DNA from: a virus
Direction: 5' to 3' (one strand)
Length of the DNA: 64,000 nucleotides
Virus record (IMG/VR): IMGVR_UViG_3300035698_021020
Coordinates: 1-64,000 of that record
The position numbers and the translations under genes are program-made. The notes under the pieces were generated by a model. It made no database searches, had not been told where the DNA came from, and worked only from the letters and a program-made list of their open reading frames with translations. Position 1 is the first letter of the stretch, and each line of letters opens with the position of its first letter. This document shows, one piece after another, positions 1-64,000 of the stretch.

Positions 1-1508
1 TCCAAAAATAATTGGATTCTTATATAATTAATATCAATTGCAGGTAGACCGGTACTAGTTACAGGTGCTTGATTATCAATAATCTTAACATAATATTCAG
101 TAACACCGTCATTTACAATATCTCCATCTTGGATAAATCCTTGAAAATATGATTTATAGAACGCACTACCTTCCATCGCAACTAAGATATTATCATTAGT
201 TCCTTGGTCTACTAAGTATACTTCACCTAATGCTATTGAAGTAGAAGCACCAAAGTCTTGCCATCCAAGTTGGAAATTAGCTTCTGTTACTAATCCAGCA
301 ACAGAAGGATTATTATCAATCACATATACAAGTTCTGCATCTGCTGGTCGTCTATAACTTATTGTATCAATAAGTGGAGTCGGGTCTGCTACGTTTCCAG
401 TATATGTTTCTCCTCCAGTATCTGCAGTATAAACATTTTGTGAATTAAGTTCGTCATATCCATGACCAACAATATCAACTCTATGTGTATCTACATTAGT
501 ATCAGCAAAGTTGTCATTTTCAAAATTAATAAGATCAAGTTTGTCTTCATCTAATGAACACATTATTCCAGTAGTTGGAAATGATCTATTTACTAATCTA
601 TCAATAGCAACAGTTGTTCCTGATTGATCTTTAAAATCTGGGATAAGACATCCAATTGTTCTACTAATTACAGTAGTTTCTCTAAGTGCAAAGAAATCTG
701 CTGATCTATCTTGTTTAAGACCGCTTGGATCAAAAAATTGTCTGTATGCAGGATCAGTCGAAAGTCTTTTGCTATCAGACCAATCTCCATTAAGTACAAT
801 TACTTCAACGAAATAGTCTGAGATGAAATCATCCTCATGCACATATTCTGGAAATTCAATATCACTACCTGCAACAGTTGAATACCATTCCTTCGCAGTC
901 ACATCATATCCACGAAGATCAGCTTTTCTAACCCATATAGTTACATTGCTTTTTCCTAAGTTAACAAATGAAAGTAATTTATTTGATTCTAATGTTACTT
1001 GACCTAATGTACCAGGACTAGATATGAAATCATCGCCAAGTGCCAAGTTTTTAGATCTATTTAGTTGCTCCGATGTAGAGATCCAAAGTTTTTGTCGATT
1101 AAAGAATTGAACAGTAGGATATTCACTAGTTGGGTCCTCATTATTATTTGATGAAGCTTCAGTGTTGAATGTTGAGAATGTTGCCTGATCTTTATTAGCA
1201 ATCACATCAGTGTCGGTATCCAATGGGACAACATTTAATGCAAATACTGGACCTTCTCGTAGAGCTATATCAATAGTTCTATGGAAGTAACTTCCAGCTT
1301 TTTCTAATTTAGGGTCATTATCTCCATAAACTGCTTTTCTAGTTCTAGGTGAATCTATTAATACTACTGTGTTGTATGGTCCTATTCTACTTGATCCAAC
1401 TACCAGTCGACCTGTTGTGAGTGGTAATGTTACTTGTTGGTCATCTATGACTTCTACCGTGTAGACGCCGCTGGCCTTGTAATCATTTAGATTGATCGTT
1501 TGTCCCAT
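1..1508 (-). CDS. Tail sheath protein (gp18-like), 3' end runs off the window
   Basis: Manual translation from ATG at 1508: MGQTINLNDYKASGVYTVEVIDD...GRLVVGSSRIGPYNTVVLI..., a sheath-type N-terminus (SGVY.xE, G...GP). Late box upstream. Not in the ORF track because it is truncated. Confidence 0.8.
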   Translation of the reverse strand, partial: MGQTINLNDYKASGVYTVEVIDDQQVTLPLTTGRLVVGSSRIGPYNTVVLIDSPRTRKAVYGDNDPKLEKAGSYFHRTIDIALREGPVFALNVVPLDTDTDVIANKDQATFSTFNTEASSNNNEDPTSEYPTVQFFNRQKLWISTSEQLNRSKNLALGDDFISSPGTLGQVTLESNKLLSFVNLGKSNVTIWVRKADLRGYDVTAKEWYSTVAGSDIEFPEYVHEDDFISDYFVEVIVLNGDWSDSKRLSTDPAYRQFFDPSGLKQDRSADFFALRETTVISRTIGCLIPDFKDQSGTTVAIDRLVNRSFPTTGIMCSLDEDKLDLINFENDNFADTNVDTHRVDIVGHGYDELNSQNVYTADTGGETYTGNVADPTPLIDTISYRRPADAELVYVIDNNPSVAGLVTEANFQLGWQDFGASTSIALGEVYLVDQGTNDNILVAMEGSAFYKSYFQGFIQDGDIVNDGVTEYYVKIIDNQAPVTSTGLPAIDINYIRIQLFL

Positions 1509-1521
1509 TTCTGTACAGATA

Positions 1522-1537
1522 TTTTTTATTATTTATC
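1522..1537 (-). promoter_or_regulatory. Putative late promoter GATAAATAATAAAAAA upstream of sheath
   Basis: Recurrent motif resembling the T4 late box TATAAATA. Confidence 0.65.
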
Positions 1538-1622
1538 AATCAATGTCTCTAGAATTCTAAAAATGTCGCAAAAATAGAGATCCTATCGATCTCGGTCAGT
1601 ATAAGAGTTTAAACTACTGCAA

Positions 1623-2090
1623 ATGGCTAATATTGATAACACTTGTTCTGAACTGGAGATCGAAGATTTATACTCAGAAAGTACAGATACTCTCGGAGAC
1701 GTTATGCGACTTCAAAAAGATACACAGGAGAACACATATGGTATGAATTTTAAAGACATGAGTTTGAGAGAACTTATGGACTTTTGGCATATTAATACCC
1801 ATGCTCTAATTGATGAAATTCATGAAGCAACTGATGCACTTGGAGGCATTAAAGATGGAGACGGTAATGCTATTTGGAAGAACTGGAAGAAAGCATATGC
1901 TAATTTTGGAGATAAGAAGTTCTCTGATCTCAGCCCTACTGATCAACTTGAAGCCAAATTTGAAGTAGTTGACATATTTCATTTCTTCATGAATCAAGCT
2001 ATTTCAATTGGAATGACTCCAGAAGAATTATTCAATATGTATATGTCTAAGAATAAAGAAAATCGAGACAGACAAGCTCGAGGATATTAA
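1623..2090 (+). CDS. All-alpha NTP pyrophosphatase (dimeric dUTPase/dCTPase, T4 gp56-like)
   Basis: DEIHEA...WKNWK...EVVDIFHF...KNKENRDRQARGY motifs of the dUTPase_2/MazG-like family. Confidence 0.8.
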   Translation: MANIDNTCSELEIEDLYSESTDTLGDVMRLQKDTQENTYGMNFKDMSLRELMDFWHINTHALIDEIHEATDALGGIKDGDGNAIWKNWKKAYANFGDKKFSDLSPTDQLEAKFEVVDIFHFFMNQAISIGMTPEELFNMYMSKNKENRDRQARGY

Positions 2091-2103
2091 AAAAACCATT
2101 AAT

Positions 2104-2388
2104 ATGGAATTAGTAAAAGGGCCTGGAAAAGGCGAAGAAAACCAAAAACCAACGGTGACAGGAGATCCAATTGCAGCACCAGCTCCAATATCAGCAGAAG
2201 CTGTTAGAGAAGCACCATGGGCAAAATGTGAAAAATGTGAAGGAGAAGTCTTCTCTCAAGAAAGAATTAAAATAAAAATGATCTCGAAGTTCTTAACTGG
2301 AGATACACAAGATCAAATTATACCAATGCCAGTGATTGCATGCGCCGCTTGTGGACATGTTAACGAGTTATTTCAACCTAAAATATGA
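2104..2388 (+). CDS. Zinc-ribbon protein
   Basis: CEKC...CAACGH cysteine pairs. Confidence 0.6.
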   Translation: MELVKGPGKGEENQKPTVTGDPIAAPAPISAEAVREAPWAKCEKCEGEVFSQERIKIKMISKFLTGDTQDQIIPMPVIACAACGHVNELFQPKI

Positions 2389-3806
2389 TTGTAGGATCTC
2401 AAGTATTACCTGATGGAACATTGCTCATCTCTTATTATGATAGTAATGGTAAAATTGCTTATTTCAAAAAGAGGCTAATGCCTCATGAACTCTTTAATTG
2501 GGTAGAATCAAAACAACCGACTAAAGATCAAAATTGGAATGGTCTTCCTGTAAAACAGCAAATAACTAAACCACAATATGTAAGTCCACATAGGATACAG
2601 GAAATTATACTTGAAAAGTTCTCGTCTGCTGAATCTGGTCTCATCTATAATAATGATAACTTTCCTAAGAAAGCATATATGGATATTGAGATAAAGGTAG
2701 ATGAGAGTAATGATTTTCCAGATTCTGAAAAAGCTGCAATGGAAGTTGGACTTATTACTTTCTGTGATGAAGACAATGTTTTATACGTCCTTTCATCATT
2801 AGAGAATCAAGAATTTCCAGATGGATTAACTCCAGAAACCATTGTAAAAATGGAAAATGAAGTTCATGAATATTTTAGATCAATTAATCCATTGAAAGAA
2901 TCTGATAGAGCAATTCTAAATCAGACATTTAAGGTTAAGCATAAATTCTTTAAAACTGAGGAAGAACTTATGAAATTTTATTTTCATAAAGTTGCACCTA
3001 AACATTCATTCTTAACTGGATGGAACTTTACAGGATATGACTGGAAGTATCTTATGAATAGGGCAAAAAATCTTAAAATAGATTCTTTGGCTGGTTTTGC
3101 AACAAGTAAGACATTCTCTAAGAATAACATACCGACTCACCTTGGTATGCTTGATTACATGGATATATTTGATCAATTGAAACCATATAAAGTAGTAGAG
3201 AACTTAACTCTTGATTACATTGGAAATCTCACGCTTAATGTTAATAAACTTGATCATGGATATGAAACTTATCATGAATTCCAAAAAGATGCATATCTTT
3301 ATACCTTATATAATGTGATTGACGTTATTATTGTTAAGATGATTGAAGATAAATTTGGACTTTTAGATGTTGCTTTCGAAATGGCAAATATTGCACAAGT
3401 CGAAGTAAGTAGAGCATTCAGTCCAGTATACGTAACTGAGATTTTACTATGTAGAGAATTCTTAAAGGCAAATAAGAAAATGATGAAGCTTCCTTGGGGT
3501 AATACTCCAGAACAAGGAACATATGCTGGAGCATATGTTATGCCTCCTATTCCAGGTCACTATTTTTATGTTGCATGTTATGATTTCGCATCAATGTATC
3601 CAAATATTCAAATTCAATTCAATATTTCTCCAGATTCATATCTTGGAAAAATCGATGAGCTTAGATTAGATGGAACAGAGATCACAACTAAGAACAACAC
3701 AGCATTTGATAATAGGAAAGATTCAATGGCTAGAAATATATTAACTAGCCTTTATAATCAGCGAGTTGAAACAAAAGATCAAATGAAAAAATTAAAAGCA
3801 GCATAA
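2385..3806 (+). CDS. Family B DNA polymerase, N-terminal subunit (3'-5' exonuclease plus motif A)
   Basis: ExoI YMDIE, ExoII GWNFTGYD, ExoIII YNVIDV, motif A YDFASMYPNI. Ends in the fingers domain and lacks motifs B and C. Confidence 0.88.
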   Translation: MIVGSQVLPDGTLLISYYDSNGKIAYFKKRLMPHELFNWVESKQPTKDQNWNGLPVKQQITKPQYVSPHRIQEIILEKFSSAESGLIYNNDNFPKKAYMDIEIKVDESNDFPDSEKAAMEVGLITFCDEDNVLYVLSSLENQEFPDGLTPETIVKMENEVHEYFRSINPLKESDRAILNQTFKVKHKFFKTEEELMKFYFHKVAPKHSFLTGWNFTGYDWKYLMNRAKNLKIDSLAGFATSKTFSKNNIPTHLGMLDYMDIFDQLKPYKVVENLTLDYIGNLTLNVNKLDHGYETYHEFQKDAYLYTLYNVIDVIIVKMIEDKFGLLDVAFEMANIAQVEVSRAFSPVYVTEILLCREFLKANKKMMKLPWGNTPEQGTYAGAYVMPPIPGHYFYVACYDFASMYPNIQIQFNISPDSYLGKIDELRLDGTEITTKNNTAFDNRKDSMARNILTSLYNQRVETKDQMKKLKAA

Positions 3807-4045
3807 TGGCTAAACCGATATTTACCATAGGCTTTCCTAGAGAAGCTGGACAAGAATCACTAGAAGGAGCACAAGAAGGATTAAGTTCAAAACTTGGTGA
3901 TGATTATCACGTAATAGTATATGCTACTAGTAAAACCCGAGACATAAAATTCGACTTATTCAATGTATCTGATGTATCTGACTCAGACATTGAAGAGTTG
4001 AAGGCTATCGTCTTAGATACGATAAAAAATAATGAAGAAGAATGA
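3806..4045 (+). CDS. Hypothetical protein
   Basis: Coupled TAATG overlap with the polymerase N-subunit gene. Confidence 0.6.
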   Translation: MAKPIFTIGFPREAGQESLEGAQEGLSSKLGDDYHVIVYATSKTRDIKFDLFNVSDVSDSDIEELKAIVLDTIKNNEEE

Positions 4046-4293
4046 CACATACCGATGAACTTGTTGGATGGCTTAAGGGCTTTTTTGACGCAAAGAAAAA
4101 TGATGTTAGTAGATCAGACATCAGAAAAATCAGAAAAAAACTAGATGAATATAGTGTAGCTCCACCAGTAGTGATGATACATGATTCACCAACTGGCTAT
4201 GACTTACTTCAAAACAATCCTCCAGTCGATCCAGAATTTTTGGCAGCGATTGCTGACAAGAAAGACGCCACATCTATGGACGAACTGGCTTAA
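4042..4293 (+). CDS. Hypothetical protein
   Basis: ATGA overlap with the previous gene. Confidence 0.55.
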   Translation: MTHTDELVGWLKGFFDAKKNDVSRSDIRKIRKKLDEYSVAPPVVMIHDSPTGYDLLQNNPPVDPEFLAAIADKKDATSMDELA

Positions 4294-4309
4294 AAAAACC
4301 AATACTGTT

Positions 4310-4996
4310 ATGGATATGGAAAGAATGCAGTCTTTAATGGAAAACTTTAGAGGAAATAGTTTCCAATGGATAAAGACTAACGATATGCAGCTACGAGGAA
4401 AAGTAGTAAAATGTCGAGATATTAAACCTCAATCGAATGGAAGGTTCAGTGCAATTTTTGATGATGGATCTCAAATAGATTCAGCTCAACTTACAAATAG
4501 CATGTTAATGATTACTGGAGATACTAAACCTATGTCTATTAGTGAAATAAATTCAATAGCTGGACCAGTAACTAATGCTGCTGCTAGACATGAGAAAGGT
4601 CCAACTGACGGTGGACCTATCGATATTCCAGAACATCTTAAAGAGAATATTGCTCCTCCAGGATCAGGTTTGGAGAATATGAATCCAGGTCACAGGAATC
4701 CACCTCCTCCACCGAGAGCAACAGCACCAAATATGTTTAAAATGTTTAATTCAGATGAAACTGATATAAACATTAAAGTTAAAGTTAAAGTTCCAGACAA
4801 GAAGCTTCTTAAGATGATGTATAATAATGCAGAAGATAAGAGTGTTTTCTTGGAACAGTTATCTGAATATCTATTATCTGTGATAAATAAACAAGTAGTT
4901 ACTGATTCTATGCAAACTTTGCTAGAACCAAAAAGGAAAGCTCCAGTACCTACTATGAATATCACAGAAATAGAAGATGGAAAAGCCAAAAACTAA
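4310..4996 (+). CDS. Hypothetical protein with Pro-rich linker
   Basis: ORF 4181..4996; the start is more likely ATG 4310, just after the upstream stop. Confidence 0.6.
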   Translation: MDMERMQSLMENFRGNSFQWIKTNDMQLRGKVVKCRDIKPQSNGRFSAIFDDGSQIDSAQLTNSMLMITGDTKPMSISEINSIAGPVTNAAARHEKGPTDGGPIDIPEHLKENIAPPGSGLENMNPGHRNPPPPPRATAPNMFKMFNSDETDINIKVKVKVPDKKLLKMMYNNAEDKSVFLEQLSEYLLSVINKQVVTDSMQTLLEPKRKAPVPTMNITEIEDGKAKN

Positions 4997-5543
4997 TATA
5001 AACATAGAGCCTAATGAAGAATATTCAGATGGCAAATATTCAGTTCTTTCTTTTAAAAAGGAAGATGATTCATTTAGAAGAATAACTTGTGATCAAGAGT
5101 CTATTGCGCTTATTCCATTTTGCTCAAATGAGAGCAATCAAATTAAATGTGTTTACTTATCAAAATATCGAGATTATCTTGGTAATTCTGATAAGTTTAC
5201 ATGTATAACAGGAAAAGTAGATAAGAACGAATCTGATTCATATTATGATGTAGTTGAATCGCTAATATCAAAGGAATTGAAAATAAGCGACGTAGACGTA
5301 AATGATATTTATTTCCTAGGTAAAATAGACCACACTGTCCCATTCACAAAAGGATACAAATGTTATGGCGTAGATCTAACTAGGTACCTGGACGCCCCAT
5401 ATGATGATAACTTAGGTAAGAATAGATTATCATCTCGTAATACAATAGATAAAGTCAGGTTCTCCAGAATACTAAATGGGGACGTCACAGACTCTCTAGT
5501 TCTAGCCTCAAGCCTTATACTGCTTTCTTATTTCCAGAAATAG
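4977..5543 (+). CDS. Possible degenerate Nudix-fold protein
   Basis: ITGKVDKNE...ESLISKELKI loosely follows the Nudix box but lacks RExxEE. Confidence 0.35.
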   Translation: MEKPKTNINIEPNEEYSDGKYSVLSFKKEDDSFRRITCDQESIALIPFCSNESNQIKCVYLSKYRDYLGNSDKFTCITGKVDKNESDSYYDVVESLISKELKISDVDVNDIYFLGKIDHTVPFTKGYKCYGVDLTRYLDAPYDDNLGKNRLSSRNTIDKVRFSRILNGDVTDSLVLASSLILLSYFQK

Positions 5544-5588
5544 AACTATTGTTCTCGTTCGAGTAAAAGATAATAAACATTTTAGCAA

Positions 5589-6815
5589 ATGTCTAAATCC
5601 GATACGAACCTCAAAGCGTTCAATAAATTCAATGAACTATTAGAAAAAAATAACAAAACTAAGAGCGGTCTAAAGGGCTTTTCTGATATTACTGAGTTTA
5701 TTCCAACTGGTAATCTTATGCTTAACGCTCTAATGTCTGGCTCACTATTTGGTGGGTATGCCAACTCAAGAAGTACAGGTATGAGTGGCGATTCCGGTAC
5801 AGGTAAAACTTTCCTTGCTATGAATGCTGTTAGAGAAGCGCAGCAGATGGATTACATGGTATTTTATATTGATACTGAAGGAGCATTAGATACAACTGAT
5901 TTTACGAAATTTGGAATTGATATTGATCTTCTACAATACAAAAGAATAGGAGTTATTTCAGAACTTAAGTTTTTTATCCATAACATAATAAAAACAGCTA
6001 CTGATAATCCAGGTATAAAGATAATGGTTGTAGTTGATTCAGTAACTATGCTTGAAACCAATAAACAAGTAACTGATACTGAGGGTGGTAAGAATGCGAA
6101 TGATATGGGACTTACTGCAAAAGAATTAAGATCTTTATTTAAGTCATTTACTTTAGAATTATCAAATCTTAAAATTCCATTATTATTTACAAGTCATATT
6201 TACGATGGAACAGGAATGTTCGCAACTCGTACAATGTCTGGAGGTAAAGGTCCAATGTATGCAGCTAGTGTTGTACTTATGCTTGGAAAGAAACCTCTTA
6301 AAGAAGGTGATCTTAAGACTGGAGTAATCTGTCGAGCTACAACAAATAAGAATAGATTAGCTAAGCCGAGTATAATTGAAATCCATATTAGTTTCCTTAA
6401 AGGAATGAACAAATATGTTGGACTACATTATCTACCATTTAATTTTAGCAATTGCGGAGTAGATCGAGGTTCTAAACTTACTGAAAATCAATGGTCTAAA
6501 TTAAAGCAGCATGAACAAGAAGCTTGCACTAAATTTGATGTTACTGAAAAAGACAAAGATGACAAAGATGTAATTGTTACTTATTATTTTCAACCTAAAT
6601 CTAAAGCTCATAATTATATCCTAAGAGAAACAGGAGAAGCTATTCCGCTTAGACAATTATTTACAGCAAAGGTTTGGACTGAGCCTGTTCTTAGAAAATT
6701 AGATGAATCAGTAGTTCAACCAATGTTTAAATATTCAACTATGAAGGATATACTAGATGACGAAGAATCTGAATTTGATTCATTAGGAAAAGATGAAGAG
6801 CTTGAAGAAGTATGA
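5589..6815 (+). CDS. uvsX: RecA-like recombinase UvsX
   Basis: Walker A GDSGTGKT, YIDTEGA, VVDSV, SGGKG. Confidence 0.9.
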   Translation: MSKSDTNLKAFNKFNELLEKNNKTKSGLKGFSDITEFIPTGNLMLNALMSGSLFGGYANSRSTGMSGDSGTGKTFLAMNAVREAQQMDYMVFYIDTEGALDTTDFTKFGIDIDLLQYKRIGVISELKFFIHNIIKTATDNPGIKIMVVVDSVTMLETNKQVTDTEGGKNANDMGLTAKELRSLFKSFTLELSNLKIPLLFTSHIYDGTGMFATRTMSGGKGPMYAASVVLMLGKKPLKEGDLKTGVICRATTNKNRLAKPSIIEIHISFLKGMNKYVGLHYLPFNFSNCGVDRGSKLTENQWSKLKQHEQEACTKFDVTEKDKDDKDVIVTYYFQPKSKAHNYILRETGEAIPLRQLFTAKVWTEPVLRKLDESVVQPMFKYSTMKDILDDEESEFDSLGKDEELEEV

Positions 6816-7147
6816 TATTAAGTTTATCTCCAGATACACCAATTAAATACCATCTAAAGTTACATAATGAAGTTTCAGAAGATGATAAGTTCTCAGTACT
6901 ATTTGATATTGAGCAGTACATATTAAAGGTAATTGCAGCAAAGGGACGAGATCTAGATATGTCTGGACTCAAATTTACAACCAAATCGTTAAAATATATT
7001 TTCGGCGAGAGAATAAAAGATGAAACCTTTAGGCAAAAAACCGTTAAAAGTATTAAAGACCTTATCACTTCTGGCTTCTTAAGAGTAGAAGAGAAGACGA
7101 TATACATAACAGAGAAAGGATTAACATACTTTTATAAAATAAATTAA
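6812..7147 (+). CDS. Small protein, possible winged-helix
   Basis: C-terminal LITSGFL...IYITEKG resembles a wHTH wing. Confidence 0.4.
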   Translation: MILSLSPDTPIKYHLKLHNEVSEDDKFSVLFDIEQYILKVIAAKGRDLDMSGLKFTTKSLKYIFGERIKDETFRQKTVKSIKDLITSGFLRVEEKTIYITEKGLTYFYKIN

Positions 7148-8634
7148 TGGTAGATTTTGCAGAGAATATTGAGTCGCTTGAGACAATGGTATGGAATTTT
7201 ATACTTAATCCAGATAATGATGAGGATAGTATAAAGAGACCATCACATGACGACTCTTTGAGTAGAAAGGAATTAATTGTACTTATAAATCCTGAATATT
7301 TCAATGATGATAATCAGCATAATGTTTATCGCTTAGCTTTAAAATTCTTCAAAGAATATGACAAGATCCCAAATAGACGAGAGCTTAAAAGCTTTTGTGA
7401 TCTTAATACTTCTGGATTATCGACAGACGAGTTTAATGCATTATATGACTTCAATATAAAGGAACACAGTTATACTTTCCTTTATGATTATGTAAAAGCT
7501 TTCGTATTATTGAGAAATCTTAATATGACATTCTTTGATATGACGGTCTTTTTAAAGACAACTAAGATCGATCCTAAGAATATCGATAGTGTGACTCAAA
7601 AAGTTAGAGACACAATCAATGAAAAGCTTTCAATTAATTTCTCAAGTGGAAATCGTGGATTGAATTTTCGAGATCACTTATCTCACATACAAGTACCTAA
7701 AAATGGTAGCCCAACTGGAATACCATTCTTCGACAAGACACAAGGCGGAGGTTGGAACCCTAAATCTTTAGTAGTATTTCAAGGAAGACCAAAGGTTGGA
7801 AAGTCTACTGTACTTGGTAATGTTGCTACACGGTCATTAGCTGTTGGTAACTTGACAGGACTAGTAACTGTTGAATTATCTGAACGAAAGTATATGAAGC
7901 GGCTTGGTTCAAATCTCCTAAATATTAAAGGAGATGACTATAATCAAATCACTGATGAAGATAAGGCAGAGCTAATTAAAGTCAAACTTGAAGAGTTTGC
8001 TAAGAAGAACGGAAAGGATGGAAATTTATATGTTGCTGAATTTGGTACAGGAAGCTGTACTGCAGTAGATATAGAAAATCACTTTATGCGTATTGAAGCT
8101 AAAGAAAAACGAAAGTTCACAGTTATTATTGTTGACTATATTAATCTTATGGCTTCAATTAAAGCAACTGAGGGCTCATATTCTAAAATAAAGCAAATAT
8201 CTGAGGAACTTAGAGCAGTTGCTCAACGAAACAATTGGTGCATAATAACTGCAACTCAAATTCGTAGAGAAGATGTTAATAACTTTGACTTAAGTATGGA
8301 TTCAGTAGCTGAGTCCTTTGGACTTGTACATACAGTTGATGCTCTTTATGGAATTATGAGAAGTCCATTAGAGAAGAGAATGAAAATAAATGTTATCGCA
8401 AATCGTGATGATGGATATGAAGGAAGCTATAAGTTCTTCGAAATGAGAACAGACTATTTTAGATTGACTGAGGAAGTTGGAATAAATAGTGAATACTATA
8501 GCGATGACGAACAAATCGGTCAGCTAGAAGAAGAAATTAGAGCAGAAACAAATGCTGTTGCTTCTGGACTGAATGATGGAATAACATTAGCTGGTGAAGG
8601 AGATTATGATAATCTCTTTGACGCAATAAAATAA
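7147..8634 (+). CDS. Replicative DnaB-like helicase (gp41-like)
   Basis: GRPKVGKS, ELSE, IIVDYINLM, TATQ, AESFG motifs. Confidence 0.9.
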   Translation: MVDFAENIESLETMVWNFILNPDNDEDSIKRPSHDDSLSRKELIVLINPEYFNDDNQHNVYRLALKFFKEYDKIPNRRELKSFCDLNTSGLSTDEFNALYDFNIKEHSYTFLYDYVKAFVLLRNLNMTFFDMTVFLKTTKIDPKNIDSVTQKVRDTINEKLSINFSSGNRGLNFRDHLSHIQVPKNGSPTGIPFFDKTQGGGWNPKSLVVFQGRPKVGKSTVLGNVATRSLAVGNLTGLVTVELSERKYMKRLGSNLLNIKGDDYNQITDEDKAELIKVKLEEFAKKNGKDGNLYVAEFGTGSCTAVDIENHFMRIEAKEKRKFTVIIVDYINLMASIKATEGSYSKIKQISEELRAVAQRNNWCIITATQIRREDVNNFDLSMDSVAESFGLVHTVDALYGIMRSPLEKRMKINVIANRDDGYEGSYKFFEMRTDYFRLTEEVGINSEYYSDDEQIGQLEEEIRAETNAVASGLNDGITLAGEGDYDNLFDAIK

Positions 8635-8644
8635 TCCAATATGG

Positions 8645-9214
8645 ATGAGTATAGACGACACAGAAAACACATATCATCGTGAGGAATCAAATGAGGAAAT
8701 ACACTCAAGACGTTCTAAAGAAGATAAAATATTCGGAAACGGCTACAAAACCGGTGATGGTCTTTCTGAGGACGATGAATATCAATATACATCATCAATA
8801 GAGGTAGAAGCATCTTATGCTAATAGATACCTAAAGGATATTTACGAATATGAATCTGGGATAGAATCTAACTTTACATTAGATACTATTTTTGATATCG
8901 TTAAAAAAGATAAACGAATCACTACTATTTTAGAAGAAGCTGCATCTGACTCCAAATCAGCTAAGATTAAACTAAAAAGAGAACAAGTTAATTTCATTTT
9001 CTTTAGAATAGAAGAGTTATTATTGGAGGAAACTGATTCATCTATATTCAATAGCTCAATTTATATTTTAGAAGTAATCTCAGCTTTGTCTTCGAATGAA
9101 TATAAGAAATTATTTGATATGCTTGATACAGAAATCCAAGAAAAACTACTTATTGAATTAAATGAGAAGTATAAATTCTTAGATGGCAAGATGAACAAAA
9201 AACGTATACACTAA
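8645..9214 (+). CDS. Hypothetical protein; C-terminus weakly gp33 (late coactivator)-like
   Basis: ILEVIS...LFDMLDTEIQEKLLIEL helical pattern. Confidence 0.3.
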   Translation: MSIDDTENTYHREESNEEIHSRRSKEDKIFGNGYKTGDGLSEDDEYQYTSSIEVEASYANRYLKDIYEYESGIESNFTLDTIFDIVKKDKRITTILEEAASDSKSAKIKLKREQVNFIFFRIEELLLEETDSSIFNSSIYILEVISALSSNEYKKLFDMLDTEIQEKLLIELNEKYKFLDGKMNKKRIH

Positions 9215-9447
9215 TGGGAACCTTTCTAAAAGTCAAAACTGTTTCAGGAATTGAGACGGTTATTAATATGGATAATATATTTCAATATTTTTTCCTACAT
9301 GCTTCACCTAATTCAGGATTATATTTACACACAAGCCAAACATCCTTGATAGTTCATACTATTGTTGAAGCTGAGGCCAGAAAAATGGAAAAGGATATGG
9401 ATAAACTCCTTAAAACTATTGACTTAGCTTCACTATCAAATCAATGA
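9214..9447 (+). CDS. Hypothetical protein
   Basis: Coupled to both neighbours. Confidence 0.55.
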   Translation: MGTFLKVKTVSGIETVINMDNIFQYFFLHASPNSGLYLHTSQTSLIVHTIVEAEARKMEKDMDKLLKTIDLASLSNQ

Positions 9448-10550
9448 TAACATCAATTGAAAACATACGTAAGGTTTTCATATTGGGTGATCTTCATATT
9501 GGAGTTCGCAACAACTCAAAAGAATGGGTTGAAATACAGAGAAACTTTTTAATTAACCACTTCGTCAAACTAGTTGACGAAGAAGGTTTTGATCCTGACC
9601 GAGATATTCTTATTCAACTTGGGGATTGGCATCATGTTAGAGAATCAATGAATGTCAGAGTTTTTCATGAATCATTGATGATAGCTGAAACTCTATGTAA
9701 GAAATTCAAACGTGGAGTTTTTGAGATCGTTGGGAACCATGACGTTTATTACAAAGATAGAACTGATGTCAACTCGATGACTATATTAGACAAGACTATT
9801 GATAATTTCCATGTATATGAGAAAACTACTGTTCTTAATGTAAATGGTCAGAAATTCTTAATGCTTCCATGGATAGAATCAGTATCTGAAATCAAAGATG
9901 AAGTTCTAACCCATGATGATTGTGATTATATCTTCTGTCATGCTGATGTTAAAACCTTTGCTTTGAATCGTAGAATGAAATTGGAACATGGTCTAGAACG
10001 TAAAGATCTTGAGAATTTCAAGCATGTTTTTATGGGACATATTCATATTAGGCAAAATAAAGGAAATGCGACATACGCTGGTACTCCATATGAATTAGAT
10101 AGAGGAGATCGTGGAAATACTAAGGGATTCTATGTATTGAACCTTGAAGATGATTCGATTAAATTCATAAAGAACTTATTTTCTCCCGTCCACGTCAAAT
10201 ATGAAGCGCTTGATATCTTGGAATTAACTCTAACTGAAGCTAAGGAGAAATTCAACAATAACTTTGTCGATATTATGATAGATTCAGAATTAGCTTCTAA
10301 GTTTCCATATGCAGATTTTGCTGAACTTATTGATAATTCAAAACACCGCAGATTAGACTTTTTACCAAAACCTAATTCCAAATCAGCATTAGAATCTGAC
10401 GTAGATTTAAACCAATCATATGAATATAACATCTTTAATATACTTGATGAGAAGATAAATGCGATGAAGATCTCATCAGATGCTGCTGGAAAAATAAAAG
10501 GAAAATTCACACAAGTGTATGATTCAATAAGCGCAGACTCAGCCGAATGA
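9444..10550 (+). CDS. Mre11/SbcD-like nuclease (gp47-like)
   Basis: GDLHIG, LGD, GNHD, GHIH phosphoesterase motifs. Confidence 0.9.
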   Translation: MITSIENIRKVFILGDLHIGVRNNSKEWVEIQRNFLINHFVKLVDEEGFDPDRDILIQLGDWHHVRESMNVRVFHESLMIAETLCKKFKRGVFEIVGNHDVYYKDRTDVNSMTILDKTIDNFHVYEKTTVLNVNGQKFLMLPWIESVSEIKDEVLTHDDCDYIFCHADVKTFALNRRMKLEHGLERKDLENFKHVFMGHIHIRQNKGNATYAGTPYELDRGDRGNTKGFYVLNLEDDSIKFIKNLFSPVHVKYEALDILELTLTEAKEKFNNNFVDIMIDSELASKFPYADFAELIDNSKHRRLDFLPKPNSKSALESDVDLNQSYEYNIFNILDEKINAMKISSDAAGKIKGKFTQVYDSISADSAE

Positions 10551-12235
10551 AATTATTAGAAGTATCATATAGAAATCTTATTTCCTACGGAAATATTATG
10601 CAGACCTTTAAATTTGGCGATGAACCTAGATTAGTATTAGTCGAAGGACCAAATGGCGCAGGTAAATCCTCAATTAAAGAAGCTCTTACTGTTTCAGTTT
10701 ATGGCAAGTCTGCAATTCGAGCAATGAAGGATATCCCAAATTGGATAAACAAAAATGCATATACTCGTATTAAATTTCTAACTAACTCTGGAGAACTTGT
10801 AGATATTGAACGTGGAATAGCACCAAATTTTAGTAATATAATTATTGATGGTGTTCCATTTAATCTTCCAGATAAACGAAAAGTTGATGAATTTATAGAA
10901 GACGATTTGGCTAGAATTCCATTTAGCGTTTTCTGTAACACAATAAGTTTATCATTTGACGACTTTAAATCATTTGTGAATCTCAATAGAGTAGATAAAG
11001 AGAAAATTGTTGATAGAATATTTGGAATTGATATTCTTTCTAAGATGAGAACAGTAGTTAAACAAGAGCTTAGCGACAGTAAGAAAGAATTAGCTACCGT
11101 TAATGCACAAATATTAAAAGATAGATCTACACTACAAAGATCTATGGCCCAATTAGACGAACTAAAGGAGAAACTTACTCAAAAGAAAGATAAAGAAGCA
11201 GAGGACTTAAGAAATAAGATAAAGGCTGACTCTATTTCTTTAGAGACGCTGGCCAAAACTAACGACCTGAAAAAGAACGAAGTTCAATTGGCCATAGAAA
11301 AAACATTATCTTATAGAGATAGTGCAAAGGCAATACAATTAAAAGTAGCACAAGTAGATAAGAATCTAGATCTATATAAGAATAACACTTGTCCACATTG
11401 CTTAAATGACTTAACATCTAATACCTCAAATCAAATTAAGGAAACTTTAGAATTAAAAAGAGAAACACTTCGAGATAATATTCCAGAAATAGCTAAATCG
11501 TTTAAATTAGCGAAAGCTGAATTAGAGGAATTAATTGCATCTCAAAATATATCAAATGCTGATTATCATAGAGCTCAAGCCGATATTTCTAATTTGAAAT
11601 CTGATTTAGCGTCTATTATTGCTAATATGGTAACTGATGAAACTGAATCTATTCAGAGCATCATTGATTCAATAAGTGGAGATATTGATTCTAGTTCTGT
11701 TGATCATGAGCATAAGAGCGAAGAAGTAGAGCTATATTCGACTCTAGATATACTCCTGTCTGAGTCTGGTATAAAGAAAACATTAATTAATAAGATTATA
11801 CCAACTCTAAATAATAGGATCGCTGCCATATCTGAAAGACTTGAATTCAAATTCTCTTTTTCATTCGATAGTAATTTTGACCCGACTGTTAATTATCTTG
11901 GAATGGATATTCCTCCTTCTGCTTTATCTACTGGACAAAGGAAAAAGATGAACTTAATTGTTCTTCTAGCATTCATCGAAATAATTAAGATGAAGCATGG
12001 CAAAATGAATATTATGTTCTTAGATGAGATATTCAGCTCATTAGATAAGAATAATGTGTATATGGCCATGGAAATACTTAGGGAGTATGCAAACAAATAT
12101 AAAATGACCATATTTGTTGTATCACATGAGACATTACCAGAAGAATTCTTTGATACTAGAATTGTAGTTAAAGAGAGAAACGGCTTCTCAGAAATGGAAG
12201 TGATTGAAACAGTTAATCAAATCGCTAAACCTTGA
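10547..12235 (+). CDS. Rad50/SbcC-like ATPase (gp46-like)
   Basis: GPNGAGKS, CPHC zinc hook, LSTGQ signature, FLDE, VSH. Confidence 0.92.
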   Translation: MKLLEVSYRNLISYGNIMQTFKFGDEPRLVLVEGPNGAGKSSIKEALTVSVYGKSAIRAMKDIPNWINKNAYTRIKFLTNSGELVDIERGIAPNFSNIIIDGVPFNLPDKRKVDEFIEDDLARIPFSVFCNTISLSFDDFKSFVNLNRVDKEKIVDRIFGIDILSKMRTVVKQELSDSKKELATVNAQILKDRSTLQRSMAQLDELKEKLTQKKDKEAEDLRNKIKADSISLETLAKTNDLKKNEVQLAIEKTLSYRDSAKAIQLKVAQVDKNLDLYKNNTCPHCLNDLTSNTSNQIKETLELKRETLRDNIPEIAKSFKLAKAELEELIASQNISNADYHRAQADISNLKSDLASIIANMVTDETESIQSIIDSISGDIDSSSVDHEHKSEEVELYSTLDILLSESGIKKTLINKIIPTLNNRIAAISERLEFKFSFSFDSNFDPTVNYLGMDIPPSALSTGQRKKMNLIVLLAFIEIIKMKHGKMNIMFLDEIFSSLDKNNVYMAMEILREYANKYKMTIFVVSHETLPEEFFDTRIVVKERNGFSEMEVIETVNQIAKP

Positions 12236-12274
12236 TCACTATTTAGTGTATAAAATATAAAGACTTACTGAAAT

Positions 12275-13138
12275 ATGATAATGCATCATGGCGAGACATT
12301 CGCTGACGTATACCAAAATAGTTTAATTGAGTTGATGACTGATCCAGAATATCATACTCGACCTAGAGATATGTTAGTAAATGAAAACACTAATGTTGCT
12401 CTTCAAATAGGTAATCCATTATCTTGTTTATATAATACAGAGGCTAGATCTTCTATGAAGAAATATATAGCTGCAGAACTTCTATGGTATTTCATGGGTA
12501 GGCGAGAGGTAGAGTTCATTTCCAAATATGCTAAATTTTGGAAAAGCATAGATAATGGTGATGGAACAGTAAATTCAGCATATGGTTATCTACTATTTAA
12601 AGAATATGGATTAACTGGAATTACTCAATATGAATGGGCATACAATTCATTAATTGAAGATAAAGATACCAGACAAGCTATTATGCATTTCAATATGCCT
12701 AAACACCAATATGAAGGAAATAAAGATTTTGTTTGTACTTTAACTGGAATATTCCAAATAAGAGACAATTGTTTGAATTTGAGTATAAACATGAGAAGTA
12801 ATGATGTTATTTGGGGATTACCCACGGATCTCGTATTCTTTGTAATTTTACAAAGCCAAATGCTTTCTCATTTAAAAACAAAATACCCAGATCTTAAAAT
12901 GGGATCATATACTCATTATGCTCATTCATACCACATTTATGAAAAGCATTTTGAACAAGTCACAGACATGATAAATTTACCATTCAAATCAGAAAATATT
13001 CCATCAGTTGGATTAGACCTTATTGATGTTCATGGTAATGCTACATCAGATTTTCAATTATTATTTAAAAACTATGAAGAGACTGATACTCTTTATGAAG
13101 ACCCACTATACTCATGGATACATCAAAACTTAAAGTAA
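12275..13138 (+). CDS. Thymidylate-synthase-fold enzyme, probable dCMP hydroxymethylase/methylase (T4 gp42-like)
   Basis: ELLWY, NSAYG, DTRQA, catalytic DFVCT (gp42 DFMCT), MRSND..GLPTD with Asp where ThyA has Asn. Confidence 0.75.
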   Translation: MIMHHGETFADVYQNSLIELMTDPEYHTRPRDMLVNENTNVALQIGNPLSCLYNTEARSSMKKYIAAELLWYFMGRREVEFISKYAKFWKSIDNGDGTVNSAYGYLLFKEYGLTGITQYEWAYNSLIEDKDTRQAIMHFNMPKHQYEGNKDFVCTLTGIFQIRDNCLNLSINMRSNDVIWGLPTDLVFFVILQSQMLSHLKTKYPDLKMGSYTHYAHSYHIYEKHFEQVTDMINLPFKSENIPSVGLDLIDVHGNATSDFQLLFKNYEETDTLYEDPLYSWIHQNLK

Positions 13139-13338
13139 AATTAACCGGAGCCTTGACTGCTGGAATTAGTGCAGTATTAATATATGCAGTTCTTTCTGCT
13201 TGTTGCATGGCTGTGTATTATAGTACGAATCTATCTGAGTTATTTAATATTGATCCTACATATTGGCAATGGCTTGGAATAGTATTCATAACATCTATAC
13301 TTTTTAACGATATTCCAATTACATTTAAAAACAAATAA
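13114..13338 (+). CDS. Small membrane protein
   Basis: Two hydrophobic segments. Confidence 0.55.
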   Translation: MDTSKLKVKLTGALTAGISAVLIYAVLSACCMAVYYSTNLSELFNIDPTYWQWLGIVFITSILFNDIPITFKNK

Positions 13339-13754
13339 TGGAGAAGCAATTAAAATACGATAAAGCCTATTTAAAAATGGCTACAGAATGGAAGAATCTT
13401 TCTTGTTGTAAGCGCAAGAAAGTTGGTGCATTAATAGTTAAGGATGGTGCAATAATTTCTGATGGATTTAATGGAACTCCTACTGGTTTTCCAAATGATT
13501 GCGAAGATCAAAACAATGAGACATATTGGTATGTACTTCATGCTGAAGCTAATGCTATATTAAAGGTAGCTAGATCTACACAAAGTACAGACGGAGCTTC
13601 ATTATATCTTACATATTCTCCATGTAAAGAATGTTCTAAGTTGATCCTGCAGTCTGGTATAAAACGAGTAGTATATCAAGATGAATATCGAGATATAATG
13701 GGTCTCAAAATACTTAGAGAAGCTGGAGTAGAAATAATTCAACTTACCTTATAA
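13338..13754 (+). CDS. dCMP deaminase
   Basis: HAEANA and SPCKEC zinc motifs. Confidence 0.92.
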   Translation: MEKQLKYDKAYLKMATEWKNLSCCKRKKVGALIVKDGAIISDGFNGTPTGFPNDCEDQNNETYWYVLHAEANAILKVARSTQSTDGASLYLTYSPCKECSKLILQSGIKRVVYQDEYRDIMGLKILREAGVEIIQLTL

Positions 13755-13755
13755 T

Positions 13756-14187
13756 ATGGAGGAAGAACACACAGAAGAAGAAAAAGTAATTCACAATATC
13801 TCAATAGTGTTTGTACGAGAATACAAATATTTCATTAGAGTATTTGAGAAGAAAACTAGGGAAGATTATATCCTGAATGTAAGTAAAATAATTAAGGATA
13901 AATTTAAGTCAAAATTCATTGTTCCTAATAAGATTCAATCGTTTTTATTGAATTATGAAATAAAGAAACTTCTGGATAAAGCCATAAATACCAAAAGCAG
14001 AAAATACAAAAGAGTTATTTATTTGAACTCAAATCTTTCTGAATCTGTTATATTGAATACAATTGATTTTATTAATGATGAGTATGTCGATTTTAAATTC
14101 GATTACTCTTTAATAGAAAACGGCTCAGAAGATGAGCCGTTTCGTGAATTAGATATGTTGACTACTTTAGTTACTCCTCAGAAGTAG
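13756..14187 (+). CDS. Hypothetical protein
   Basis: 143 aa ORF at the end of the operon. Confidence 0.6.
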   Translation: MEEEHTEEEKVIHNISIVFVREYKYFIRVFEKKTREDYILNVSKIIKDKFKSKFIVPNKIQSFLLNYEIKKLLDKAINTKSRKYKRVIYLNSNLSESVILNTIDFINDEYVDFKFDYSLIENGSEDEPFRELDMLTTLVTPQK

Positions 14188-14974
14188 TAGGGACTTCATT
14201 TCCTTCTTCTTCATCCTCGTCCTCATCTCCGCCTTCTTCATAAGATTCAAGTTCAGATTCTATATCATCTAGTGCAGTTGCACTTAATAAATCAGATTCT
14301 CCTTCTAAATCTACACCATCCTCATCATCATAATTTTCATAGTCATCTTGTGGTTCAGACTCATCAGGCTCTTCTATATTATCTCCATACATAGATGCAT
14401 GATCTTCATCAGACATTGTTCCTGCATTAGATCCTATCATAAGGTCTTTAGCATCTTCATCATAGTATGCAACAACTTGTCCATCCTTTGTGAAGGCTTT
14501 ACCGTTAATTCCACTTGGTGCAGCTCCGAAACCATCCCAATCTATTTTCCTTTTATCAAGTTCATCTTCAGCTAACGCAATATTACGTACGCTTATTGTT
14601 TCTTGGTTTTCTCTAGAATATTGCTCATTCAGGAAAGAATCAAATGAAGTGATTGCGAATCCTTCTCCAATTACTTTAACTGGAATAGCTGTATGATATG
14701 GATCAGCATAATTTGTTGACTTCTTTCCTTCTTGCTTATATACAATATCATTTGTAGCAGCTTTATATGTAGAGTCATAATGAGGCGATTTAAACAGCTC
14801 GTGTCTTTCCATAGTGTGTTGGTATTGAGCTAATTTAGGTGCTTTATTGATTCGATTTCCTTTATCGTCTTTATATAGTTCTCCTGAAGCTGGTCCACCG
14901 AATCCAGGTTGAGTTAAATCCATATATCGATCGAAATCTAGAATATCTCTTCTCTTTGTGTCAAATACTTCCAT
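14171..14974 (-). CDS. Hypothetical late protein with very acidic C-terminus
   Basis: 267 aa ORF downstream of tail tube; ITSFDSFLNE motif. Confidence 0.65.
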   Translation of the reverse strand: MEVFDTKRRDILDFDRYMDLTQPGFGGPASGELYKDDKGNRINKAPKLAQYQHTMERHELFKSPHYDSTYKAATNDIVYKQEGKKSTNYADPYHTAIPVKVIGEGFAITSFDSFLNEQYSRENQETISVRNIALAEDELDKRKIDWDGFGAAPSGINGKAFTKDGQVVAYYDEDAKDLMIGSNAGTMSDEDHASMYGDNIEEPDESEPQDDYENYDDEDGVDLEGESDLLSATALDDIESELESYEEGGDEDEDEEEGNEVPTTSEE

Positions 14975-14978
14975 CTTA

Positions 14979-15548
14979 TTATACGTTTATTTGTCCTATT
15001 CGTGATTCTTTCCAAGCATCAGCTCTAAACTTAGCATCAATATCATAAAGCTTATCAGAATTATAATCAAGGTCTAGTGGAGTTAATGCACCATTTGGTA
15101 TAACTGGTGTAAATTTGAATTCTCTAAAAATAGATGCTTCTTTATTTGCGATTCCAACATATATTTCTCCAACATAATCACGCTTAAGTCCTTGACGACC
15201 AGTTAATGGGTCATATACTAGATCTCCCCATGCACGTAATGTATTATAAATGTACATATTATTGTCATCGTTTAAATTAACTGTGAATTTAATTGCTAAA
15301 TCAGCAATAGTGTCTTTAGGTATAGCAGAACCGAATGAACGTTTCGCAAATTTATACTTTTGTTCAACTAAATCAGTTGGTGTAAGTTCAGGAAGACCTG
15401 TAAGAGTCAGAACGTGTTCAACCAATAAATCAACGTTATCAGTTATCACAGAAGGTGGAGTAATGATCACCTCAAATTGATTGACGAATATTGGCTCCCA
15501 ATACTCAGTCGCTGCTTTAGAATTACTCCAGTGTGGTAAACCGGCCAT
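14979..15548 (-). CDS. Tail tube protein (gp19-like)
   Basis: Likely start MAGLPHW at 15548; NQFEV...LPE...W.DLVYDP.TG.QGLKRDY tube pattern; late box at 15567-15576. Confidence 0.8.
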   Translation of the reverse strand: MAGLPHWSNSKAATEYWEPIFVNQFEVIITPPSVITDNVDLLVEHVLTLTGLPELTPTDLVEQKYKFAKRSFGSAIPKDTIADLAIKFTVNLNDDNNMYIYNTLRAWGDLVYDPLTGRQGLKRDYVGEIYVGIANKEASIFREFKFTPVIPNGALTPLDLDYNSDKLYDIDAKFRADAWKESRIGQINV

Positions 15549-15567
15549 GTTGTAATGATTATTTAGT

Positions 15568-16386
15568 TTATTTATCTCCTCTAGTTGGAGTTTCGCTAGC
15601 TGCTGTTGAACTATCTTTAATATCAAACAAATTATCAAAGTCAGTCATCATGTGCGCTGCGATTTGTGAAGAACGATTAGAGTATGTTTCTATTGATACT
15701 TGATCTCCACTGAATTGTAGAATTAAACTAGGAAGAATAGTTCTAAAAATAACATCATATTGATTTTCAATATCATCAAATTCTTTAATTGATGAAATAG
15801 GATGCTGTGGGTCTTGTCCTAAATTTAAAGTGTGAGAACCTACTACGTTTACTTTGAATGCCTCCCAAGTTTTAACTCTTTGTCCATTTAAAGTATCAAC
15901 CATTCCAGTTGAAGCCTTAAGTGTTATCTTTGGTGCTCCTGAATCAAGTCCGCTTGTTGATACTTCTCTAAAAGTTAAATGATCAGTTGTGAAATTAACT
16001 GTGTATTTAGTGCCAGCAAAGTGTTCCTTATTTAATTCAGTAATTCTAGTACTACTTAAACCAGATTCACCTTCGTTGGCCATTATGTTTGCATACTCAG
16101 GATTAATACGTTTTTTGATAGCTTCACTGGCCATCTCAAACTTTCTCTTAAGAATATTAACCTCACTTAATATTACATAAGTTGAGGTAGCAGTTCCGTC
16201 CTTCAGTTTAACATCTGGAAATATGTCTAACGTGTGTAATTTAGCATTAATTTGTTTAGGATCAATGTGAGTAACTCCATTAATTATAGACCAGACTATT
16301 TCATGGCTCACAACTGCTTGAAAAACGAATCCACCATCTTTAGCAGATACGTTATCGCTATATGCTTCTTCAGTAAGTGGATACAT
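15568..16386 (-). CDS. Hypothetical late protein
   Basis: 272 aa ORF in the late operon. Confidence 0.6.
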   Translation of the reverse strand: MYPLTEEAYSDNVSAKDGGFVFQAVVSHEIVWSIINGVTHIDPKQINAKLHTLDIFPDVKLKDGTATSTYVILSEVNILKRKFEMASEAIKKRINPEYANIMANEGESGLSSTRITELNKEHFAGTKYTVNFTTDHLTFREVSTSGLDSGAPKITLKASTGMVDTLNGQRVKTWEAFKVNVVGSHTLNLGQDPQHPISSIKEFDDIENQYDVIFRTILPSLILQFSGDQVSIETYSNRSSQIAAHMMTDFDNLFDIKDSSTAASETPTRGDK

Positions 16387-16664
16387 TATTTCTTCTCTTT
16401 CTTCTCTTTGCTGTCTCTTTTATGAGTGTATGCTTTCCAAAGAGTATTGTATATGTTACATGACGCACCCAAGAAGTTAGCAATACCTACAAACTTCTTT
16501 TTGTCTTGTCCATCCATGTTAGCGATTTTGACGCCAATTTTCTTGGCGTCATTTACTGTAAGTTCTTCATCCTCGTCTTTTCCAACGAGTTTCTTAAGAT
16601 CTCCCTTCTTCTCTAACAAACGGAATTCATCAAAGCTTGTTATGGCTTTCTGAGTCATGTCCAT
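16386..16664 (-). CDS. Small basic late protein, possible head internal protein
   Basis: N-terminal ITSFDEFRLLE motif. Confidence 0.55.
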   Translation of the reverse strand: MDMTQKAITSFDEFRLLEKKGDLKKLVGKDEDEELTVNDAKKIGVKIANMDGQDKKKFVGIANFLGASCNIYNTLWKAYTHKRDSKEKKEKK

Positions 16665-16667
16665 TAC

Positions 16668-16898
16668 TTAGTTTATCTTTTTATTCTTAATTTGAGCAAG
16701 ATGCTTAGTCGTGCCTTTCTTAATCGCTGGAGTACCTGCACCCTTAACTGGACCTACGCCCAATTCTTGGTTTACTTTTGCAGAACCACTTTTACCTTTA
16801 TCAGCAACATTTGCTTTTTTTCGGTAGTTTTTATCAGCACTATTAAAAGCTGACATGAACTGTGCGTAATTCATTACTGGATTAGCCATTATGTACAT
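16668..16898 (-). CDS. Small Lys-rich late protein
   Basis: Late box at 16901-16916 immediately upstream. Confidence 0.55.
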   Translation of the reverse strand: MYIMANPVMNYAQFMSAFNSADKNYRKKANVADKGKSGSAKVNQELGVGPVKGAGTPAIKKGTTKHLAQIKNKKIN

Positions 16899-16961
16899 GA
16901 TTTTTTATTATTTATCTTCTATTTGTCTAAAAAAAATAGTATCTTATACTTAATCCACACA

Positions 16962-16988
16962 AAACTAAATGACTTATCTGTGTATAAG
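16962..16988 (+). promoter_or_regulatory. Putative early/middle promoter AAACT-N15-GTATAAG
   Basis: Same bipartite motif recurs at several operon starts. Confidence 0.65.
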
Positions 16989-16996
16989 TTAACTAC

Positions 16997-18580
16997 ATGG
17001 CAGAAATAACTCTAGACTTCAAACCGAGGAAACAACAAAAGGAAATGCTTGCCTTTACTACTTCTGCCATAAATAGTGGTAAGAAGTTTATTATGATTGA
17101 TGCACCAACGGGTACAGGCAAATCGTTCTTTGCGATTATGCTTTCTCATTGGTATACTAAGACTTATAATAAGAAAGCTAAGATTGATATCCTGACCAAC
17201 ACCAAGCTCCTTCAGGACCAATATGTTGATGATTTCGAATTTGCTGCTAATCTAAAAGGAAACAATAATTATTACTGTGGGAAACACAAAATAAATTGTG
17301 GAGAAGCTAAATTGATTAATAGAGCAAATAATGACCATTGTAAAATATGTCCTCATAGAATTGCTCAAAATAAATTCACAAGAAGTCCATTAAGCCTTAC
17401 TAATTTCCATCTAGCTACGTCATATATGATGTATCTTCCACAGTTTTTTCTTGAACGAGATGCTCGACTTCTAATTATTGATGAAGCAAATATGTTTGAA
17501 GAGACTTTTTGTGACTTCATTGCTTCTACTTTGTCAGAAAGGAGTTTAAAATTAATGGATATTTGGGAACCATTTATGGAAAGTGATATATCTCGATTAG
17601 ATACTCTTCCAGCTATTTCTGGATATATTGCAGATGTAGTTATTCCATTGATTGATAATAAGATTGAAGAACACTTATCTGGAGTTAAGAATCTCAGAGG
17701 TAAAAAGAAATTAGATGCGGCTAAGAAAGCAGACTTCATAGATAAAATCAAATGTAAATATGACAGATTTGTAGGCGATTCTGAGAATTACAAAACAAAT
17801 TGGATATTTGAAAAAGATCTAGATAATCACGGTAAAACTAGAATTACGGTTGAACCTATATGGGGAAACATTTATCTAAAAGAAAACTTTTGGGATAAAT
17901 ACGATCATATCGTCCTAATGTCGGGTACCATATTAGACCAGGAGTTATTCTCGTTTATTATGGGAATACCAAATGAAGAATCTACATATCTATCTTTGGA
18001 TTGTCCATTTGATGCTGAGAAGCGACCAGTGATCTACGCTAAATTTGGTAAAATGTCATATTATGATAAAGCCGAAACTTTTAAAATAGCTGCACCAGTA
18101 ATCGCAAATATTTTAAAAAAGAATGCAAAGCACAAAGGAATAATTCATACATCTACTTATCAGTTCAGTAAGTGGATACAGGAACAAGTCAAAGACAAGC
18201 GACTTCTATTTCATACTACTGCTACTAGAGAAAAAACACTTAAGAAACATATCGTAAGTCAAAAGGAGACAGTTATAGTTTCTCCATCCATGATAAATGG
18301 AATTGACCTTAAAGATGAATTATCTAGATTTCAGATAATTTTAAAAGTACCTTTTCCTAATCTTATGAGTAAGAGAATAAAGAGGAGACTTGAAACTAAA
18401 CCTGAATGGTATAATTGGAAAGCTCTTGCTGATTTACTTCAAGCATATGGCAGATCAATTAGAAATAGTACAGATTGGGCAGAAACATATATTTTGGATT
18501 CATGCTTTGATCAAATACGGTATAATGCACCACAATATTTCAAAGACGCATTAAAGATCAAAACACTACCTAAGAAATGA
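16997..18580 (+). CDS. DinG/XPD-family SF2 helicase
   Basis: Q motif, APTGTGKS, Fe-S-type Cys cluster, IIDEAN, MSGT, GID, KVPFP, QAYGRSIR. Confidence 0.88.
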   Translation: MAEITLDFKPRKQQKEMLAFTTSAINSGKKFIMIDAPTGTGKSFFAIMLSHWYTKTYNKKAKIDILTNTKLLQDQYVDDFEFAANLKGNNNYYCGKHKINCGEAKLINRANNDHCKICPHRIAQNKFTRSPLSLTNFHLATSYMMYLPQFFLERDARLLIIDEANMFEETFCDFIASTLSERSLKLMDIWEPFMESDISRLDTLPAISGYIADVVIPLIDNKIEEHLSGVKNLRGKKKLDAAKKADFIDKIKCKYDRFVGDSENYKTNWIFEKDLDNHGKTRITVEPIWGNIYLKENFWDKYDHIVLMSGTILDQELFSFIMGIPNEESTYLSLDCPFDAEKRPVIYAKFGKMSYYDKAETFKIAAPVIANILKKNAKHKGIIHTSTYQFSKWIQEQVKDKRLLFHTTATREKTLKKHIVSQKETVIVSPSMINGIDLKDELSRFQIILKVPFPNLMSKRIKRRLETKPEWYNWKALADLLQAYGRSIRNSTDWAETYILDSCFDQIRYNAPQYFKDALKIKTLPKK

Positions 18581-20445
18581 CGAAGAAAAGTATAGATGAT
18601 AATTATCAGAAACTAACAGATTCTGAACATGTTTTAAAAAGACCATCTATGTATATAGGAACAGTCGTTCCACATAATGGACCAATACATTTATATGATG
18701 GCAAGAAGGTATATTTAGACACAATTACCTATAATCCGGGATTTATAAAGATATTTGATGAAATTATATCTAACTCTGCTGATGAACATCGTAAAAATAA
18801 GAAACTTTCTGAGGTACGAGTAACATTAAATCTAGATTCAAATACTATAAGTGTTTGGGACAATGGTGGAATTCCTGTTAAAATGCATACGGTACATAAA
18901 GAGTGGATCCCAGAAATGATATTCTCAAGTCTTAGATCTGGTTCAAATTTTGATGATACTGAAAAACGAAAAGGCGCTGGTACAAATGGAGTAGGATCAA
19001 CTCTTACTAATATATACAGTACAAAATTCAAAATTGTTACCTGTGATGGAACAAATCAATTTCATCAAATATTTAGTAATAACTTATCTAAGAGGACCAA
19101 GGCCTTAATTACTCCAAATAAACGAAAATTCACAGAAATAACTTATACTCCAGAACTTTCTAGGTTTAAAATGGAAACTATTTCTGATAATGATTGTAAA
19201 CTTTTATTTAGACGATGTTTAGATATCGCTGCATGTAACATAAAATTGCGAATCTCATTCACGACTATTAAAAACAAAAAGAAAAGCACATTTAATATTA
19301 AGCTAAACTCATTCTCAGATTACATAGCATTACATACTCCTGATTATTTTTATGAAGAAAGTGATGATTGGAAGATAGGATTTGCTGTTTCTAATGATGG
19401 GTTCACGAATACTAGCTTTGTTAACTCTGTACATACATCAAATGGTGGTACTCATGTAGAGTATATTACAAATCAACTTATCGCTCATCTAAGGGAGTTC
19501 ATCAAAAAGAAACATAAGATTGAGGTCAAGCCAAATGATATTAGAAATCATATACACGTGTTTATTGAAAGCTCTGTTATAAATTCTAATTTTGATGCTC
19601 AGACTAAGACACAACTGATGACCGAAGTTAGAGACTTTGGAACAGAGCATAATGTTTCTGAAAAATTAGCAAAGGCTGTTTTTAAATCTGAAATTGTTGA
19701 ATCAGTATTAGATTGGGTAAATCAGAAGCTTAAGGCTCAGGAAAATGCAGAACTTAGAAAGTTAAACAAAGGGCTTAGTAAAGAGAAAGTCATCAAATTA
19801 ATTGATGCACAGAAGAAAGGAGATAGAGGTAAATGCACATTAGGAATATTCGAAGGAGATTCTGCAAAATCTGCATTTAGAGAACATAGAGATCCTCAAT
19901 ATCAAGGAGCATTTCCTTTACGAGGTAAGTTTATGAATGTGAGCGAATTAAGCAATCTTAGAGTTGTTAAGAATAAGCAAGGAAAAACTACAGAAGCTGT
20001 TCCATTAATGGCAGCAATTGGTTTAAAACTTGGTGAGAAACCTAAAAACTTGAGATATGGAAAGATCTACATATATACTGATGCGGATCCAGATGGAGAT
20101 TGCATTGCTGCTTTAGTAATTAATTTCCTAAATAGATATTGGCCTGAATTATTCGATGATGGTAGAGTCTATAAAGTATTGACTCCACTTGTTGTTGCCA
20201 AGAAAGGAAAACAAGTAAAGAGTTTCTATACTTCTGAAGAATATGAAAAATGGACCAAACTTAAAGGATCCGCTGGTTGGGAAACTGAATATAAGAAAGG
20301 ATTAGCTGCATTATGTGATTCAGAATATAAAGAGATAATTCATAATCCAAAATTAATTAAAATGATTAATGATAAAAATTATAAAGATTCACTAGATGCA
20401 TGGTTTGGAAAAGATTCTCAACCTAGAAAAGATAGACTTTTATAA
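18577..20445 (+). CDS. Type II topoisomerase large subunit (gp39+gp60-like, ATPase plus TOPRIM)
   Basis: EHVLKRPSMYIG, EIISNSADE, GTNGVG, EGDSA, PLRGK, TDADPDG, YKKGL. Confidence 0.93.
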   Translation: MTKKSIDDNYQKLTDSEHVLKRPSMYIGTVVPHNGPIHLYDGKKVYLDTITYNPGFIKIFDEIISNSADEHRKNKKLSEVRVTLNLDSNTISVWDNGGIPVKMHTVHKEWIPEMIFSSLRSGSNFDDTEKRKGAGTNGVGSTLTNIYSTKFKIVTCDGTNQFHQIFSNNLSKRTKALITPNKRKFTEITYTPELSRFKMETISDNDCKLLFRRCLDIAACNIKLRISFTTIKNKKKSTFNIKLNSFSDYIALHTPDYFYEESDDWKIGFAVSNDGFTNTSFVNSVHTSNGGTHVEYITNQLIAHLREFIKKKHKIEVKPNDIRNHIHVFIESSVINSNFDAQTKTQLMTEVRDFGTEHNVSEKLAKAVFKSEIVESVLDWVNQKLKAQENAELRKLNKGLSKEKVIKLIDAQKKGDRGKCTLGIFEGDSAKSAFREHRDPQYQGAFPLRGKFMNVSELSNLRVVKNKQGKTTEAVPLMAAIGLKLGEKPKNLRYGKIYIYTDADPDGDCIAALVINFLNRYWPELFDDGRVYKVLTPLVVAKKGKQVKSFYTSEEYEKWTKLKGSAGWETEYKKGLAALCDSEYKEIIHNPKLIKMINDKNYKDSLDAWFGKDSQPRKDRLL

Positions 20446-20509
20446 AATATTATTAAATTTAATAAGCTTAAGTAACTTATTCTAACTCTAATTATAAAAA
20501 GAATACTGA

Positions 20510-21046
20510 ATGGAGAATAGTAAAACAATAACTGATTTCCTAGACAAGGAATATCGAGACTATGCAGTTTATGTTCTTGAGGAACGAGCTATTCCATCTG
20601 TAATTGATGGATTTAAGCCAACTCAAAGAAAAATCATTTATATTGCAGATAAAGTCTGGAAGAATGGAAAAGAGAAGCCTTTGAAGGTATTCCAACTTGC
20701 AGGTAGAGTTGCAGCAGATGCTAAGTACCATCATGGCGACTGTCTTGATCCAGATACTGAGATATTATTAAGTGACGGTTCATATATCACAATATGTGAA
20801 TGGTTTGAAAAATATCGAGATACTAAACTTAAAGTTTTAGCATTTGATGAATCTACTGATAAATTTGTAGAAGCAATCGGTCATTCTCCTAGGATAGGTC
20901 AAGTTACTGATCTTGAGTATGAAATTGAGATGGAAGACGGTAGCATATTCAAATGCACAAACAATCATCCGTTCTTAACTCAGCGTGGATGGATTAAAGC
21001 TAAAGATTTAGAGGAAGACGACGACATAATAAATTTAAAATCATAA
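20510..21046 (+). CDS. Topoisomerase II small subunit (gp52/GyrA-like) N-extein fused to split-intein N-half
   Basis: ERAIPSVIDGFKPTQRK...YHHGD, then intein block A CLDPDTEILLSDG (from 20741) and block B CTNNHPFLT. Confidence 0.9.
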   Translation: MENSKTITDFLDKEYRDYAVYVLEERAIPSVIDGFKPTQRKIIYIADKVWKNGKEKPLKVFQLAGRVAADAKYHHGDCLDPDTEILLSDGSYITICEWFEKYRDTKLKVLAFDESTDKFVEAIGHSPRIGQVTDLEYEIEMEDGSIFKCTNNHPFLTQRGWIKAKDLEEDDDIINLKS

Positions 21047-21098
21047 TCCATCACCTTGGTGATATTTAGCCTAATAAATAAAATAAAAGCTAGTCACT

Positions 21099-22034
21099 AT
21101 GGAATTAAAATGCGATAAATGCAACATAATGTATAATAATAGCCCATATCTAAATACTAATAGAATTAATAATGATCCTATTAGATTTCTACATACATGT
21201 AAGGAATGTAGAAAAATTAAGAAATGTGGAAACTGCAATAATGAATTTAAACATTATCAGAATCAAACATGTTCTAAGAAATGTGCAGCTATTCTAAAGG
21301 AGAAAACATATATGTTAACACAGGGAGCTCCACATAATTTTTCTAAGAATTCGAAATCTAAAATTAGAATACAATTAGAATTACTAGAAAATGAAGGAAT
21401 ATCTAATGTTTTTCAAAGGGATACAGTAAAGGCTGCAATTAAAGCCACTATGATGACAAGATATGGTGTAGACAATATATCGAAATCTGAAGATATTAAA
21501 ATTAAAAAGAAAGAAACTCTTCGTCAAACGTTAATTGATAATCCTGATCTATTTAAGAACAAATGGTGGGAGAATCATAATAGATTTATAAATGACATAG
21601 GATATGATCCAAGATTGAGTATATTTGGAAAAGCGTCGATTGAATCAATGCTAGTATTTAATCCAATATCTAAATTATGCACATCACTTGGAATACTAGA
21701 ATCTGATATATATGTAGGACATGATACTAAATCTGAATATTTTATTAATATTGGTACTAAAACATATTTCTATGATTTCTGTATTAGATCTAAGAATATA
21801 ATAATCGAATATCATGGTGTCGGATTTCATGCAAATCCTACGTGGGAATTGACTAAACTAAATAAATGGAGATCTGCATTTACAAATGAGACCTCAAGTG
21901 AGAATATTAGAAAGACTAAAATAAAAAATAATGCAGCTATTAATAAAGGATTCAAGATTCTTGAAATATGGAGTGATTCCAATATAGATGACAATATTAA
22001 TCTGTGTAAAGCATTTATAAACGCTAACATATGA
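21099..22034 (+). mobile_element. Free-standing homing endonuclease (Cys-rich N-terminus, Vsr/EDxHD-like C-terminus) within fractured gp52
   Basis: CxxC motifs, YGVDNISK repeat-like segment, YDF...IIEYHG..FH...GFKILEIW. Confidence 0.8.
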
Positions 22035-23275
22035 AAATAAAATCTATTAAAATAAACAATCTAGAATCTCCTAAGAAATTCTATGATATAACCGTAGATA
22101 AGCATCACAATTTTGTAATTGGACGCAAATCTAAAATAGTGACACATAATTCATCATTGAATGGAGCTATTATAACCATGGCTCAGTCATTTAAGAACTC
22201 TATGCCTGTCCTTCAATCAATTGGACAATATGGATCATTACGATCTCCAGAAGCAGGAGCCCCAAGATATGTATCTACTAAACTTCATGAGAACTTCAGA
22301 CAGATCTACATGGATTTTGAATTGCTTACTCCAACTTATGATGAAGGCGATGAGATAGAACCAGAATATTTTCTTCCTATTATTCCAACTGTGTTACTGA
22401 ATGGGAGTTCAGGAATAGCGGTAGGGTTCGCAACTAATATCTTAAATAGAAATCCAATAGTTTTAATTGACTGTTGCCTAAAGGAATTGACTGGAAAGAG
22501 ATTTAATGAGCCTGTTCCATGGTACAATGGATACAATGGAGTTGTGCATAAAGATACAGCATCTGGCTCATGGATATTTAGCGGAAGATGGAATGCTAAA
22601 AATACAACTACTGTTGATATATCTGAACTTCCACCATCTATGACATATGAGAAGTATGACACATATCTTTCAAACAAAGAAGATCTTAGAGCTATTACGA
22701 GTTATGCGAACAGAGGTAAAGGTTCTATTGATTATGAAGTGAAGTTCTCTAGAAGCGAATTAGCTAGATTAACGACAAGTGATAGACTAACTCGTTTATT
22801 GAAGATGGAAGAAAAACAATCTGAGAATCTAACTGTCTTAGATGAGAATAAGAAACTGAAAATCTTCAAAAGCGCATCAGAGATAATCAAATACTTTGTT
22901 GCCTTTAGATTGAAATATTATGATAAGCGAAAAATTCATTTAATTGAGAAACTCAATAGAGAATTATTGATGCTTACAAATAGAGCTAGATTCATTAAAG
23001 ACATTATCGATAGGAAACTGAAAATCAATAATGTTCCTAAGCGAACTATAGTTCTTTATTTGGAAACCGCAGATTATGATGAAGTAGATAGATCATATAA
23101 CTATTTGCTTTATATGCCAATTCACTCACTAACTAAGGAAAGATATGAAGAGATCTTATCTGAAGTAGGAGATAAGAAGGTAGAATTAGTAGCAACAAAA
23201 AAGCTGAAACCTGCTACGATGTATGAAACAGATCTTAAAGATCTCAGATCAGCACTAATTAAGAAATACAAATGA
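22031..23275 (+). CDS. Split-intein C-half fused to topoisomerase II small subunit C-extein
   Basis: MKIKSI...FYDITVDKHHNFV...VTHN|S, then MAQ, GQYGS, catalytic APRY, LLNGSSGIAVGF. Confidence 0.9.
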   Translation: MKIKSIKINNLESPKKFYDITVDKHHNFVIGRKSKIVTHNSSLNGAIITMAQSFKNSMPVLQSIGQYGSLRSPEAGAPRYVSTKLHENFRQIYMDFELLTPTYDEGDEIEPEYFLPIIPTVLLNGSSGIAVGFATNILNRNPIVLIDCCLKELTGKRFNEPVPWYNGYNGVVHKDTASGSWIFSGRWNAKNTTTVDISELPPSMTYEKYDTYLSNKEDLRAITSYANRGKGSIDYEVKFSRSELARLTTSDRLTRLLKMEEKQSENLTVLDENKKLKIFKSASEIIKYFVAFRLKYYDKRKIHLIEKLNRELLMLTNRARFIKDIIDRKLKINNVPKRTIVLYLETADYDEVDRSYNYLLYMPIHSLTKERYEEILSEVGDKKVELVATKKLKPATMYETDLKDLRSALIKKYK

Positions 23276-24342
23276 GCGAAAATCAAACAGCATTAACTTA
23301 CGATGACGTGCAATTAATTCCTGCACGTTCATCAGTCGAATCAAGAGAAACTATTGATCTTACTACTCAATTAAGTAGGAATTATCAAATAATGACACCA
23401 TTTATTGCTTCATGTATGGACACAATATGTGAGAAAGAAATGGCGTTCAAAATGTTCCAATATGGTGGAGTAGGCTGCATCCATAGATTTATGTCAATTG
23501 AACAGCAGTGCGTACAAGTTAGATGGCTCTCAGTAGAAATATCTAATTACTTATCGACTGCTGACGACGATTGTATATGGGAATGTGCCCCTAGTGAGAT
23601 CCCAATAATGGCAGCAATCGGTATTGGTCATGATTATGTCGAACATGCAGAACGACTTGTCGATGATGGAGTAAATGTCATATTAATAGATGTTGCCCAT
23701 GGACATCATACTAGAGTTATGTTGGCTATTAAAAAACTAAAAGAAGTGTTACCTAAGCATGTCGATGTTATTGCTGGCAATATCGCAACTACTGAAGGAG
23801 CAGTCGCTCTCATAGAATCTGGAGTAGATGGACTCAGAGTTGGAATAGGCGGCGGTAGTCTATGTACAACTCGAATAAAAACAGGATTTGGTGTTCCAAA
23901 CCTAACCGCTATTCAGAATATCGCTAGACTAGGAAGTACTGTAGATATTCCAATCATGGCAGATGGCGGAATACGAAACAGTGGTGATATTGCAAAGGCT
24001 CTTGCCTTTGGCGCAGATTGCGTAATGCTAGGTTCTATTCTTTCTGGAACAGAAGAAACACCAGGAAAGATAATAGAACAAGACGGTGCTCTATTTAAAA
24101 GATACGCAGGAGCCGCTTCATTAGAAACCAAATCAAAACATGGTCAGAAAGAACGAAATATCGAAGGAGTATCTACAATGGTTCCATTCAAAGGAGGAGT
24201 AAAATTCACACTAGAAGGATTAATTGACGGATTAAAATCAGCTCTTTCATATGGAGGTGCTGAGAATATTTATAAATTTGCACCAGAATATTGTATAGTA
24301 ACTACTTCTGGTAGAATAGAAGCATCACCTCATAAAATATAA
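23272..24342 (+). CDS. IMP dehydrogenase / GMP reductase family protein (no CBS domains)
   Basis: [37 protein letters not shown]. Confidence 0.88.
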
Positions 24343-24343
24343 T

Positions 24344-24661
24344 ATGAGCAAAACAATAACAGTACGTGCAGATTTTCGAGATACTATTATTAATCTGAGT
24401 GAGATTACACGCATTGAAGCATTAGCTGATTATGTTATTATTCGAACTAAGACTGATAAGATCGTGACAGTGTCTACAATGAAAGGCATTCTTTCTCGTC
24501 TTCCTGAAAAATTCATAAGAACTCATCGTTCGCATATTGTGAATTCTGCTAAAATAAAGTCTGCTAATTATAAAGCAGTTATACTTCCAGGAAAAGTTGT
24601 TGTCCCAGTTGGACGAGCTTTCTGGAAAGAACTTCGAGATAAGCTTAGAACTGCTGCATAA
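24344..24661 (+). CDS. Stand-alone LytTR DNA-binding domain protein
   Basis: IEALADYV...LP.KFIRTHRSHIVN...PVGR. Confidence 0.85.
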   Translation: MSKTITVRADFRDTIINLSEITRIEALADYVIIRTKTDKIVTVSTMKGILSRLPEKFIRTHRSHIVNSAKIKSANYKAVILPGKVVVPVGRAFWKELRDKLRTAA

Positions 24662-24821
24662 TTTAGAGATCTTAGAGGCAAGTTACTGGGAGCATTTTAA
24701 ATACGCTAAGGATCTTGCGATGTATCTTCCATTAAAGCATCCTAAGCGAATTGCGATAGAAGCTGAGTTAAATAAAATGATAGAGGAGATCAACAAACTG
24801 AAAAAATCAAACTCGAAATAG
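24597..24821 (+). CDS. Hypothetical protein (start uncertain)
   Basis: Fills the gap in a co-oriented operon. Confidence 0.45.
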   Translation: MLSQLDELSGKNFEISLELLHNLEILEASYWEHFKYAKDLAMYLPLKHPKRIAIEAELNKMIEEINKLKKSNSK

Positions 24822-24836
24822 TATAATAATTACACA

Positions 24837-25127
24837 ATGGCCGAATACTCAAAACAATATTTAGATGTACATGATCCAGGCGGAATGGATCCTGATTTTG
24901 ATATCGAAGAAATCGCGTCTAGCCTGAGTAGTAAACAATATGCCTCGCAAATATGTGAAGGCTTTGGATTTATTGCAATTGGAAAAAATAAAACTGGTGA
25001 AATACAATTAGCCATGCCTACTGCTGAATCATTAAGTGGAGGTAAACCAGGAGCTACAGTAAATGTAGAATGGAAGTCACTCAAAGAAGTAATAACCAAT
25101 TCCAAAAAAAATGAAGAGGAAGTTTAG
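24837..25127 (+). CDS. Hypothetical protein
   Basis: 96 aa ORF, ICEG.GF motif. Confidence 0.6.
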   Translation: MAEYSKQYLDVHDPGGMDPDFDIEEIASSLSSKQYASQICEGFGFIAIGKNKTGEIQLAMPTAESLSGGKPGATVNVEWKSLKEVITNSKKNEEEV

Positions 25128-25419
25128 TCTTATTTTAATTTTATGTGTACTGTCAATTGGCGGAGTTATTGCACAAGATACAATTTTTATGTTCACTCCA
25201 CATAATGACCCTATTGTTCATCATACTGAATCGAGAGATTCGTTATTTATTTACAATAATACAATGGGTAGACTTATCCAAGAGATTTGGGTAGATGACC
25301 CTATTGATCATGATGGATACTCACCAGTTATTGTAATGGTCCCAACGGTTATTGTAATATTCCGAAAGAAATTAGAACACGCCAAAAATGAGCAAGCAAA
25401 TAACAGTAACTTTTACTGA
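25111..25419 (+). CDS. Hypothetical protein with signal-peptide-like N-terminus
   Basis: MKRK + hydrophobic stretch + VIA|Q. Confidence 0.55.
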   Translation: MKRKFSLILILCVLSIGGVIAQDTIFMFTPHNDPIVHHTESRDSLFIYNNTMGRLIQEIWVDDPIDHDGYSPVIVMVPTVIVIFRKKLEHAKNEQANNSNFY

Positions 25420-25552
25420 AACCGAACGAATTGCTATTAACACTCTTTCTCATATGTACGTTGATAAGATGGATGAGAAAGCGGACATGAGTAATCCAGT
25501 TCTTGTTCAAGTCAAAGCAACACTACAATCAATTCAGAAAAAACTAGTATGA
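25388..25552 (+). CDS. Small hypothetical protein (54 aa, not in ORF track)
   Basis: Manual translation MSKQITVTFTETERIAINTL...KKLV*; ATGA overlap with the next gene. Confidence 0.55.
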   Translation: MSKQITVTFTETERIAINTLSHMYVDKMDEKADMSNPVLVQVKATLQSIQKKLV

Positions 25553-25965
25553 TCTCAATAGAGAATACTACCATAGACGATCAGCCACATCAAATGGTTG
25601 CTGAGGGTTCAGAAGATTCTAAAATAGATGAGTCTGAAGTGTATATGTTTATGGATGCTCAAGGCTGGCATGTTCAATCAATCGAAATAAATTTCGATAC
25701 TCTTCAGTCAGTATGGCGATGGACTTGTAAATTACACACTAAAAATAGTCTTACTCTTCTTCAATTAAAGGAAAAGATTGATTATTTACTTAAACATAAT
25801 CCTAGGCATGCTAATTGGCAAGTTAAGATACTTGATAATTCACCTAGCATGGGAGCCAGATCATCTACTGCTATTGATAATCTAGATCCTGGATTTGATT
25901 GGGAATCAGGTATTATTCATTTAAAAACAAGAGTGCCTCTTTATAAACACAAAAAAGCAAAATGA
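25549..25965 (+). CDS. Hypothetical protein
   Basis: 138 aa ORF. Confidence 0.6.
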   Translation: MISIENTTIDDQPHQMVAEGSEDSKIDESEVYMFMDAQGWHVQSIEINFDTLQSVWRWTCKLHTKNSLTLLQLKEKIDYLLKHNPRHANWQVKILDNSPSMGARSSTAIDNLDPGFDWESGIIHLKTRVPLYKHKKAK

Positions 25966-26264
25966 TAACATTCTTTCTTATTCTTGGGATATTTTCTATT
26001 ATTAATCTAGTAGAACTTGGATATATGTGGTTCCAATGGGACAAAATCTCAGTCACTTTGGACATAACTAAAGGAGTTGTCAATATTGCAGGACAAAAGG
26101 AGAAACTGGACGCAATTGCTTCTATTGTATTAAGCGTCCTATCTAAATTCAAAGGACTAGTTATGATCCCTATAATCCTACTTCTTTTTATAAACCTTAT
26201 TGCTTCTATTGTCTTAGGTTTTATATTGTCAGGATTACATAGTATAGTACTATTATTCGTCTAA
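25962..26264 (+). CDS. Membrane protein
   Basis: Long hydrophobic helices. Confidence 0.6.
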   Translation: MITFFLILGIFSIINLVELGYMWFQWDKISVTLDITKGVVNIAGQKEKLDAIASIVLSVLSKFKGLVMIPIILLLFINLIASIVLGFILSGLHSIVLLFV

Positions 26265-26278
26265 AAACAAATCGGAAA

Positions 26279-26569
26279 ATGAAGTACAACCCAATTGACA
26301 TTCAAAAAGAATTGATTCGAAGTAAGATAATCGCTTACTTCATTCAGTATATTTCAGGTAACCTTTATTACAAGGTAACTTTAGAATCAGGAACATATCA
26401 GTTTCCTATAGAGACTACTGAACTTGTTGAAAAATCTGATGATCTATCTGAGATGATTCTATCTACAGATCTAGGTACCAGTAACTTTAATGCTGAAATG
26501 AAAGGATCTTATCTGAATCGCTGGATCCAGAAAGCAATTAAAAATAAAGAGTTCATTAAAATAGATTAA
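26279..26569 (+). CDS. Hypothetical protein
   Basis: 96 aa ORF. Confidence 0.6.
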   Translation: MKYNPIDIQKELIRSKIIAYFIQYISGNLYYKVTLESGTYQFPIETTELVEKSDDLSEMILSTDLGTSNFNAEMKGSYLNRWIQKAIKNKEFIKID

Positions 26570-26607
26570 GTCATTCTACGCAACCTACCCCAAAAGTGTG
26601 ACACAAG

Positions 26608-26639
26608 AAAAAGGCCTCTAAAAATTTAGAGGCCTTTTT
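26608..26639. terminator. Bidirectional intrinsic terminator between convergent operons
   Basis: AAAAAGGCCTCTAAA..TTTAGAGGCCTTTTT perfect inverted repeat with A/T tails, downstream of the capsid gene. Confidence 0.85.
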
Positions 26640-26658
26640 AAGTAAGCGTATTTAACTC

Positions 26659-28290
26659 TTAGCTACCTAAAGCTGAAGGAGCAACACCACCAGTAAGAAC
26701 TGCTAGGTCTCCAGCTATATCCATAGAGATATATTGAGTTTCTGGATGCCATCCAGCCTCAGTTACAGCATAACGAGACTTCATACCAACTTTAGGAGAG
26801 AAAGATCCCTCTGAGATTGTTTGAAGTGACTCAGCCATGATATAAGGCATGAATTTAACACCTGGCTCTTCGTCTGCACCTTTACGTCCAAGTACGATAC
26901 GTGTATCTCCCCATCTAAGGTTAGGATCTACGTATACTTGTACTCCGTAAACTTTTCCTGCAGGATAAAGGTTTCCAGCAACTCCACTCATATCCGAAGG
27001 AACTTGAGCAATTGAGTAACCAGCAACATCAGCCATAGCAGAAGCAACTCGTCCATTTGTTACCAAGAAGGTACCAGCACCGAATCTCCCTCTGTGATAG
27101 ATCAAGTTCGCAAGCTCTAATGTCTTGGTAACTAATCTACGTTGTAGAGTCGAAACGTTTTCAAATCCACCAGTTCCAGCATTAAGATCAAGAGTAGTAA
27201 TACCTGAACCTTCAACTAACGCTACTTCCGCAGAGTGAGTGTCAGCTAGATCGAATACTCTATCTACTAATACTTTATTGATTGACTGTGCCAAGTCATT
27301 AACTGCAACGTTCTCAAGCATTGAGATAACGTCGTAATTCCATACTCGGTTAAGATCCTGAATCTGTTCAACAGTTGCAGAAATTGCTACTTGGTCAGAA
27401 ATAGCTTCTACGAACTTTGTGAACATTCTCATACCCATTTGACGGAACTTAGAAAGTTCTGCCTTTTCTCTGGTCATTCCCGTAGGAGTGTTACCAGTCG
27501 CAGGTAGATAAGGACCTTCGAACTGTGTAGTAGCGTAATCTTCATCACTCACTGCAGTGAAACCAGAAATATGGTTTTCAAGAGCAGAAGGTAGAGATAC
27601 AGCACCTGTTCCAACTACTGCAGCATCACCAGAAATGGTAACGTTGTTTCCTTCGAACGATAGTGCAACTGTTTCATTAGCTACGGTATCAGCAAGAATT
27701 TTTATGATTACATGACCATCAACTCGAGAGAATCCTACGAATTGAGCAGTGTGACCTGTTTGTCCAGTAACAGCATCACCAGATACTGCATTTGGGTAAT
27801 CATTTGCGGTTAATCCACTAAGCTTGATCAGATAAGGATCTGCATCCTGATCTTCACGACCACCAGCGTAGACATAATCCAAATAAGGTAAGAACCCTAC
27901 TGGAGAATCCATTGGAATTACAGGGACTAGATCGAAACCGATAGTCTTAGCTGCAACTTGGATAGCTACGGGTAGAAGTGAAGGAAATTTATCACCTGAA
28001 CCTGAGTCAGCGTATGAATTTTTTGCACCACCACTAAAAGGTGTTTGTGATGCAGTTGGAGCAGCTGGTGCTCCCATGAAACCTCCGATTGACTGAGGAG
28101 TTTGGAAAAACGATCCTGGAGCAGCTTGCTCAAAGAGTGGTGTAGCGTTATCAAAGATCGCATGGTTGTGAGCATATTCTGCTAACCATGGAGTCTTCTC
28201 AACACTTGCACCCATTCCTTCTAGGATTGGCTTCCAGTTCTCATTCAACTGGTTGTCGTTTGTACGTTTAAAAACTTTAGTACGTGCCAT
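26659..28290 (-). CDS. Major capsid protein (gp23-like)
   Basis: W.PILE, DLVPVIPM, EQIQDL, GKVYGVQVYVD, PY, PKVGMKSRY patterns; strongly biased codons. Confidence 0.9.
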   Translation of the reverse strand: MARTKVFKRTNDNQLNENWKPILEGMGASVEKTPWLAEYAHNHAIFDNATPLFEQAAPGSFFQTPQSIGGFMGAPAAPTASQTPFSGGAKNSYADSGSGDKFPSLLPVAIQVAAKTIGFDLVPVIPMDSPVGFLPYLDYVYAGGREDQDADPYLIKLSGLTANDYPNAVSGDAVTGQTGHTAQFVGFSRVDGHVIIKILADTVANETVALSFEGNNVTISGDAAVVGTGAVSLPSALENHISGFTAVSDEDYATTQFEGPYLPATGNTPTGMTREKAELSKFRQMGMRMFTKFVEAISDQVAISATVEQIQDLNRVWNYDVISMLENVAVNDLAQSINKVLVDRVFDLADTHSAEVALVEGSGITTLDLNAGTGGFENVSTLQRRLVTKTLELANLIYHRGRFGAGTFLVTNGRVASAMADVAGYSIAQVPSDMSGVAGNLYPAGKVYGVQVYVDPNLRWGDTRIVLGRKGADEEPGVKFMPYIMAESLQTISEGSFSPKVGMKSRYAVTEAGWHPETQYISMDIAGDLAVLTGGVAPSALGS

Positions 28291-28327
28291 TTTTTATATT
28301 GACTTTTTTTATTGTTACTTTTTACTA

Positions 28328-30358
28328 TTACTTGCGATATTCTGCCATTCTAAGCATTTTATCCATGTAACTTTGAGTGTAACCTCTCTGGGACTCAACA
28401 ACCTGTTGAACAGGTATTAGGCCTTCTGTACTTTGGCTGTTTTCGTTGAGTTGTTTCAATTTTTTATTACTCTTTTCTACTTCAATTCTCTCATTAATAC
28501 CTCGTGTATCCATTTCTGACCAGAAGGTAGTAACTTGATATGGAGTATTTAATGTATAGAGATGTGCTCTATTATAAATCTGAGCTTTTTCGCTTTCATT
28601 CATTTTGCTCCATAGATCTTTCTTACTATCAGGCATGAATTTAATAACATTTGGAATTTCAGAGTTTTTATGATTAACTACTGCTTCCATTATAGATACT
28701 ACATCTTTCTCAGTAAACCATACTGATCCGTGTAGAGCTTCTACGATTGATACGCGAGTTTCGCTATCGATTTTGAAGAAAATATCTTTATTCGGTTGTG
28801 ATAATACTTTTAAGAATGGATGTCTTCCTTCTAAAACTGCATTTGCAGAATCACTCTTAACATCAAGTATAAGATTATCAACTTGTTCAACTAGAGCATC
28901 TACTCCAGTAAGTTGGATAGTTTCTCCTGTAGATTCATTCACTTTAGAAACTCCTTTAAGGATATTCCTTTTAGCTTTAGGTCCATCTGAACCATTTATC
29001 TCTTCAGTGATGTATTCAGCATAACCGATTGTCTGAGTTACTTTTTCACTAAGATAATCTCCAAATTCTCTGTTGTTTTGAATATCTTTAGCAAGAGATT
29101 CAGCATATTCGATTCCAAGATTTGTACCTTCTCCAATATATTCAGCATATTGAAGCCCTTTATCAAGTTCCTTTGCTAAGTAATCTTGATATTTAAGTGA
29201 ATTCTTAAGATTCTCTTTTAAGTATTCTGAGTATTTAACTGAACCAGCTACTTTCTCTAGAATAGAATCTTGTTGTTTACTTAAGTTAGCCGTTTTCTCT
29301 CCAATGTAATTTGCATACTTGATAGAGTTGTTAGTAACTTCAGAAACATGTTGAGTATATGAAATAGATTCATTTAATTTCGTTGACATATAATCAGTGA
29401 AATTAATAACTCCTTCTAAAGTAGAAGTCAAATAATCTACATATTCATATAGTTTCTCAGTACTTTCATTTGCGATAGTGTCTACGTCTGTAGAGTTACG
29501 CGATTCATTAATAAGAGTTCTTTGAGCAGCTAATTCTTGTTTAACTTCTGCAAATTTCTCTTTTAGGACTCCTGAATACTTGTCCATATGTTCCGCTGTT
29601 ACAAACTCGGCCATTGCGTTATTGTTTTTTTCTTCGTTTTTACTTAACACTGGGATTGCTCCTAGATCATTATTAAGTTTATTTATCTTATAGACTTTAA
29701 AATTATCAGCAAAGTTCAAGCTTTCTGATATGTCTTGTAAATGATTCGATTTAACTATTGAAGTCTCCTTTAAATGATCGTAACTTTCAGTTATCATTTT
29801 GAATTCGCTTTGTAGCGATTCATTAGTTGTTTTCTTTAGAATTGCCTCAGTAAAACCAGGTTCTCCAACTAGGTCATAAGTAAAGATACGTTGTAGTGAT
29901 ACACGTCCACCTTCATTAACTGTTCCAGCTGATCTCGATGAGATCGAGAGATTAACTCCTCCATCTAATAAAGCCTTAGCGATTTTTCCGTTTGGTGTAT
30001 TTTCTAGTAGTCGTAGTCTAATATTTACTTTATCACCACCATCATATTCTAAACCTTCAATAATATGTGAAGCATCCGCTAGTTTAACATCGAAATGTTG
30101 AGGATGATCTAAATCACCAGTAAGCTGACGTTTAGATATTTTTTCTTTAAGATAAGTAAGGTGTGGAAGATACTCTTCCTTCTCGTAAACTCTGCGATTG
30201 TTATTCGCTTTTCCAAAAACCGCACATACTCCTTCGAGTATAATTGATTTAGGATCTTTAGAGACAACTGCTAAATCTTCACCGATATTCTCTATAATAA
30301 GAACAGCGTCATCTGAGATTTCAGACATCCACATAGGTAATTCATTAGAATTCTTCAA
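28328..30358 (-). CDS. Prohead protease (gp21-like) fused to scaffold/core domain
   Basis: N.NRRVY, GDLDHP, TPNGKIAK, ISSRSAG, YDLVGEPGF, followed by a long coiled-coil repeat region. Confidence 0.85.
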   Translation of the reverse strand: MKNSNELPMWMSEISDDAVLIIENIGEDLAVVSKDPKSIILEGVCAVFGKANNNRRVYEKEEYLPHLTYLKEKISKRQLTGDLDHPQHFDVKLADASHIIEGLEYDGGDKVNIRLRLLENTPNGKIAKALLDGGVNLSISSRSAGTVNEGGRVSLQRIFTYDLVGEPGFTEAILKKTTNESLQSEFKMITESYDHLKETSIVKSNHLQDISESLNFADNFKVYKINKLNNDLGAIPVLSKNEEKNNNAMAEFVTAEHMDKYSGVLKEKFAEVKQELAAQRTLINESRNSTDVDTIANESTEKLYEYVDYLTSTLEGVINFTDYMSTKLNESISYTQHVSEVTNNSIKYANYIGEKTANLSKQQDSILEKVAGSVKYSEYLKENLKNSLKYQDYLAKELDKGLQYAEYIGEGTNLGIEYAESLAKDIQNNREFGDYLSEKVTQTIGYAEYITEEINGSDGPKAKRNILKGVSKVNESTGETIQLTGVDALVEQVDNLILDVKSDSANAVLEGRHPFLKVLSQPNKDIFFKIDSETRVSIVEALHGSVWFTEKDVVSIMEAVVNHKNSEIPNVIKFMPDSKKDLWSKMNESEKAQIYNRAHLYTLNTPYQVTTFWSEMDTRGINERIEVEKSNKKLKQLNENSQSTEGLIPVQQVVESQRGYTQSYMDKMLRMAEYRK
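29000..29446 (-). repeat. About eleven 14-residue protein repeats (YxxYL/I...) in the scaffold domain
   Basis: YVDYLTSTLEGVIN/FTDYMSTKLNESIS/.../YQDYLAKELDKGLQ/YAEYIGEGTNLGIE. Confidence 0.7.
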
Positions 30359-30369
30359 AGCCTGTTGAA

Positions 30370-30385
30370 TTTTTTATTATTTATT
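30370..30385 (-). promoter_or_regulatory. Putative late promoter for the head operon
   Basis: AATAAATAATAAAAAA upstream of the protease gene. Confidence 0.6.
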
Positions 30386-30416
30386 CAGGCTCCGAAGAAA
30401 AATTGACAGGAAGGTA

Positions 30417-31466
30417 TTAAATGTTCTTCAGCAGGGAAATAAGTAGAGTTTTATTCTTTTTCGTTAGTTTAGAAACATTTGGTGCCAGGACGTTGAATCG
30501 TATAGTATAATCACCCAGTTCACCAGATGAACCGATTATTCCACCTTTAGGCAATACGAACTTCAAATTATTAGTTGATTCAGGCTGATTAATTTTAGCC
30601 TCATATTTCTTTCCTATTATCGTTTCAATTTCAATCTTTTCTTCTTCCGATAATATTTTATATAGAGGGAGATCAACATATTGGATAATTTCACCATCAT
30701 TTATTTCAATTCTTTCTGGAATAACTAAATGAACTTCGATGAATAAGTCACCAGTAATTGGAACTAATATTTCTTCATTCCAAATATCAGTATTACGATA
30801 CACCTCTTCATTACCCATTTTCTGGACTCTGATTTTTGATGTATATACTCTATCATTTATTTTCTTAAATTGGAGATAATTAATTTTTGTATTTAGAGTA
30901 ATACTTATATCCTTATCTTCAGTAGACATATGGTATTTTATTTTACCATCTGCATATTTTCCATCATATGATATGACTTTTCTAGATACGTGAACTACTA
31001 TCTTTTCTCCAGTCATTGTTTCGACTAAGCTGACTTCTGCAGGAACAGTTAAAGATAGATGATCAAGAGTTGGTGGGGCTGCGTGAGTCTTTCCTTGAGT
31101 TCCTCTAGCGCTATCACTACTTTTCTGCCTAGCTCCTTTAGTATAATTGAATGGATTACTTTGAAAGTCTCTATCACGTCCTCCGTTTTTAAATCGATCC
31201 TTATTTATGAAGTCTTCAAAATCATCTACACTCGTTCTTCGAGTATAAGGTCGTTTAGGTTTTCTAGAATTATCATACGTTCTCTTCTTACTATCTGAAC
31301 TCAACGTATCATATGCTTCAGAAACTTGTTTAAATTTCTCTTCTGATGCTTTGCTTCCTTGGTTTTTATCAGGATGATACTTTACGGCTAACTTTCGATA
31401 TGCTGATTTTATCTCCGGCTTAGTAGCTAATTCAGTTACACCTAATATTGAATAATAATCTGTCAA
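30417..31466 (-). CDS. dnaJ: DnaJ-family co-chaperone (J domain, no Zn finger)
   Basis: DYYSILGV...[14 protein letters not shown]...[16 protein letters not shown]-terminal domain. Confidence 0.85.
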
Positions 31467-31471
31467 GATAT

Positions 31472-31498
31472 AAACTTTTTATTACTATCTTGTATAAG
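31472..31498 (+). promoter_or_regulatory. Putative early/middle promoter of the glycan operon
   Basis: AAACT-N15-GTATAAG. Confidence 0.65.
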
Positions 31499-31520
31499 AA
31501 ATTGAAAAATAGTTCTACCC

Positions 31521-32195
31521 TTGGGAAAAATAGTTAAAAGGCTTCGAGAATTTATAGGCATCCATTATGGACAGGATATAATTGTATGCGGGTGCGGGAC
31601 TTCTCTCTTAGGCTTCGAGGAACATCATTCTGACTATATCACAATTGGTGTAAACGATGTACCTAAGTTATTTGAACCTACATATTTAGTAGTCACAGAT
31701 CACCAAGGTCGATTTAAAGAACAACGCAGGAAGGATTTAGTGAACAATTCGAAAGCGAAACGATTATTTACTTGTGCTGCTGGCTGGAGACATAAGAATA
31801 TAGTTCACTTTGATTTGGGAGAAAAAGCACTAAAAAATCTAGATTCACAACATAAAATCGATCATTTTGTTAATTCACCATATGTTGCTGCTTGTCTTGC
31901 TTATAAACTTGGCGCTAGGAATATTGGAATAATTGGAGTAGACTTCAATACTGGTCATTTCTATAATCCAAAGGATGGTAAACATCCAGTCTTACAAATG
32001 AATTATTTGAAACAAGTAAAAGCAGCATATTCATTACTCCATAGTCAATTAAAACTCAGAGGAGTAGCTATGTATGATTTGAGCTTGAATGGCCAATTAG
32101 ACATACCAAAAATAACACTGGAAGAATTCAGCAAATTACAGAAGAATGAAGATAATAATACCTGGACGAAAGGCTTCAAAAGGCCTACCATTTAA
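31521..32195 (+). CDS. CstII/Maf (DUF115)-fold glycosyltransferase, putative nonulosonate transferase 1
   Basis: IIVCGCGTSL, IGVN, S..VA..LAYKLGARNIGIIGVDF. Confidence 0.7.
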   Translation: MGKIVKRLREFIGIHYGQDIIVCGCGTSLLGFEEHHSDYITIGVNDVPKLFEPTYLVVTDHQGRFKEQRRKDLVNNSKAKRLFTCAAGWRHKNIVHFDLGEKALKNLDSQHKIDHFVNSPYVAACLAYKLGARNIGIIGVDFNTGHFYNPKDGKHPVLQMNYLKQVKAAYSLLHSQLKLRGVAMYDLSLNGQLDIPKITLEEFSKLQKNEDNNTWTKGFKRPTI

Positions 32196-32793
32196 GAATA
32201 GGAAATTATTCTTCCAAACTGCAGACATAATACCACACGATATTAGACATGATGTTTGGGTGACAAGTGATGATTCTTTACTCGAAACTAAAGCTAAACA
32301 ACATAATTTTAATTTCATAAAACGACCTGAGTCTTTAAGTCAGGATACTACGTCTATACGAGATGTATTAGTACATGCCTTAAATCAAATATTACCTGAT
32401 CCAGATGAAATCATATTACTTTTATATTTGACGTACCCAGAAAGGACTTGGGAGCATGTTAATAATGCTCTTAAATTTTTCAAAGATCAGCATATTAATA
32501 GCAATGCTACTTCTATGTTGTGTAAAAAAGAAATAAAGACTAATCCATATTTATGTTTACATGAGCATGGAGTAGATGGAATATATGGAAAACAGATTAT
32601 ACCGCACGATTTATACAGAAGACAAGATTATCCTAAGTGCTTTGAGATAAGTCATTATGTATGCTTTTTCCAGGCGTCAGCTATAAATAAGTTAAACAAA
32701 AATATGTACGGAGAATCTACTGTATTTTACACCATTCCAGATGTAATAGATGTAGATAGTCAACGTGAACTAGATGAATTTACCAACAGATGA
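32146..32793 (+). CDS. neuA: CMP-nonulosonate (acylneuraminate) cytidylyltransferase
   Basis: IIIPGRKASKGLPFKN, VTSDD, RPESLSQD, RRQD, IDVD. Confidence 0.85.
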   Translation: MKIIIPGRKASKGLPFKNRKLFFQTADIIPHDIRHDVWVTSDDSLLETKAKQHNFNFIKRPESLSQDTTSIRDVLVHALNQILPDPDEIILLLYLTYPERTWEHVNNALKFFKDQHINSNATSMLCKKEIKTNPYLCLHEHGVDGIYGKQIIPHDLYRRQDYPKCFEISHYVCFFQASAINKLNKNMYGESTVFYTIPDVIDVDSQRELDEFTNR

Positions 32794-34450
32794 AATAGTA
32801 TTCGTAACTGAAGCTAGTGATAAGTTTTTACATTTAACTAGAACTTGCATATTTACATTTACTAAAGAGAATCAATGGTCTGATGGAACGATAATTTTAT
32901 TGATCCACAAGTCGGCAGCATTTAGTAATCGTTCTCTTTCTGAATTAATTAAGATTTATCCTAAAATTGAATTACGAGATGTCACAAATAATCCTCTTAT
33001 TGAATATGCAATATCTCGTAATTCAAGATTTACCAAAGATCCAGCATATATTCTAGATCTTTTTAAACTTTCATTATTTGGATTAGAGCATAAGATCATA
33101 TACTCTTCATACTATAATGTGTTCCTTAAATCAATAAGTGAATTCTTACTTGAATCTTCTATTACTATTAATGATTCTGGACTACTGTTATTCTACAAAG
33201 ATTCAAATATAACTCTAGACGATGTTCTCATTCTTGACGCATTAAGTAATGATATAGGATTATTGTCTATGCATGGAATAGATGAATTAATAACCGAGTT
33301 AATCACTAAAGAGGAACATAATACTATCCAGCAATATGTATTAATTAGATCCACTGAAATTACCGATAAGAAATACAATCAACTTTCTCCCAAGATAAAA
33401 GCAGCACATATTATAAACTTCAATAGTATTAAGAATAAATCTGCTATGCATGCTAAAATAGATCGACTTTGGCAATTTACAAATAAGTCGTCAACTAGAT
33501 TATCAAATAGACCTGCTAATTATACTAATAGAGAAGTAGCAAATATGCGTGCTAGAGATATTGCTAGACGAAAGAAAACGACTAAACTACCTAATCGAGT
33601 TAGACTAGATAAACCTGCAATTCCTAAATTAGGTGCAACGTATATAGTATTTGATGGCATTGAGTTATTGGAATCAGCAATAAATAGTATACGAGAACAT
33701 GTAGATTTCGTATGTGTCGCATATCAAAAGGTATCATGGTTTGGAGCTAAGATTAAAGCTAAAGATGTAGCTGAGCTGAATAAATTAAAGAAGATCGGAT
33801 TAATTGATTCACTTATTGAATTTTCAGCATTTGCACCAGTAAATACAAAATCGAAGGCTAACAAAGTAAAAATAGCTAAGTCGTATGAAATAGCTAAACG
33901 AAATTTCACATTAAACGAGTGTATTAGAAATGGATGTACTCATTATATTTGTCTTGATGTAGATGAATTCTATGATGCATATGACTTTAAACAAGCAAAA
34001 GACTATATTTACATGAATGATGTTCATTATAGTGCATGTAAATACATAAATTATGTTACTCCAGTTCTACATAGAGGACTCAGTAACCAATATGTCCCAT
34101 TTATCTGCAGAGTAAACCAGACTAGTAAAAACGGATTACAATTCTTTGTACGTACTGATCCTACTCGTGGTGTTTATACAAGTAATGCTACTTCAACACA
34201 TACTTTTACTCCAGCCAGACTAATAATGCATCATATGGAAACAGTCAGAATGGATATACACAGAAAATATGCGTCAACTACTAGATTCTATTTAGATCGA
34301 GATAGACTAAAGGAACTATCGAAAATAATAAATTCAGTAGAACCTGACCAAGAACACATAGCATTTGACAGTATAATTTACGCAGCAGGCGAATCATACA
34401 AATTAGTAAAAACAACAAATAAATTCAATATCCCATATACATCATGGTAA
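32774..34450 (+). CDS. Two-domain glycosyltransferase (GT8-like N-terminus, GT-A C-terminus)
   Basis: KLSLF/IINF N-domain; ELLESAINSIR, KRN, LDVDEFY, MHH C-domain. Confidence 0.6.
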   Translation: MNLPTDEIVFVTEASDKFLHLTRTCIFTFTKENQWSDGTIILLIHKSAAFSNRSLSELIKIYPKIELRDVTNNPLIEYAISRNSRFTKDPAYILDLFKLSLFGLEHKIIYSSYYNVFLKSISEFLLESSITINDSGLLLFYKDSNITLDDVLILDALSNDIGLLSMHGIDELITELITKEEHNTIQQYVLIRSTEITDKKYNQLSPKIKAAHIINFNSIKNKSAMHAKIDRLWQFTNKSSTRLSNRPANYTNREVANMRARDIARRKKTTKLPNRVRLDKPAIPKLGATYIVFDGIELLESAINSIREHVDFVCVAYQKVSWFGAKIKAKDVAELNKLKKIGLIDSLIEFSAFAPVNTKSKANKVKIAKSYEIAKRNFTLNECIRNGCTHYICLDVDEFYDAYDFKQAKDYIYMNDVHYSACKYINYVTPVLHRGLSNQYVPFICRVNQTSKNGLQFFVRTDPTRGVYTSNATSTHTFTPARLIMHHMETVRMDIHRKYASTTRFYLDRDRLKELSKIINSVEPDQEHIAFDSIIYAAGESYKLVKTTNKFNIPYTSW

Positions 34451-35118
34451 ACAACATTACAGCATTACGTGATATACACAGAGGCAAGGACATATATGTC
34501 GTAGCTAGTGGAAAAAGCTTAGATTACTTCTCTTCTACTTTCTTTGATGATAGAATAGTCATTGGAGTAAATCAAGTTTACAAAAAAATAAGGACTAAGT
34601 ATTTAGTGTATAAGGAGCCTAAGCTATTAGATAAAGCAGTTGCGACAGGAGCAAAGGTTCTTTTATCTAAACACAGATATGGAAATACTAGACTTCCTTT
34701 GAATGTTATACCTAGAGATTCCAGAAATGTATATACATATCGACATAATTGTAATACTGATGCAGGAATAATCGATTCATCTGATATTAAAGAGAAATTG
34801 ATTGTTAGTAAATCGACCATAACTACTGCTATTCATGCGGCTGCCTATATGGGAGCAGGATCTATTTTCATAGTAGGCCACGACTGTGGACTAATAAATA
34901 ATGAAGCTAATTTTAGTGGATATTATGATACGATTACTGATACTCCATGGAAACAGTGGGATGATTATAAAGCTTGGCTCCTGACTATTGAAGCTCAAAC
35001 TAAGAATGTTAAAGCTCTAATTTCTAAAGCTTATTCGTGTAACATCCATTCAATTAATCCATTCATTAATTTTAATCTAGAAGGACAGAAATATTCTGGA
35101 GAAAATAATATAAACTAA
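34444..35118 (+). CDS. CstII/Maf-fold glycosyltransferase 2
   Basis: YVVASGKSL, IGVN, STITTAIHAAAYMGAGSIFIVGHD. Confidence 0.7.
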   Translation: MVNNITALRDIHRGKDIYVVASGKSLDYFSSTFFDDRIVIGVNQVYKKIRTKYLVYKEPKLLDKAVATGAKVLLSKHRYGNTRLPLNVIPRDSRNVYTYRHNCNTDAGIIDSSDIKEKLIVSKSTITTAIHAAAYMGAGSIFIVGHDCGLINNEANFSGYYDTITDTPWKQWDDYKAWLLTIEAQTKNVKALISKAYSCNIHSINPFINFNLEGQKYSGENNIN

Positions 35119-35807
35119 TGGTAGACGTAGTCATAATAAGCTTAGCTAAAAACGCAGAATTCAAGAAATTAACAATGGATACCGTTGATACTCTTCTATC
35201 GTCTGATCCGCTGATACGATTTAAAGTTTACATAATTGAATCAAACAAAGCCGAATCCTTTCCTGAATATGCAAATAATGGGGATATTGAAGTAATTCAT
35301 CCAACTTCTAAATTCGGATATCACCGATATTTGAATATTGGAATAAACGCTGGCAAGAATCCATTTGTATGTTTATGTAACAATGACCTACTTTTTGAAA
35401 AGGGCTGGGCAACTAGTATGATGCATGCCATGAATAAAGACCCAAAGTTACTAAGTACATCTCCATATTCAACTAAGCCACATAAAACAGTATTCAAACT
35501 TCCACAAGATCGTGAAATAGAATATGGATATAAAATAAGACGACATGTAGCAGGTTGGTGTATATTTCAAAAGCGTTCCATATATCAGAAGATTGGAAGA
35601 CTAGATGAACGATTTGAATTTTGGTATGCAGATAATGATTATGCTGAGACACTAAAAAGAAAGAATATAAAACATGCATTAGTTAGAGGATCAGTAGTTG
35701 AACATGTTGAGAGTAAAACACTCAAATCAAAATCAGCAGCTGAACAGCATGCTTTAACTAGGGCACAAGTAAAAACATTCACCGATAAATGGAAAATACA
35801 ACCATAA
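35118..35807 (+). CDS. GT2-family glycosyltransferase
   Basis: VVIIS, N.GI, LCNND, IGRLDERF..WYADNDY. Confidence 0.85.
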   Translation: MVDVVIISLAKNAEFKKLTMDTVDTLLSSDPLIRFKVYIIESNKAESFPEYANNGDIEVIHPTSKFGYHRYLNIGINAGKNPFVCLCNNDLLFEKGWATSMMHAMNKDPKLLSTSPYSTKPHKTVFKLPQDREIEYGYKIRRHVAGWCIFQKRSIYQKIGRLDERFEFWYADNDYAETLKRKNIKHALVRGSVVEHVESKTLKSKSAAEQHALTRAQVKTFTDKWKIQP

Positions 35808-36898
35808 AGAAAGGATTACATCTCTGCTCAGTTTCAATAAATTCTGGAGATATAAATTTAGCAGAAGCAGCAGAAGTTGCATTGAAGGCTAAGTGTAATA
35901 TTGCCTGGACTAGAGATGATTGTCGAAAGTTAGTAACACTAGATAGAGTCTTGGAAATAAATGAGAAATTCGATTTTATTGTTCTAGGTCCAGGTGGAAT
36001 CTTTTTATTAGATGAAGTAAATGGAAAAGGAATAGGCAAATTGAATAATCTTCCATATAATTCTATAAAGAGACAATCAGGATATCAATGGATAATCTCA
36101 GACTCTGTTCTGGATAGAATAACTATTCCTATTATTGTATTCTCAGTTGGTTGGAATCAATTTAGACAAGCAGATCGAAAGCAATATCCAAATAAAAATT
36201 CTATGATTAAACTGATTGAGAAATCAGCTTATTTTTCTATGAGACACCGTGGAGACATAACTGATTTCTTAGCTAATTCTGATCCTAAACTTAGAGATAA
36301 GATAGATTTCTGCTTCTGCCCAACGATACTAAACGATGTACCTATTACTCAACACAAGAAGAAAATAATAGGCTTTCAAATAGCCAATGACAGATGGCAA
36401 ATGCGATATGGTAATAAAGACCAAGCCTATTCTAAATTTAAACACATTGCTAAAACTATGGAGCACTTTCGTAAATTAGGATACGAGATTCACATAATCG
36501 ACCAATGCTTAGATACGATGTTTATTGATTGGCTTAAATATACGAAACAGTTGAGAAGTCAATATAAACTGATCGTACTTAAGGGAAGATCTAGAACTTT
36601 CCAAAATGAATACTATACTAGGCTTGAGACTATTTTTGCAACTAGAGGTCATGCACAAATGATACCTATGGGATTAGGAACAAAAGTAGTTTCGATAATC
36701 TCGCATAATAAATTGAAATACTTCCTTTCAGATATCTCAGCTGACTCTACTGGAGTAGAATTTAGTGATATTTCATTACAGACACTATTGACTGCATATA
36801 TGAGTACAAGAACAACTGATTTTAGATCAATTGTGAAAACAATCAAAAGCAACATCAATTCGAATTTAGATAAAATAACTAATATAATTAATGGCTAA
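35789..36898 (+). CDS. Polysaccharide pyruvyltransferase family protein
   Basis: NSGD, GPGG, SVG, SMR, CPT, TRGHAQM motifs. Confidence 0.65.
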   Translation: MENTTIKKGLHLCSVSINSGDINLAEAAEVALKAKCNIAWTRDDCRKLVTLDRVLEINEKFDFIVLGPGGIFLLDEVNGKGIGKLNNLPYNSIKRQSGYQWIISDSVLDRITIPIIVFSVGWNQFRQADRKQYPNKNSMIKLIEKSAYFSMRHRGDITDFLANSDPKLRDKIDFCFCPTILNDVPITQHKKKIIGFQIANDRWQMRYGNKDQAYSKFKHIAKTMEHFRKLGYEIHIIDQCLDTMFIDWLKYTKQLRSQYKLIVLKGRSRTFQNEYYTRLETIFATRGHAQMIPMGLGTKVVSIISHNKLKYFLSDISADSTGVEFSDISLQTLLTAYMSTRTTDFRSIVKTIKSNINSNLDKITNIING

Positions 36899-37538
36899 CG
36901 GTAGTTTAATTAAAGTTGAATTAGAGAAGTACAATGCTCTTCATAATAGGAAAGCCTACGGTTTGGAAACAGCTAGGAAAAAGTGGTTTACTTTACCTAG
37001 TGATTCAAAATTTATACGCAAAGCCATTAAAATATTGTCAAGTTCAGATACTATTCTTGATGTAGCTTGTGGAAAGGGTTCATTTATTGATCACTTTAAA
37101 GAAACACTTAATTCAGAAATACAAGGAATCGATATTTCAAATATAGCTGTTGATTCTAGGCCAGATTTGAGTATTGATTTAGGAAGTATACACAGGCTGC
37201 CATATTCTGATAATTCATATGATTGTGTTTATCATTTAGACGGAATGGAACATATTCCTGTTACACTACAATCTAAGGTATTAGATGAGCAATTTAGAGT
37301 AGCAAAGAAATTTATCATACATAGTCTTAGCACTAATATTGATAAAAGGAGTGACGAATATCTAAAGAAGATAAATATTAATACAACATCAGTTCATATA
37401 AATCTTAAATCATTTGATGAATGGAAGAACTTCTTTAGAAAAAAAGCAAGAGAAAATGGATGGAAGATCATCGAATTTGATTGTGTTTCCTTTGATACAC
37501 AAGTTTGCATAATAATGAAAAATAATACAAGTAAATGA
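36891..37538 (+). CDS. Class I SAM-dependent methyltransferase
   Basis: ILDVACGKG, GIDIS, LPYSDNSYD, MEHI. Confidence 0.85.
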   Translation: MANGSLIKVELEKYNALHNRKAYGLETARKKWFTLPSDSKFIRKAIKILSSSDTILDVACGKGSFIDHFKETLNSEIQGIDISNIAVDSRPDLSIDLGSIHRLPYSDNSYDCVYHLDGMEHIPVTLQSKVLDEQFRVAKKFIIHSLSTNIDKRSDEYLKKININTTSVHINLKSFDEWKNFFRKKARENGWKIIEFDCVSFDTQVCIIMKNNTSK

Positions 37539-38428
37539 TAAAGACTCAAATAATAGGAGAAATTGGCATTAATTTCGCATATGGCGAGGATAAGACTAAA
37601 TTTCTTGAAAACACTAAAAAACTCATAGACGTTGCTTGTGTTGCAGGTTGCGATTATGTTAAATTCCAAAAAAGAACTCCAATTCTTTGTGTTCCAAATG
37701 AACAGAAAGGAAAGGCTAAACGAGTTCCATGGAACGAAAATGAAATAACTTATCTTGATTATAAGAATGACTCAGAATTTGGAAAAGCTGAATTTGATGA
37801 GATAGATAAGTATTGTGACGAAAAAGGAATGAAGTGGTTCGCATCAGTTTGGGATACCAAATCAGTTGATTTCATGAGTAAATATGAGATCTTACTTCCA
37901 AATAATACTTGGGGATCAATGATGAAGATTCCATCAGCTCTAATTAATGATGTCGCTTTAGTCGAATATGCTAGGGAATATTGTGAGTTCCTTATTATTT
38001 CAACAGGGATGAGTACTCAAAAAGAAATTGATACTGCAATATATGTAGGATCACCTGATGTAGTTATGCATACTAATTCTACATATCCTTCTCCAAATGA
38101 CGAATTGAATTTAGATTACATACGTTATTTAACCATGATGAATGATAGTGGCGATTTTGATAAGAAATTTGATGTTGGTTATTCTGGTCACGAATTTGGA
38201 CTAACTACTAGTATTGTTGCCACGGTACTTGGAGCAACATGGATAGAAAGACATATTACTTTAGATCGAACGTTATGGGGCAGTGATCAAATGGCCTCAG
38301 TAGAGCCACAAGGCCTAATTAAATTAGTAAAGAGTATTCGAGATATTGAGAATGCTAGAGGAGGATATGGGCCAAGAAAGGTTCTTGATTCTGAGAAGTC
38401 AAAGAGAAAAAGTTTAAGAGGAGAATGA
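37535..38428 (+). CDS. neuB: Nonulosonic acid synthase (NeuB family), lacking the C-terminal AFP/SAF domain
   Basis: GEIGIN, VKFQKR, KIPSA, ISTGM, HTNSTYP, GYSGHE, IERHITLDR..WGSD. Confidence 0.9.
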   Translation: MIKTQIIGEIGINFAYGEDKTKFLENTKKLIDVACVAGCDYVKFQKRTPILCVPNEQKGKAKRVPWNENEITYLDYKNDSEFGKAEFDEIDKYCDEKGMKWFASVWDTKSVDFMSKYEILLPNNTWGSMMKIPSALINDVALVEYAREYCEFLIISTGMSTQKEIDTAIYVGSPDVVMHTNSTYPSPNDELNLDYIRYLTMMNDSGDFDKKFDVGYSGHEFGLTTSIVATVLGATWIERHITLDRTLWGSDQMASVEPQGLIKLVKSIRDIENARGGYGPRKVLDSEKSKRKSLRGE

Positions 38429-39057
38429 TAATAACGAAGAACAAAATAGTAATATTGGATAATCCGAAGACAGGCTCACGATCATTACGTACTTCAATAT
38501 ATCCACAAATAGTCAGAAAAGGTAATTGTGCCTTTCGATCTAATAAAAATGTTTATCAAGTTGATTTTGATTATGATAATGCTAACTATGGTCATGGCTC
38601 ATTAAAGAGTGCAGTTGAATATATTAGAACAACACTCAAAGATGACCCAGAAGCATATACATATATTACAGCAATTAGGAATCCATATGATAGAATACGA
38701 TCATGGTGCAAAGATCAACATAATCGGTCTAAGGAAACATTAGATATTAGCCCCAAGCAAGTATTTGAGTTACCTATTGACTGTGGACCAAGTAGATTTT
38801 TGAATTTTATTCCGACTAAGTTCAGATTCTATGAGGATTTTAAAATAACTGAATTTATGTTTACTGAAACTCTCAATTCAGATTTAAGAAGAATAAGCGA
38901 GAAGTATAAATTAAATCTAATAGTTGATGATTCAGTAAGAGAGAATAAGAGTAAATTATATCCTTCTTTGGATTTATCGATGGACTCTAATACACTTTCT
39001 AAAATAAATGAATTCTTTCATGAAGATTTTATTGATGGTGGATACACAAAAAAATAA
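38425..39057 (+). CDS. Sulfotransferase-family protein 1
   Basis: 5'-PSB NPKTGSRSL and 3'-PB RNPYDRIRS; EDF..GY tail. Confidence 0.75.
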   Translation: MIITKNKIVILDNPKTGSRSLRTSIYPQIVRKGNCAFRSNKNVYQVDFDYDNANYGHGSLKSAVEYIRTTLKDDPEAYTYITAIRNPYDRIRSWCKDQHNRSKETLDISPKQVFELPIDCGPSRFLNFIPTKFRFYEDFKITEFMFTETLNSDLRRISEKYKLNLIVDDSVRENKSKLYPSLDLSMDSNTLSKINEFFHEDFIDGGYTKK

Positions 39058-39064
39058 ATAATTA

Positions 39065-39754
39065 ATGCTAATATTAAAGTCAAAATTAATTTTCTTAGAA
39101 AATCCAAAATGTGGATCTAGTACATTACGTCATTACTTTAAACAAATTCCAGACAGTGATAGGATTTTTAAGTCTATGGAAAAAATAAATGAGTGTTCTG
39201 GTATTCATGATCCAAATTATATTCACTGTACATTAAAAGCAGCAATTATTAAACTTAGGGAGCTTGCTCTTGATCCAGATGAATTTACATTTATTTGTGC
39301 TATTCGTGAACCATATACCAGAGTAAAATCTGCTTTGAATTATCATAGAGTCCTAGTTAATCGAAGAATGCAGACTGATGAATTCATAAAAACTAGAATA
39401 GTTACAACTATTGCAAAGGACTATAGATTTTTTGAAAAATATAAGATTCATCATTTGATTAAATGTGAGACAATTAATAGTGACCTTGCCGAATTGAATA
39501 TACAATATAAATTAGGTTTAACTATTAATTTATCTACTAAAATTAACTCAAAGGGATTTGCTAAGCCTATTCAATTAGCCAATGAACATATTGCAATGAT
39601 AAACCACGCCTATCATGAAGATTTCATAGATGGCGACTATAAAAAAATAATTCCAGATGACTTACCTAGAAAAGTTAAAAGCCGAATTAGTAATGTCAAC
39701 ATATTTAGATGGATGGCAACTCCTTTGGATAAAAAACAAGATAAAGGAACTTGA
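39065..39754 (+). CDS. Sulfotransferase-family protein 2
   Basis: NPKCGSSTL and REPYTRVKS; paralog of the previous gene (shared HEDFIDG). Confidence 0.75.
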   Translation: MLILKSKLIFLENPKCGSSTLRHYFKQIPDSDRIFKSMEKINECSGIHDPNYIHCTLKAAIIKLRELALDPDEFTFICAIREPYTRVKSALNYHRVLVNRRMQTDEFIKTRIVTTIAKDYRFFEKYKIHHLIKCETINSDLAELNIQYKLGLTINLSTKINSKGFAKPIQLANEHIAMINHAYHEDFIDGDYKKIIPDDLPRKVKSRISNVNIFRWMATPLDKKQDKGT

Positions 39755-40056
39755 AACCAAAAATAACTCTTAAGAATATCTCTAATTTTTTAGAGGGCAA
39801 TCTAAAAATGCTTGGTGATAACTTTGGACTTCTTCCGGCTTATCAAAAGGAACAAGTATTATATCGAGGAAATATTTGTAAAGCTGATTGTGTTAAGAAT
39901 GGTTTTTGCAAAGAGTGCGGCTGTGATCTTCCAGGTAAATTTTATTCTACTGCATCTTGTAATAATGGAGAACGGTTTCCAGACATTATGAATGAAGCCG
40001 ATTGGGAAGAATTCAAGACTGAAAATAAGATTAAGATAAATGATATACTACATTGA
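39751..40056 (+). CDS. Cys-rich small protein
   Basis: CKADC...CKECGC...C; TTG start. Confidence 0.6.
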   Translation: MKPKITLKNISNFLEGNLKMLGDNFGLLPAYQKEQVLYRGNICKADCVKNGFCKECGCDLPGKFYSTASCNNGERFPDIMNEADWEEFKTENKIKINDILH

Positions 40057-40345
40057 TATTGATGATACTATTTGCAAGTTAGAAGCACCAATGGATTATG
40101 CCTCGGCTAAACCTATTAAAAAGGCCGTGGATAAAGTTAATAAATTATATGCAGACGGTCATATTGTTGTTTTTTGGACTGCTCGTGGAACTGTGTCTGG
40201 TAAAAACTTCAGAGAATTAACCGAACACCAATTGAAACTCTGGAAAGTTAATCATCATGAATTGAAGATGGGTAAACCAGCATATGATATATTTATTGAT
40301 GATAAGAATATGAACAGTATAGATTGGCTAAATGAAAAAGACTAA
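40040..40345 (+). CDS. Cap-less HAD phosphatase (capsule-biosynthesis type)
   Basis: DIDDT, WTARG, GKP.YDIFIDDK. Confidence 0.85.
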   Translation: MIYYIDIDDTICKLEAPMDYASAKPIKKAVDKVNKLYADGHIVVFWTARGTVSGKNFRELTEHQLKLWKVNHHELKMGKPAYDIFIDDKNMNSIDWLNEKD

Positions 40346-40940
40346 AGTTCTCATATTAGGTAATGACCCACAAATAAATGATATTGATTTCGATCGACTT
40401 GATCCATCTATAATTACGCTTGGTGTTAATAGAATTTGGCTCAAATACATACCGAATTATTTCTTCTTCCATGATTGGGATATTGTTCATGAACTAAATC
40501 AGAATCCAGAGACGCTGGCTAAGCTTCGCGAGAATTCCACTATTTTCTCAAGCGATTGGTATAGATTCAACAAAAAACCAATACCAGCATGGTTAAGATT
40601 ATTGGATCGGCCACGTAGTAAAAAGAGTAATTTCCCAGATTCAGTAACTACGTCTATGTGGTTATTTAAGAATCACTATGCTGAGCATTTAGAGTGTACG
40701 TATTACATTGCTGGAGTCTCATTGAAGTGGCAAGAACCTAGTCATTTTTGGAAGACTATTCCAAATTATCAAACCAAGAATAAATTCAATAGCGTTTGGT
40801 ATAATCCTAGATTCGCAAAAACCTTACAGAATTTTAAAGCATTAGATGGAGCAAGATATCGAATGATATCAGTTAATTCTAATTCTAATCTTAATAAGAT
40901 GATGAGGCACGAAAGTATTGATACTCTCTACTTAAAGTGA
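40332..40940 (+). CDS. CstII-fold glycosyltransferase 3
   Basis: VLILGNDPQINDIDFDRL...LGVNR, resembling the CstII N-terminus; YIAGVSL. Confidence 0.6.
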   Translation: MKKTKVLILGNDPQINDIDFDRLDPSIITLGVNRIWLKYIPNYFFFHDWDIVHELNQNPETLAKLRENSTIFSSDWYRFNKKPIPAWLRLLDRPRSKKSNFPDSVTTSMWLFKNHYAEHLECTYYIAGVSLKWQEPSHFWKTIPNYQTKNKFNSVWYNPRFAKTLQNFKALDGARYRMISVNSNSNLNKMMRHESIDTLYLK

Positions 40941-41726
40941 GACTTTTACTGACTTAGAAAGAGTAGCTTCTTTAAATGCTTTTACTGCACTTGATAAAGC
41001 TCCTGGAGTAGTTGGCGTCTTAGCATCAATTGCTTGAGCCATGACTTCTAATAATAAGAATAACATATCTCCTAATACTGCTGGTCCAGTTACTGGATTA
41101 TGCCCAACTTTTACAAAATTTCCATTTATCCAAATATCATTTGATGATGCTTCTATTTCACTACCTGAAGTCATCTCAATTCTAGAATTAGAATTCATTG
41201 TGATATTACCGCCTCTAAATTCTAAGATCGACTGAGTTTCAGCATGTTCAACTGTGATTGCTTTATCTCTAGCTATGTTTATACGAGATCCTTTAAGCTC
41301 AATAGTTATTCCTTTACTTAACGAGAACCATACTTTTAGATCTTCATCTCCATCAAATAAGATAATATGTGAACCTAAATATTCTCCATCCTTATTCAAT
41401 TCTTCTTTAGCATCATCTGCTAATTCATGGATTGAATGGTATTCTGGAGAATATGGATTTCCACCATCAAATTTAACAACAACCACTGCTCCTTTCTTTG
41501 GAACTGATAATGATCCTGCCTTTCCTTCTTTTCCGAAGAATGCACTCTTTTGTTTTGGGTATGCCCAAGGTAAATCATTAGTGTCTTCGATATCATCGTG
41601 TAAACTAATGACTCTGACTCTAGCTCTTCCTTCTTTTCTTGGATCATTAGGATCCTCAATAATTCCTAAGAATTGTTTATCTAAAAGGTCTTGCTTTCGT
41701 ATGTTAATATCGTGATTATGATCCAT
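40932..41726 (-). CDS. Baseplate spike gp5/VgrG-like OB-fold protein
   Basis: DPRKEGRARVRV...LPWA...VP..G..V.V.F..G; beta-rich C-terminus. Confidence 0.8.
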   Translation of the reverse strand: MDHNHDINIRKQDLLDKQFLGIIEDPNDPRKEGRARVRVISLHDDIEDTNDLPWAYPKQKSAFFGKEGKAGSLSVPKKGAVVVVKFDGGNPYSPEYHSIHELADDAKEELNKDGEYLGSHIILFDGDEDLKVWFSLSKGITIELKGSRINIARDKAITVEHAETQSILEFRGGNITMNSNSRIEMTSGSEIEASSNDIWINGNFVKVGHNPVTGPAVLGDMLFLLLEVMAQAIDAKTPTTPGALSSAVKAFKEATLSKSVKVSL

Positions 41727-41747
41727 TTAATTCTTATACAATTTCTC

Positions 41748-42800
41748 TTAATACAGTTTTCCTAAATCTGTTACTGGTGGTTCTAAAAATGCACTTGCTG
41801 CACCTAATGCTGGATTTACGAAACTTCCAATTGAACCGAGCGCATTCATAACTTGTCCACCTGCATTTGCTATATCATCTCCAATAACTGGTAATCCAGA
41901 TAGGAAAGATGCAGCATTTGTTGCAAGTGCTCCAATGTTTCTAGCGCCACTCCATGGGTTATTAATTGAAGATTTCAATAAATTGTCATATAGCTTTGTT
42001 CCATCTGCATATTTACTTTCTTCTTCAAAATATCCAACATTTATCTTAAATAGATTAGTCTCTTGATCTTTAACTGTGTCTACACTTATATCACGACCAC
42101 CTGCAAATGTTTCTGAAAAATCAAAGGTACATTGTCGACATTTGAATTTCACATATCCATAACTTTGAAGGACGTTAGATAGGATGTTTCCACCTCCAAC
42201 GATGTTTCCTAAATCTGCTGTATTTACTCCTAACGCGTTTGCTGCTTGTTGCGTTACTCCAGGAAGTCTGAATCTCATATTTCTAGCTTCAGCCACATAT
42301 ATATCCATTGAGAACCATTGTAAATTGTCTGGAACACGTTCTCTCATGAATTGCTTGTCATAAACTGCATTTCGATATAAATCAGCCAGTCTGTTTATTC
42401 TAAGATCAACCGCTTCAAGAGTTTCTATCTCAATAACTGCTTCCATTCCTTTTTGTGCAGCTTCTATATTTGTTCCCTTTTGCCATAGATCTCGTAATCC
42501 AGTTATACTTTGGAAATACCATGGTGCATTAAACGTCAAATAACTAAGAGTCTCTTTGAATACTTTTAGGTTATTTGCTTTGTCTGCGTATTGTCGATTT
42601 ATCAAGAAATTAATGGCGCTATCTTTGCTTTCTCCAAACAATGGAGATTGCCATAAATGGTTATCGACAAGTGAGGTTGGTATACCTTCAAAATTAAAGT
42701 CAATAGCGAAAGTTAGGAACGTAGGCTCATCATATGGATCTGTGAAAAAACCCTTTCTAAAATTATTAGTTTTATTTTTTATTCCTATAAAATTATGCAT
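41748..42800 (-). CDS. Putative baseplate/tube-associated structural protein
   Basis: Position in the baseplate cluster; PWYFQSITGL. Confidence 0.5.
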   Translation of the reverse strand: MHNFIGIKNKTNNFRKGFFTDPYDEPTFLTFAIDFNFEGIPTSLVDNHLWQSPLFGESKDSAINFLINRQYADKANNLKVFKETLSYLTFNAPWYFQSITGLRDLWQKGTNIEAAQKGMEAVIEIETLEAVDLRINRLADLYRNAVYDKQFMRERVPDNLQWFSMDIYVAEARNMRFRLPGVTQQAANALGVNTADLGNIVGGGNILSNVLQSYGYVKFKCRQCTFDFSETFAGGRDISVDTVKDQETNLFKINVGYFEEESKYADGTKLYDNLLKSSINNPWSGARNIGALATNAASFLSGLPVIGDDIANAGGQVMNALGSIGSFVNPALGAASAFLEPPVTDLGKLY

Positions 42801-42801
42801 C

Positions 42802-44322
42802 TCATTCTGTTATTTTTGATGGCTTCCATTCTCTCCTTGACAGAAATAATTCAGTCTTTAATGGACTAGCACTAAGTACATCATAATGATATTTGGTTCC
42901 ACTTAGGAAATAAAATCCAGTAAGTTGCTCATCAGATACTTCTTTAGCTAAATCAATATCAGGTATTTGTTCAACATCTTTGTCAGGTTTATTTAATCCA
43001 GTAGATGTCTTGAATAATTTTTGTGCTTGATGCATCGTTACATATATAGGAACGGCAAATCCTCTAGATACTTGAAAATTGATATTCTTATTTACTGCAC
43101 GCAATTTTAGCTTATCTAATTCTTGGATATTATGTCTATTTAATAATCTGGCTGCATTCCATTCTGGGTGAGTATTTCCATAATCTATGCACATCCATTT
43201 AGTCGATGTATTAGTAATTAGTGCTTCTTCATCAGGTATCAAGAAGTTATCATTATCTCTATCTTCAGATTTTAATGGTTCAATAAAGAAATTAGTAAAC
43301 TTCTTAGCTGGTTCACTATCATTTTTTAAATGATCATAATAATATACCTCTTTTTTATATCCTTGATTTCGAATTATTCTTCCATGATCAGAAGCTAATG
43401 CTAATTCATATATGAAATTAGAATCTGATTTTCTTTGCATCTCAGTCGTCAGATAATTGTAAATTACAGTATCTTCGATAGTTTCACGAATTGCACCAGT
43501 TTGTTCAACTGCAGCTTGGCTTAAATCTTTCATTAAAGAATTAGAAGATGTGACGAAAGTATCTTGCATTTCTTCTATTTTCAATTGAGAATTTACCTCT
43601 ATGAAATTCAGATAGTAATACTTATCTATAAATGCAATAAAGAATGAATCATCATTTTGATATGCATGGTCTGCAATCTCTTGCATTAATTCACAATAAC
43701 TCAAGTTAGCATTTACCCAAGTCATCTTATCATTAGTTGTATATTCATTCTCAGCAAAACCTAGACCAAGTTCATCACATATCTTTATTAGGGCACGCTT
43801 TGAGGTCATATTAGCATAGCTCACTGCAGTCAAATCATAAAGATGTGGTATATACAGTTCTCCTTTTACCATGTACGTGGTGCTAGATCCTGCAGCAGAA
43901 TCAGTTCCATTATATGATCTCGGCATTGCCTTCATACTTGTTATAATAAAGTCACAACGAATAGGCTTAAATTTTTCACTTCCAGATTTTAAATAGACAT
44001 TCATGATTAAATTAGTCTTAGGGTAATAATCACCAGCGAATTCGCCTAATTCATCAATAAATATCATACTTATCTTAGGAAGAAACCCAGTCTCGTCAAT
44101 AGTTAATGTTTCTATTTTAGAAAGAGGTTGTCCACTTATTTTAACGTATGGCTTATTAGCACCAGTTTTCTGACCAGTACTTGGCTTATCTTTATTGTCT
44201 ACTCTAGAAGTATTACTATTGCCATCATTATTTGAACCAGCTTTAGAAGTATCAAGTTCAGTTAATGACTTTAGAGGTATTTTAGGAAGTAATGTTCCTT
44301 TTATTGCTTGATTAAATGACAT
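42802..44322 (-). CDS. Putative baseplate hub protein (gp27-like)
   Basis: ICDELGLGF, FIDKYYYLNF, QLTGFYF; context between gp53-like and gp5-like genes. Confidence 0.55.
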   Translation of the reverse strand: MSFNQAIKGTLLPKIPLKSLTELDTSKAGSNNDGNSNTSRVDNKDKPSTGQKTGANKPYVKISGQPLSKIETLTIDETGFLPKISMIFIDELGEFAGDYYPKTNLIMNVYLKSGSEKFKPIRCDFIITSMKAMPRSYNGTDSAAGSSTTYMVKGELYIPHLYDLTAVSYANMTSKRALIKICDELGLGFAENEYTTNDKMTWVNANLSYCELMQEIADHAYQNDDSFFIAFIDKYYYLNFIEVNSQLKIEEMQDTFVTSSNSLMKDLSQAAVEQTGAIRETIEDTVIYNYLTTEMQRKSDSNFIYELALASDHGRIIRNQGYKKEVYYYDHLKNDSEPAKKFTNFFIEPLKSEDRDNDNFLIPDEEALITNTSTKWMCIDYGNTHPEWNAARLLNRHNIQELDKLKLRAVNKNINFQVSRGFAVPIYVTMHQAQKLFKTSTGLNKPDKDVEQIPDIDLAKEVSDEQLTGFYFLSGTKYHYDVLSASPLKTELFLSRREWKPSKITE

Positions 44323-44909
44323 TAAAATAAATTAGCTTTAGTCAATTGTTGAATAAGTCTAGCTCTAGATATTGGAACTGGACAATTATCTTTATTAATG
44401 GATGTAACATCTTCGCCAAATATAACCTTTCCATCTCTTACTTTTACATTCTTGTTTCCAGAAGTATTAACATTCGGTGGAACTACTTCAGATACTTTGG
44501 CTTTAATTGCGTCAAGGCGTTTTTTATCTTTTACGTTCTTTGGCTTAAGAAGTTTATCTCCATTACTTTGAGTTGTTCCTCTTCCTTTTTCTACAATTAT
44601 CTTTGCTGGTCTAATTAATGAATCTAACTTACTAATAATTGGAGTTATTAGGAATTCTCCAGGCATAAGCGAAAATGGATTTGATATTCCATTATATTTC
44701 AATAGCACATCCCAATACTTATGATCAGCGTAAATTCTGTCACTAGTTAAATCAGGACGGCCAGCTTCATCTTCAGAAACCATCGTAAATCCTCCAGCAG
44801 TTTGGCCTGAACCTAAGAAACTAAATGTCGCACTAATTAAGTCAACAATAGTTTCTCCGTTTGCTTTTGTGAAAAGTCTTTTACTTCTTAATAATTTCGA
44901 TAGTAACAT
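44322..44909 (-). CDS. Baseplate wedge gp53/LysM-like protein
   Basis: RPDLTSDRIY...WDVLLKYNGISNPFSL. Confidence 0.75.
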   Translation of the reverse strand: MLLSKLLRSKRLFTKANGETIVDLISATFSFLGSGQTAGGFTMVSEDEAGRPDLTSDRIYADHKYWDVLLKYNGISNPFSLMPGEFLITPIISKLDSLIRPAKIIVEKGRGTTQSNGDKLLKPKNVKDKKRLDAIKAKVSEVVPPNVNTSGNKNVKVRDGKVIFGEDVTSINKDNCPVPISRARLIQQLTKANLF

Positions 44910-46804
44910 TATTCTTTAGTTTTTAAGTCTTTGAAATATCCAACTAGTACTGGTGATTGAGCAAAAGATTCACCATATGCACTTCTTATTCTAGGTCTCC
45001 AAGCGTCTGCCATTTGTTCAGCTGGAGGCAAACCGCTCGAAGTATTTGCATTTTCTGGTGTTCCAGGATTATTAACTGTTGTTACATTTTGAGTAGCATC
45101 AACTGATCCTCCTGCTCCTCTAGAATCAGCAGTTTCACTGATTACTTTATCTTTATCTCCTTGTGATTGATATGCACTAGACGGAGGAGGCAATGGTGAG
45201 AAATACATTTTACCGCCACCTAAGTTGAATATTGATTCTATATCTTGTTTTGCTCTAGGTCTTCCATGTTTCAAATTTACTGTGAACGTGACTTCAGTCG
45301 GTACATCATCTAGTCCAAGTTCTTCATTGAATGTAATAGTTGTGTTATACACAAGAAGATTTCCTATTGTTGCAAATGGATTCATTGGGTTGCCCACAGT
45401 TAAGTGCCATTCACCTACTGCTCTACCATCTAAAAATGATCTCATCGTTAGTGGTACTTGCATTAAGTTTTGTACCCAAGAACCGGCTAGATTCTGAGCT
45501 CCGCCATTATTTCTTAGTGACTCTGTAATAGCACCTTCATCTTTATTATTAATTCCAGTTCCAATATCGTCAATTAACTTCTTAGTGTCTTCAAGTTGAT
45601 TTTTTATAGTTGCTGCAATATATGCAATTACTTCTTTTATTCCTCCAATATAATCTCCTTTTTCAAATAATGTAGTTGGTAATCCAGGTAGAATATATCC
45701 AGTCTTTTGGAAATATCGAGTAGATCCGCCCCAAAATTCTGCAGAATTATGTGTTAAGGCTAGGAAGTTAGATATTAGGTCCAACATAGCCACCTTTGGA
45801 TTAACATTACCCCAACTTCTGAGCTTATATGTGAACTTTAATGCAATATCATTAGTGAAATCAAATCCTCGATCTCTAATAGTAGTTTCATGAATAACAT
45901 TAACAGGACCAAGTACTCTATTCCAATATGGTCCAGTATCTCCATATGATTCTTTTACCCAGGTCTGCATCTTCTCATCATATCCAGTAGCTTCATATGG
46001 ATTATTTGGATTATCAAAAACAGTTGCTAGTAATATATTTCTAACTGTTTCATTCTCAGCTTGAGTAATACCTACTGCATCAAGTAATGCTCCAGCATCT
46101 ACTTCATTTCCTTGTACATCCTTAACATCAGCTGTTTTCTTAGCCCATTTGAATCCATAATTTATTCCTAAGACTTCACCAATTTTATTTCCAGATTCTC
46201 CGCCCCACCAGGTAACGGCTTGAGCTAATGGAATAAGAGGCATCTCTTTATCTGCTTGTTGTAGGTTATCATCCACTGGAATAGGATACCTACGCAAAGT
46301 GAGTAATCGGTTATTTGGAATCTTTCCATAATACTTACACCATAAGAAATCGTTTAATTGATATGGTGTTGGTCCTAAGATAGTTCCACTAATATTATCA
46401 CCTGCTCCATTTTTGGCCCAACGAATAATTTCAGTAGCAGTTGGATTTTCTACAATATGCTTATAATCTGAACTTTGTACGCTAGGTCCTCTATTAGTTC
46501 CTGGTGCTATTTCACTAAGATCTCTGTGATTCTCTGGATAATATTGTTTTCCATCAGTTGATCCATATTTAGCATATCTAAACATGTATAATGGATTAAA
46601 CATAGATGGAGTAGCAATTAAAGGAATTGCATTTGCGCCTAATGCTCCTTCTACTGCATCTCCAGTAGCAGCATAGGCACTATCTACTTGTTGAAACGTC
46701 GAATCATCAACATTCTGGAGTATATTCGTAGTCGCAGAAGGAGTATCTACTACTTGTCCTATTGTGTTTTGCGCTGCGATTATATTTGGATTTCCAGCCA
46801 TCAA
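44909..46804 (-). CDS. Putative baseplate/tail tube initiator protein
   Basis: Late box at 46811-46825; C-terminal tube-like GNPMNP...PTEVTFTVNL. Confidence 0.5.
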   Translation of the reverse strand: MMAGNPNIIAAQNTIGQVVDTPSATTNILQNVDDSTFQQVDSAYAATGDAVEGALGANAIPLIATPSMFNPLYMFRYAKYGSTDGKQYYPENHRDLSEIAPGTNRGPSVQSSDYKHIVENPTATEIIRWAKNGAGDNISGTILGPTPYQLNDFLWCKYYGKIPNNRLLTLRRYPIPVDDNLQQADKEMPLIPLAQAVTWWGGESGNKIGEVLGINYGFKWAKKTADVKDVQGNEVDAGALLDAVGITQAENETVRNILLATVFDNPNNPYEATGYDEKMQTWVKESYGDTGPYWNRVLGPVNVIHETTIRDRGFDFTNDIALKFTYKLRSWGNVNPKVAMLDLISNFLALTHNSAEFWGGSTRYFQKTGYILPGLPTTLFEKGDYIGGIKEVIAYIAATIKNQLEDTKKLIDDIGTGINNKDEGAITESLRNNGGAQNLAGSWVQNLMQVPLTMRSFLDGRAVGEWHLTVGNPMNPFATIGNLLVYNTTITFNEELGLDDVPTEVTFTVNLKHGRPRAKQDIESIFNLGGGKMYFSPLPPPSSAYQSQGDKDKVISETADSRGAGGSVDATQNVTTVNNPGTPENANTSSGLPPAEQMADAWRPRIRSAYGESFAQSPVLVGYFKDLKTKE

Positions 46805-46847
46805 GTATGCTTTTTATTATTTATCGAAAAGGAGAAATAATAGCCGA

Positions 46848-48455
46848 TTAAGATCTCTTGCTCTTAGAACTTATAAAATCATCAAAAGTAACAATTACTC
46901 TTTTCTTCTTCTTTACAGCTTTCTTCTTCTTTCCAGGACCAGCTTGTGACATTTTATCCATATCAGATACAATTGCATCTGGGGTTTGTAACAATTGTCC
47001 TGGAGCAGAACCGCTGTCTGGATTCATTACAGTCTCACCACCACCTCCGTTTCCCATTGGAGTCATTTGCTCTTTGACTTCTTCTTTAGGAGTCATTGCT
47101 TTTTCAATTGATCTACCGGTTTGTTTTCCACCAATGATGGATCCAGTTCCTTTAGCTAATTGAGTTATTCCACTCCAAACAGCTAAGTTTCTTTTTCTAG
47201 CTTTTTGAGCAAAGGCTTCATCTCCTCTATCTGGTTGACTTCCGACTAATCCTTTAAGTATGCTTCCTACTCCAGATAAAAGATTACGCAATGGGCTCTC
47301 TTTTATTCGATCTTTTTCTGAAACAGCTAATTTGACTGCAGTATATAATGGAAGTACTATTTCTGGTGATAATTGAATACCTCCGAAGTTTCCAAGGTTA
47401 AAATCTCGTGAAAGATAATAATTCTTGATCTCTTTATTCTTCTCAGTAACAGTATCTTCTAGCCTAGTTACGTAATTTTGTTCTGAACGTACGTCCAATT
47501 CACCATCTTTAGTGCTTTTTATGTAACTTAGCATCCAAGAACGCGATGAATTAAGATAAACCAACTGATCTTCTTCTTCTGAGCTTTCTGAGACTCTTGC
47601 AGTTCGACTAAAGTCGATATATTTAGCTTTTGTGTTACCAAATACGTATTTTTGCAATGCTAAGTCCATCCAAGGCGTATTTCTGCGTTCTAGGGCCTTA
47701 AATAGCTTAAAATAATCACCAGGAACTTCAATTTTACGATTTGCTAATGCTGGGAGTTGAGAAATACTTATTGCACGTATTAATCTTGCAATAATACGCT
47801 TTTTACGCTTAATTGTAAGATTCTTGTCTATTGGGATTTTTCTTTCCTTAGTTTCAAGACTTTTTGACAAAGCTTGAGTCATTAATCCAATCATAGTCAG
47901 CATATCTCTATGTAGATCTATTTTCTCTTGACTATCCGGCTTCTCAGGTATCTCCTGAATACTCTTGTCCTCTAATGTTATGATATTATTGAATGGAGTA
48001 ACTGCTCCTTCCCTGCTTATATCAATGATCTTCTGGATATGACCCTTAGCTTCTTTATACATAGTAATCGATTCAAAGACTACATGGTCTATCTGCCCAA
48101 CCAATAAATTGTGAACCTTTAATAATCGTTCAGCAGAATGACTAAGCTTATTGATTAGGCCCATGAATGTGAGCTGGTCTTTCTCTCTATCTAAAACTGT
48201 GATTTCTTTTTCTAAACTAATTGCAATATCTTTTTCAGATGTTGCATATGTTTCTAAGAAATCGATCTTGTCTTTACTAACTACAGTATAAAATAATTCG
48301 TCTAATCCAGTATTAGTTGGATTATCGAAATATTCCAATGGAATAGAATCAAATGAAGTATTGAACCCTTGTATTGAGGCACTAACTGCATCTTTATCTT
48401 TAATGCTTCCACCTATCTTTGAAATAATATGCTGAATGATCGACTTAAAATCCAT
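46848..48455 (-). CDS. Hypothetical late protein
   Basis: 535 aa ORF; late box at about 48469-48479. Confidence 0.6.
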   Translation of the reverse strand: MDFKSIIQHIISKIGGSIKDKDAVSASIQGFNTSFDSIPLEYFDNPTNTGLDELFYTVVSKDKIDFLETYATSEKDIAISLEKEITVLDREKDQLTFMGLINKLSHSAERLLKVHNLLVGQIDHVVFESITMYKEAKGHIQKIIDISREGAVTPFNNIITLEDKSIQEIPEKPDSQEKIDLHRDMLTMIGLMTQALSKSLETKERKIPIDKNLTIKRKKRIIARLIRAISISQLPALANRKIEVPGDYFKLFKALERRNTPWMDLALQKYVFGNTKAKYIDFSRTARVSESSEEEDQLVYLNSSRSWMLSYIKSTKDGELDVRSEQNYVTRLEDTVTEKNKEIKNYYLSRDFNLGNFGGIQLSPEIVLPLYTAVKLAVSEKDRIKESPLRNLLSGVGSILKGLVGSQPDRGDEAFAQKARKRNLAVWSGITQLAKGTGSIIGGKQTGRSIEKAMTPKEEVKEQMTPMGNGGGGETVMNPDSGSAPGQLLQTPDAIVSDMDKMSQAGPGKKKKAVKKKKRVIVTFDDFISSKSKRS

Positions 48456-48469
48456 ATAGAAGGTTTTGT

Positions 48470-48667
48470 TTATTTATTCGTCTTGAAATCGTTATATGGT
48501 TTTACATAGAGATGCTTATTTACGTTTCTCTTCATATATGAATATACTGAAGTTTCTTCATCTTCTTCAGGGTGCTGTAATACTGCATTTTGAAGTTTAG
48601 CTTTTCCTCGTCTATAATCTCTAAAATTCTTCCAACTTGGATCTTGTTTTATTGGCTTCTTTCCCAT
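48470..48667 (-). CDS. Small basic late protein
   Basis: GATAAATAA at 48683-48691 upstream. Confidence 0.5.
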   Translation of the reverse strand: MGKKPIKQDPSWKNFRDYRRGKAKLQNAVLQHPEEDEETSVYSYMKRNVNKHLYVKPYNDFKTNK

Positions 48668-48737
48668 GTGTCAAGCTTTAGGTTATTTATCAGAAGACTA
48701 TCATATCATGCTGATAAATAATAAAAATCATTACAAT

Positions 48738-49562
48738 ATGCTACTTACCTCTTTTACTGAATGGAAAGCGAAACTGTTCGAAAGTGACAAAGCTGATAAG
48801 ACTTCTGAGATAACGCTTACTGATATTTGGAGAGGATATGATGTTTTAAAATTTGGAGCTAGACAGATATCGCCAACCTCGGCACTAAAGACGATTCAGA
48901 AAAAAATATTGATAAATTTGAATGGTAATCCTAAAAATAAGGATTGGGCAATTAAGAACAAATTTACAGTAGATGGAGACTTTGGTAAAACTACTGCAGC
49001 TGCTTTAGGCATGGTGTTAACAGGAAAGCCATTCACGGATCCTACTAATCTTTCAATAGGACCAAACACATTAAAGAAATTAGGCTTCCTAGAGCCACCT
49101 AAATATTCATTAGATGTAACATTAATGGCTACAACTCTAGTAGTTGAAGCTGGTGGAGGAGGAAAGAAAGAAATACAAGCAATAAGTAACGTGATTGCTA
49201 ATAGAGTAGTAGCTAGAAAGAAATATTCAGCAATCCAAATAATATTAGAAAAGGGTCAATTCTCTCTATGGAATCCATATGATAGATCATCAAAGGATAA
49301 ATTATTAAATAGTGCTATGCGTCATTGGAGGCCAGAAAATAAGAAGAATTGGAAATATTCAGTAAATATGGCCAAAACTATTTTAAATAAAGCGGCCTTT
49401 GAAGATAATACTAGAGGAGCGACTCACTATTTTAATAAAGAAATCGTTTTTCCAAAATGGGCTAAAGTTCCTACTTGGAAAAAGCACGAGACTGGATTAA
49501 TTCATACATTCGGCAGAGATACTTCAGTATCATGGGCTAAAAACCCAGTATTAAGAGCTTAA
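48738..49562 (+). CDS. SleB-like cell wall hydrolase (Hydrolase_2) with peptidoglycan-binding-like N-domain
   Basis: VDGDFGKTT; EAGG...AISNVIANRV...GQFS...TRGATHY; start re-assigned to the ATG after late box 48713-48727. Confidence 0.8.
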   Translation: MLLTSFTEWKAKLFESDKADKTSEITLTDIWRGYDVLKFGARQISPTSALKTIQKKILINLNGNPKNKDWAIKNKFTVDGDFGKTTAAALGMVLTGKPFTDPTNLSIGPNTLKKLGFLEPPKYSLDVTLMATTLVVEAGGGGKKEIQAISNVIANRVVARKKYSAIQIILEKGQFSLWNPYDRSSKDKLLNSAMRHWRPENKKNWKYSVNMAKTILNKAAFEDNTRGATHYFNKEIVFPKWAKVPTWKKHETGLIHTFGRDTSVSWAKNPVLRA

Positions 49563-51238
49563 TAATTGATTGTTGTAAACTCGCCATCTATGAAATTGAT
49601 ATGCTGAGCTTTTCCAGACTTATGAATAATAATATGAGACTGTAACCATGCGCTAGCACCAATATTGTATCCCATTCGCATAACAGTTGAGGTACCTACA
49701 GCTAATGCTCCATCCTTTCTTCCTGGTGAGTGATAATGTCCTACTATTATCTTAGTATTAAGCTTTCTGAATTGTTGTAATGATCCTCTGCTTCCGCTTG
49801 TTCCAACATCTCCATGTTGAGCTAATTCCCAATCTTTAACAATATAACTATCACTTCTTCCTAGAGTAATGAAAGTAGGAAACTTCTGTTCGATAAGTAT
49901 TGGAATAACTCCTTTAATCTCATCATTTCTGTATTGATTAGCATGTTGTTCTAATAACAATTGGCTAAATTGCATATACTCTAATGAGTTCTTAGAAGTG
50001 GATTGTTTCTTCCAATCTCCATCACGTAGCCATCTATCTAAGAAATCATCGTGATTACTTCTAACAATGACGACATTATTATAATGTTGAAAGTCTTCAA
50101 GACCGGTCAACATATAATCTACTTCTCTACGTAATGAATTTGATCCATTTATCTCTTTTCCATATTGAGCAAATGGGTCCTTTGATTCATGATGATTTAT
50201 AGACTTGCCGTCAAATACATCGTGTAGAACCACATGATCTGGATTAACTGTATCCAAAAATCTATGTGTCTCACGCATTACTTCTTTATCTTCATATCCA
50301 TAATGGATGTCTCCTAATACGCAAGCTTCAAGTTTTTCTATTCGAGTTACATTAGATATGCCTTCCCATTTCACCGGTTCTGCACCTAAATTAGCTTTAG
50401 TCCATTCAGCTTTTTCTCTAGCTGTACTGAATAAAATAGGTACATATTCGCCAGTTGATTTTATATCGTATATTAAATCTGAGAAGTCTCCATTTGCATC
50501 TGCTGATACTTGACGTATAAAGAAAGTTTCGTCATCTTTTATCTCAATAATAGCAAAACCTAAAGTATGATGAAATTCTCCTTTCTTTCCGGCTTTAGAA
50601 TCTGTGTAATTCTTAACTGTACATGCTCCTGTCGTAACCATCATTTTAGGTTTACAACCATCTAAGACAGCACACATTTCCATTTGAAGTTTAGGCGAGC
50701 CGAATACACATGAATTAACTCCACTCATACCTTGCATTCCAGTCATTGGATTAACTGCAGTTGGTTGAATCTTAACATCAGACATGATTGATACATATTT
50801 ATGTACATTGTGTCTAGCTGCATCCAGATATGGAATTAAAATTTCGCTCCATACATCAGCTTTTTGCGTTGAGCCTAATGTTGTTGAATTTCGATATCTT
50901 CCTGCAATAACATGAATATCTGCTTTTCTAAATTTAGCATATTCTTGTACACTTGCGAAGAATCGTTCATGTGCTGGAGTATTATTCTGAGCATATGTAA
51001 TAAAGAAAGTCTTAGTTTTCTTGTCGAATTTCTTAGTCCTAGCTTTGATTAATTCGTCAGATTCAACATCCGCCTTTTGTTTTAGACCTAATTCTACTGC
51101 CCATCTAGCAACAGTTCTATGTGACTTATCGATATATTCTGATAAGACTGATATGCGCTGTGACCATGGAATAGCTGAATCATAATAAACTTTTTTGAAA
51201 AATGCTTTATTTGCTGTAGTTAGTTCTTCAAATTTCAT
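49559..51238 (-). CDS. Metallophosphoesterase resembling T5 A1 protein
   Basis: AQNNT, GDIH, HDVFDG, SNHD, QHGD.G..GSRGS, GHYHSP, GYN.GASAW; about 560 aa. Confidence 0.65.
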   Translation of the reverse strand: MKFEELTTANKAFFKKVYYDSAIPWSQRISVLSEYIDKSHRTVARWAVELGLKQKADVESDELIKARTKKFDKKTKTFFITYAQNNTPAHERFFASVQEYAKFRKADIHVIAGRYRNSTTLGSTQKADVWSEILIPYLDAARHNVHKYVSIMSDVKIQPTAVNPMTGMQGMSGVNSCVFGSPKLQMEMCAVLDGCKPKMMVTTGACTVKNYTDSKAGKKGEFHHTLGFAIIEIKDDETFFIRQVSADANGDFSDLIYDIKSTGEYVPILFSTAREKAEWTKANLGAEPVKWEGISNVTRIEKLEACVLGDIHYGYEDKEVMRETHRFLDTVNPDHVVLHDVFDGKSINHHESKDPFAQYGKEINGSNSLRREVDYMLTGLEDFQHYNNVVIVRSNHDDFLDRWLRDGDWKKQSTSKNSLEYMQFSQLLLEQHANQYRNDEIKGVIPILIEQKFPTFITLGRSDSYIVKDWELAQHGDVGTSGSRGSLQQFRKLNTKIIVGHYHSPGRKDGALAVGTSTVMRMGYNIGASAWLQSHIIIHKSGKAQHINFIDGEFTTINY

Positions 51239-51291
51239 TCGTGATAAACTTTTATTAATTACTTATACCACAAAAGGAAAATCAAGTTTTA

Positions 51292-53229
51292 CTATTGATT
51301 TTCCTCTGTAGTTTCATTATTCTCCTCGGAAGTAATGATATTGCCAATTGCTGATAGTCCTTTAAAGGTGACTTGAGATTCATTTAACTTAGTATATTCA
51401 CGTTCTTCTTTAATAGCAGCATCTTCAGTCGTTCCTTCTAATTCATTTCTAAGATTAAAAAACTCTGAAGCGATAGATTTTGGAACCTTCTTCTTAAATT
51501 CTTGAAAATTAGAATCTCTAATTAATGCTAACAAATCAGATGAAGCTACATAAGTAGGAAGCTCTATTAATTTGAAATCATCCATGAATTTGAATGGGAT
51601 TCTTCTTTTCTTTATGTGATCTAATTGAACTGCGAAATCTTTAATTCGCTTTTCAGTTGTTCCCCATAAGACTGGTTTATAATCTGATTGAATTGCATCA
51701 ATTACTTCCTCAATTTGACCAGAAGAAATTATTTTAATCTCAATTATATCTTGTGAATACTCTTGTTGAACTTTAGAAAGCATTGTTTTAGTTTGCTTTA
51801 AAGTAAATGGAGAAGTTTTAGTTTGAGAATCTGATTTGATTGCAATCAACACAGTCTTATGTCCATTTTCAGCATTCAATTTCTGAGTAGCCTTAATATG
51901 ACCTATTGAAATAGGCTGAAATTTCCCAATTAAAATATTAACAGAAGTTACTTTATGTTTTCTAGATCTATTTCTAACTGATTCTTGTTCGCTAACTAAT
52001 CCGCTTCCAACTGATACTCCGATGAATTCTTTGAAACTTGGGAATAAGCCCTCATAAACTGCATCTCCCATTATAATATTCTTAATCTTCTTAATAACGA
52101 GGTTCAACTGATTAAGCAATTCTGGAGTAAAGAATCCAGCTTGTGATTTCTTTCGAGTTCTTCTAAAGAAATTCAATAGAATTTTGTATATCTCAGTATA
52201 TGTTTCATTATTCGCAATAATTGACTTTACTTCTGGATCATTAATCAATTCAGTATTTAAAGCAAATTCAGGTCTCTTTAAATAATCTGGAACTTCTAAC
52301 ATAAGTCCTTTATATTTTGAGCTATATTCCTTAATAAAATCTTTGAATATCTTATTTATAAGATTCAAATACTTCTCATCAAAGGTTGAACCTGAGTTAG
52401 CTGCTTGTGTTAATTCCGAAATATCATAAAGCTCAATATGGTTCATAATATCTAATATGATGAGCCAAATATAATCTTGTGAAACATTCGGTTTAGCTTC
52501 ATTATCTTTAAGTCTCTGTTGGAATACCGGATCCATGATCTTTGCTAAGAAAACTCGTTCTTCTGGATTTTCCGAAGCATCGTCATAAAATCTAAATACA
52601 ATAGTATCTATATCTCTACCACCAGTGATGAAGGATTCATCAGCTAGAATCGATAGAATATATTTAGTGAATGATTTAGTTCTGAATTTATCATTAAGTT
52701 CATCTAACGGAGTATATATAAATTCCAATATATCAGAGCGTTGCTCATCATCTAAATGACCTTCAAATACGATTGGAGGTCTTTCTACTTCTAAGTAATC
52801 TGCCCATTTGTCAAGTTGTTCCTTAGTCTGAACAGTCTTTAAAATATTTCCTGAATCATCTAATCGATGAATATAAGAAAGCATCAAGTCATTCTTAGGA
52901 ATAACCTTAAGTCCTTGTTCATATGCATCTCCTCTAGTAAAATATTGAAATCCGAAATAGAAGTTAGATAGAATTCTATTACGCTTTTCTGGTGACATAC
53001 TGTTAAAGTATGATATTGCTGGATTGTAGTACTTCATTAGCACTCTATCCACATAACTAATTTCACCTGATTTTTTGAAGTATTGGAATCTATCATCTTT
53101 GCTTTTCTTTACACCAAAGAAGGCACCATCTATTCTCTCATTTATGATAACATAATTGTTGAGTAGACCGGTTAGAAAGTCTTTACCTTTCTTCTCATAA
53201 ATCTCACGTAAATTGTTTATTCCTGCCAT
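51292..53229 (-). CDS. Ligase-like N-domain fused to HxGH-type nucleotidyltransferase
   Basis: INERIDG near the N-terminus; IGKFQPISIGH...SPF in the C-domain. Confidence 0.55.
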   Translation of the reverse strand: MAGINNLREIYEKKGKDFLTGLLNNYVIINERIDGAFFGVKKSKDDRFQYFKKSGEISYVDRVLMKYYNPAISYFNSMSPEKRNRILSNFYFGFQYFTRGDAYEQGLKVIPKNDLMLSYIHRLDDSGNILKTVQTKEQLDKWADYLEVERPPIVFEGHLDDEQRSDILEFIYTPLDELNDKFRTKSFTKYILSILADESFITGGRDIDTIVFRFYDDASENPEERVFLAKIMDPVFQQRLKDNEAKPNVSQDYIWLIILDIMNHIELYDISELTQAANSGSTFDEKYLNLINKIFKDFIKEYSSKYKGLMLEVPDYLKRPEFALNTELINDPEVKSIIANNETYTEIYKILLNFFRRTRKKSQAGFFTPELLNQLNLVIKKIKNIIMGDAVYEGLFPSFKEFIGVSVGSGLVSEQESVRNRSRKHKVTSVNILIGKFQPISIGHIKATQKLNAENGHKTVLIAIKSDSQTKTSPFTLKQTKTMLSKVQQEYSQDIIEIKIISSGQIEEVIDAIQSDYKPVLWGTTEKRIKDFAVQLDHIKKRRIPFKFMDDFKLIELPTYVASSDLLALIRDSNFQEFKKKVPKSIASEFFNLRNELEGTTEDAAIKEEREYTKLNESQVTFKGLSAIGNIITSEENNETTEENQ

Positions 53230-53241
53230 GATGTGTATTGA

Positions 53242-53835
53242 TTATAGATCGCTATTATCTATCTCTGGCTTAACCTCAGCCTTTGGCTTCTCTTCTACTT
53301 CTTTTTCTACTTCTGGTTTAGCCTCTTTCTTAGGTCCATTTTCTTCTTCTTTTCGATGAAGTTCTGTTCTAATACTCTTTGAGTCCATACTAATTGTAAT
53401 ACTTTGGATGCTATCTGCATCTTCTTTATTCTTAAGGAAGTATTTTAAAAGTTTCTTAAGATTCATATTAAGTGACTCTTCTCCGAAACCGCCAGTCTCA
53501 CTTATTTTGTCCTTTAATTCTTTAGTAGCTTCCCAGCTTCCTTTGTAACTAATTGACCAAACATAAAATCTAACGTCTTCATCCTTACTTCCGTAATAAT
53601 GATCATGGTCTTTAATCTTTTGGATTGCGCCATTTGCATCTCGATAAGTAGTAGTTCTACCTAAAGTATCAGTCGGCACTCCGAATCTCACACTATCAGG
53701 AAGAACTTGCATTAGTTCTTCAATACGTTCAATGATTTGACCAGACTTATAACCTTTTAAAGGTTTGCCCTTTTTATCGCTGTGTTCGTCTTGTTCCTTT
53801 AGATATTCGGTGAATCCTATAACTCTTCTACCCAT
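53242..53835 (-). CDS. Hypothetical late protein
   Basis: Late box at 53845-53860; VIGFTEYLKE N-motif. Confidence 0.6.
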   Translation of the reverse strand: MGRRVIGFTEYLKEQDEHSDKKGKPLKGYKSGQIIERIEELMQVLPDSVRFGVPTDTLGRTTTYRDANGAIQKIKDHDHYYGSKDEDVRFYVWSISYKGSWEATKELKDKISETGGFGEESLNMNLKKLLKYFLKNKEDADSIQSITISMDSKSIRTELHRKEEENGPKKEAKPEVEKEVEEKPKAEVKPEIDNSDL

Positions 53836-53855
53836 TGTGATAGATTTTTTATTAT

Positions 53856-54473
53856 TTATCCTAAGACTGGAATGCTATTCACTATATTATTCATAGTCTT
53901 ATTAAACCTAGCAATACTCTCTTCATCAAAGTTATTATTGAAATATTCCAATGAATTATTTCTAGTAGTATCAGCCATATGTCTAGTCATCTGATAATAT
54001 ACTTTAGAAAAGTATCTAGATTCTATTTCAGGATTCTCGAAATTGTCAAAATAGTCATGTGATTTATCACGATCTGAATCATTAAGATCTGCTGATCTAG
54101 TTATATGTAATACACTTACGTCATGAAATAACTCAGAATTACTTAAAACAGCTTCAAATTCATCCATTAATCTTCCTTCATGCATTCTACGTCTATACAT
54201 AGACCAAACATATGCTGAGAAAATCGACCTGTCAAATACTAGAATCTTATCTTTAAATATCGTATTATTCAATTCAAAAATAGTTAGAACATTTGCTATG
54301 CTGAAGTAATGTATTCCAGGACCAGTCTCTTGATCCTCTAGTCCTAAGTCGCTCAAATACTTTGAGAATTGGAACTTATAATATTGAACACGCGGGTCTG
54401 TATTTTGTGCAAAGAATGCATCCATTAAATGCGTTTTTCCCACGTGCCTACTACCTTCTACTAATATTAACAT
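53856..54473 (-). CDS. Thymidylate-kinase-like dNMP kinase
   Basis: ILVEGSRHVGKT P-loop, FDRS. Confidence 0.7.
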   Translation of the reverse strand: MLILVEGSRHVGKTHLMDAFFAQNTDPRVQYYKFQFSKYLSDLGLEDQETGPGIHYFSIANVLTIFELNNTIFKDKILVFDRSIFSAYVWSMYRRRMHEGRLMDEFEAVLSNSELFHDVSVLHITRSADLNDSDRDKSHDYFDNFENPEIESRYFSKVYYQMTRHMADTTRNNSLEYFNNNFDEESIARFNKTMNNIVNSIPVLG

Positions 54474-54516
54474 TCGTTTAATTTTTTTAAATATCGTGGG
54501 CCTTCAATCATTAAAA

Positions 54517-55068
54517 TCATATCAGTATTACTTTTTTAGCACCGCTTATTTGAATATTGTCAATCTTGAACATGTTAGACTTATCAACCAAATATAGTTT
54601 TACCTCATATGCATGTTCAACACTATTAAAATAGTCTTGATACAATGAAAGCTGATGAATAGAATCTTCATAAATCTCAATGACATTAATATTCGGACGA
54701 GCCTCCAGCATTATGATAACTTCATCTACTTTTGGGGTTCTTCGTCCTAAGAAATGAAATTCGTTAAATTTAATGCTTCTATTACTTAGAACTAACTTAA
54801 CTTCTTTTTCTACTTCTTTAACTCTGTGAGTTATTAAAGTTTGAAAGGTCTTCATATCTCCTCTGCCTTCTTTCCACGCATCATATACTGGTCCAACCAT
54901 TTGAATGTTGTATACATTATCATTTAATGAATTCGGGTGGTCATAAAAGTCATACGGGTGTGTGAACGTTATTTCTGAATTTTCTGCTAGTCTTTTGCTA
55001 GCATAACTAGGGACTCGAACGAATGTCTCGTCAAAGTCAAATACTTGTAATCGATTATATTGTTCCAT
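54517..55068 (-). CDS. HAD-family phosphatase
   Basis: VFDFDET, LITHR, K, YEDS; start re-assigned to MEQYNR at 55068. Confidence 0.7.
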   Translation of the reverse strand: MEQYNRLQVFDFDETFVRVPSYASKRLAENSEITFTHPYDFYDHPNSLNDNVYNIQMVGPVYDAWKEGRGDMKTFQTLITHRVKEVEKEVKLVLSNRSIKFNEFHFLGRRTPKVDEVIIMLEARPNINVIEIYEDSIHQLSLYQDYFNSVEHAYEVKLYLVDKSNMFKIDNIQISGAKKVILI

Positions 55069-55108
55069 GTACCTGTCTTCTACAGATAAATAATAAAAAG
55101 TTTTCAAC

Positions 55109-55597
55109 TTGGGCAAACTCAAATACATAATGCTGCGTGAAGAACTTATCGAAGATGAGGCAGAAACTTCTGAGGGTACTTGGAATCATATTCGAGATGC
55201 AATACAAACAAAAGTTCCATTTGTCATAATCACATTTAAGACTAAGGAAAGCTGTAATGCTGCAATTAAAACAGATCTTAGAGAATATAATGTGACTCGT
55301 CAATTAAATATTCTGTATAGAAATAATGATAAGTTGAAATACCCATCCGTTTTCTTCGTATTAAATAAAGACTTTGACTTTAAAGAAAGAGTTAAGGATC
55401 TATTTGAGAAATATGATGTTCGAATGATTATTATTGGAGTACAGAATGGAGATTCATCTACTGTTTACTTTGAAGATGGCTCGTCTAGTAATTATGGAAA
55501 CGAAGTAGTCAATGTGCTTGACCAAGCTGAATTCCAAAATGAGGATCACTTCAAAGTAGGTTCAATGCATTACCAATTCGTAGAATTTAAAAAATAA
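55109..55597 (+). CDS. Hypothetical late protein
   Basis: TTG start after late box 55085-55099. Confidence 0.6.
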   Translation: MGKLKYIMLREELIEDEAETSEGTWNHIRDAIQTKVPFVIITFKTKESCNAAIKTDLREYNVTRQLNILYRNNDKLKYPSVFFVLNKDFDFKERVKDLFEKYDVRMIIIGVQNGDSSTVYFEDGSSSNYGNEVVNVLDQAEFQNEDHFKVGSMHYQFVEFKK

Positions 55598-55622
55598 ACT
55601 ATTATACTACTTTGAGTATAAG
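55596..55622 (+). promoter_or_regulatory. Putative early/middle promoter
   Basis: AAACT-N15-GTATAAG upstream of uvsY/uvsW. Confidence 0.65.
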
Positions 55623-55640
55623 ATATAAAACATTGATTAA

Positions 55641-56099
55641 ATGAGCGATGTTGCAAAATCAGAAAAGGAATTAACTCCACAAGAAAAAATGGCTGCTCGC
55701 TTTGAAACAGAGCGAAGTAAAGTATCAAAGGAAATTTACGAAAATATTGGCTATCTATCTAGCTTGAATACTCTTGGTCAAGCACAAGTCAATATGTTAT
55801 CATTACGACAACGTCTACTTGAGGATAATCATACTCTGTTAGAACATATAACTAAACTTCAAAGAGATTATAGAAAGAAAAGAGCGCTTGCTCTTGAACA
55901 ACTCTCAACGAATCAACAATATCGGTTCCAATCTAAGGAAAAAGATGCATTAGTAGATGGAAAGCTTTCCGATACTAAGCAATGGCTTGAAATGTTTGAA
56001 AATCAAGTTCAATTCTTTAATGATACTATGCGAACAGTTGACAACATCATTTTTGGACTCAAAACTCGACTAGATATAGAAAAAACAGTAGGCATGTAA
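55641..56099 (+). CDS. UvsY-like recombination mediator
   Basis: Helical 152 aa protein with a D..IFGLK..LD.EK C-terminus, adjacent to uvsW. Confidence 0.55.
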   Translation: MSDVAKSEKELTPQEKMAARFETERSKVSKEIYENIGYLSSLNTLGQAQVNMLSLRQRLLEDNHTLLEHITKLQRDYRKKRALALEQLSTNQQYRFQSKEKDALVDGKLSDTKQWLEMFENQVQFFNDTMRTVDNIIFGLKTRLDIEKTVGM

Positions 56100-56101
56100 T
56101 C

Positions 56102-57124
56102 ATGCTTAGGTTTAAAATATCTGAGGACAAGAAAACCGTTAAGCTTGTTCATTTCGATCTGAATTCTGAACGGAGCCACCTAGTTTCTTACTTCAAAAAG
56201 AAATCAAAGAAAGCTGACTTTAATGTGTTGGTTGAACGTGGCATATGGGATGGAATGGATTCATTCTTTAAAGACAACGAGATAAAAATAGGTCTATGGA
56301 AAGAGATCTATAATTTCGCTGACCAATACGGTTATGAAACTGAAATTGAAGGAATAGAGAAGCATCTAAATTTATCATTCACTAAGGAGAAGTATGACAA
56401 GTATGTTACTGATTTACTTGATGGAGTTACTGACGAATTTGGAGAGCCTCTAATTCCAAGAAATTATCAAGCTGAGTCTGCATATAGAGCAATAAAGTAT
56501 AAATTCTGTACTCAAGAACTAGCAACTGCTGCTGGTAAGACCTTAATCTTCTACATATTCAATTCATTCCTTAGAGACGCTGGCAAAATTAACAAAAAGT
56601 CAAAGGCTTTGTTAATCGTTCCAAAGGCTGGATTAGTAAACCAGACAGCACTTGCATTTAACAGATTTACAAAGAAAGGGAGAGATCCACTTAAGCTTTG
56701 CCTAATTGGTGGAAAGAATAAATTCGACCAGAAGATATTTGATGAATCTGAAATGATTATAGCCACTTATCAAAGCCTAAATCATTGGCCAGAGGAGAGG
56801 TTCAAGTCAATTTATTGTGTAGATGTTGATGAATGCTTGCATCCAAGCACTTTAATAACAATGTCGGATTATACTACTAAGTCTATCTCTAATATTAATA
56901 TTGGAGATTCCATAATAACAAAGAATGATATGACTGGAGAACTAGAAGTCAGTGAAGTAGATAAAATACATCATAATTTATCTAGTGAAGAAAATATGTT
57001 TGACTTGGAGTTAGAGGATGGGACTAATATATTACTTACTGGTAATCATAGAATTAAATTAGTATCTGGTGAATATATTAGAGTTGATGAATTAACTGGA
57101 GAAGAAGATATTATGTCCCTCTAA
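56102..57124 (+). CDS. uvsW: UvsW helicase N-extein fused to split-intein N-half
   Basis: WDG, PRNYQ, ATAAGKT, TYQS, VDE, then CLHPSTLITMSD (from 56834) and LTGNHRI. Confidence 0.9.
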   Translation: MLRFKISEDKKTVKLVHFDLNSERSHLVSYFKKKSKKADFNVLVERGIWDGMDSFFKDNEIKIGLWKEIYNFADQYGYETEIEGIEKHLNLSFTKEKYDKYVTDLLDGVTDEFGEPLIPRNYQAESAYRAIKYKFCTQELATAAGKTLIFYIFNSFLRDAGKINKKSKALLIVPKAGLVNQTALAFNRFTKKGRDPLKLCLIGGKNKFDQKIFDESEMIIATYQSLNHWPEERFKSIYCVDVDECLHPSTLITMSDYTTKSISNINIGDSIITKNDMTGELEVSEVDKIHHNLSSEENMFDLELEDGTNILLTGNHRIKLVSGEYIRVDELTGEEDIMSL

Positions 57125-57141
57125 TTTTATGAAGTTCTTTA

Positions 57142-57149
57142 TATAAATA
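57142..57149 (+). promoter_or_regulatory. Perfect T4-type late box TATAAATA upstream of endonuclease
   Basis: Exact TATAAATA ending 12 nt before ATG 57162. Confidence 0.65.
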
Positions 57150-57161
57150 AAAGTAAAGGAA

Positions 57162-57976
57162 ATGACTAAACTCGAATTATATAACCATATAAATACAAAT
57201 AAGTCTAAATTTATTGCTATTTCCGGTAAAAGTATTGATGATAATTTAAAAATTGGTTAGAACAAGAGAAAATATCAATTCCAATACCTAAAATAACAGT
57301 AAATGCAGTATATGACTATCTTTTAAATAATAAAGGAAAATATTGTGCACTTTGTCGTTCTGAAAATAGATTCAAATCTTTAAATTTAGGATATACTTTA
57401 TTTTGTTCAAAGTCGTGTCTTCATAAATGGCGATCTATTAATATGTCTGGTAAAAACAATAATGTCTTTAAAATGTCAAATGAAGCCAAATTAATCAGTA
57501 GAAAAAGGCAATCTGATACTATGAAACAACTTATATTAGATGGTAAGTTTACACCAACTGTAACAAATAGCTGGTGTAAATCTAGAATTAAAGTCAATAT
57601 TTCTAGAAATAGTGAAGATATTATAATATCATGTCGATCATCTTGGGACGCATATTTTCAAATACATAATCCTACTTTTTTATATGAGAATGTTAGAATA
57701 CCATATGAATATTGTGGAAAATTCAAAGTTTATTTAGTAGATTTTGTTGATACTTCTAATAGAAAACTATATGAGATTAAACCAAGTGGATTAATTGAGT
57801 CTAAAATGAATAGACTTAAAGAACATGCTGCTATTTCTTGGGCTAAATCAAATAATTATACCTTTGAATTTATTACTCAAAAATGGTTTAAGAAATACTT
57901 TGATATATCGAAAATAAAAACGCAGTCTGAATATACTAAAATTAAAAGATTACTATCCCAATTTCATGAAAATTAA
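57162..57976 (+). mobile_element. Free-standing PD-(D/E)XK (TnsA-N-like) endonuclease within fractured uvsW, interrupted by a -1 frameshift
   Basis: Frame from ATG 57162 stops at TAG 57258-57260; the -1 frame is open with CALC/CSKSC and joins ORF 57443..57976 (RSSW, YE..RIPY, YLVDF, YEIKP). Confidence 0.75.
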
Positions 57977-58928
57977 AAAAATAACAAAATTAGGTAGGGC
58001 AGGGGAAGTTTTTAACTTGCGTATTAAAACACAATCTGATGCAAATCATAATTATTTTGCAAATGGAATAAATGTAGCAAATTGTCATAAAAGTAGAGGA
58101 AATGTAATCAAGAAGGTAATAGAATACTGTATAAACTGGAGATATATGCTTGGTTTATCTGGAACAGTAAAGCTTGATGAAAAATACTCCGATTATTTCA
58201 GAATGCTTGAAACAATTGGTCCATTGGTTCTTACTTTATCTGCGAAGCACCTAATTGACAATCAGTATTCTCCAAATATCAAAATTAAGCAAATTAAGCT
58301 GGCTTATGATAAAGATAGTGAATATTTGAAGAAATATTGGGACTTGAAGGCAAATGGGGCTTCCATGTACTCAAATAAGCGAGATTTTGGAGGAGATATG
58401 TTCGAATTGGAAAAACAATTCCTTTATAATAATCCAGAACGACTATCTTTCATAAATGAACTAGTTAGGCGTCTAAATAAGAACACATTAGTCTTATTTT
58501 CGAATATCAAAGATGAATATGGCAAAAAGATATATGAAGAGATTTCAAAATGGAATAAGCATACCTTTTATATCGATGGTGAAGTAGATAATGATCTTCG
58601 TGAACAATATAAGGCAATAATGGAAGCAGAAGACAATGTTGTCATCGTTGCTTCATTTGGGACGTTCTCAACCGGTATTGATATTAAGAAAGTGTATCAC
58701 ATTATCTTTGCTGAATCAACCAAAGCTGAAATAACCATTCGCCAATCGATAGGTAGAGGAATGAGAGCGTTTAAGAATAAATTAGCAACATATATTTGGG
58801 ACATCGTCGATATGCTTGATGGATATATGGTCAAGCACTCAAAGGCTCGACTTAAGATCTATAAAGAGCAGAAATTTGAAGTATCTAATATGGATGTAGA
58901 TCTAACGAAGTTCAATAAGCCTAATTGA
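57966..58928 (+). CDS. uvsW: Split-intein C-half fused to UvsW C-extein
   Basis: MKIKKI...VFNL...NHNYFANGINVAN|CH, then GLSGT, STGIDI, QSIGRGMR, DIVD. Confidence 0.9.
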   Translation: MKIKKITKLGRAGEVFNLRIKTQSDANHNYFANGINVANCHKSRGNVIKKVIEYCINWRYMLGLSGTVKLDEKYSDYFRMLETIGPLVLTLSAKHLIDNQYSPNIKIKQIKLAYDKDSEYLKKYWDLKANGASMYSNKRDFGGDMFELEKQFLYNNPERLSFINELVRRLNKNTLVLFSNIKDEYGKKIYEEISKWNKHTFYIDGEVDNDLREQYKAIMEAEDNVVIVASFGTFSTGIDIKKVYHIIFAESTKAEITIRQSIGRGMRAFKNKLATYIWDIVDMLDGYMVKHSKARLKIYKEQKFEVSNMDVDLTKFNKPN

Positions 58929-59690
58929 TTACTTAGACCCATTGAGCTGTTCACTACTCTCTATCTTCTCAAACATAGTTTCAATCTTCTTAATAATTGG
59001 GTGACGGACTATGTCCTTCTTCTGTAATTCAACACAAGCAATATCTTCAATATCATTAAAGTATTCAGTTAATATTTCAAGAGCACTCTTATTTCGCTTA
59101 TTAACTGACTTTTGCTTGATGTCTCCTAAAAATATCATCTTAGCTCCATATCCAATTCTAGTGATAAGAGTTCTGAGGTTGTCTTTTGATATCTGCTGAG
59201 CTTCATCAATTATGATTATTGAATTATCTAGTGTAACGCCTAATGCAAATTTAATAGGCAGAGTCTCAATTACTCCCATGTCTCTAAGAATAGTAGTATT
59301 TGCTTTTCCAATTACTTTATGGAAATTACTGAAGAATGGATACATAAACATTTCCATCTTTTCTTGTAGTGTTCCTTTTAAGAATCCAATTTCTTCATCT
59401 CTAGGTACATTTACAGATTTGATTAATATGATTTTCTTATATGTTCCAGGATCTTCTTTGATATATTTTAAAGCTCTTGCACAAGCTAAATAAGTCTTTC
59501 CCGTCCCAGGTGGGCCTGTAATAATAGATATGATATTCTCATCTATTGCATTGACTACTGTTTTTTGAGCTACACTTTTACATTTGATATTTATAGTAGA
59601 GGATAATGACTTTGATATAGTCGCTATATCTCGTTCTTCGGTCCAATCATCGAAATTTTCTTCACTTTGTAATCTGTGTACTTTTGCCAT
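58929..59690 (-). CDS. phoH: PhoH family ATPase
   Basis: GPPGTGKT, IGFLKG, IDEAQ, TRIG, GD..Q, IVRH. Confidence 0.9.
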   Translation of the reverse strand: MAKVHRLQSEENFDDWTEERDIATISKSLSSTINIKCKSVAQKTVVNAIDENIISIITGPPGTGKTYLACARALKYIKEDPGTYKKIILIKSVNVPRDEEIGFLKGTLQEKMEMFMYPFFSNFHKVIGKANTTILRDMGVIETLPIKFALGVTLDNSIIIIDEAQQISKDNLRTLITRIGYGAKMIFLGDIKQKSVNKRNKSALEILTEYFNDIEDIACVELQKKDIVRHPIIKKIETMFEKIESSEQLNGSK

Positions 59691-59693
59691 GTG

Positions 59694-60311
59694 TTAGTAT
59701 ATTTTTGTTGCAATAACTATTCCTAGTATAATTCGAATATAGTTTAATCTAAAATTTAGGAAATATGTTATTGATTGTTCTTCTTTTTCTGATAAGCCTA
59801 ATCCGATCATGTTCTCATAATTCAATTGTAATATTCCCAATGTTTGAGTAGTACTTAGCGCCACATCATTAATGATGAACATATCATATAAAATTGATTC
59901 GAATGGAGGATCATGTAATGGATCTGATTCAAGCTTATGTATAAAGTTTCTGCTTCTTTTTAAAGCGTCCAGCTTTAAACTTAACTCCTTTGACTTGAGC
60001 GCTTCGTCTAAATAATTTTTGACTGGAGTTAATTGAACTACTTTGTCTGCGGATTCTGTTAGTTCATATATATGGTCTAAATTAAATGCAACCATTAATT
60101 TAAAAGTTCCATCTCGATAGAAGAAATTAATCTTCTCATTAGTACCAAATGAACCTAATGTTTTCAATAATATTTCAGATACTCCTATTTCAGAAAAATC
60201 TGTTCCTTCTACCTCTATTGCTATATTATATTCATTAAATGGAAATGCTTCCATGAATGGAAGTATATCATACAGCTCCTCGAGTTTATTAAGTGGGGTT
60301 TCATCACTCAT
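59694..60311 (-). CDS. Hypothetical protein
   Basis: 205 aa ORF; late-like box at about 60327-60338. Confidence 0.6.
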   Translation of the reverse strand: MSDETPLNKLEELYDILPFMEAFPFNEYNIAIEVEGTDFSEIGVSEILLKTLGSFGTNEKINFFYRDGTFKLMVAFNLDHIYELTESADKVVQLTPVKNYLDEALKSKELSLKLDALKRSRNFIHKLESDPLHDPPFESILYDMFIINDVALSTTQTLGILQLNYENMIGLGLSEKEEQSITYFLNFRLNYIRIILGIVIATKIY

Positions 60312-60338
60312 TAACTTCTCTCTTTCTTATTATTTATT

Positions 60339-61418
60339 TCATAAACCAGCTATATGAGATCTAAAAATTGCTTTTAGTGCTCTAGTATTATTACGCAATA
60401 TTCGTAGATCGACAATTAAAGATGGGTCAAAATTACTACGACCAGTATATGTATTTGACTCTACTGCAAAACTATCATATGTATCTGCCCTCAATTCAAA
60501 TCGTCCAAAATATTTTAGAGAGTCAGATGTTAAATTTAACGCTTCTAGATTTACCATACAGAGTTGAAGTATATCAGTTCGATTTGACGTTAAATTAATA
60601 TTTTTCATATTAGTTGTTTTATCTACTTCTATTCGTATTAATTTCATTGAATGAGGTAATATTATATTATACATTATTGACTCATTTTCAAAATGATTGC
60701 TTATTTCCCAAGTATTTCCAAATTGTTCATTAGATTTTTCTGGATTTCCCTTAACTGTAAGAATAGGAATAATTAATTTACCGGAAGTATTATTCTTATT
60801 AAGTTTTATAATTTGAGACTTGGCTTGAACTATGTCTCCCTTTTTTGTATACTTTAATTGAAGGGCAAGGTCTAACTTCTTCCAATTTATTCCAGAAATA
60901 CCTATATTATCTGCTGTCTTTTTGACTGTCACTAACATATCACTAAACGCAGTATTTTTAGATGCAACAGAAGCCGATGCTGCTTTACTTATTAAAGTAG
61001 GACCATGTAAAACATATTTTTCATTAAGATATTTTAGCGCCTTTATTGCATAATCTTCAGATGAAATATCAGGATCACGCATTAACATTCTAGGTTCGCC
61101 TGCCCCAAGTAATCGCAAATAATTAGATTTTAGAAAAATAGTTGGTCTCATTCTGTCCATTGCACCCTTTGTAAATTCAAGAGTCCCATTTCCTAATTGA
61201 ACTATTGTTGATCTAAGTGTGTATGATCCCTTCTTCAGAAACTTCTTCATTTCTGGAGTAGTCAGAACTGCATATAGCCACTCTGTTTCTGGATTCTTAG
61301 CCATTTCTTTTAACCAACCTGGAGTACCAATTGTTCTAGATGTCTTTCGTAGTGCTGCTCTAATGTCAGGTTTCGGTATATCCTCATATGATTCAAAAAG
61401 AGAATTTGTACTTTTCAT
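60339..61418 (-). CDS. Hypothetical late protein
   Basis: 359 aa ORF; late-like box at 61423-61432. Confidence 0.6.
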   Translation of the reverse strand: MKSTNSLFESYEDIPKPDIRAALRKTSRTIGTPGWLKEMAKNPETEWLYAVLTTPEMKKFLKKGSYTLRSTIVQLGNGTLEFTKGAMDRMRPTIFLKSNYLRLLGAGEPRMLMRDPDISSEDYAIKALKYLNEKYVLHGPTLISKAASASVASKNTAFSDMLVTVKKTADNIGISGINWKKLDLALQLKYTKKGDIVQAKSQIIKLNKNNTSGKLIIPILTVKGNPEKSNEQFGNTWEISNHFENESIMYNIILPHSMKLIRIEVDKTTNMKNINLTSNRTDILQLCMVNLEALNLTSDSLKYFGRFELRADTYDSFAVESNTYTGRSNFDPSLIVDLRILRNNTRALKAIFRSHIAGL

Positions 61419-61443
61419 ACTCTTATTTATTTAGTATTGTAGT

Positions 61444-61471
61444 AAACTTACGAACTAGTCGTTAGTATAAG
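61444..61471 (+). promoter_or_regulatory. Putative early/middle promoter
   Basis: AAACT-N16-GTATAAG upstream of the polymerase C-subunit gene. Confidence 0.65.
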
Positions 61472-61476
61472 ATCGT

Positions 61477-62916
61477 ATGGAAGACAATTCTAAACTACTT
61501 AAGAAGCTCGATCTAAAGCAAAATGCGATCAAGCTTCTTATCAACTCTATTTATGGCGCATTTGGAAACAAGTGGTTCTACTTTTTCAATAGAGACATAG
61601 CTCAATCAATTACTTTACAAGGACAAGATTTAATTAAATTCAGTATTAAAGCTGCTAATCATTATTTCTACAATAAGTGGCACCTCGATACTGAAGTTCA
61701 TAAGTTATTAGGTATAGACCATTACAAAATCAATAAAATTGATTATGATGCATCGATTTATAGTGATACAGATTCAGTATATGTTCAATTTGATTCTGCT
61801 ATTGCTTCAATAGAAGGATTTGACTATACTGATATTGAAAAAGGTCTTGAAATATGTATTGCTCTAGATAGATATCGAATAGCTCAGTATTTTACTGATT
61901 GCTTTGATAAGTACAGCAAATTATTCAACACAAAAAACCGTCTTAATCTTGAATTAGAGAATTTATCAGAATCTGGAATATGGTTAGCCAAAAAGAATTA
62001 TGCAATTAAAGTTGCATATGAACCTAATGCAAACTTTGCAGTATTGCCTCCAAAGGACAGATATATGATAATTAAAGGATTGGAACCAGTTAAGAGTTCA
62101 TATCCAACTTGGGCTAGAACGAAATTAAAGGAACTAACTGAATATATGGTGAAAATGGGTAAAACCCTTAATATTGAGGAGGACCTTATGCCTAAACTCA
62201 AGGAACTTGAAGAAGAATTTCAAAATGTTCCTCACCATGAAGCATCATTCAATTTCAAAATTCGAGTTTACAATAAGTATATTGAGAGTGAAAAAGAGCT
62301 TCGACTACTGAAGGGTATTCCAATATATTCTAGAGCGGCAGCTTATTACAATCACAGATTACTTCAAACTGGTTTAAATAAGAAATATAGCTTACTTCGT
62401 GAAGGTGATAAAATCAAGTATTATTTTTGTGAACAAAATGAAAATGATTTTGAGATCTTTGCGTATCATCCAAGTAAATTTCCAGACGAAATAGTTCCTC
62501 CATTGGATCGTACGAAGCAATTCTTTGCATTGATTGTGGAACCAATGAATAGAATATTAACAGCTATGAGAATGAGTTCACTAGATGAAGATCTAAAACG
62601 AGCTGTTCCATATGTGAATACTAAAACTAAGAAGGTATTAACTGATGCTGATTTGTTTCCACTTTACATCATCAATATAGAATCCTTAGAATATGTAGAA
62701 GTACCTGAGAAATTCTGGAAAATTATTGGAAATCCTAATGTCGAAGTTCCTGATGAATATTATGAAGAATATCTTTCAGTCATCACTAAATATGGTTTAA
62801 ATTCCGCAATAGTCACTAAAATCGAACTTCCAAAATACCTTAAGCGGCTTGAACGTAAAGCTGAGCGTCTTGCTAAAAAAGAAGAAGAAGCTAAGTTAGC
62901 ATTACAAAATGGATAA
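61477..62916 (+). CDS. Family B DNA polymerase, C-terminal subunit (motifs B and C, thumb)
   Basis: QNAIKLLINSIYGAFGN, ITLQGQ, YSDTDS, KKNY, KGLE. Confidence 0.9.
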   Translation: MEDNSKLLKKLDLKQNAIKLLINSIYGAFGNKWFYFFNRDIAQSITLQGQDLIKFSIKAANHYFYNKWHLDTEVHKLLGIDHYKINKIDYDASIYSDTDSVYVQFDSAIASIEGFDYTDIEKGLEICIALDRYRIAQYFTDCFDKYSKLFNTKNRLNLELENLSESGIWLAKKNYAIKVAYEPNANFAVLPPKDRYMIIKGLEPVKSSYPTWARTKLKELTEYMVKMGKTLNIEEDLMPKLKELEEEFQNVPHHEASFNFKIRVYNKYIESEKELRLLKGIPIYSRAAAYYNHRLLQTGLNKKYSLLREGDKIKYYFCEQNENDFEIFAYHPSKFPDEIVPPLDRTKQFFALIVEPMNRILTAMRMSSLDEDLKRAVPYVNTKTKKVLTDADLFPLYIINIESLEYVEVPEKFWKIIGNPNVEVPDEYYEEYLSVITKYGLNSAIVTKIELPKYLKRLERKAERLAKKEEEAKLALQNG

Positions 62917-64000
62917 CAAATATTCTATAAAGGAATATTGCCAAGACATATTAATTAAGCGATTTCCTGGAGATAAGTATCGACAACAGATAAACGATAC
63001 TAATCCAATTAAGCTTATTTTCGCATGTCCATTTTGTGGAGATTCTCTCAAAGATGCATCAAAAAAAAGAGGAAATCTACACTTAGATACACAAACATAC
63101 AAGTGCTATAATGATGGCTGTATGATATGGATGCCATTTTCCGACTTCGTATCTAAATTCACTCCAAAATACAAGCTTAAAATACCCGACATTCGGGAGA
63201 CTACTCTTAAATTTGATATTAGCAAGTCTAGGCATAAGCGCGGATTTATTATTGAGTTCTTATTAAATACTGAAGCGAATCGTCATCTTCTATCATTTTC
63301 TGAAATAGTTCAGAAATTCTCATTGACTCCATGTAAGGATGCAGATCCAGAAAGTAGAGTAGGTTTATATGTCAGAAAAAGGAACTTAATTGGGCTTCCG
63401 ATGTTCAATAAGACTTGTTATTTCGACTCAAGTCAGAATAAAATATACTTGTTCAACATTGACCTTAAATCAGATAAGTTAATTGGTTTTGCTTTACGTA
63501 AAATCAATGATGATGCTCCTGGTCTGCGCTACAATATAAAAGACTACAAAGACTTTAAAGAAACTGGATTAGCTAAGGGGCTCTCAGATGATTATATCAA
63601 TGAGATAATTCAAATCAATAATTACTATAACGTTCTTAACTTAAATTTCACAGAGGACATTACTGTAACTGAGGGACAGATTGATGCTATGTTTATACGA
63701 AACTGCGTCGCTACTACTGGTGTTACTAAATCTAAGAATATTCTTGAAACTCTTACCACTAAGCGAAAAACAAGAGTTTTGTTTGATAATGATGGTGCAG
63801 GACTAAAAGAATCAATTGAACTACTTAGAAAAGGATATCGAGTTTTCCTATGGGCTAAGGTAATAGCTGGTCTTAAGAAAAAGTACTCAAAGGATATTTA
63901 CACCATTCGAACAAAAATAAAAGACATAAACGATCTATACTCATTCCTAAAGTCTCATGATGCTGACTTGGATTATGAGAAATTCAATATCTTTATCGAC
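62909..64000 (+). CDS. DNA primase (gp61-like), runs off the window end
   Basis: Manual translation from ATG 62909: CPFCGDS...KRGN...YKCYNDGC, TEGQIDAMF, FDND, KDIND. Confidence 0.88.
   Translation, partial: MDNKYSIKEYCQDILIKRFPGDKYRQQINDTNPIKLIFACPFCGDSLKDASKKRGNLHLDTQTYKCYNDGCMIWMPFSDFVSKFTPKYKLKIPDIRETTLKFDISKSRHKRGFIIEFLLNTEANRHLLSFSEIVQKFSLTPCKDADPESRVGLYVRKRNLIGLPMFNKTCYFDSSQNKIYLFNIDLKSDKLIGFALRKINDDAPGLRYNIKDYKDFKETGLAKGLSDDYINEIIQINNYYNVLNLNFTEDITVTEGQIDAMFIRNCVATTGVTKSKNILETLTTKRKTRVLFDNDGAGLKESIELLRKGYRVFLWAKVIAGLKKKYSKDIYTIRTKIKDINDLYSFLKSHDADLDYEKFNIFID

Follow-up and report, generated by a model that had tools for sequence, protein, structure and literature searches.

Fractured genes combining split inteins with free-standing homing endonucleases were described by Dassa et al. 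2009 (PMC2677866), with gp41-1, gp41-8, NrdJ-1, IMPDH-1 and NrdA-2 among the examples. The window analysed here, a stretch of 64,000 nucleotides from the IMG/VR virus record IMGVR_UViG_3300035698_021020, contains two genes with this layout: the gene of the topoisomerase II medium subunit (20510..23275) and that of a UvsW-like helicase (56102..58928) are each split, with an endonuclease ORF between the pieces (Table 1). As in the described systems, a replication or repair gene of phage origin is present as two ORFs on the same strand, an IntN of about 100 aa closes the first ORF and an IntC of about 40 aa opens the second, the halves have opposite net charges, and the 3' end of the endonuclease ORF overlaps the start of the C piece. 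The late-promoter-like element TATAAATA upstream of one endonuclease and a Vsr-like endonuclease at one locus are shared as well. Unlike in that study, two loci lie on one contig, the second endonuclease is a TnsA-like PD-(D/E)xK enzyme and not of the GIY-YIG or Vsr-like type, and the host proteins are not on the published list. The terms 'UvsW', 'topoisomerase' and 'gp52' each occur zero times in the text of Dassa et al. 2009, a literature search found no paper combining 'split intein' and 'UvsW', and no earlier description of these two host proteins in this layout was found.

The best solved sequence relative of the topoisomerase IntN is NrdJ-1 (8ubs; residues 6-97, E 2e-5), which likewise combines an acidic IntN with a basic IntC (Dassa 2009, PMC2677866). 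However, the host gene and the insertion site differ, the similarity is low, and the search of solved structures found no NrdJ-1 match for the topoisomerase IntC. For the UvsW IntN, the best solved relatives are cyanobacterial DnaE split inteins (Npu, Ssp; 7qil, 4lx3, 4kl5, 1zd7) with E-values of 2e-3 to 1e-2. The UvsW intein shares Cys1 and Cys+1 with them and, like Ssp DnaE according to the title of a cited paper, is without the penultimate His. The genes of the DnaE halves, unlike those of the UvsW halves, lie far apart and have no endonuclease, and DnaE inteins do not have the Asn found here at block F position 4. S16-like Salmonella phages (Gelderlandvirus, CF-SP2 OM912978.1) and Proteus phage PM2 carry the same DE/CH site in UvsW, and the S16-like UvsW gene has an intein of the same family (IntN 41/94 identical) and an endonuclease of the same family. 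S16-like genomes also contain two split-intein pairs, in each of which IntN is acidic and IntC basic. Their second pair lies in UvsX with a different endonuclease, whereas here it lies in the topoisomerase, and their UvsW IntC retains the penultimate His. The S16-like records label the pieces merely as uvsW_1/uvsW_2 and uvsX_1/uvsX_2.

Table 1. Features of the two fractured loci, with positions in the window.
Feature	Position	Strand	Evidence or remark
Topoisomerase II large (GyrB-like) subunit, intact	18577..20445	+	Pfam DNA_gyraseB, Toprim, TOPRIM_C, HATPase_c
Topoisomerase II medium (GyrA/gp52-like) subunit N-extein, 77 aa, HHGD end	20510..20740	+	PF00521 E 2.2e-14, residues 26-77
Topoisomerase IntN, 101 aa + stop	20741..21046	+	PF14890 profile positions 2-93
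Possible RNA hairpin in the gap between N piece and endonuclease	21050..21102	+	MFE -11.3 kcal/mol, z -2.06
Free-standing homing endonuclease gene, topoisomerase locus, 311 aa	21099..22034	+	phrog_3339 'homing endonuclease' E 1.7e-4
Topoisomerase IntC, 40 aa, HN end	22031..22150	+	PF14890 profile positions 124-155
Topoisomerase II medium subunit C-extein, SSLNG start (Ser+1)	22151..23275	+	PF00521 E 9.2e-62, residues 40-395
UvsW-like SF2 helicase N-extein, 244 aa	56102..56833	+	Pfam DEAD, ResIII, UvsW_N (weak)
UvsW IntN, 96 aa + stop	56834..57124	+	PF01079 Hint E 1.1e-6; PF14890 E 2.1e-5
TATAAATA, T4-type late-promoter-like element	57142..57149	+	13 nt upstream of endonuclease ORF start
UvsW-locus endonuclease, N-terminal fragment, 32 codons, other frame than the rest	57162..57260	+	
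UvsW-locus endonuclease, main frame, PD-(D/E)xK, TnsA-like	57245..57976	+	tblastn + phrog_15427
UvsW IntC, 39 aa, AN end	57966..58082	+	PF14890 E 2e-3
UvsW-like helicase C-extein	58083..58928	+	Helicase_C E 1.1e-7

A first-pass annotation had placed two split-intein pairs between positions 20741 and 58082, and every feature that it described is present in the sequence. Position 20741 opens the codon for Cys1 in the topoisomerase IntN (residue 78 of ORF 20510..21046), and 58082 closes the codon for the terminal Asn in the UvsW IntC (residue 39 of ORF 57966..58928). Both IntN halves are acidic (pI 4.37 and net charge -12 for the topoisomerase, pI 4.34 and -13 for UvsW), and both IntC halves are basic (pI 10.09 and +6, pI 10.29 and +5) and start with MKIK(S/K)I. 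Blocks F and G differ between the pairs as described, with FYDITV and THN before Ser+1 in the topoisomerase versus VFNLRI and VAN before Cys+1 in UvsW. In a Pfam search of the whole 72,390-base record, all four PF14890 (Intein_splicing) candidates were the two IntN and two IntC halves, with E-values from 4.6e-8 to 2e-3; all four lie under the curated cut-off, as is expected for half domains. Since CheckV estimates the record to be 28% complete, two pairs are a lower bound for the genome.

Both inteins occupy highly conserved sites. In the topoisomerase, the site lies between HHGD and S of the medium subunit, and the IntC start and the endonuclease stop share 4 nt. The UvsW N-extein ends within helicase motif II at D-E, and the C-extein start CHKS (Cys+1) completes DE-CH; here the IntC shares 11 nt with the 3' end of the endonuclease gene. 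The intact gene of the topoisomerase II large subunit is the first gene of the co-directional cluster that holds the fractured medium subunit gene.

Cys1 and the T and H of block B (T150-N-N-H153 in the topoisomerase, T313-G-N-H316 in UvsW) are invariant in the aligned relatives: C78, T150 and H153 in 90/90 topoisomerase N pieces, and C245, T313 and H316 in 7/7 UvsW N pieces. All 71 aligned topoisomerase C pieces have H39, N40 and S42, and at least 90% of them have S41 as the +1 nucleophile; N39 and C40 are invariant in 4/4 UvsW C pieces. The UvsW alignments are shallow with seven (N) and four (C) sequences, and the loci of the latter were found partly via a pattern from the first 8 IntC residues. 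Because the nucleophiles and block B residues are invariant, the split intein signal in both genes can be taken as not due to chance. The topoisomerase site is found in three allelic states. It is empty in L023-L030 (447-453-aa genes), holds a contiguous mini-intein in P0181 and P0198 (proteins of roughly 590 aa), and holds a split intein with endonuclease in L021, L022, L031 and LR756500.1. Fractured topoisomerase N pieces are widespread, 229 of 254 candidate proteins having E<=1e-5. Compared with L021, the cassette (IntN 95/101, IntC 39/40, endonuclease 270/311 identical) is more alike than the exteins (N-extein 52/77, C-extein 236/374), which at the level of sequence identity shows a mobility signature.

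The endonuclease of the topoisomerase locus consists of an N-terminal Cys-rich/helical module followed by a Vsr-like (I-Bth0305I-type) nuclease domain at residues 178-311. According to its AF2 model (pLDDT 90.9), it has the I-Bth0305I/Vsr fold. VIA-align gave Z 10.1 for 3r3p_A (rmsd 2.4, 94/97 residues aligned, 21% identity) and Z 9.4 for Vsr 1cw0, and the best four Foldseek matches were Vsr and I-Bth0305I. The C-terminal domain superposes on this family, whereas the N-terminal DNA-binding part differs. At the UvsW locus, the endonuclease gene is frameshifted in this record. Its main frame is open from 57245 with the first ATG at 57443 (177 aa), and the 32-codon fragment in the other frame aligns with the N-terminus of intact 280-284-aa homologues (L012, L016); a -1 shift at T_TTA_AAA (57245-57251) would link the two. 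The main frame is matched by residues 49-284 of the L012 endonuclease (tblastn, E 1e-48) and by positions 124-262 of 270 of phrog_15427 'endonuclease' (E 2.9e-30). D100, E111 and K113 are invariant in 4/4 sequences, and the best fold match is TnsA (Z 5.8).

We favour, with a probability of roughly 0.7, the reading that these are two independent fractured genes on a fragment of a large T4-like or huge phage, whose products trans-splice and whose pairs do not meaningfully cross-react. A class-1 mini-intein would have entered the conserved site of each gene, and a free-standing endonuclease gene would have divided it into IntN and IntC at the place where endonucleases are usually inserted. N piece, endonuclease and C piece would share one transcript, so that each pair would be made from one mRNA. 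Co-transcription is suggested because the ORFs are closely spaced, starts and stops overlap, and no terminator-like site was found on the plus strand between the pieces at either locus; within each co-directional cluster, roughly 1 kb separates the coding sequences of the two halves. In each pair, the acidic IntN would then bind the basic IntC and fold with it into one HINT domain, and protein trans-splicing would join the exteins, restoring both the topoisomerase subunit and the helicase as intact proteins. The endonucleases would carry the cassette to intein-less alleles by homing.

A different, unlikely explanation is that the UvsW pair splices poorly or no longer, being a non-covalent dimerisation module or part of a decaying gene, in which case there would be no orthogonality problem. 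In this intein, Asn stands in place of the usual Asp at block F position 4 and Ala in place of the usual His at block G position 6 (PMC4031507), which makes its activity less certain. The frameshift in its endonuclease gene points in the same direction, as does its rarity: just three close homologues were found in a large protein collection. In addition, UvsW of the related contig L017 is interrupted elsewhere, and its tails look like the pairing strands of the intein but have neither Cys1 nor the terminal His-Asn; non-splicing remnants of such inteins therefore exist. Nevertheless, the invariance of Cys1, block B T..H, the terminal Asn and Cys+1 extends to Lak-B2 and CF-SP2. Conservation of the block F Asn throughout the family suggests that the variant is functional and not decaying. 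At block G position 6, S16-like phages have His, and L012, L016, L018 and Lak-B2 have Ser; several inteins tolerate the loss of this His (PMC4031507), and the efficient Ssp DnaE is also without it (Sun et al. 2005, as cited in PMC2664965).

The first-pass annotation had further proposed that the two pairs must be orthogonal or yield chimeras. This dichotomy is logically sound and the evidence favours its first branch, but the claim that orthogonality was naturally selected is unsupported as written, since it may be incidental at such divergence. Measurable cross-reaction, leading to dead-end topoisomerase/UvsW chimeras in both directions or to halves sequestered in non-cognate complexes, is very unlikely. 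Chimeras would be possible because the thioester chemistry is independent of extein identity. The first six IntC residues are near-identical and the charge polarity is the same in both pairs, so that electrostatic steering cannot tell them apart. However, the MKIK start was seen in five gene contexts and is general to basic-IntC phage split inteins, and is therefore no sign of cross-reactivity. The pairs are only 31% (IntN, 27/86) and 34% (IntC, 12/35) identical, and the loops of the UvsW IntC carry an insert of 4 residues and a deletion of 3 relative to the topoisomerase IntC. The two families are not far apart, as the topoisomerase IntN is 43% identical to the S16-type UvsW IntN in a global alignment (36.3% over 97 residues with tblastn), and cyanobacterial DnaE split inteins cross-react among themselves (bioRxiv 10.1101/546465).

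A model comparison of cognate and non-cognate IntN partners gave a preference with a reservation. In a three-chain model of both IntN halves with the topoisomerase IntC as partner, the IntC scored 0.88 against 0.49 for the best of three controls, and every confident contact listed for it was with the cognate IntN. The runs agreed in at least 95% of contacts, with a partner pLDDT of at least 83. The mark applied is reached by 58/80 solved complexes versus 2/110 mismatched pairs, although near relatives of the true partner can also pass it, and the pass may perhaps stem from likeness to known structures since split-intein complexes are already solved. With the cognate IntN swapped out, so that the UvsW IntN was the sole IntN present, the IntC still scored 0.49, above the absolute mark of 0.32, with 193 confident contacts, presumably to the UvsW IntN. 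In the model, the GHSPRIG loop of the topoisomerase IntN contacts the KKFYDITV strand of IntC, the UvsW counterparts being IHHNLS and EVFNLRI; the loop sequence is unrelated between the families and conserved within each. As the contacting parts are family-specific and the IntC loop lengths differ, there is most probably no meaningful cross-reaction between the pairs. Of the diverged natural split inteins tested to date, most are orthogonal: PMC7090010 reports 15/16 diverse split inteins as mutually orthogonal and gp41-1, gp41-8, NrdJ-1 and IMPDH-1 as combined in one pot. Genomes with both pairs would, moreover, face selection against wasted replication proteins. Based on the low identity, the IntC indels, the different solved relatives, the model preference and this published orthogonality, the topoisomerase and UvsW pairs are likely orthogonal, with little meaningful cross-reaction.

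The premise of the first-pass annotation that all four precursors would coexist in the infected cell is likewise unsupported as written. In T4, uvsW is a late gene with a late promoter, and the middle-mode promoters of the origin R-loop RNAs are switched off late (PMC3016281). That the pairs here never meet, with topoisomerase genes expressed before replication, uvsW late and each pair spliced quickly beside its own polycistronic mRNA, so that insulation is temporal or spatial and not structural, is the least probable alternative: the short spacing of the halves and TATAAATA just upstream of the endonuclease and C piece at the UvsW locus only would fit, but the window shows no excess of this element (6 occurrences against 13.6 expected), unspliced topoisomerase halves could last into late times, and the idea is compatible with the favoured reading of two non-cross-reacting pairs.

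Two co-resident pairs are not special to this phage, because relatives and cultured T4-like phages hold two or more. In a 462-kb relative, at least three fractured genes are complete, and a fourth gene is represented by its IntC-bearing piece. The cultured S16-like Salmonella phages are a viable precedent, with UvsX and UvsW pairs of the same charge polarity that are 33% (IntN) and 41% (IntC) identical. As a minor observation at the topoisomerase locus, the possible hairpin between N piece and endonuclease is a weak signal, with 8/200 shuffles folding equally well; it takes in the inverted repeat 21050-21063, and its 3' arm extends to the endonuclease ATG at 21099.

The genes for the topoisomerase II medium subunit (topo; GyrA/gp52-like) and for a UvsW-like SF2 helicase are a pair of fractured genes of the kind described by Dassa et al. 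2009 (PMC2677866). At both loci, a conserved enzyme gene is divided into two same-strand ORFs that carry the N- and C-terminal halves of a split intein (IntN and IntC), with a free-standing endonuclease ORF in between. The first-pass annotation had placed two pairs in the span 20741-58082, and this span runs exactly from the first codon of the topo IntN to the last codon of the UvsW IntC. The half sizes, charge properties and block F/G strings that it gave were borne out as well, with a pI of 4.4 for both IntN halves and of 10.1 and 10.3 for the IntC halves. Across all 72,390 bases of the record, PF14890 matches were found at four places only, all of them at the topo and UvsW halves. Since the record is 28 % complete (CheckV), two pairs are a minimum.

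ORFs and intein segments of the two fractured genes in the window
Feature	Coordinates	Length (aa)	Description
Topo N piece	20510..21046	178	77 residues of GyrA/gp52-type topoisomerase II (PF00521, E 2.2e-14)
Topo IntN	in ORF 20510..21046, after the extein	101	Cys start; matches the N part of the intein splicing domain
Topo-locus endonuclease	21099..22034	311	Weak match to a PHROG named homing endonuclease
Topo C piece	22031..23275	414	40-aa IntC (C part of the splicing domain), then topoisomerase (PF00521, E 9.2e-62)
UvsW N piece	56102..57124	340	N half of UvsW-like SF2 helicase, 96-aa Hint segment at the end
UvsW-locus endonuclease	57443..57976		PHROG endonuclease family (E 2.9e-30), C-terminal half only
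UvsW C piece	57966..58928	320	39-aa IntC first, then helicase C domain

Judged by their sequence motifs, both are assigned to the naturally split class 1 inteins with a HINT splicing domain, and trans-splicing is predicted for them. The cysteine at intein position 1 is invariant in the topo alignment (Cys78, 90 of 90 sequences, comprising the window and 89 of 120 listed matches chosen for a recorded intein annotation) and in the UvsW alignment (Cys245, 7 of 7). The block B Thr-x-x-His residues, T150 and H153 in topo and T313 and H316 in UvsW, are all invariant. The topo IntC ends with N40, followed by S41. In the 71 aligned C pieces, which are the window and 70 of 100 matches after leaving out truncated, ~580-590-aa, 435-450-aa, partial-coverage and near-duplicate sequences, H39, N40 and S42 do not vary, and S41 is shared by at least 90 %. 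The UvsW IntC ends with N39, followed by C40, both invariant in 4 of 4 sequences and identical in the Prevotella megaphage record Lak-B2 and the S16-like Salmonella phage CF-SP2 (OM912978.1). No variation was seen across the UvsW family in Cys1, T..H, the terminal Asn or Cys+1.

An Asp at block F position 4 and a His at block G position 6 are frequent, non-universal assisting residues (PMC4031507). The topo intein has both, with D19 and H39 invariant. The UvsW intein is without the usual residues: the window has Asn17 and Ala38, Asn stands at this block F position throughout the family, and the penultimate residue is Ala in the window, Ser in the related loci L012, L016 and L018 and in Lak-B2, and His in CF-SP2. 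Since the missing residues assist catalysis and do not define the family, the class 1 membership of the UvsW intein stands, while its activity is less certain.

According to the first-pass annotation, two pairs in one genome must be orthogonal or produce chimeras. As a question this is fair, though it is not a finding, and its orthogonal branch is favoured: the evidence leans towards practical orthogonality of the two window pairs, as is expected at such divergence. The topo and UvsW inteins are 31 % identical in IntN (27/86) and 34 % in IntC (12/35). By comparison with its topo counterpart, the UvsW IntC carries an insert of 4 residues behind block F, and its loop ahead of block G is shorter by 3 residues. 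The nearest solved relatives are NrdJ-1 for the topo IntN and the DnaE inteins for the UvsW IntN. As reported in PMC7090010, 15 of 16 diverse split inteins were mutually orthogonal in cells, and gp41-1, gp41-8, NrdJ-1 and IMPDH-1 have been used jointly in one pot. The alternative, cross-reaction, is favoured by the shared polarity of the two window pairs and by their nearly identical first IntC strand. DnaE inteins are reported to cross-react among themselves, with charge alone not being decisive for cross-activity (bioRxiv 10.1101/546465). The uvsW gene of T4 is described as expressed from a late promoter (PMC3016281), and if the phage behaves like T4, the topo and UvsW precursors would peak at different times. 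Among RNA runs, none was listed as containing the UvsW locus.

The structural comparison of cognate and non-cognate partners that had been proposed came out in favour of the cognate partner for the topo IntC, with some residual non-cognate fit. The topo IntC was offered both IntNs at once, in one direction, and the resulting score expresses model confidence, not affinity. In this model of the topo pair, a HINT domain is assembled from the two halves with a score of 0.88, compared to 0.49 for the best of three controls, and thereby passes a mark that is attained by 58 of 80 solved complexes and by 2 of 110 mismatched pairs. The model runs agree in at least 95 % of contacts, the partner pLDDT is at least 83, and the confident contacts listed for the topo IntC are all with its cognate IntN. 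The control scoring 0.49 was the one in which the cognate IntN was replaced and the UvsW IntN left, and its 193 confident contacts were not assigned to a chain. These results are read as a modelled preference of the topo IntC for its cognate IntN with some residual fit to the other. The pass itself may stem from likeness to solved split-intein structures.

In the modelled complex, the block F strand of IntC lies against GHSPRIG, an IntN loop that does not vary within the topo family and whose place is taken by unrelated residues in the UvsW family. From these predicted contacts, we infer that the meeting of loop and strand is a plausible seat of specificity. Since the two pairs share polarity and first IntC strand in the window as well as in the S16-like phages, specificity would lie in non-electrostatic, family-specific contacts; for the topo intein these would be the contacts of loop and strand, where the UvsW intein differs in residues and in loop lengths.

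Two split-intein pairs per genome are not unusual, and co-residence is common. The closest phage record, LR756500.1 (462 kb), has 11 PF14890 matches and at least three complete fractured genes with N piece, endonuclease ORF and C piece, namely those for the topo medium subunit, DNA polymerase B and RNR. The topo large subunit of this phage has a C piece with an IntC-like start and HN before Ser, just 3' of a separate 373-aa ORF; no Pfam intein domain was flagged on this piece, and a matching N piece was not found in the record. The IntC halves of the DNA polymerase, RNR and topo large subunit are acidic (net -8 to -11) and that of the topo medium subunit is basic (+3), so both charge polarities occur in one phage. 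At least 3 loci lie on one IMG/VR contig other than that of the window, and 5 intein-domain matches fall within 81 kb on the IMG/VR contig G003. Zero intein-domain matches were obtained in a 207-kb relative rated 81 % complete. In the cultured S16-like Salmonella phages (CF-SP2, S16, STP4-a and others), split inteins with endonuclease genes are present in both uvsX and uvsW. The two CF-SP2 pairs both combine an acidic IntN with a basic IntC and are 33 % (IntN) and 41 % (IntC) identical to each other. The annotation of CF-SP2 (loci L007 and L010) and of other S16-like records gives only uvsW_1/_2 and uvsX_1/_2.

A probability of about one half is given to the reading that, in phages which accumulate fractured genes, the split inteins form sets that have undergone mutual testing in vivo. 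If true, such genomes would supply orthogonal pairs of like polarity ready for use, and the specificity code of split inteins could be read out in a natural system. Protein ligation relies mainly on natural split inteins, and there is demand for sets that can be used side by side. Since the orthogonality of diverged split inteins is no surprise to specialists, the interest of the present case is moderate, and its practical value lies in two further natural split inteins. Cross-talk between co-resident pairs is a real question that could be addressed in culture, because the S16-like Salmonella phages with their two same-polarity pairs offer a cultured system for testing it. A literature search returned no paper with both "split intein" and "UvsW", nor did one on a gp52 intein come up. 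For UvsX and a T4-like helicase, atypically split inteins from a lake metagenome have reportedly been described. Neither the topo II medium subunit nor UvsW is mentioned in the main text of Dassa et al. 2009 (PMC2677866), whose supplementary tables may list hosts.

The 3' end of the endonuclease gene runs into the start of the C piece, with 4 nt shared at the topo locus (22031-22034) and 11 nt at the UvsW locus (57966-57976), and a TATAAATA element lies at 57142, 13 nt 5' of the start of the UvsW-locus endonuclease ORF. Such start/stop overlaps and an upstream TATAAATA are details of the published fractured-gene loci (Dassa et al. 2009). An enrichment of TATAAATA was not found (6 observed, 13.6 expected). 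Hairpins near the endonuclease start are weak (z -2.06 at the topo locus, 0.40 at the UvsW locus), and scans for sigma-70 promoters and terminators were uninformative, with the same counts as in shuffles. Since the pieces of each pair are closely spaced and co-directional and no terminator-like site separates them, both halves of a pair are probably produced from one mRNA. An intact IMPDH/GMP-reductase-family gene (23272..24342) shares its first 4 nt with the end of the topo C piece; IMPDH is among the fractured hosts of Dassa et al. 2009 (PMC2677866). Also present in the window (30417..31466 on the minus strand and 37535..38428) are genes for a DnaJ-like chaperone and for a NeuB-family sialic-acid synthase beside gp23-like capsid genes.

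The fractured topo N piece is common, with 229 proteins (clusters) at E<=1e-5 among 254 candidates. Three natural states of the topo intein, empty, contiguous mini-intein and split with endonuclease, illustrate a route from an intein-bearing gene to one fractured by an endonuclease. The IMG/VR contigs L023-L030 have uninterrupted 447-453-aa genes with Gly or Ala in place of Ser+1, and the proteins P0181 and P0198 (~590 aa) are natural contiguous forms without an endonuclease. In P0181, the Met-Lys-Ile-Lys start of IntC is kept inside the contiguous protein. Another protein, P0220 (580 aa), has a contiguous intein in the same topo subunit. It lies a few residues ahead of the site used in the window, has Cys+1 and suggests that this conserved motif offers a second site of insertion. 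Compared with the related locus L021, the cassette of the window is 94 % identical in IntN, 98 % in IntC and 87 % in the endonuclease, whereas the flanking host protein is 68 % identical in the N-extein and 63 % in the C-extein. This far closer likeness of the cassette is a signature of its recent lateral spread. PDB sequence searches with the IntC halves of both pairs gave weak matches only.

The UvsW intein is rarer than the topo intein, with only 3 matches in a large protein collection. Matching phage records comprise 4 Lak-B, 8 S16-like Salmonella and 2 Proteus PM2 records, and there are a few further IMG/VR loci. Among nine near-identical Prevotella Lak-B megaphage records, the split intein is present in four (B2, B4, B7 and B8), and in the other five the match begins past IntC, which looks like a presence/absence polymorphism. 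A candidate IntC on the UvsW of LR756500.1 (tblastn match from residue 1) was rejected since the ORF is an intact 504-aa gene. In the related locus L017 (650..3152), the UvsW gene is broken at another site by a different endonuclease-like ORF. The tails of its pieces resemble intein pairing strands, the C piece starting with MKIKKITK, but neither Cys1 nor the terminal His-Asn is present, and the tails may represent a remnant that does not splice and serves as an association module. The locus L018 (3965..4768), borne on G003, has a UvsW C piece with a second IntN-like tail at its end and a further ORF behind it, pointing to another fracture within this gene.

For the topo-locus endonuclease, 2,572 relatives (cluster representatives) were found at E<=1e-3, and its structure was modelled on 66 relatives with a pLDDT of 90.9. 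The modelled residues 178-311 match the catalytic domain of I-Bth0305I (3r3p_A; Z 10.1, rmsd 2.4, 94 aligned) and Vsr (1cw0, Z 9.4; 1vsr, Z 8.8), so that a Vsr-type nuclease fold is predicted for the catalytic domain. As candidate catalytic residues, E237 shows no variation among 66 aligned homologues, and D226 and H244 recur in at least 90 % of them. The Vsr-like family was first described in fractured genes by Dassa et al. (PMC2677866). PDB sequence searches with the endonucleases of both loci gave nothing meaningful. The UvsW-locus endonuclease has a D...ExK motif (D100, E111 and K113, invariant in 4/4 sequences). Its Pfam TnsA-like N match (E 2.9e-4) is below the cut-off, and its best fold matches, to TnsA (1t0f, Z 5.8; 1f1z, Z 5.4), are weak (Z <8), with a model pLDDT of 72.

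Intact relatives of the UvsW-locus endonuclease have 280-284 aa. In the window, the gene lies in two frames, with the first 32 codons at 57162..57260 framed differently from the rest. The frames join at a canonical -1 slippery heptamer, T_TTA_AAA (57245-57251), and a -1 shift there gives a gap-free alignment with the intact homologues. A stable stimulatory RNA structure in favour of a programmed frameshift was not found 3' of the heptamer (z 0.56), and an ordinary frameshift mutation is no less likely. Reads over 57173-57293 came from run X1 alone, which is possibly the source sample, and no joints or indels were reported in them. The sequencing runs containing the stretch 55600..59200 (X1-X5) are all labelled salt lake metagenome; X1 has 0.94 of the sampled words, and X2-X4 have short, identical pieces.

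DNA polymerase B is likewise encoded in two ORFs, which lie 57.7 kb apart. The ORF at 2385..3806 (+) covers the exonuclease domain and motif A (PF03104; PF00136 positions 35-141), and the ORF at 61477..62916 (+) starts just ahead of motif B (PF00136 positions 147-238). Intein motifs are absent at this break in the window. The polymerase piece of LR756500.1 (L011 3914..4684, minus strand) has the same start point, plus a split-intein fracture further on.

Follow-up and report, generated by a model that had tools for sequence, protein, structure and literature searches.

The DNA analysed here, hereafter the window, is a stretch of 64,000 nucleotides (positions 1 to 64,000 of the IMG/VR record IMGVR_UViG_3300035698_021020) from a T4-like phage of a salt-lake metagenome. 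This phage encodes its repair helicase UvsW by two genes located on the same strand, each in frame with one half of a split intein. The first ORF (56102..57124, plus strand, 340 aa) reads ...SIYCVDVDE, then CLHPSTLITM...LLTGNHRIKL...EEDIMSL and a stop. Its first 244 codons (56102..56833) constitute the N-extein, which contains helicase domain 1 with the Walker A motif (AAGKT) and ends with the Asp-Glu of motif II; the following 96 codons and TAA (56834..57124) constitute IntN, with Cys1 (TGC, 56834-56836) opening block A (CLHPSTLI) and with TGNH as block B. A spacer of 37 nt (57125..57161, plus strand), a length that fits the relatives described below, separates the IntN stop from the start of an endonuclease gene and carries TATAAATA at 57142-57149 and AAGGAA just before the ATG. 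The second ORF (57966..58928, plus strand, 320 aa) starts with an ATG that overlaps the 3′ end of the endonuclease gene by 11 nt. It reads MKIKKITKLGRAGEVFNLRIKTQSDANHNYFANGINVAN, then CHKSRG..., and comprises an IntC of 39 codons (57966..58082; block F VFNL...NHNY, block G NVAN) and, from the Cys+1 codon (TGT, 58083-58085), a C-extein of 281 codons plus stop (58083..58928), which supplies the Cys-His completing motif II and then helicase domain 2. A first-pass annotation had placed here a 244-aa N-extein ending in VDVDE and fused to a 96-aa IntN (Cys1 at 56834, TGNH), and a 39-aa IntC ending in VAN and followed by Cys-His; the ORFs bear out the former at every coordinate, and the latter as well.

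The matches of the two exteins point to a T4-type UvsW (SF2) spanning both RecA-like domains, in a T4-like genome. Indeed, T4 UvsW provided the only PDB matches of the extein halves at E ≤ 0.01 (1rif, E 5e-9, for the N-extein; 2oca, E 1.7e-22, for the C-extein). In Pfam, the N-extein matches DEAD (E 2.7e-9) and ResIII (E 2.5e-8) and the C-extein Helicase_C (E 1.1e-7), and UvsW_N appears at E 0.002 only, under its cut-off. The PHROG profiles phrog_16259 (E 5.7e-39) and phrog_9690 (E 1.6e-57), themselves made from split halves, match both ORFs including the intein parts, and the window also encodes gp23, UvsX, a gp41-like protein and other T4-type genes. With blastn, the full region found a single match in the phage collection, of 126 b at 70.6%. 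The fractured gene is the only detectable uvsW of the window; no second copy was found on the 72,390-b contig, which is an incomplete genome, and an intact uvsW may lie outside it.

The break point lies between the Glu and the x residue of the DExH motif II. The exteins add up to 525 aa (244 + 281), and intact homologues of 520-526 aa are colinear over the break, where they read VDECHKSRG, VDETHKSR or VDEVHKSKG, so that splicing would rebuild the motif. In 2oca, the residue aligned with Cys+1, the first of the C-extein, is Cys234 of CHLATGKS. The proposal, already made from the letters alone, of a DE|CH site within a 525-aa UvsW is thus upheld by the extein lengths, the homologues and the T4 UvsW structures.

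We interpret uvsW as a fractured gene, in which a class-1 split intein would interrupt the protein at DE|CH and a free-standing homing endonuclease gene would occupy the gap, and we give this reading a probability of roughly 0.85. From the sequence of the two halves we infer protein splicing. The 340-aa and 320-aa polypeptides would be made separately, IntN (96 aa) and IntC (39 aa) would dock to form one HINT domain, and Cys1, Cys+1 and the terminal Asn would perform the standard acyl shift, trans-thioesterification and succinimide formation, with release of a 525-aa UvsW containing an intact DECH box. As long as splicing has not occurred, a HINT domain of ~15 kDa would occupy the ATPase site; the helicase is thus expected to be inactive up to that step, and a dependence of its activity on the reaction is a reasonable expectation. 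The endonuclease presumably served, in the past, to spread the element through cleavage of uvsW alleles lacking the intein.

The endonuclease gene is present in two pieces on the plus strand. The 5′ piece, in frame A (57162..57260), has 32 codons before a TAG, and its product, MTKLELYNHINTNKSKFI..., aligns with the N-termini of the intact endonucleases of 269-340 aa found in relatives. The main piece, in frame B (57245..57976; first ATG at 57443), has 243 open codons and a TAA, and encodes a Cys-rich N region and a TnsA-like PD-(D/E)xK nuclease domain. It matches phrog_15427, annotated as 'endonuclease', with E 4.8e-30. Among 28 members of the endonuclease family, 15 match the Pfam family Tn7_TnsA-like_N, 6 NUMOD3 and 2 DUF559, and the invariant residues E148, D166, E177 and K179 form the canonical E..D..ExK set. 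The family profile gave chance-level rows only against PDB sequences, and a fold search was needed: the model (pLDDT 93.1) has TnsA as its best match (1t0f_A, Z 10.2, rmsd 3.6 over 141 residues), and the next-best match has Z 6.1. We also considered the Vsr-like (EDxHD) class, exemplified by I-Bth0305I, which, according to the accessible text of PMC3239194 and its structure 3r3p, shares the restriction endonuclease-like fold and is free-standing or intron-borne in phages. This assignment was rejected on account of the invariant ExK set and of the lower fold scores, 5.7 for Vsr and 5.5 for I-Bth0305I against 10.2 for TnsA.

The window endonuclease is a free-standing TnsA-like PD-(D/E)xK gene, interrupted by a -1 frameshift. 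A shift at 57245..57251 (T TTA AAA, with an A5 run at 57248-57252) is needed for colinearity with the homologues, and yields ..IDDNLKNWLEQEKI.., which aligns to relatives without a gap. Could the shift be programmed? A -1 slip of ribosomes on U UUA AAA would give a low, regulated level of full-length nuclease, and the shifted ribosomes would reach the IntC start. The site is a formal X XXY YYZ heptamer, the slip restores exact colinearity, the 243 codons beyond it are still open in DNA of 33% G+C, and overlaps like the 11 nt shared with the IntC ATG are conserved in relatives. However, no RNA structure above that of shuffled sequences is predicted 3′ of the slip site (z +0.89; 165 of 200 shuffles fold as well), and the split is seen in no relative, the endonuclease being one ORF of 219-368 aa in 53 of the 55 loci that have it. 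Moreover, the frameshift is accounted for just as well by an A6 run that lost one base. The only coverage of the site comes from run X1 (probably the source sample), in a contig with a depth of about 5; the contigs of X2-X4 miss 57230-57260. We thus regard programmed slippage as unlikely, and most likely the endonuclease gene is decaying. In 50 of the 52 relatives possessing both features, the endonuclease and IntC ORFs overlap by 4-50 nt, and translation of the latter appears to be coupled to the 3′ end of the former; as the frameshift breaks this coupling, the yield of the C-half could fall in the window phage. Upstream, in the 5′ spacer, no hairpin above shuffles was detected (z +1.37). As a T4-type late promoter, TATAAATA was discarded, since it occurs 6 times in the window against 13.6 expected and never before the gp23 gene.

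The class-1 nucleophiles of the split intein, Cys1, the terminal Asn and Cys+1, are complete, and the block B Thr-x-x-His (TGNH) and the block F His (NHNY) are both present. Two positions depart from the usual assisting pair of Asp and His: the window has Asn at position 4 of block F (F:4) and Ala as penultimate residue. These two departures had been pointed out in the first-pass annotation, and alignment on the solved inteins 4o1r and 7cfv, by which both positions were mapped, agrees. Through a contiguous relative, L003, FNL corresponds to FDL and VA(N) to VH(N) in the Npu DnaB intein 4o1r; likewise, the IntC family profile VYNL/VsN aligns to VYDI/VHN of the Spl DnaX mini-intein. The 78 related IntC carry Asn (75) or Thr (3) at F:4 and, as penultimate residue, Ser (69), Ala (6) or Glu (3); none carries His there. 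Asn at F:4 and a penultimate residue other than His are fixed in the metagenomic family as a whole and are no sign of damage to the window copy.

The Ssp DnaE intein also ends in Ala-Asn, and the cyanobacterial DnaE split inteins (Ssp, Npu) keep Asp at F:4. The title of Sun et al. 2005, listed among the references of PMC4031507, contains 'without the penultimate histidine'. In the accessible text of PMC4031507, Asp at F:4 and a penultimate His are common and not obligatory, F:4 being most often Asp, the assisting residue, then Cys, then Trp, and two titles cited there give precedent for splicing without the penultimate His. With Asn at F:4 and no penultimate His, splicing could nevertheless be slow or biased towards cleavage side-products.

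Taken further, the same two residues could mean that splicing has been lost, and that the intein halves dock as a clasp which holds UvsW together as a non-covalent two-piece enzyme, comparable to endonuclease-split genes devoid of intein. The topoisomerase split intein of the same genome retains the canonical Asp and His, and these residues are thus not generally dispensable in this phage. However, Cys1, TxxH, the block F His, the terminal Asn and Cys+1 are all there, and the nucleophiles are invariant in the family, which is unexpected if docking alone mattered: Cys1 and T-G-N-H are found in 33 of 33 aligned IntN, and the terminal Asn, Cys+1 and His+2 each in 78 of 78 IntC. Furthermore, the intein is contiguous in 9 of 80 loci, where failure to splice would leave an insert of 135-139 aa inside motif II. 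We hold docking without splicing to be quite improbable, and retain the fractured gene with a splicing intein.

The intein halves are weak in sequence searches. The window IntN stays below the Pfam cut-offs (Hint, 28.8 bits against 29.7; Intein_splicing, 15.7 against 35.8) and matches DnaE and DnaB inteins poorly (best E 0.0022), and a PDB sequence search with the IntC by itself yielded nothing at E ≤ 10, so that the family profile was needed. The HINT fold was modelled on the contiguous relative L003. L003 is a natural mini-intein of 139 aa at the same site, 53% (IntN) and 62% (IntC) identical to the window halves, and aligns end to end with the Npu DnaB intein 4o1r (E 1.9e-6). Its model is predicted to adopt a HINT fold (pLDDT 92.3, pTM 0.86). 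Foldseek returned 65 matches at E ≤ 0.001 with this model; the top ones among the matches listed are inteins and intein-like or Hedgehog HINT relatives, the first being a bacterial intein-like BIL2 domain, followed by Ssp DnaB 1mi8 (TM 0.80/0.85), NrdJ-1 8ubs and gp41-1 6qaz. Overall, TM values against intein structures range from 0.74 to 0.85.

A scan of IMG/VR with the IntN profile retrieved 106 relatives, and in 80 of the 80 loci examined the intein directly follows ..DE, at the same DE|C site. In 53 of these loci the intein is split around the same endonuclease family, and in 2 around a 76-aa remnant; 8 are split around another insert, 7 are split without insert, 9 are contiguous and 1 is incomplete. 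The uvsW split intein is thus not rare, and belongs to a large family, known in kind and for the most part unannotated. Over 66 loci, intein and extein identities correlate with a Spearman coefficient of 0.58, which may hint at partial co-divergence with some transfer. The commonness of the element, the endonuclease gene with its frameshift and the family-wide character of the unusual residues had been left undescribed in the first-pass annotation.

These relatives also bear on whether the mobile element has simply destroyed uvsW, leaving two non-functional halves. The endonuclease of the same cassette is already frameshifted, and decay is thus under way in this region. However, both extein ORFs are full length, contain all helicase motifs and are 50-66% identical to intact homologues, and 70 of the 80 loci, as well as cultured phages, show the layout with its frames open. 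A dead gene is in our judgment very unlikely. An assembly artefact, in which a chimeric or mis-assembled contig would have created the three-ORF layout, is hardly credible: the metagenome assembly is shallow (depth 5-8) and the contig shows a DNA polymerase split into two parts that lie 57 kb apart, but zero differences separate the window from independent Logan contigs (run X1) over 56315-57145 and 57145-58928, unitigs of three other studies match parts at 100%, and 53 IMG/VR loci as well as finished phage genomes have the parts in the same order.

The fractured uvsW gene, as we read it, has the layout that Dassa et al. 2009 (PMC2677866) describe, in the accessible text, for the gp41-1 to -9, NrdA, NrdJ-1, IMPDH-1, DnaE, ligase and terminase loci. 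Common to these and to the window are a DNA-metabolism enzyme in two parts encoded on one strand and fused to IntN and IntC, a short spacer, a free-standing endonuclease ORF overlapping the next ORF, and a phage origin. The sizes agree as well: the spacers reported there are of 27-51 nt (37 nt here), IntN of 88-105 aa and IntC of 33-54 aa (96 and 39 aa here). That text names seven of the eight host enzyme types, and UvsW is absent from those named; relative to it, the site inside a DExH motif II is new. The window endonuclease is neither of the GIY-YIG nor of the Vsr-like type of those loci, being closest to TnsA, and, unlike those systems, the window intein lacks both the Asp at F:4 and the penultimate His. 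The Ssp and Npu DnaE inteins are likewise naturally split, class-1, with Cys1 and Cys+1 and without penultimate His; they match the IntN weakly (E 0.007-0.01), and DnaE 4kl5 superposes on the L003 model with TM 0.76/0.80. However, the two DnaE halves are encoded far apart and have no intervening endonuclease, whereas the window halves flank an endonuclease gene.

The metagenomic members, which have neither of the two helper residues (F:4 Asp, penultimate His), always lie next to conserved residues of the helicase itself, namely the invariant Asp-Glu (-2/-1) and His (+2) of motif II. Activation of Cys+1 and help in the cyclisation of Asn might come from these flanking residues. If the splicing chemistry were so tied to the DE|CH site, this would explain why 80 of 80 relatives are found there. 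That the intein family has come to rely on its insertion site for part of its catalysis and that, separately, the TnsA-like nuclease represents a third, undescribed family of fractured-gene homing endonucleases is a tentative proposal, which we consider doubtful.

With splicing as proposed, UvsW, and a site within the DExH ATPase motif, would join the phage replication and repair enzymes that need protein trans-splicing. At this one site, the family spans the supposed life cycle of such elements, from a contiguous mini-intein, through split forms with an intact and then with a decaying nuclease, to split forms without nuclease. The Cys/Cys split inteins of this family, with their short IntC (35-42 aa) and unusual assisting residues, are also candidates as protein-ligation tools.

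The element is present in cultured phages. In Salmonella phage S16 (NC_020416), a cultured T4-like phage, gp114, gp114.1 and gp115 show the same three-gene layout as the window, at the T4 uvsW position next to uvsY. The S16-type junction reads ..NDE|CFDGDTLI..TGNH.., followed by the endonuclease homologue, then by ..VVYNLHVKTNHNYFANGALAHN|CHLATGKS, and the S16 IntN match spans window residues 31-94 with 47% identity. Two differences set S16 apart from the window: its IntC has a penultimate His (AHN) where the window has Ala, and its endonuclease ORF is intact (291 aa). Phages STP4-a, CF-SP2 (uvsW_1 / uvsW_2) and Proteus phage PM2 share the layout, and Lak phages too carry the element. Our literature search found no paper describing the S16 uvsW split intein and no description of any UvsW intein, although the supplements of Dassa 2009 or of split-intein library papers could list one; PMC4760082 does not mention UvsW. 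The S16 records mention no intein and name the parts 'DNA helicase' and 'hypothetical protein'. Such records could be re-described as encoding one spliced UvsW and a homing endonuclease, instead of two 'DNA helicases' and a 'hypothetical protein'.

Three ORFs lie on the + strand at 56102-58928, and the first-pass annotation of this region as a uvsW helicase gene interrupted by a split intein proved correct. The first ORF (56102-57124, +, 340 aa) comprises 244 SF2 helicase residues ending in ..VDVDE, followed in frame by a 96-aa IntN, the N half of the intein (Cys1 at 56834; CLHPSTLITM...LLTGNHRIKL...EEDIMSL), and a stop. The last ORF (57966-58928, +, 320 aa) opens with the 39-aa IntC, MKIKKITKLGRAGEVFNLRIKTQSDANHNYFANGINVAN, which ends in VAN, and continues with 281 residues starting CHKSRGNVIKK.... 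The joined exteins total 525 aa, and both halves thus have the lengths and boundaries first assigned to them. At E <= 0.01, PDB searches with the two exteins bring up no protein other than T4 UvsW: 1rif for the N part (5e-9) and 2oca for the C part (1.7e-22), in which Cys234 of CHLATGKS aligns with the Cys+1 of the C-extein. A protein search gave 109 relatives; 101 are free of any Hint or intein domain, most of these being 520-526 aa long, and the remaining eight are N fragments of 329-381 aa terminating in a homologous IntN. Sequence comparison identifies the host gene as uvsW and places the break inside motif II, the uninterrupted homologues of the alignment having VDECHKSRG, VDETHKSR or VDEVHKSKG where the window has VDE, the intein and CHKSRG. 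Because these relatives read VDE(C/T/V)HK at the break, splicing would restore a DExH box with Cys as x, at the very DE/CH junction predicted initially.

Taken alone, the IntN falls slightly under the Pfam cut-off (Hint, 28.8 bits against 29.7) and finds only weak matches among PDB sequences, to DnaE and DnaB inteins. It is the family context that settles the uvsW insert as an intein. A profile of the IntN retrieved 106 relatives in IMG/VR, the best 80 of which supply the locus counts used here. The intein stands directly after ..DE in all 80 loci, and in nine it is contiguous, forming a mini-intein of 135-139 aa at the same site. The contiguous version of locus L003, whose IntN and IntC parts are 53% and 62% identical to those of the window, aligns end to end with the Npu DnaB intein 4o1r (E 1.9e-6). 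Its model (pLDDT 92.3, pTM 0.86) matched 65 structures in Foldseek at E <= 0.001. Among the matches listed, the best are inteins or HINT relatives of the intein-like and Hedgehog kinds: a BIL2 domain (bacterial intein-like) ranks first, followed by Ssp DnaB (TM 0.80/0.85) and then by NrdJ-1 and gp41-1, two fractured-gene inteins. For the window's own IntN and IntC, we infer the HINT fold by homology.

The points of interest are the fixed non-canonical active site and the TnsA-like endonuclease. Aligned with 4o1r and the Spl DnaX mini-intein, the Asn of VFNL falls at block F position 4 and the Ala of VAN is penultimate, in agreement with the early remark that both are non-canonical. According to a review (PMC4031507), Asp is the commonest residue at block F position 4 in inteins, followed by Cys and then by Trp, and work cited there describes splicing without the penultimate His. 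Among 78 related IntC, block F position 4 is Asn in 75 and Thr in 3, and the penultimate residue is Ser in 69, Ala in 6, Glu in 3 and never His; the terminal Asn, the +1 Cys and the +2 His are present in all 78, and Cys1 and TGNH are invariant in 33/33 aligned IntN. Judged from these alignments, the unusual residues are family traits, but the version of phage S16 has AHN where the window has VAN. That the nucleophiles are strictly conserved while the helpers are fixed in a non-canonical state speaks for a uvsW intein that would be active with a variant active site, not dead.

A second fractured gene, that of the topoisomerase II A subunit, occupies 20510-23275 (+) of the window. In contrast to the uvsW intein, its split intein is canonical (FYDI, with the usual Asp; THN followed by S, with the penultimate His and Ser+1). 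The N half with its IntN (20510-21046, +) reads ..KYHHGD, then CLDPDTEI..CTNNH.., and the C half (22031-23275, +) opens with MKIKSIKINNLESPKKFYDITVDKHHNFVIGRKSKIVTHN followed by SS.... The ORF between them (21099-22034, +, 311 aa) shows nothing beyond a weak DUF7487 match (E 5.2e-5); it and the uvsW endonuclease are not paralogues.

The protein encoded in the uvsW gap belongs to phrog_15427, 'endonuclease' (E 4.8e-30). Fifteen of the 28 members of its family match Pfam Tn7_TnsA-like_N and six carry NUMOD3 motifs; E148, D166, E177 and K179, the canonical PD-(D/E)xK set, are invariant in the alignment. The model (pLDDT 93.1) matches TnsA (1t0f_A) with Z 10.2 and an rmsd of 3.6 over 141 residues, far closer than Vsr (5.7) or I-Bth0305I (5.5). 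From the phrog, Pfam, alignment and structure matches, the gap protein is, as modelled, a restriction-fold homing endonuclease. Its PD-(D/E)xK residues and TnsA score set it apart from the Vsr-like enzymes known from fractured genes. Matches to the T4 late-promoter octamer TATAAATA are fewer in the window than chance predicts (6 on both strands, 13.6 expected; at least 6 in 99 of 100 shuffles), and two of the six, at 57142 and 57188, lie where the endonuclease gene starts.

In relatives the gap holds one ORF of 269-340 aa, to which two pieces in the window align head to tail: a 32-codon ORF (57162-57260, +) overlaps, in the +1 frame, the main frame of 243 open codons (57245-57976, +; first ATG at 57443). 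Joining them takes a -1 shift at T TTA AAA (57245-57251; A5 run 57248-57252), which yields ..IDDNLKNWLEQEKI.., gap-free against the relatives. We read the frameshift as an inactivating mutation, with a probability of about 0.6: an A6 run losing one base would give exactly what is observed, and a split endonuclease frame was found in no relative. A sequencing error is a distinctly less probable explanation; the site is covered only by a contig of run X1, a sequencing run that is probably the source sample, at a depth of about 5. Programmed frameshifting at this slip site is improbable, no RNA structure having been found 3' of it.

Besides the nine contiguous loci, the family layout is split with this endonuclease family in 53/80, split with a 76-aa endonuclease remnant in two, split with another insert (279-1716 nt) in eight, split with no insert in seven and incomplete in one. 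IntN is followed by a spacer of, for the most part, 6-59 nt in relatives and of 37 nt in the window. The 3' end of the endonuclease gene overlaps the start of IntC by 4-50 nt in 50 of the 52 loci having both (11 nt in the window), and this recurrence suggests that the two ORFs may be translationally coupled; if so, the frameshift may lower expression of the C half. In locus L018 (5001-5423) the IntN is 140 aa long, with a tail (..NRCCPVC...CCNCKHKF..) resembling a fused Cys-rich N region of the endonuclease; IntC begins at the very next base and the nuclease gene is gone, an arrangement that appears to be a leftover of endonuclease loss. The contiguous L003/L004 and L073-L077 retain the Met-Lys that opens the IntC of split relatives (..EDYF-MKIKSIKKI.., ..LRHC-MKLIKKTEI..), and may be re-fusions after nuclease loss, not ancestors of the split forms; the contiguous L021 (..GIKISEI..) and L042 (..LLGRVC..) are devoid of it. 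Loci L013 and L016 likewise combine this intein with this endonuclease at DE/CH, in flanks without similarity to the window's UvsW halves (SLEE.. and ELDD.. after CH), and in these two the intein may sit in another helicase.

The window belongs to a contig of 72,390 b with 33% G+C, found in sequencing runs labeled salt lake metagenome, and its T4-type genes include those of the gp23 capsid protein, UvsX, a gp41-like helicase, gp46/47-like proteins, topoisomerase II and PhoH. A family-B DNA polymerase lies in two pieces 57 kb apart (2385-3806, + and 61477-62916, +), the first stopping at position 141 of the Pfam DNA_pol_B profile and the second beginning at 147; neither piece carries an intein signal, and the split may reflect an intein-free gene in pieces, circular permutation or mis-assembly.

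With this arrangement, uvsW falls under the 'fractured genes' described by Dassa et al. 2009 (PMC2677866). That paper counts eight host enzyme types, of which its text names seven (gp41, IMPDH, DnaE, NrdA, NrdJ, ligase and terminase); UvsW is absent from that list, and literature searches turned up no paper on a UvsW intein. The same element exists in finished genomes of cultured phages (Salmonella phage S16, STP4-a, CF-SP2, Proteus phage PM2, Prevotella Lak phages), where the annotation of its parts goes no further than helicase and hypothetical protein. In the T4-like S16 (L081; NC_020416, 104626-107352), gp114, gp114.1 and gp115 occupy the T4 uvsW position, adjoining uvsY; two of them are labeled 'DNA helicase' and one 'hypothetical protein'. 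Directly upstream of this split uvsW, S16 gp113 is another annotated homing endonuclease gene.
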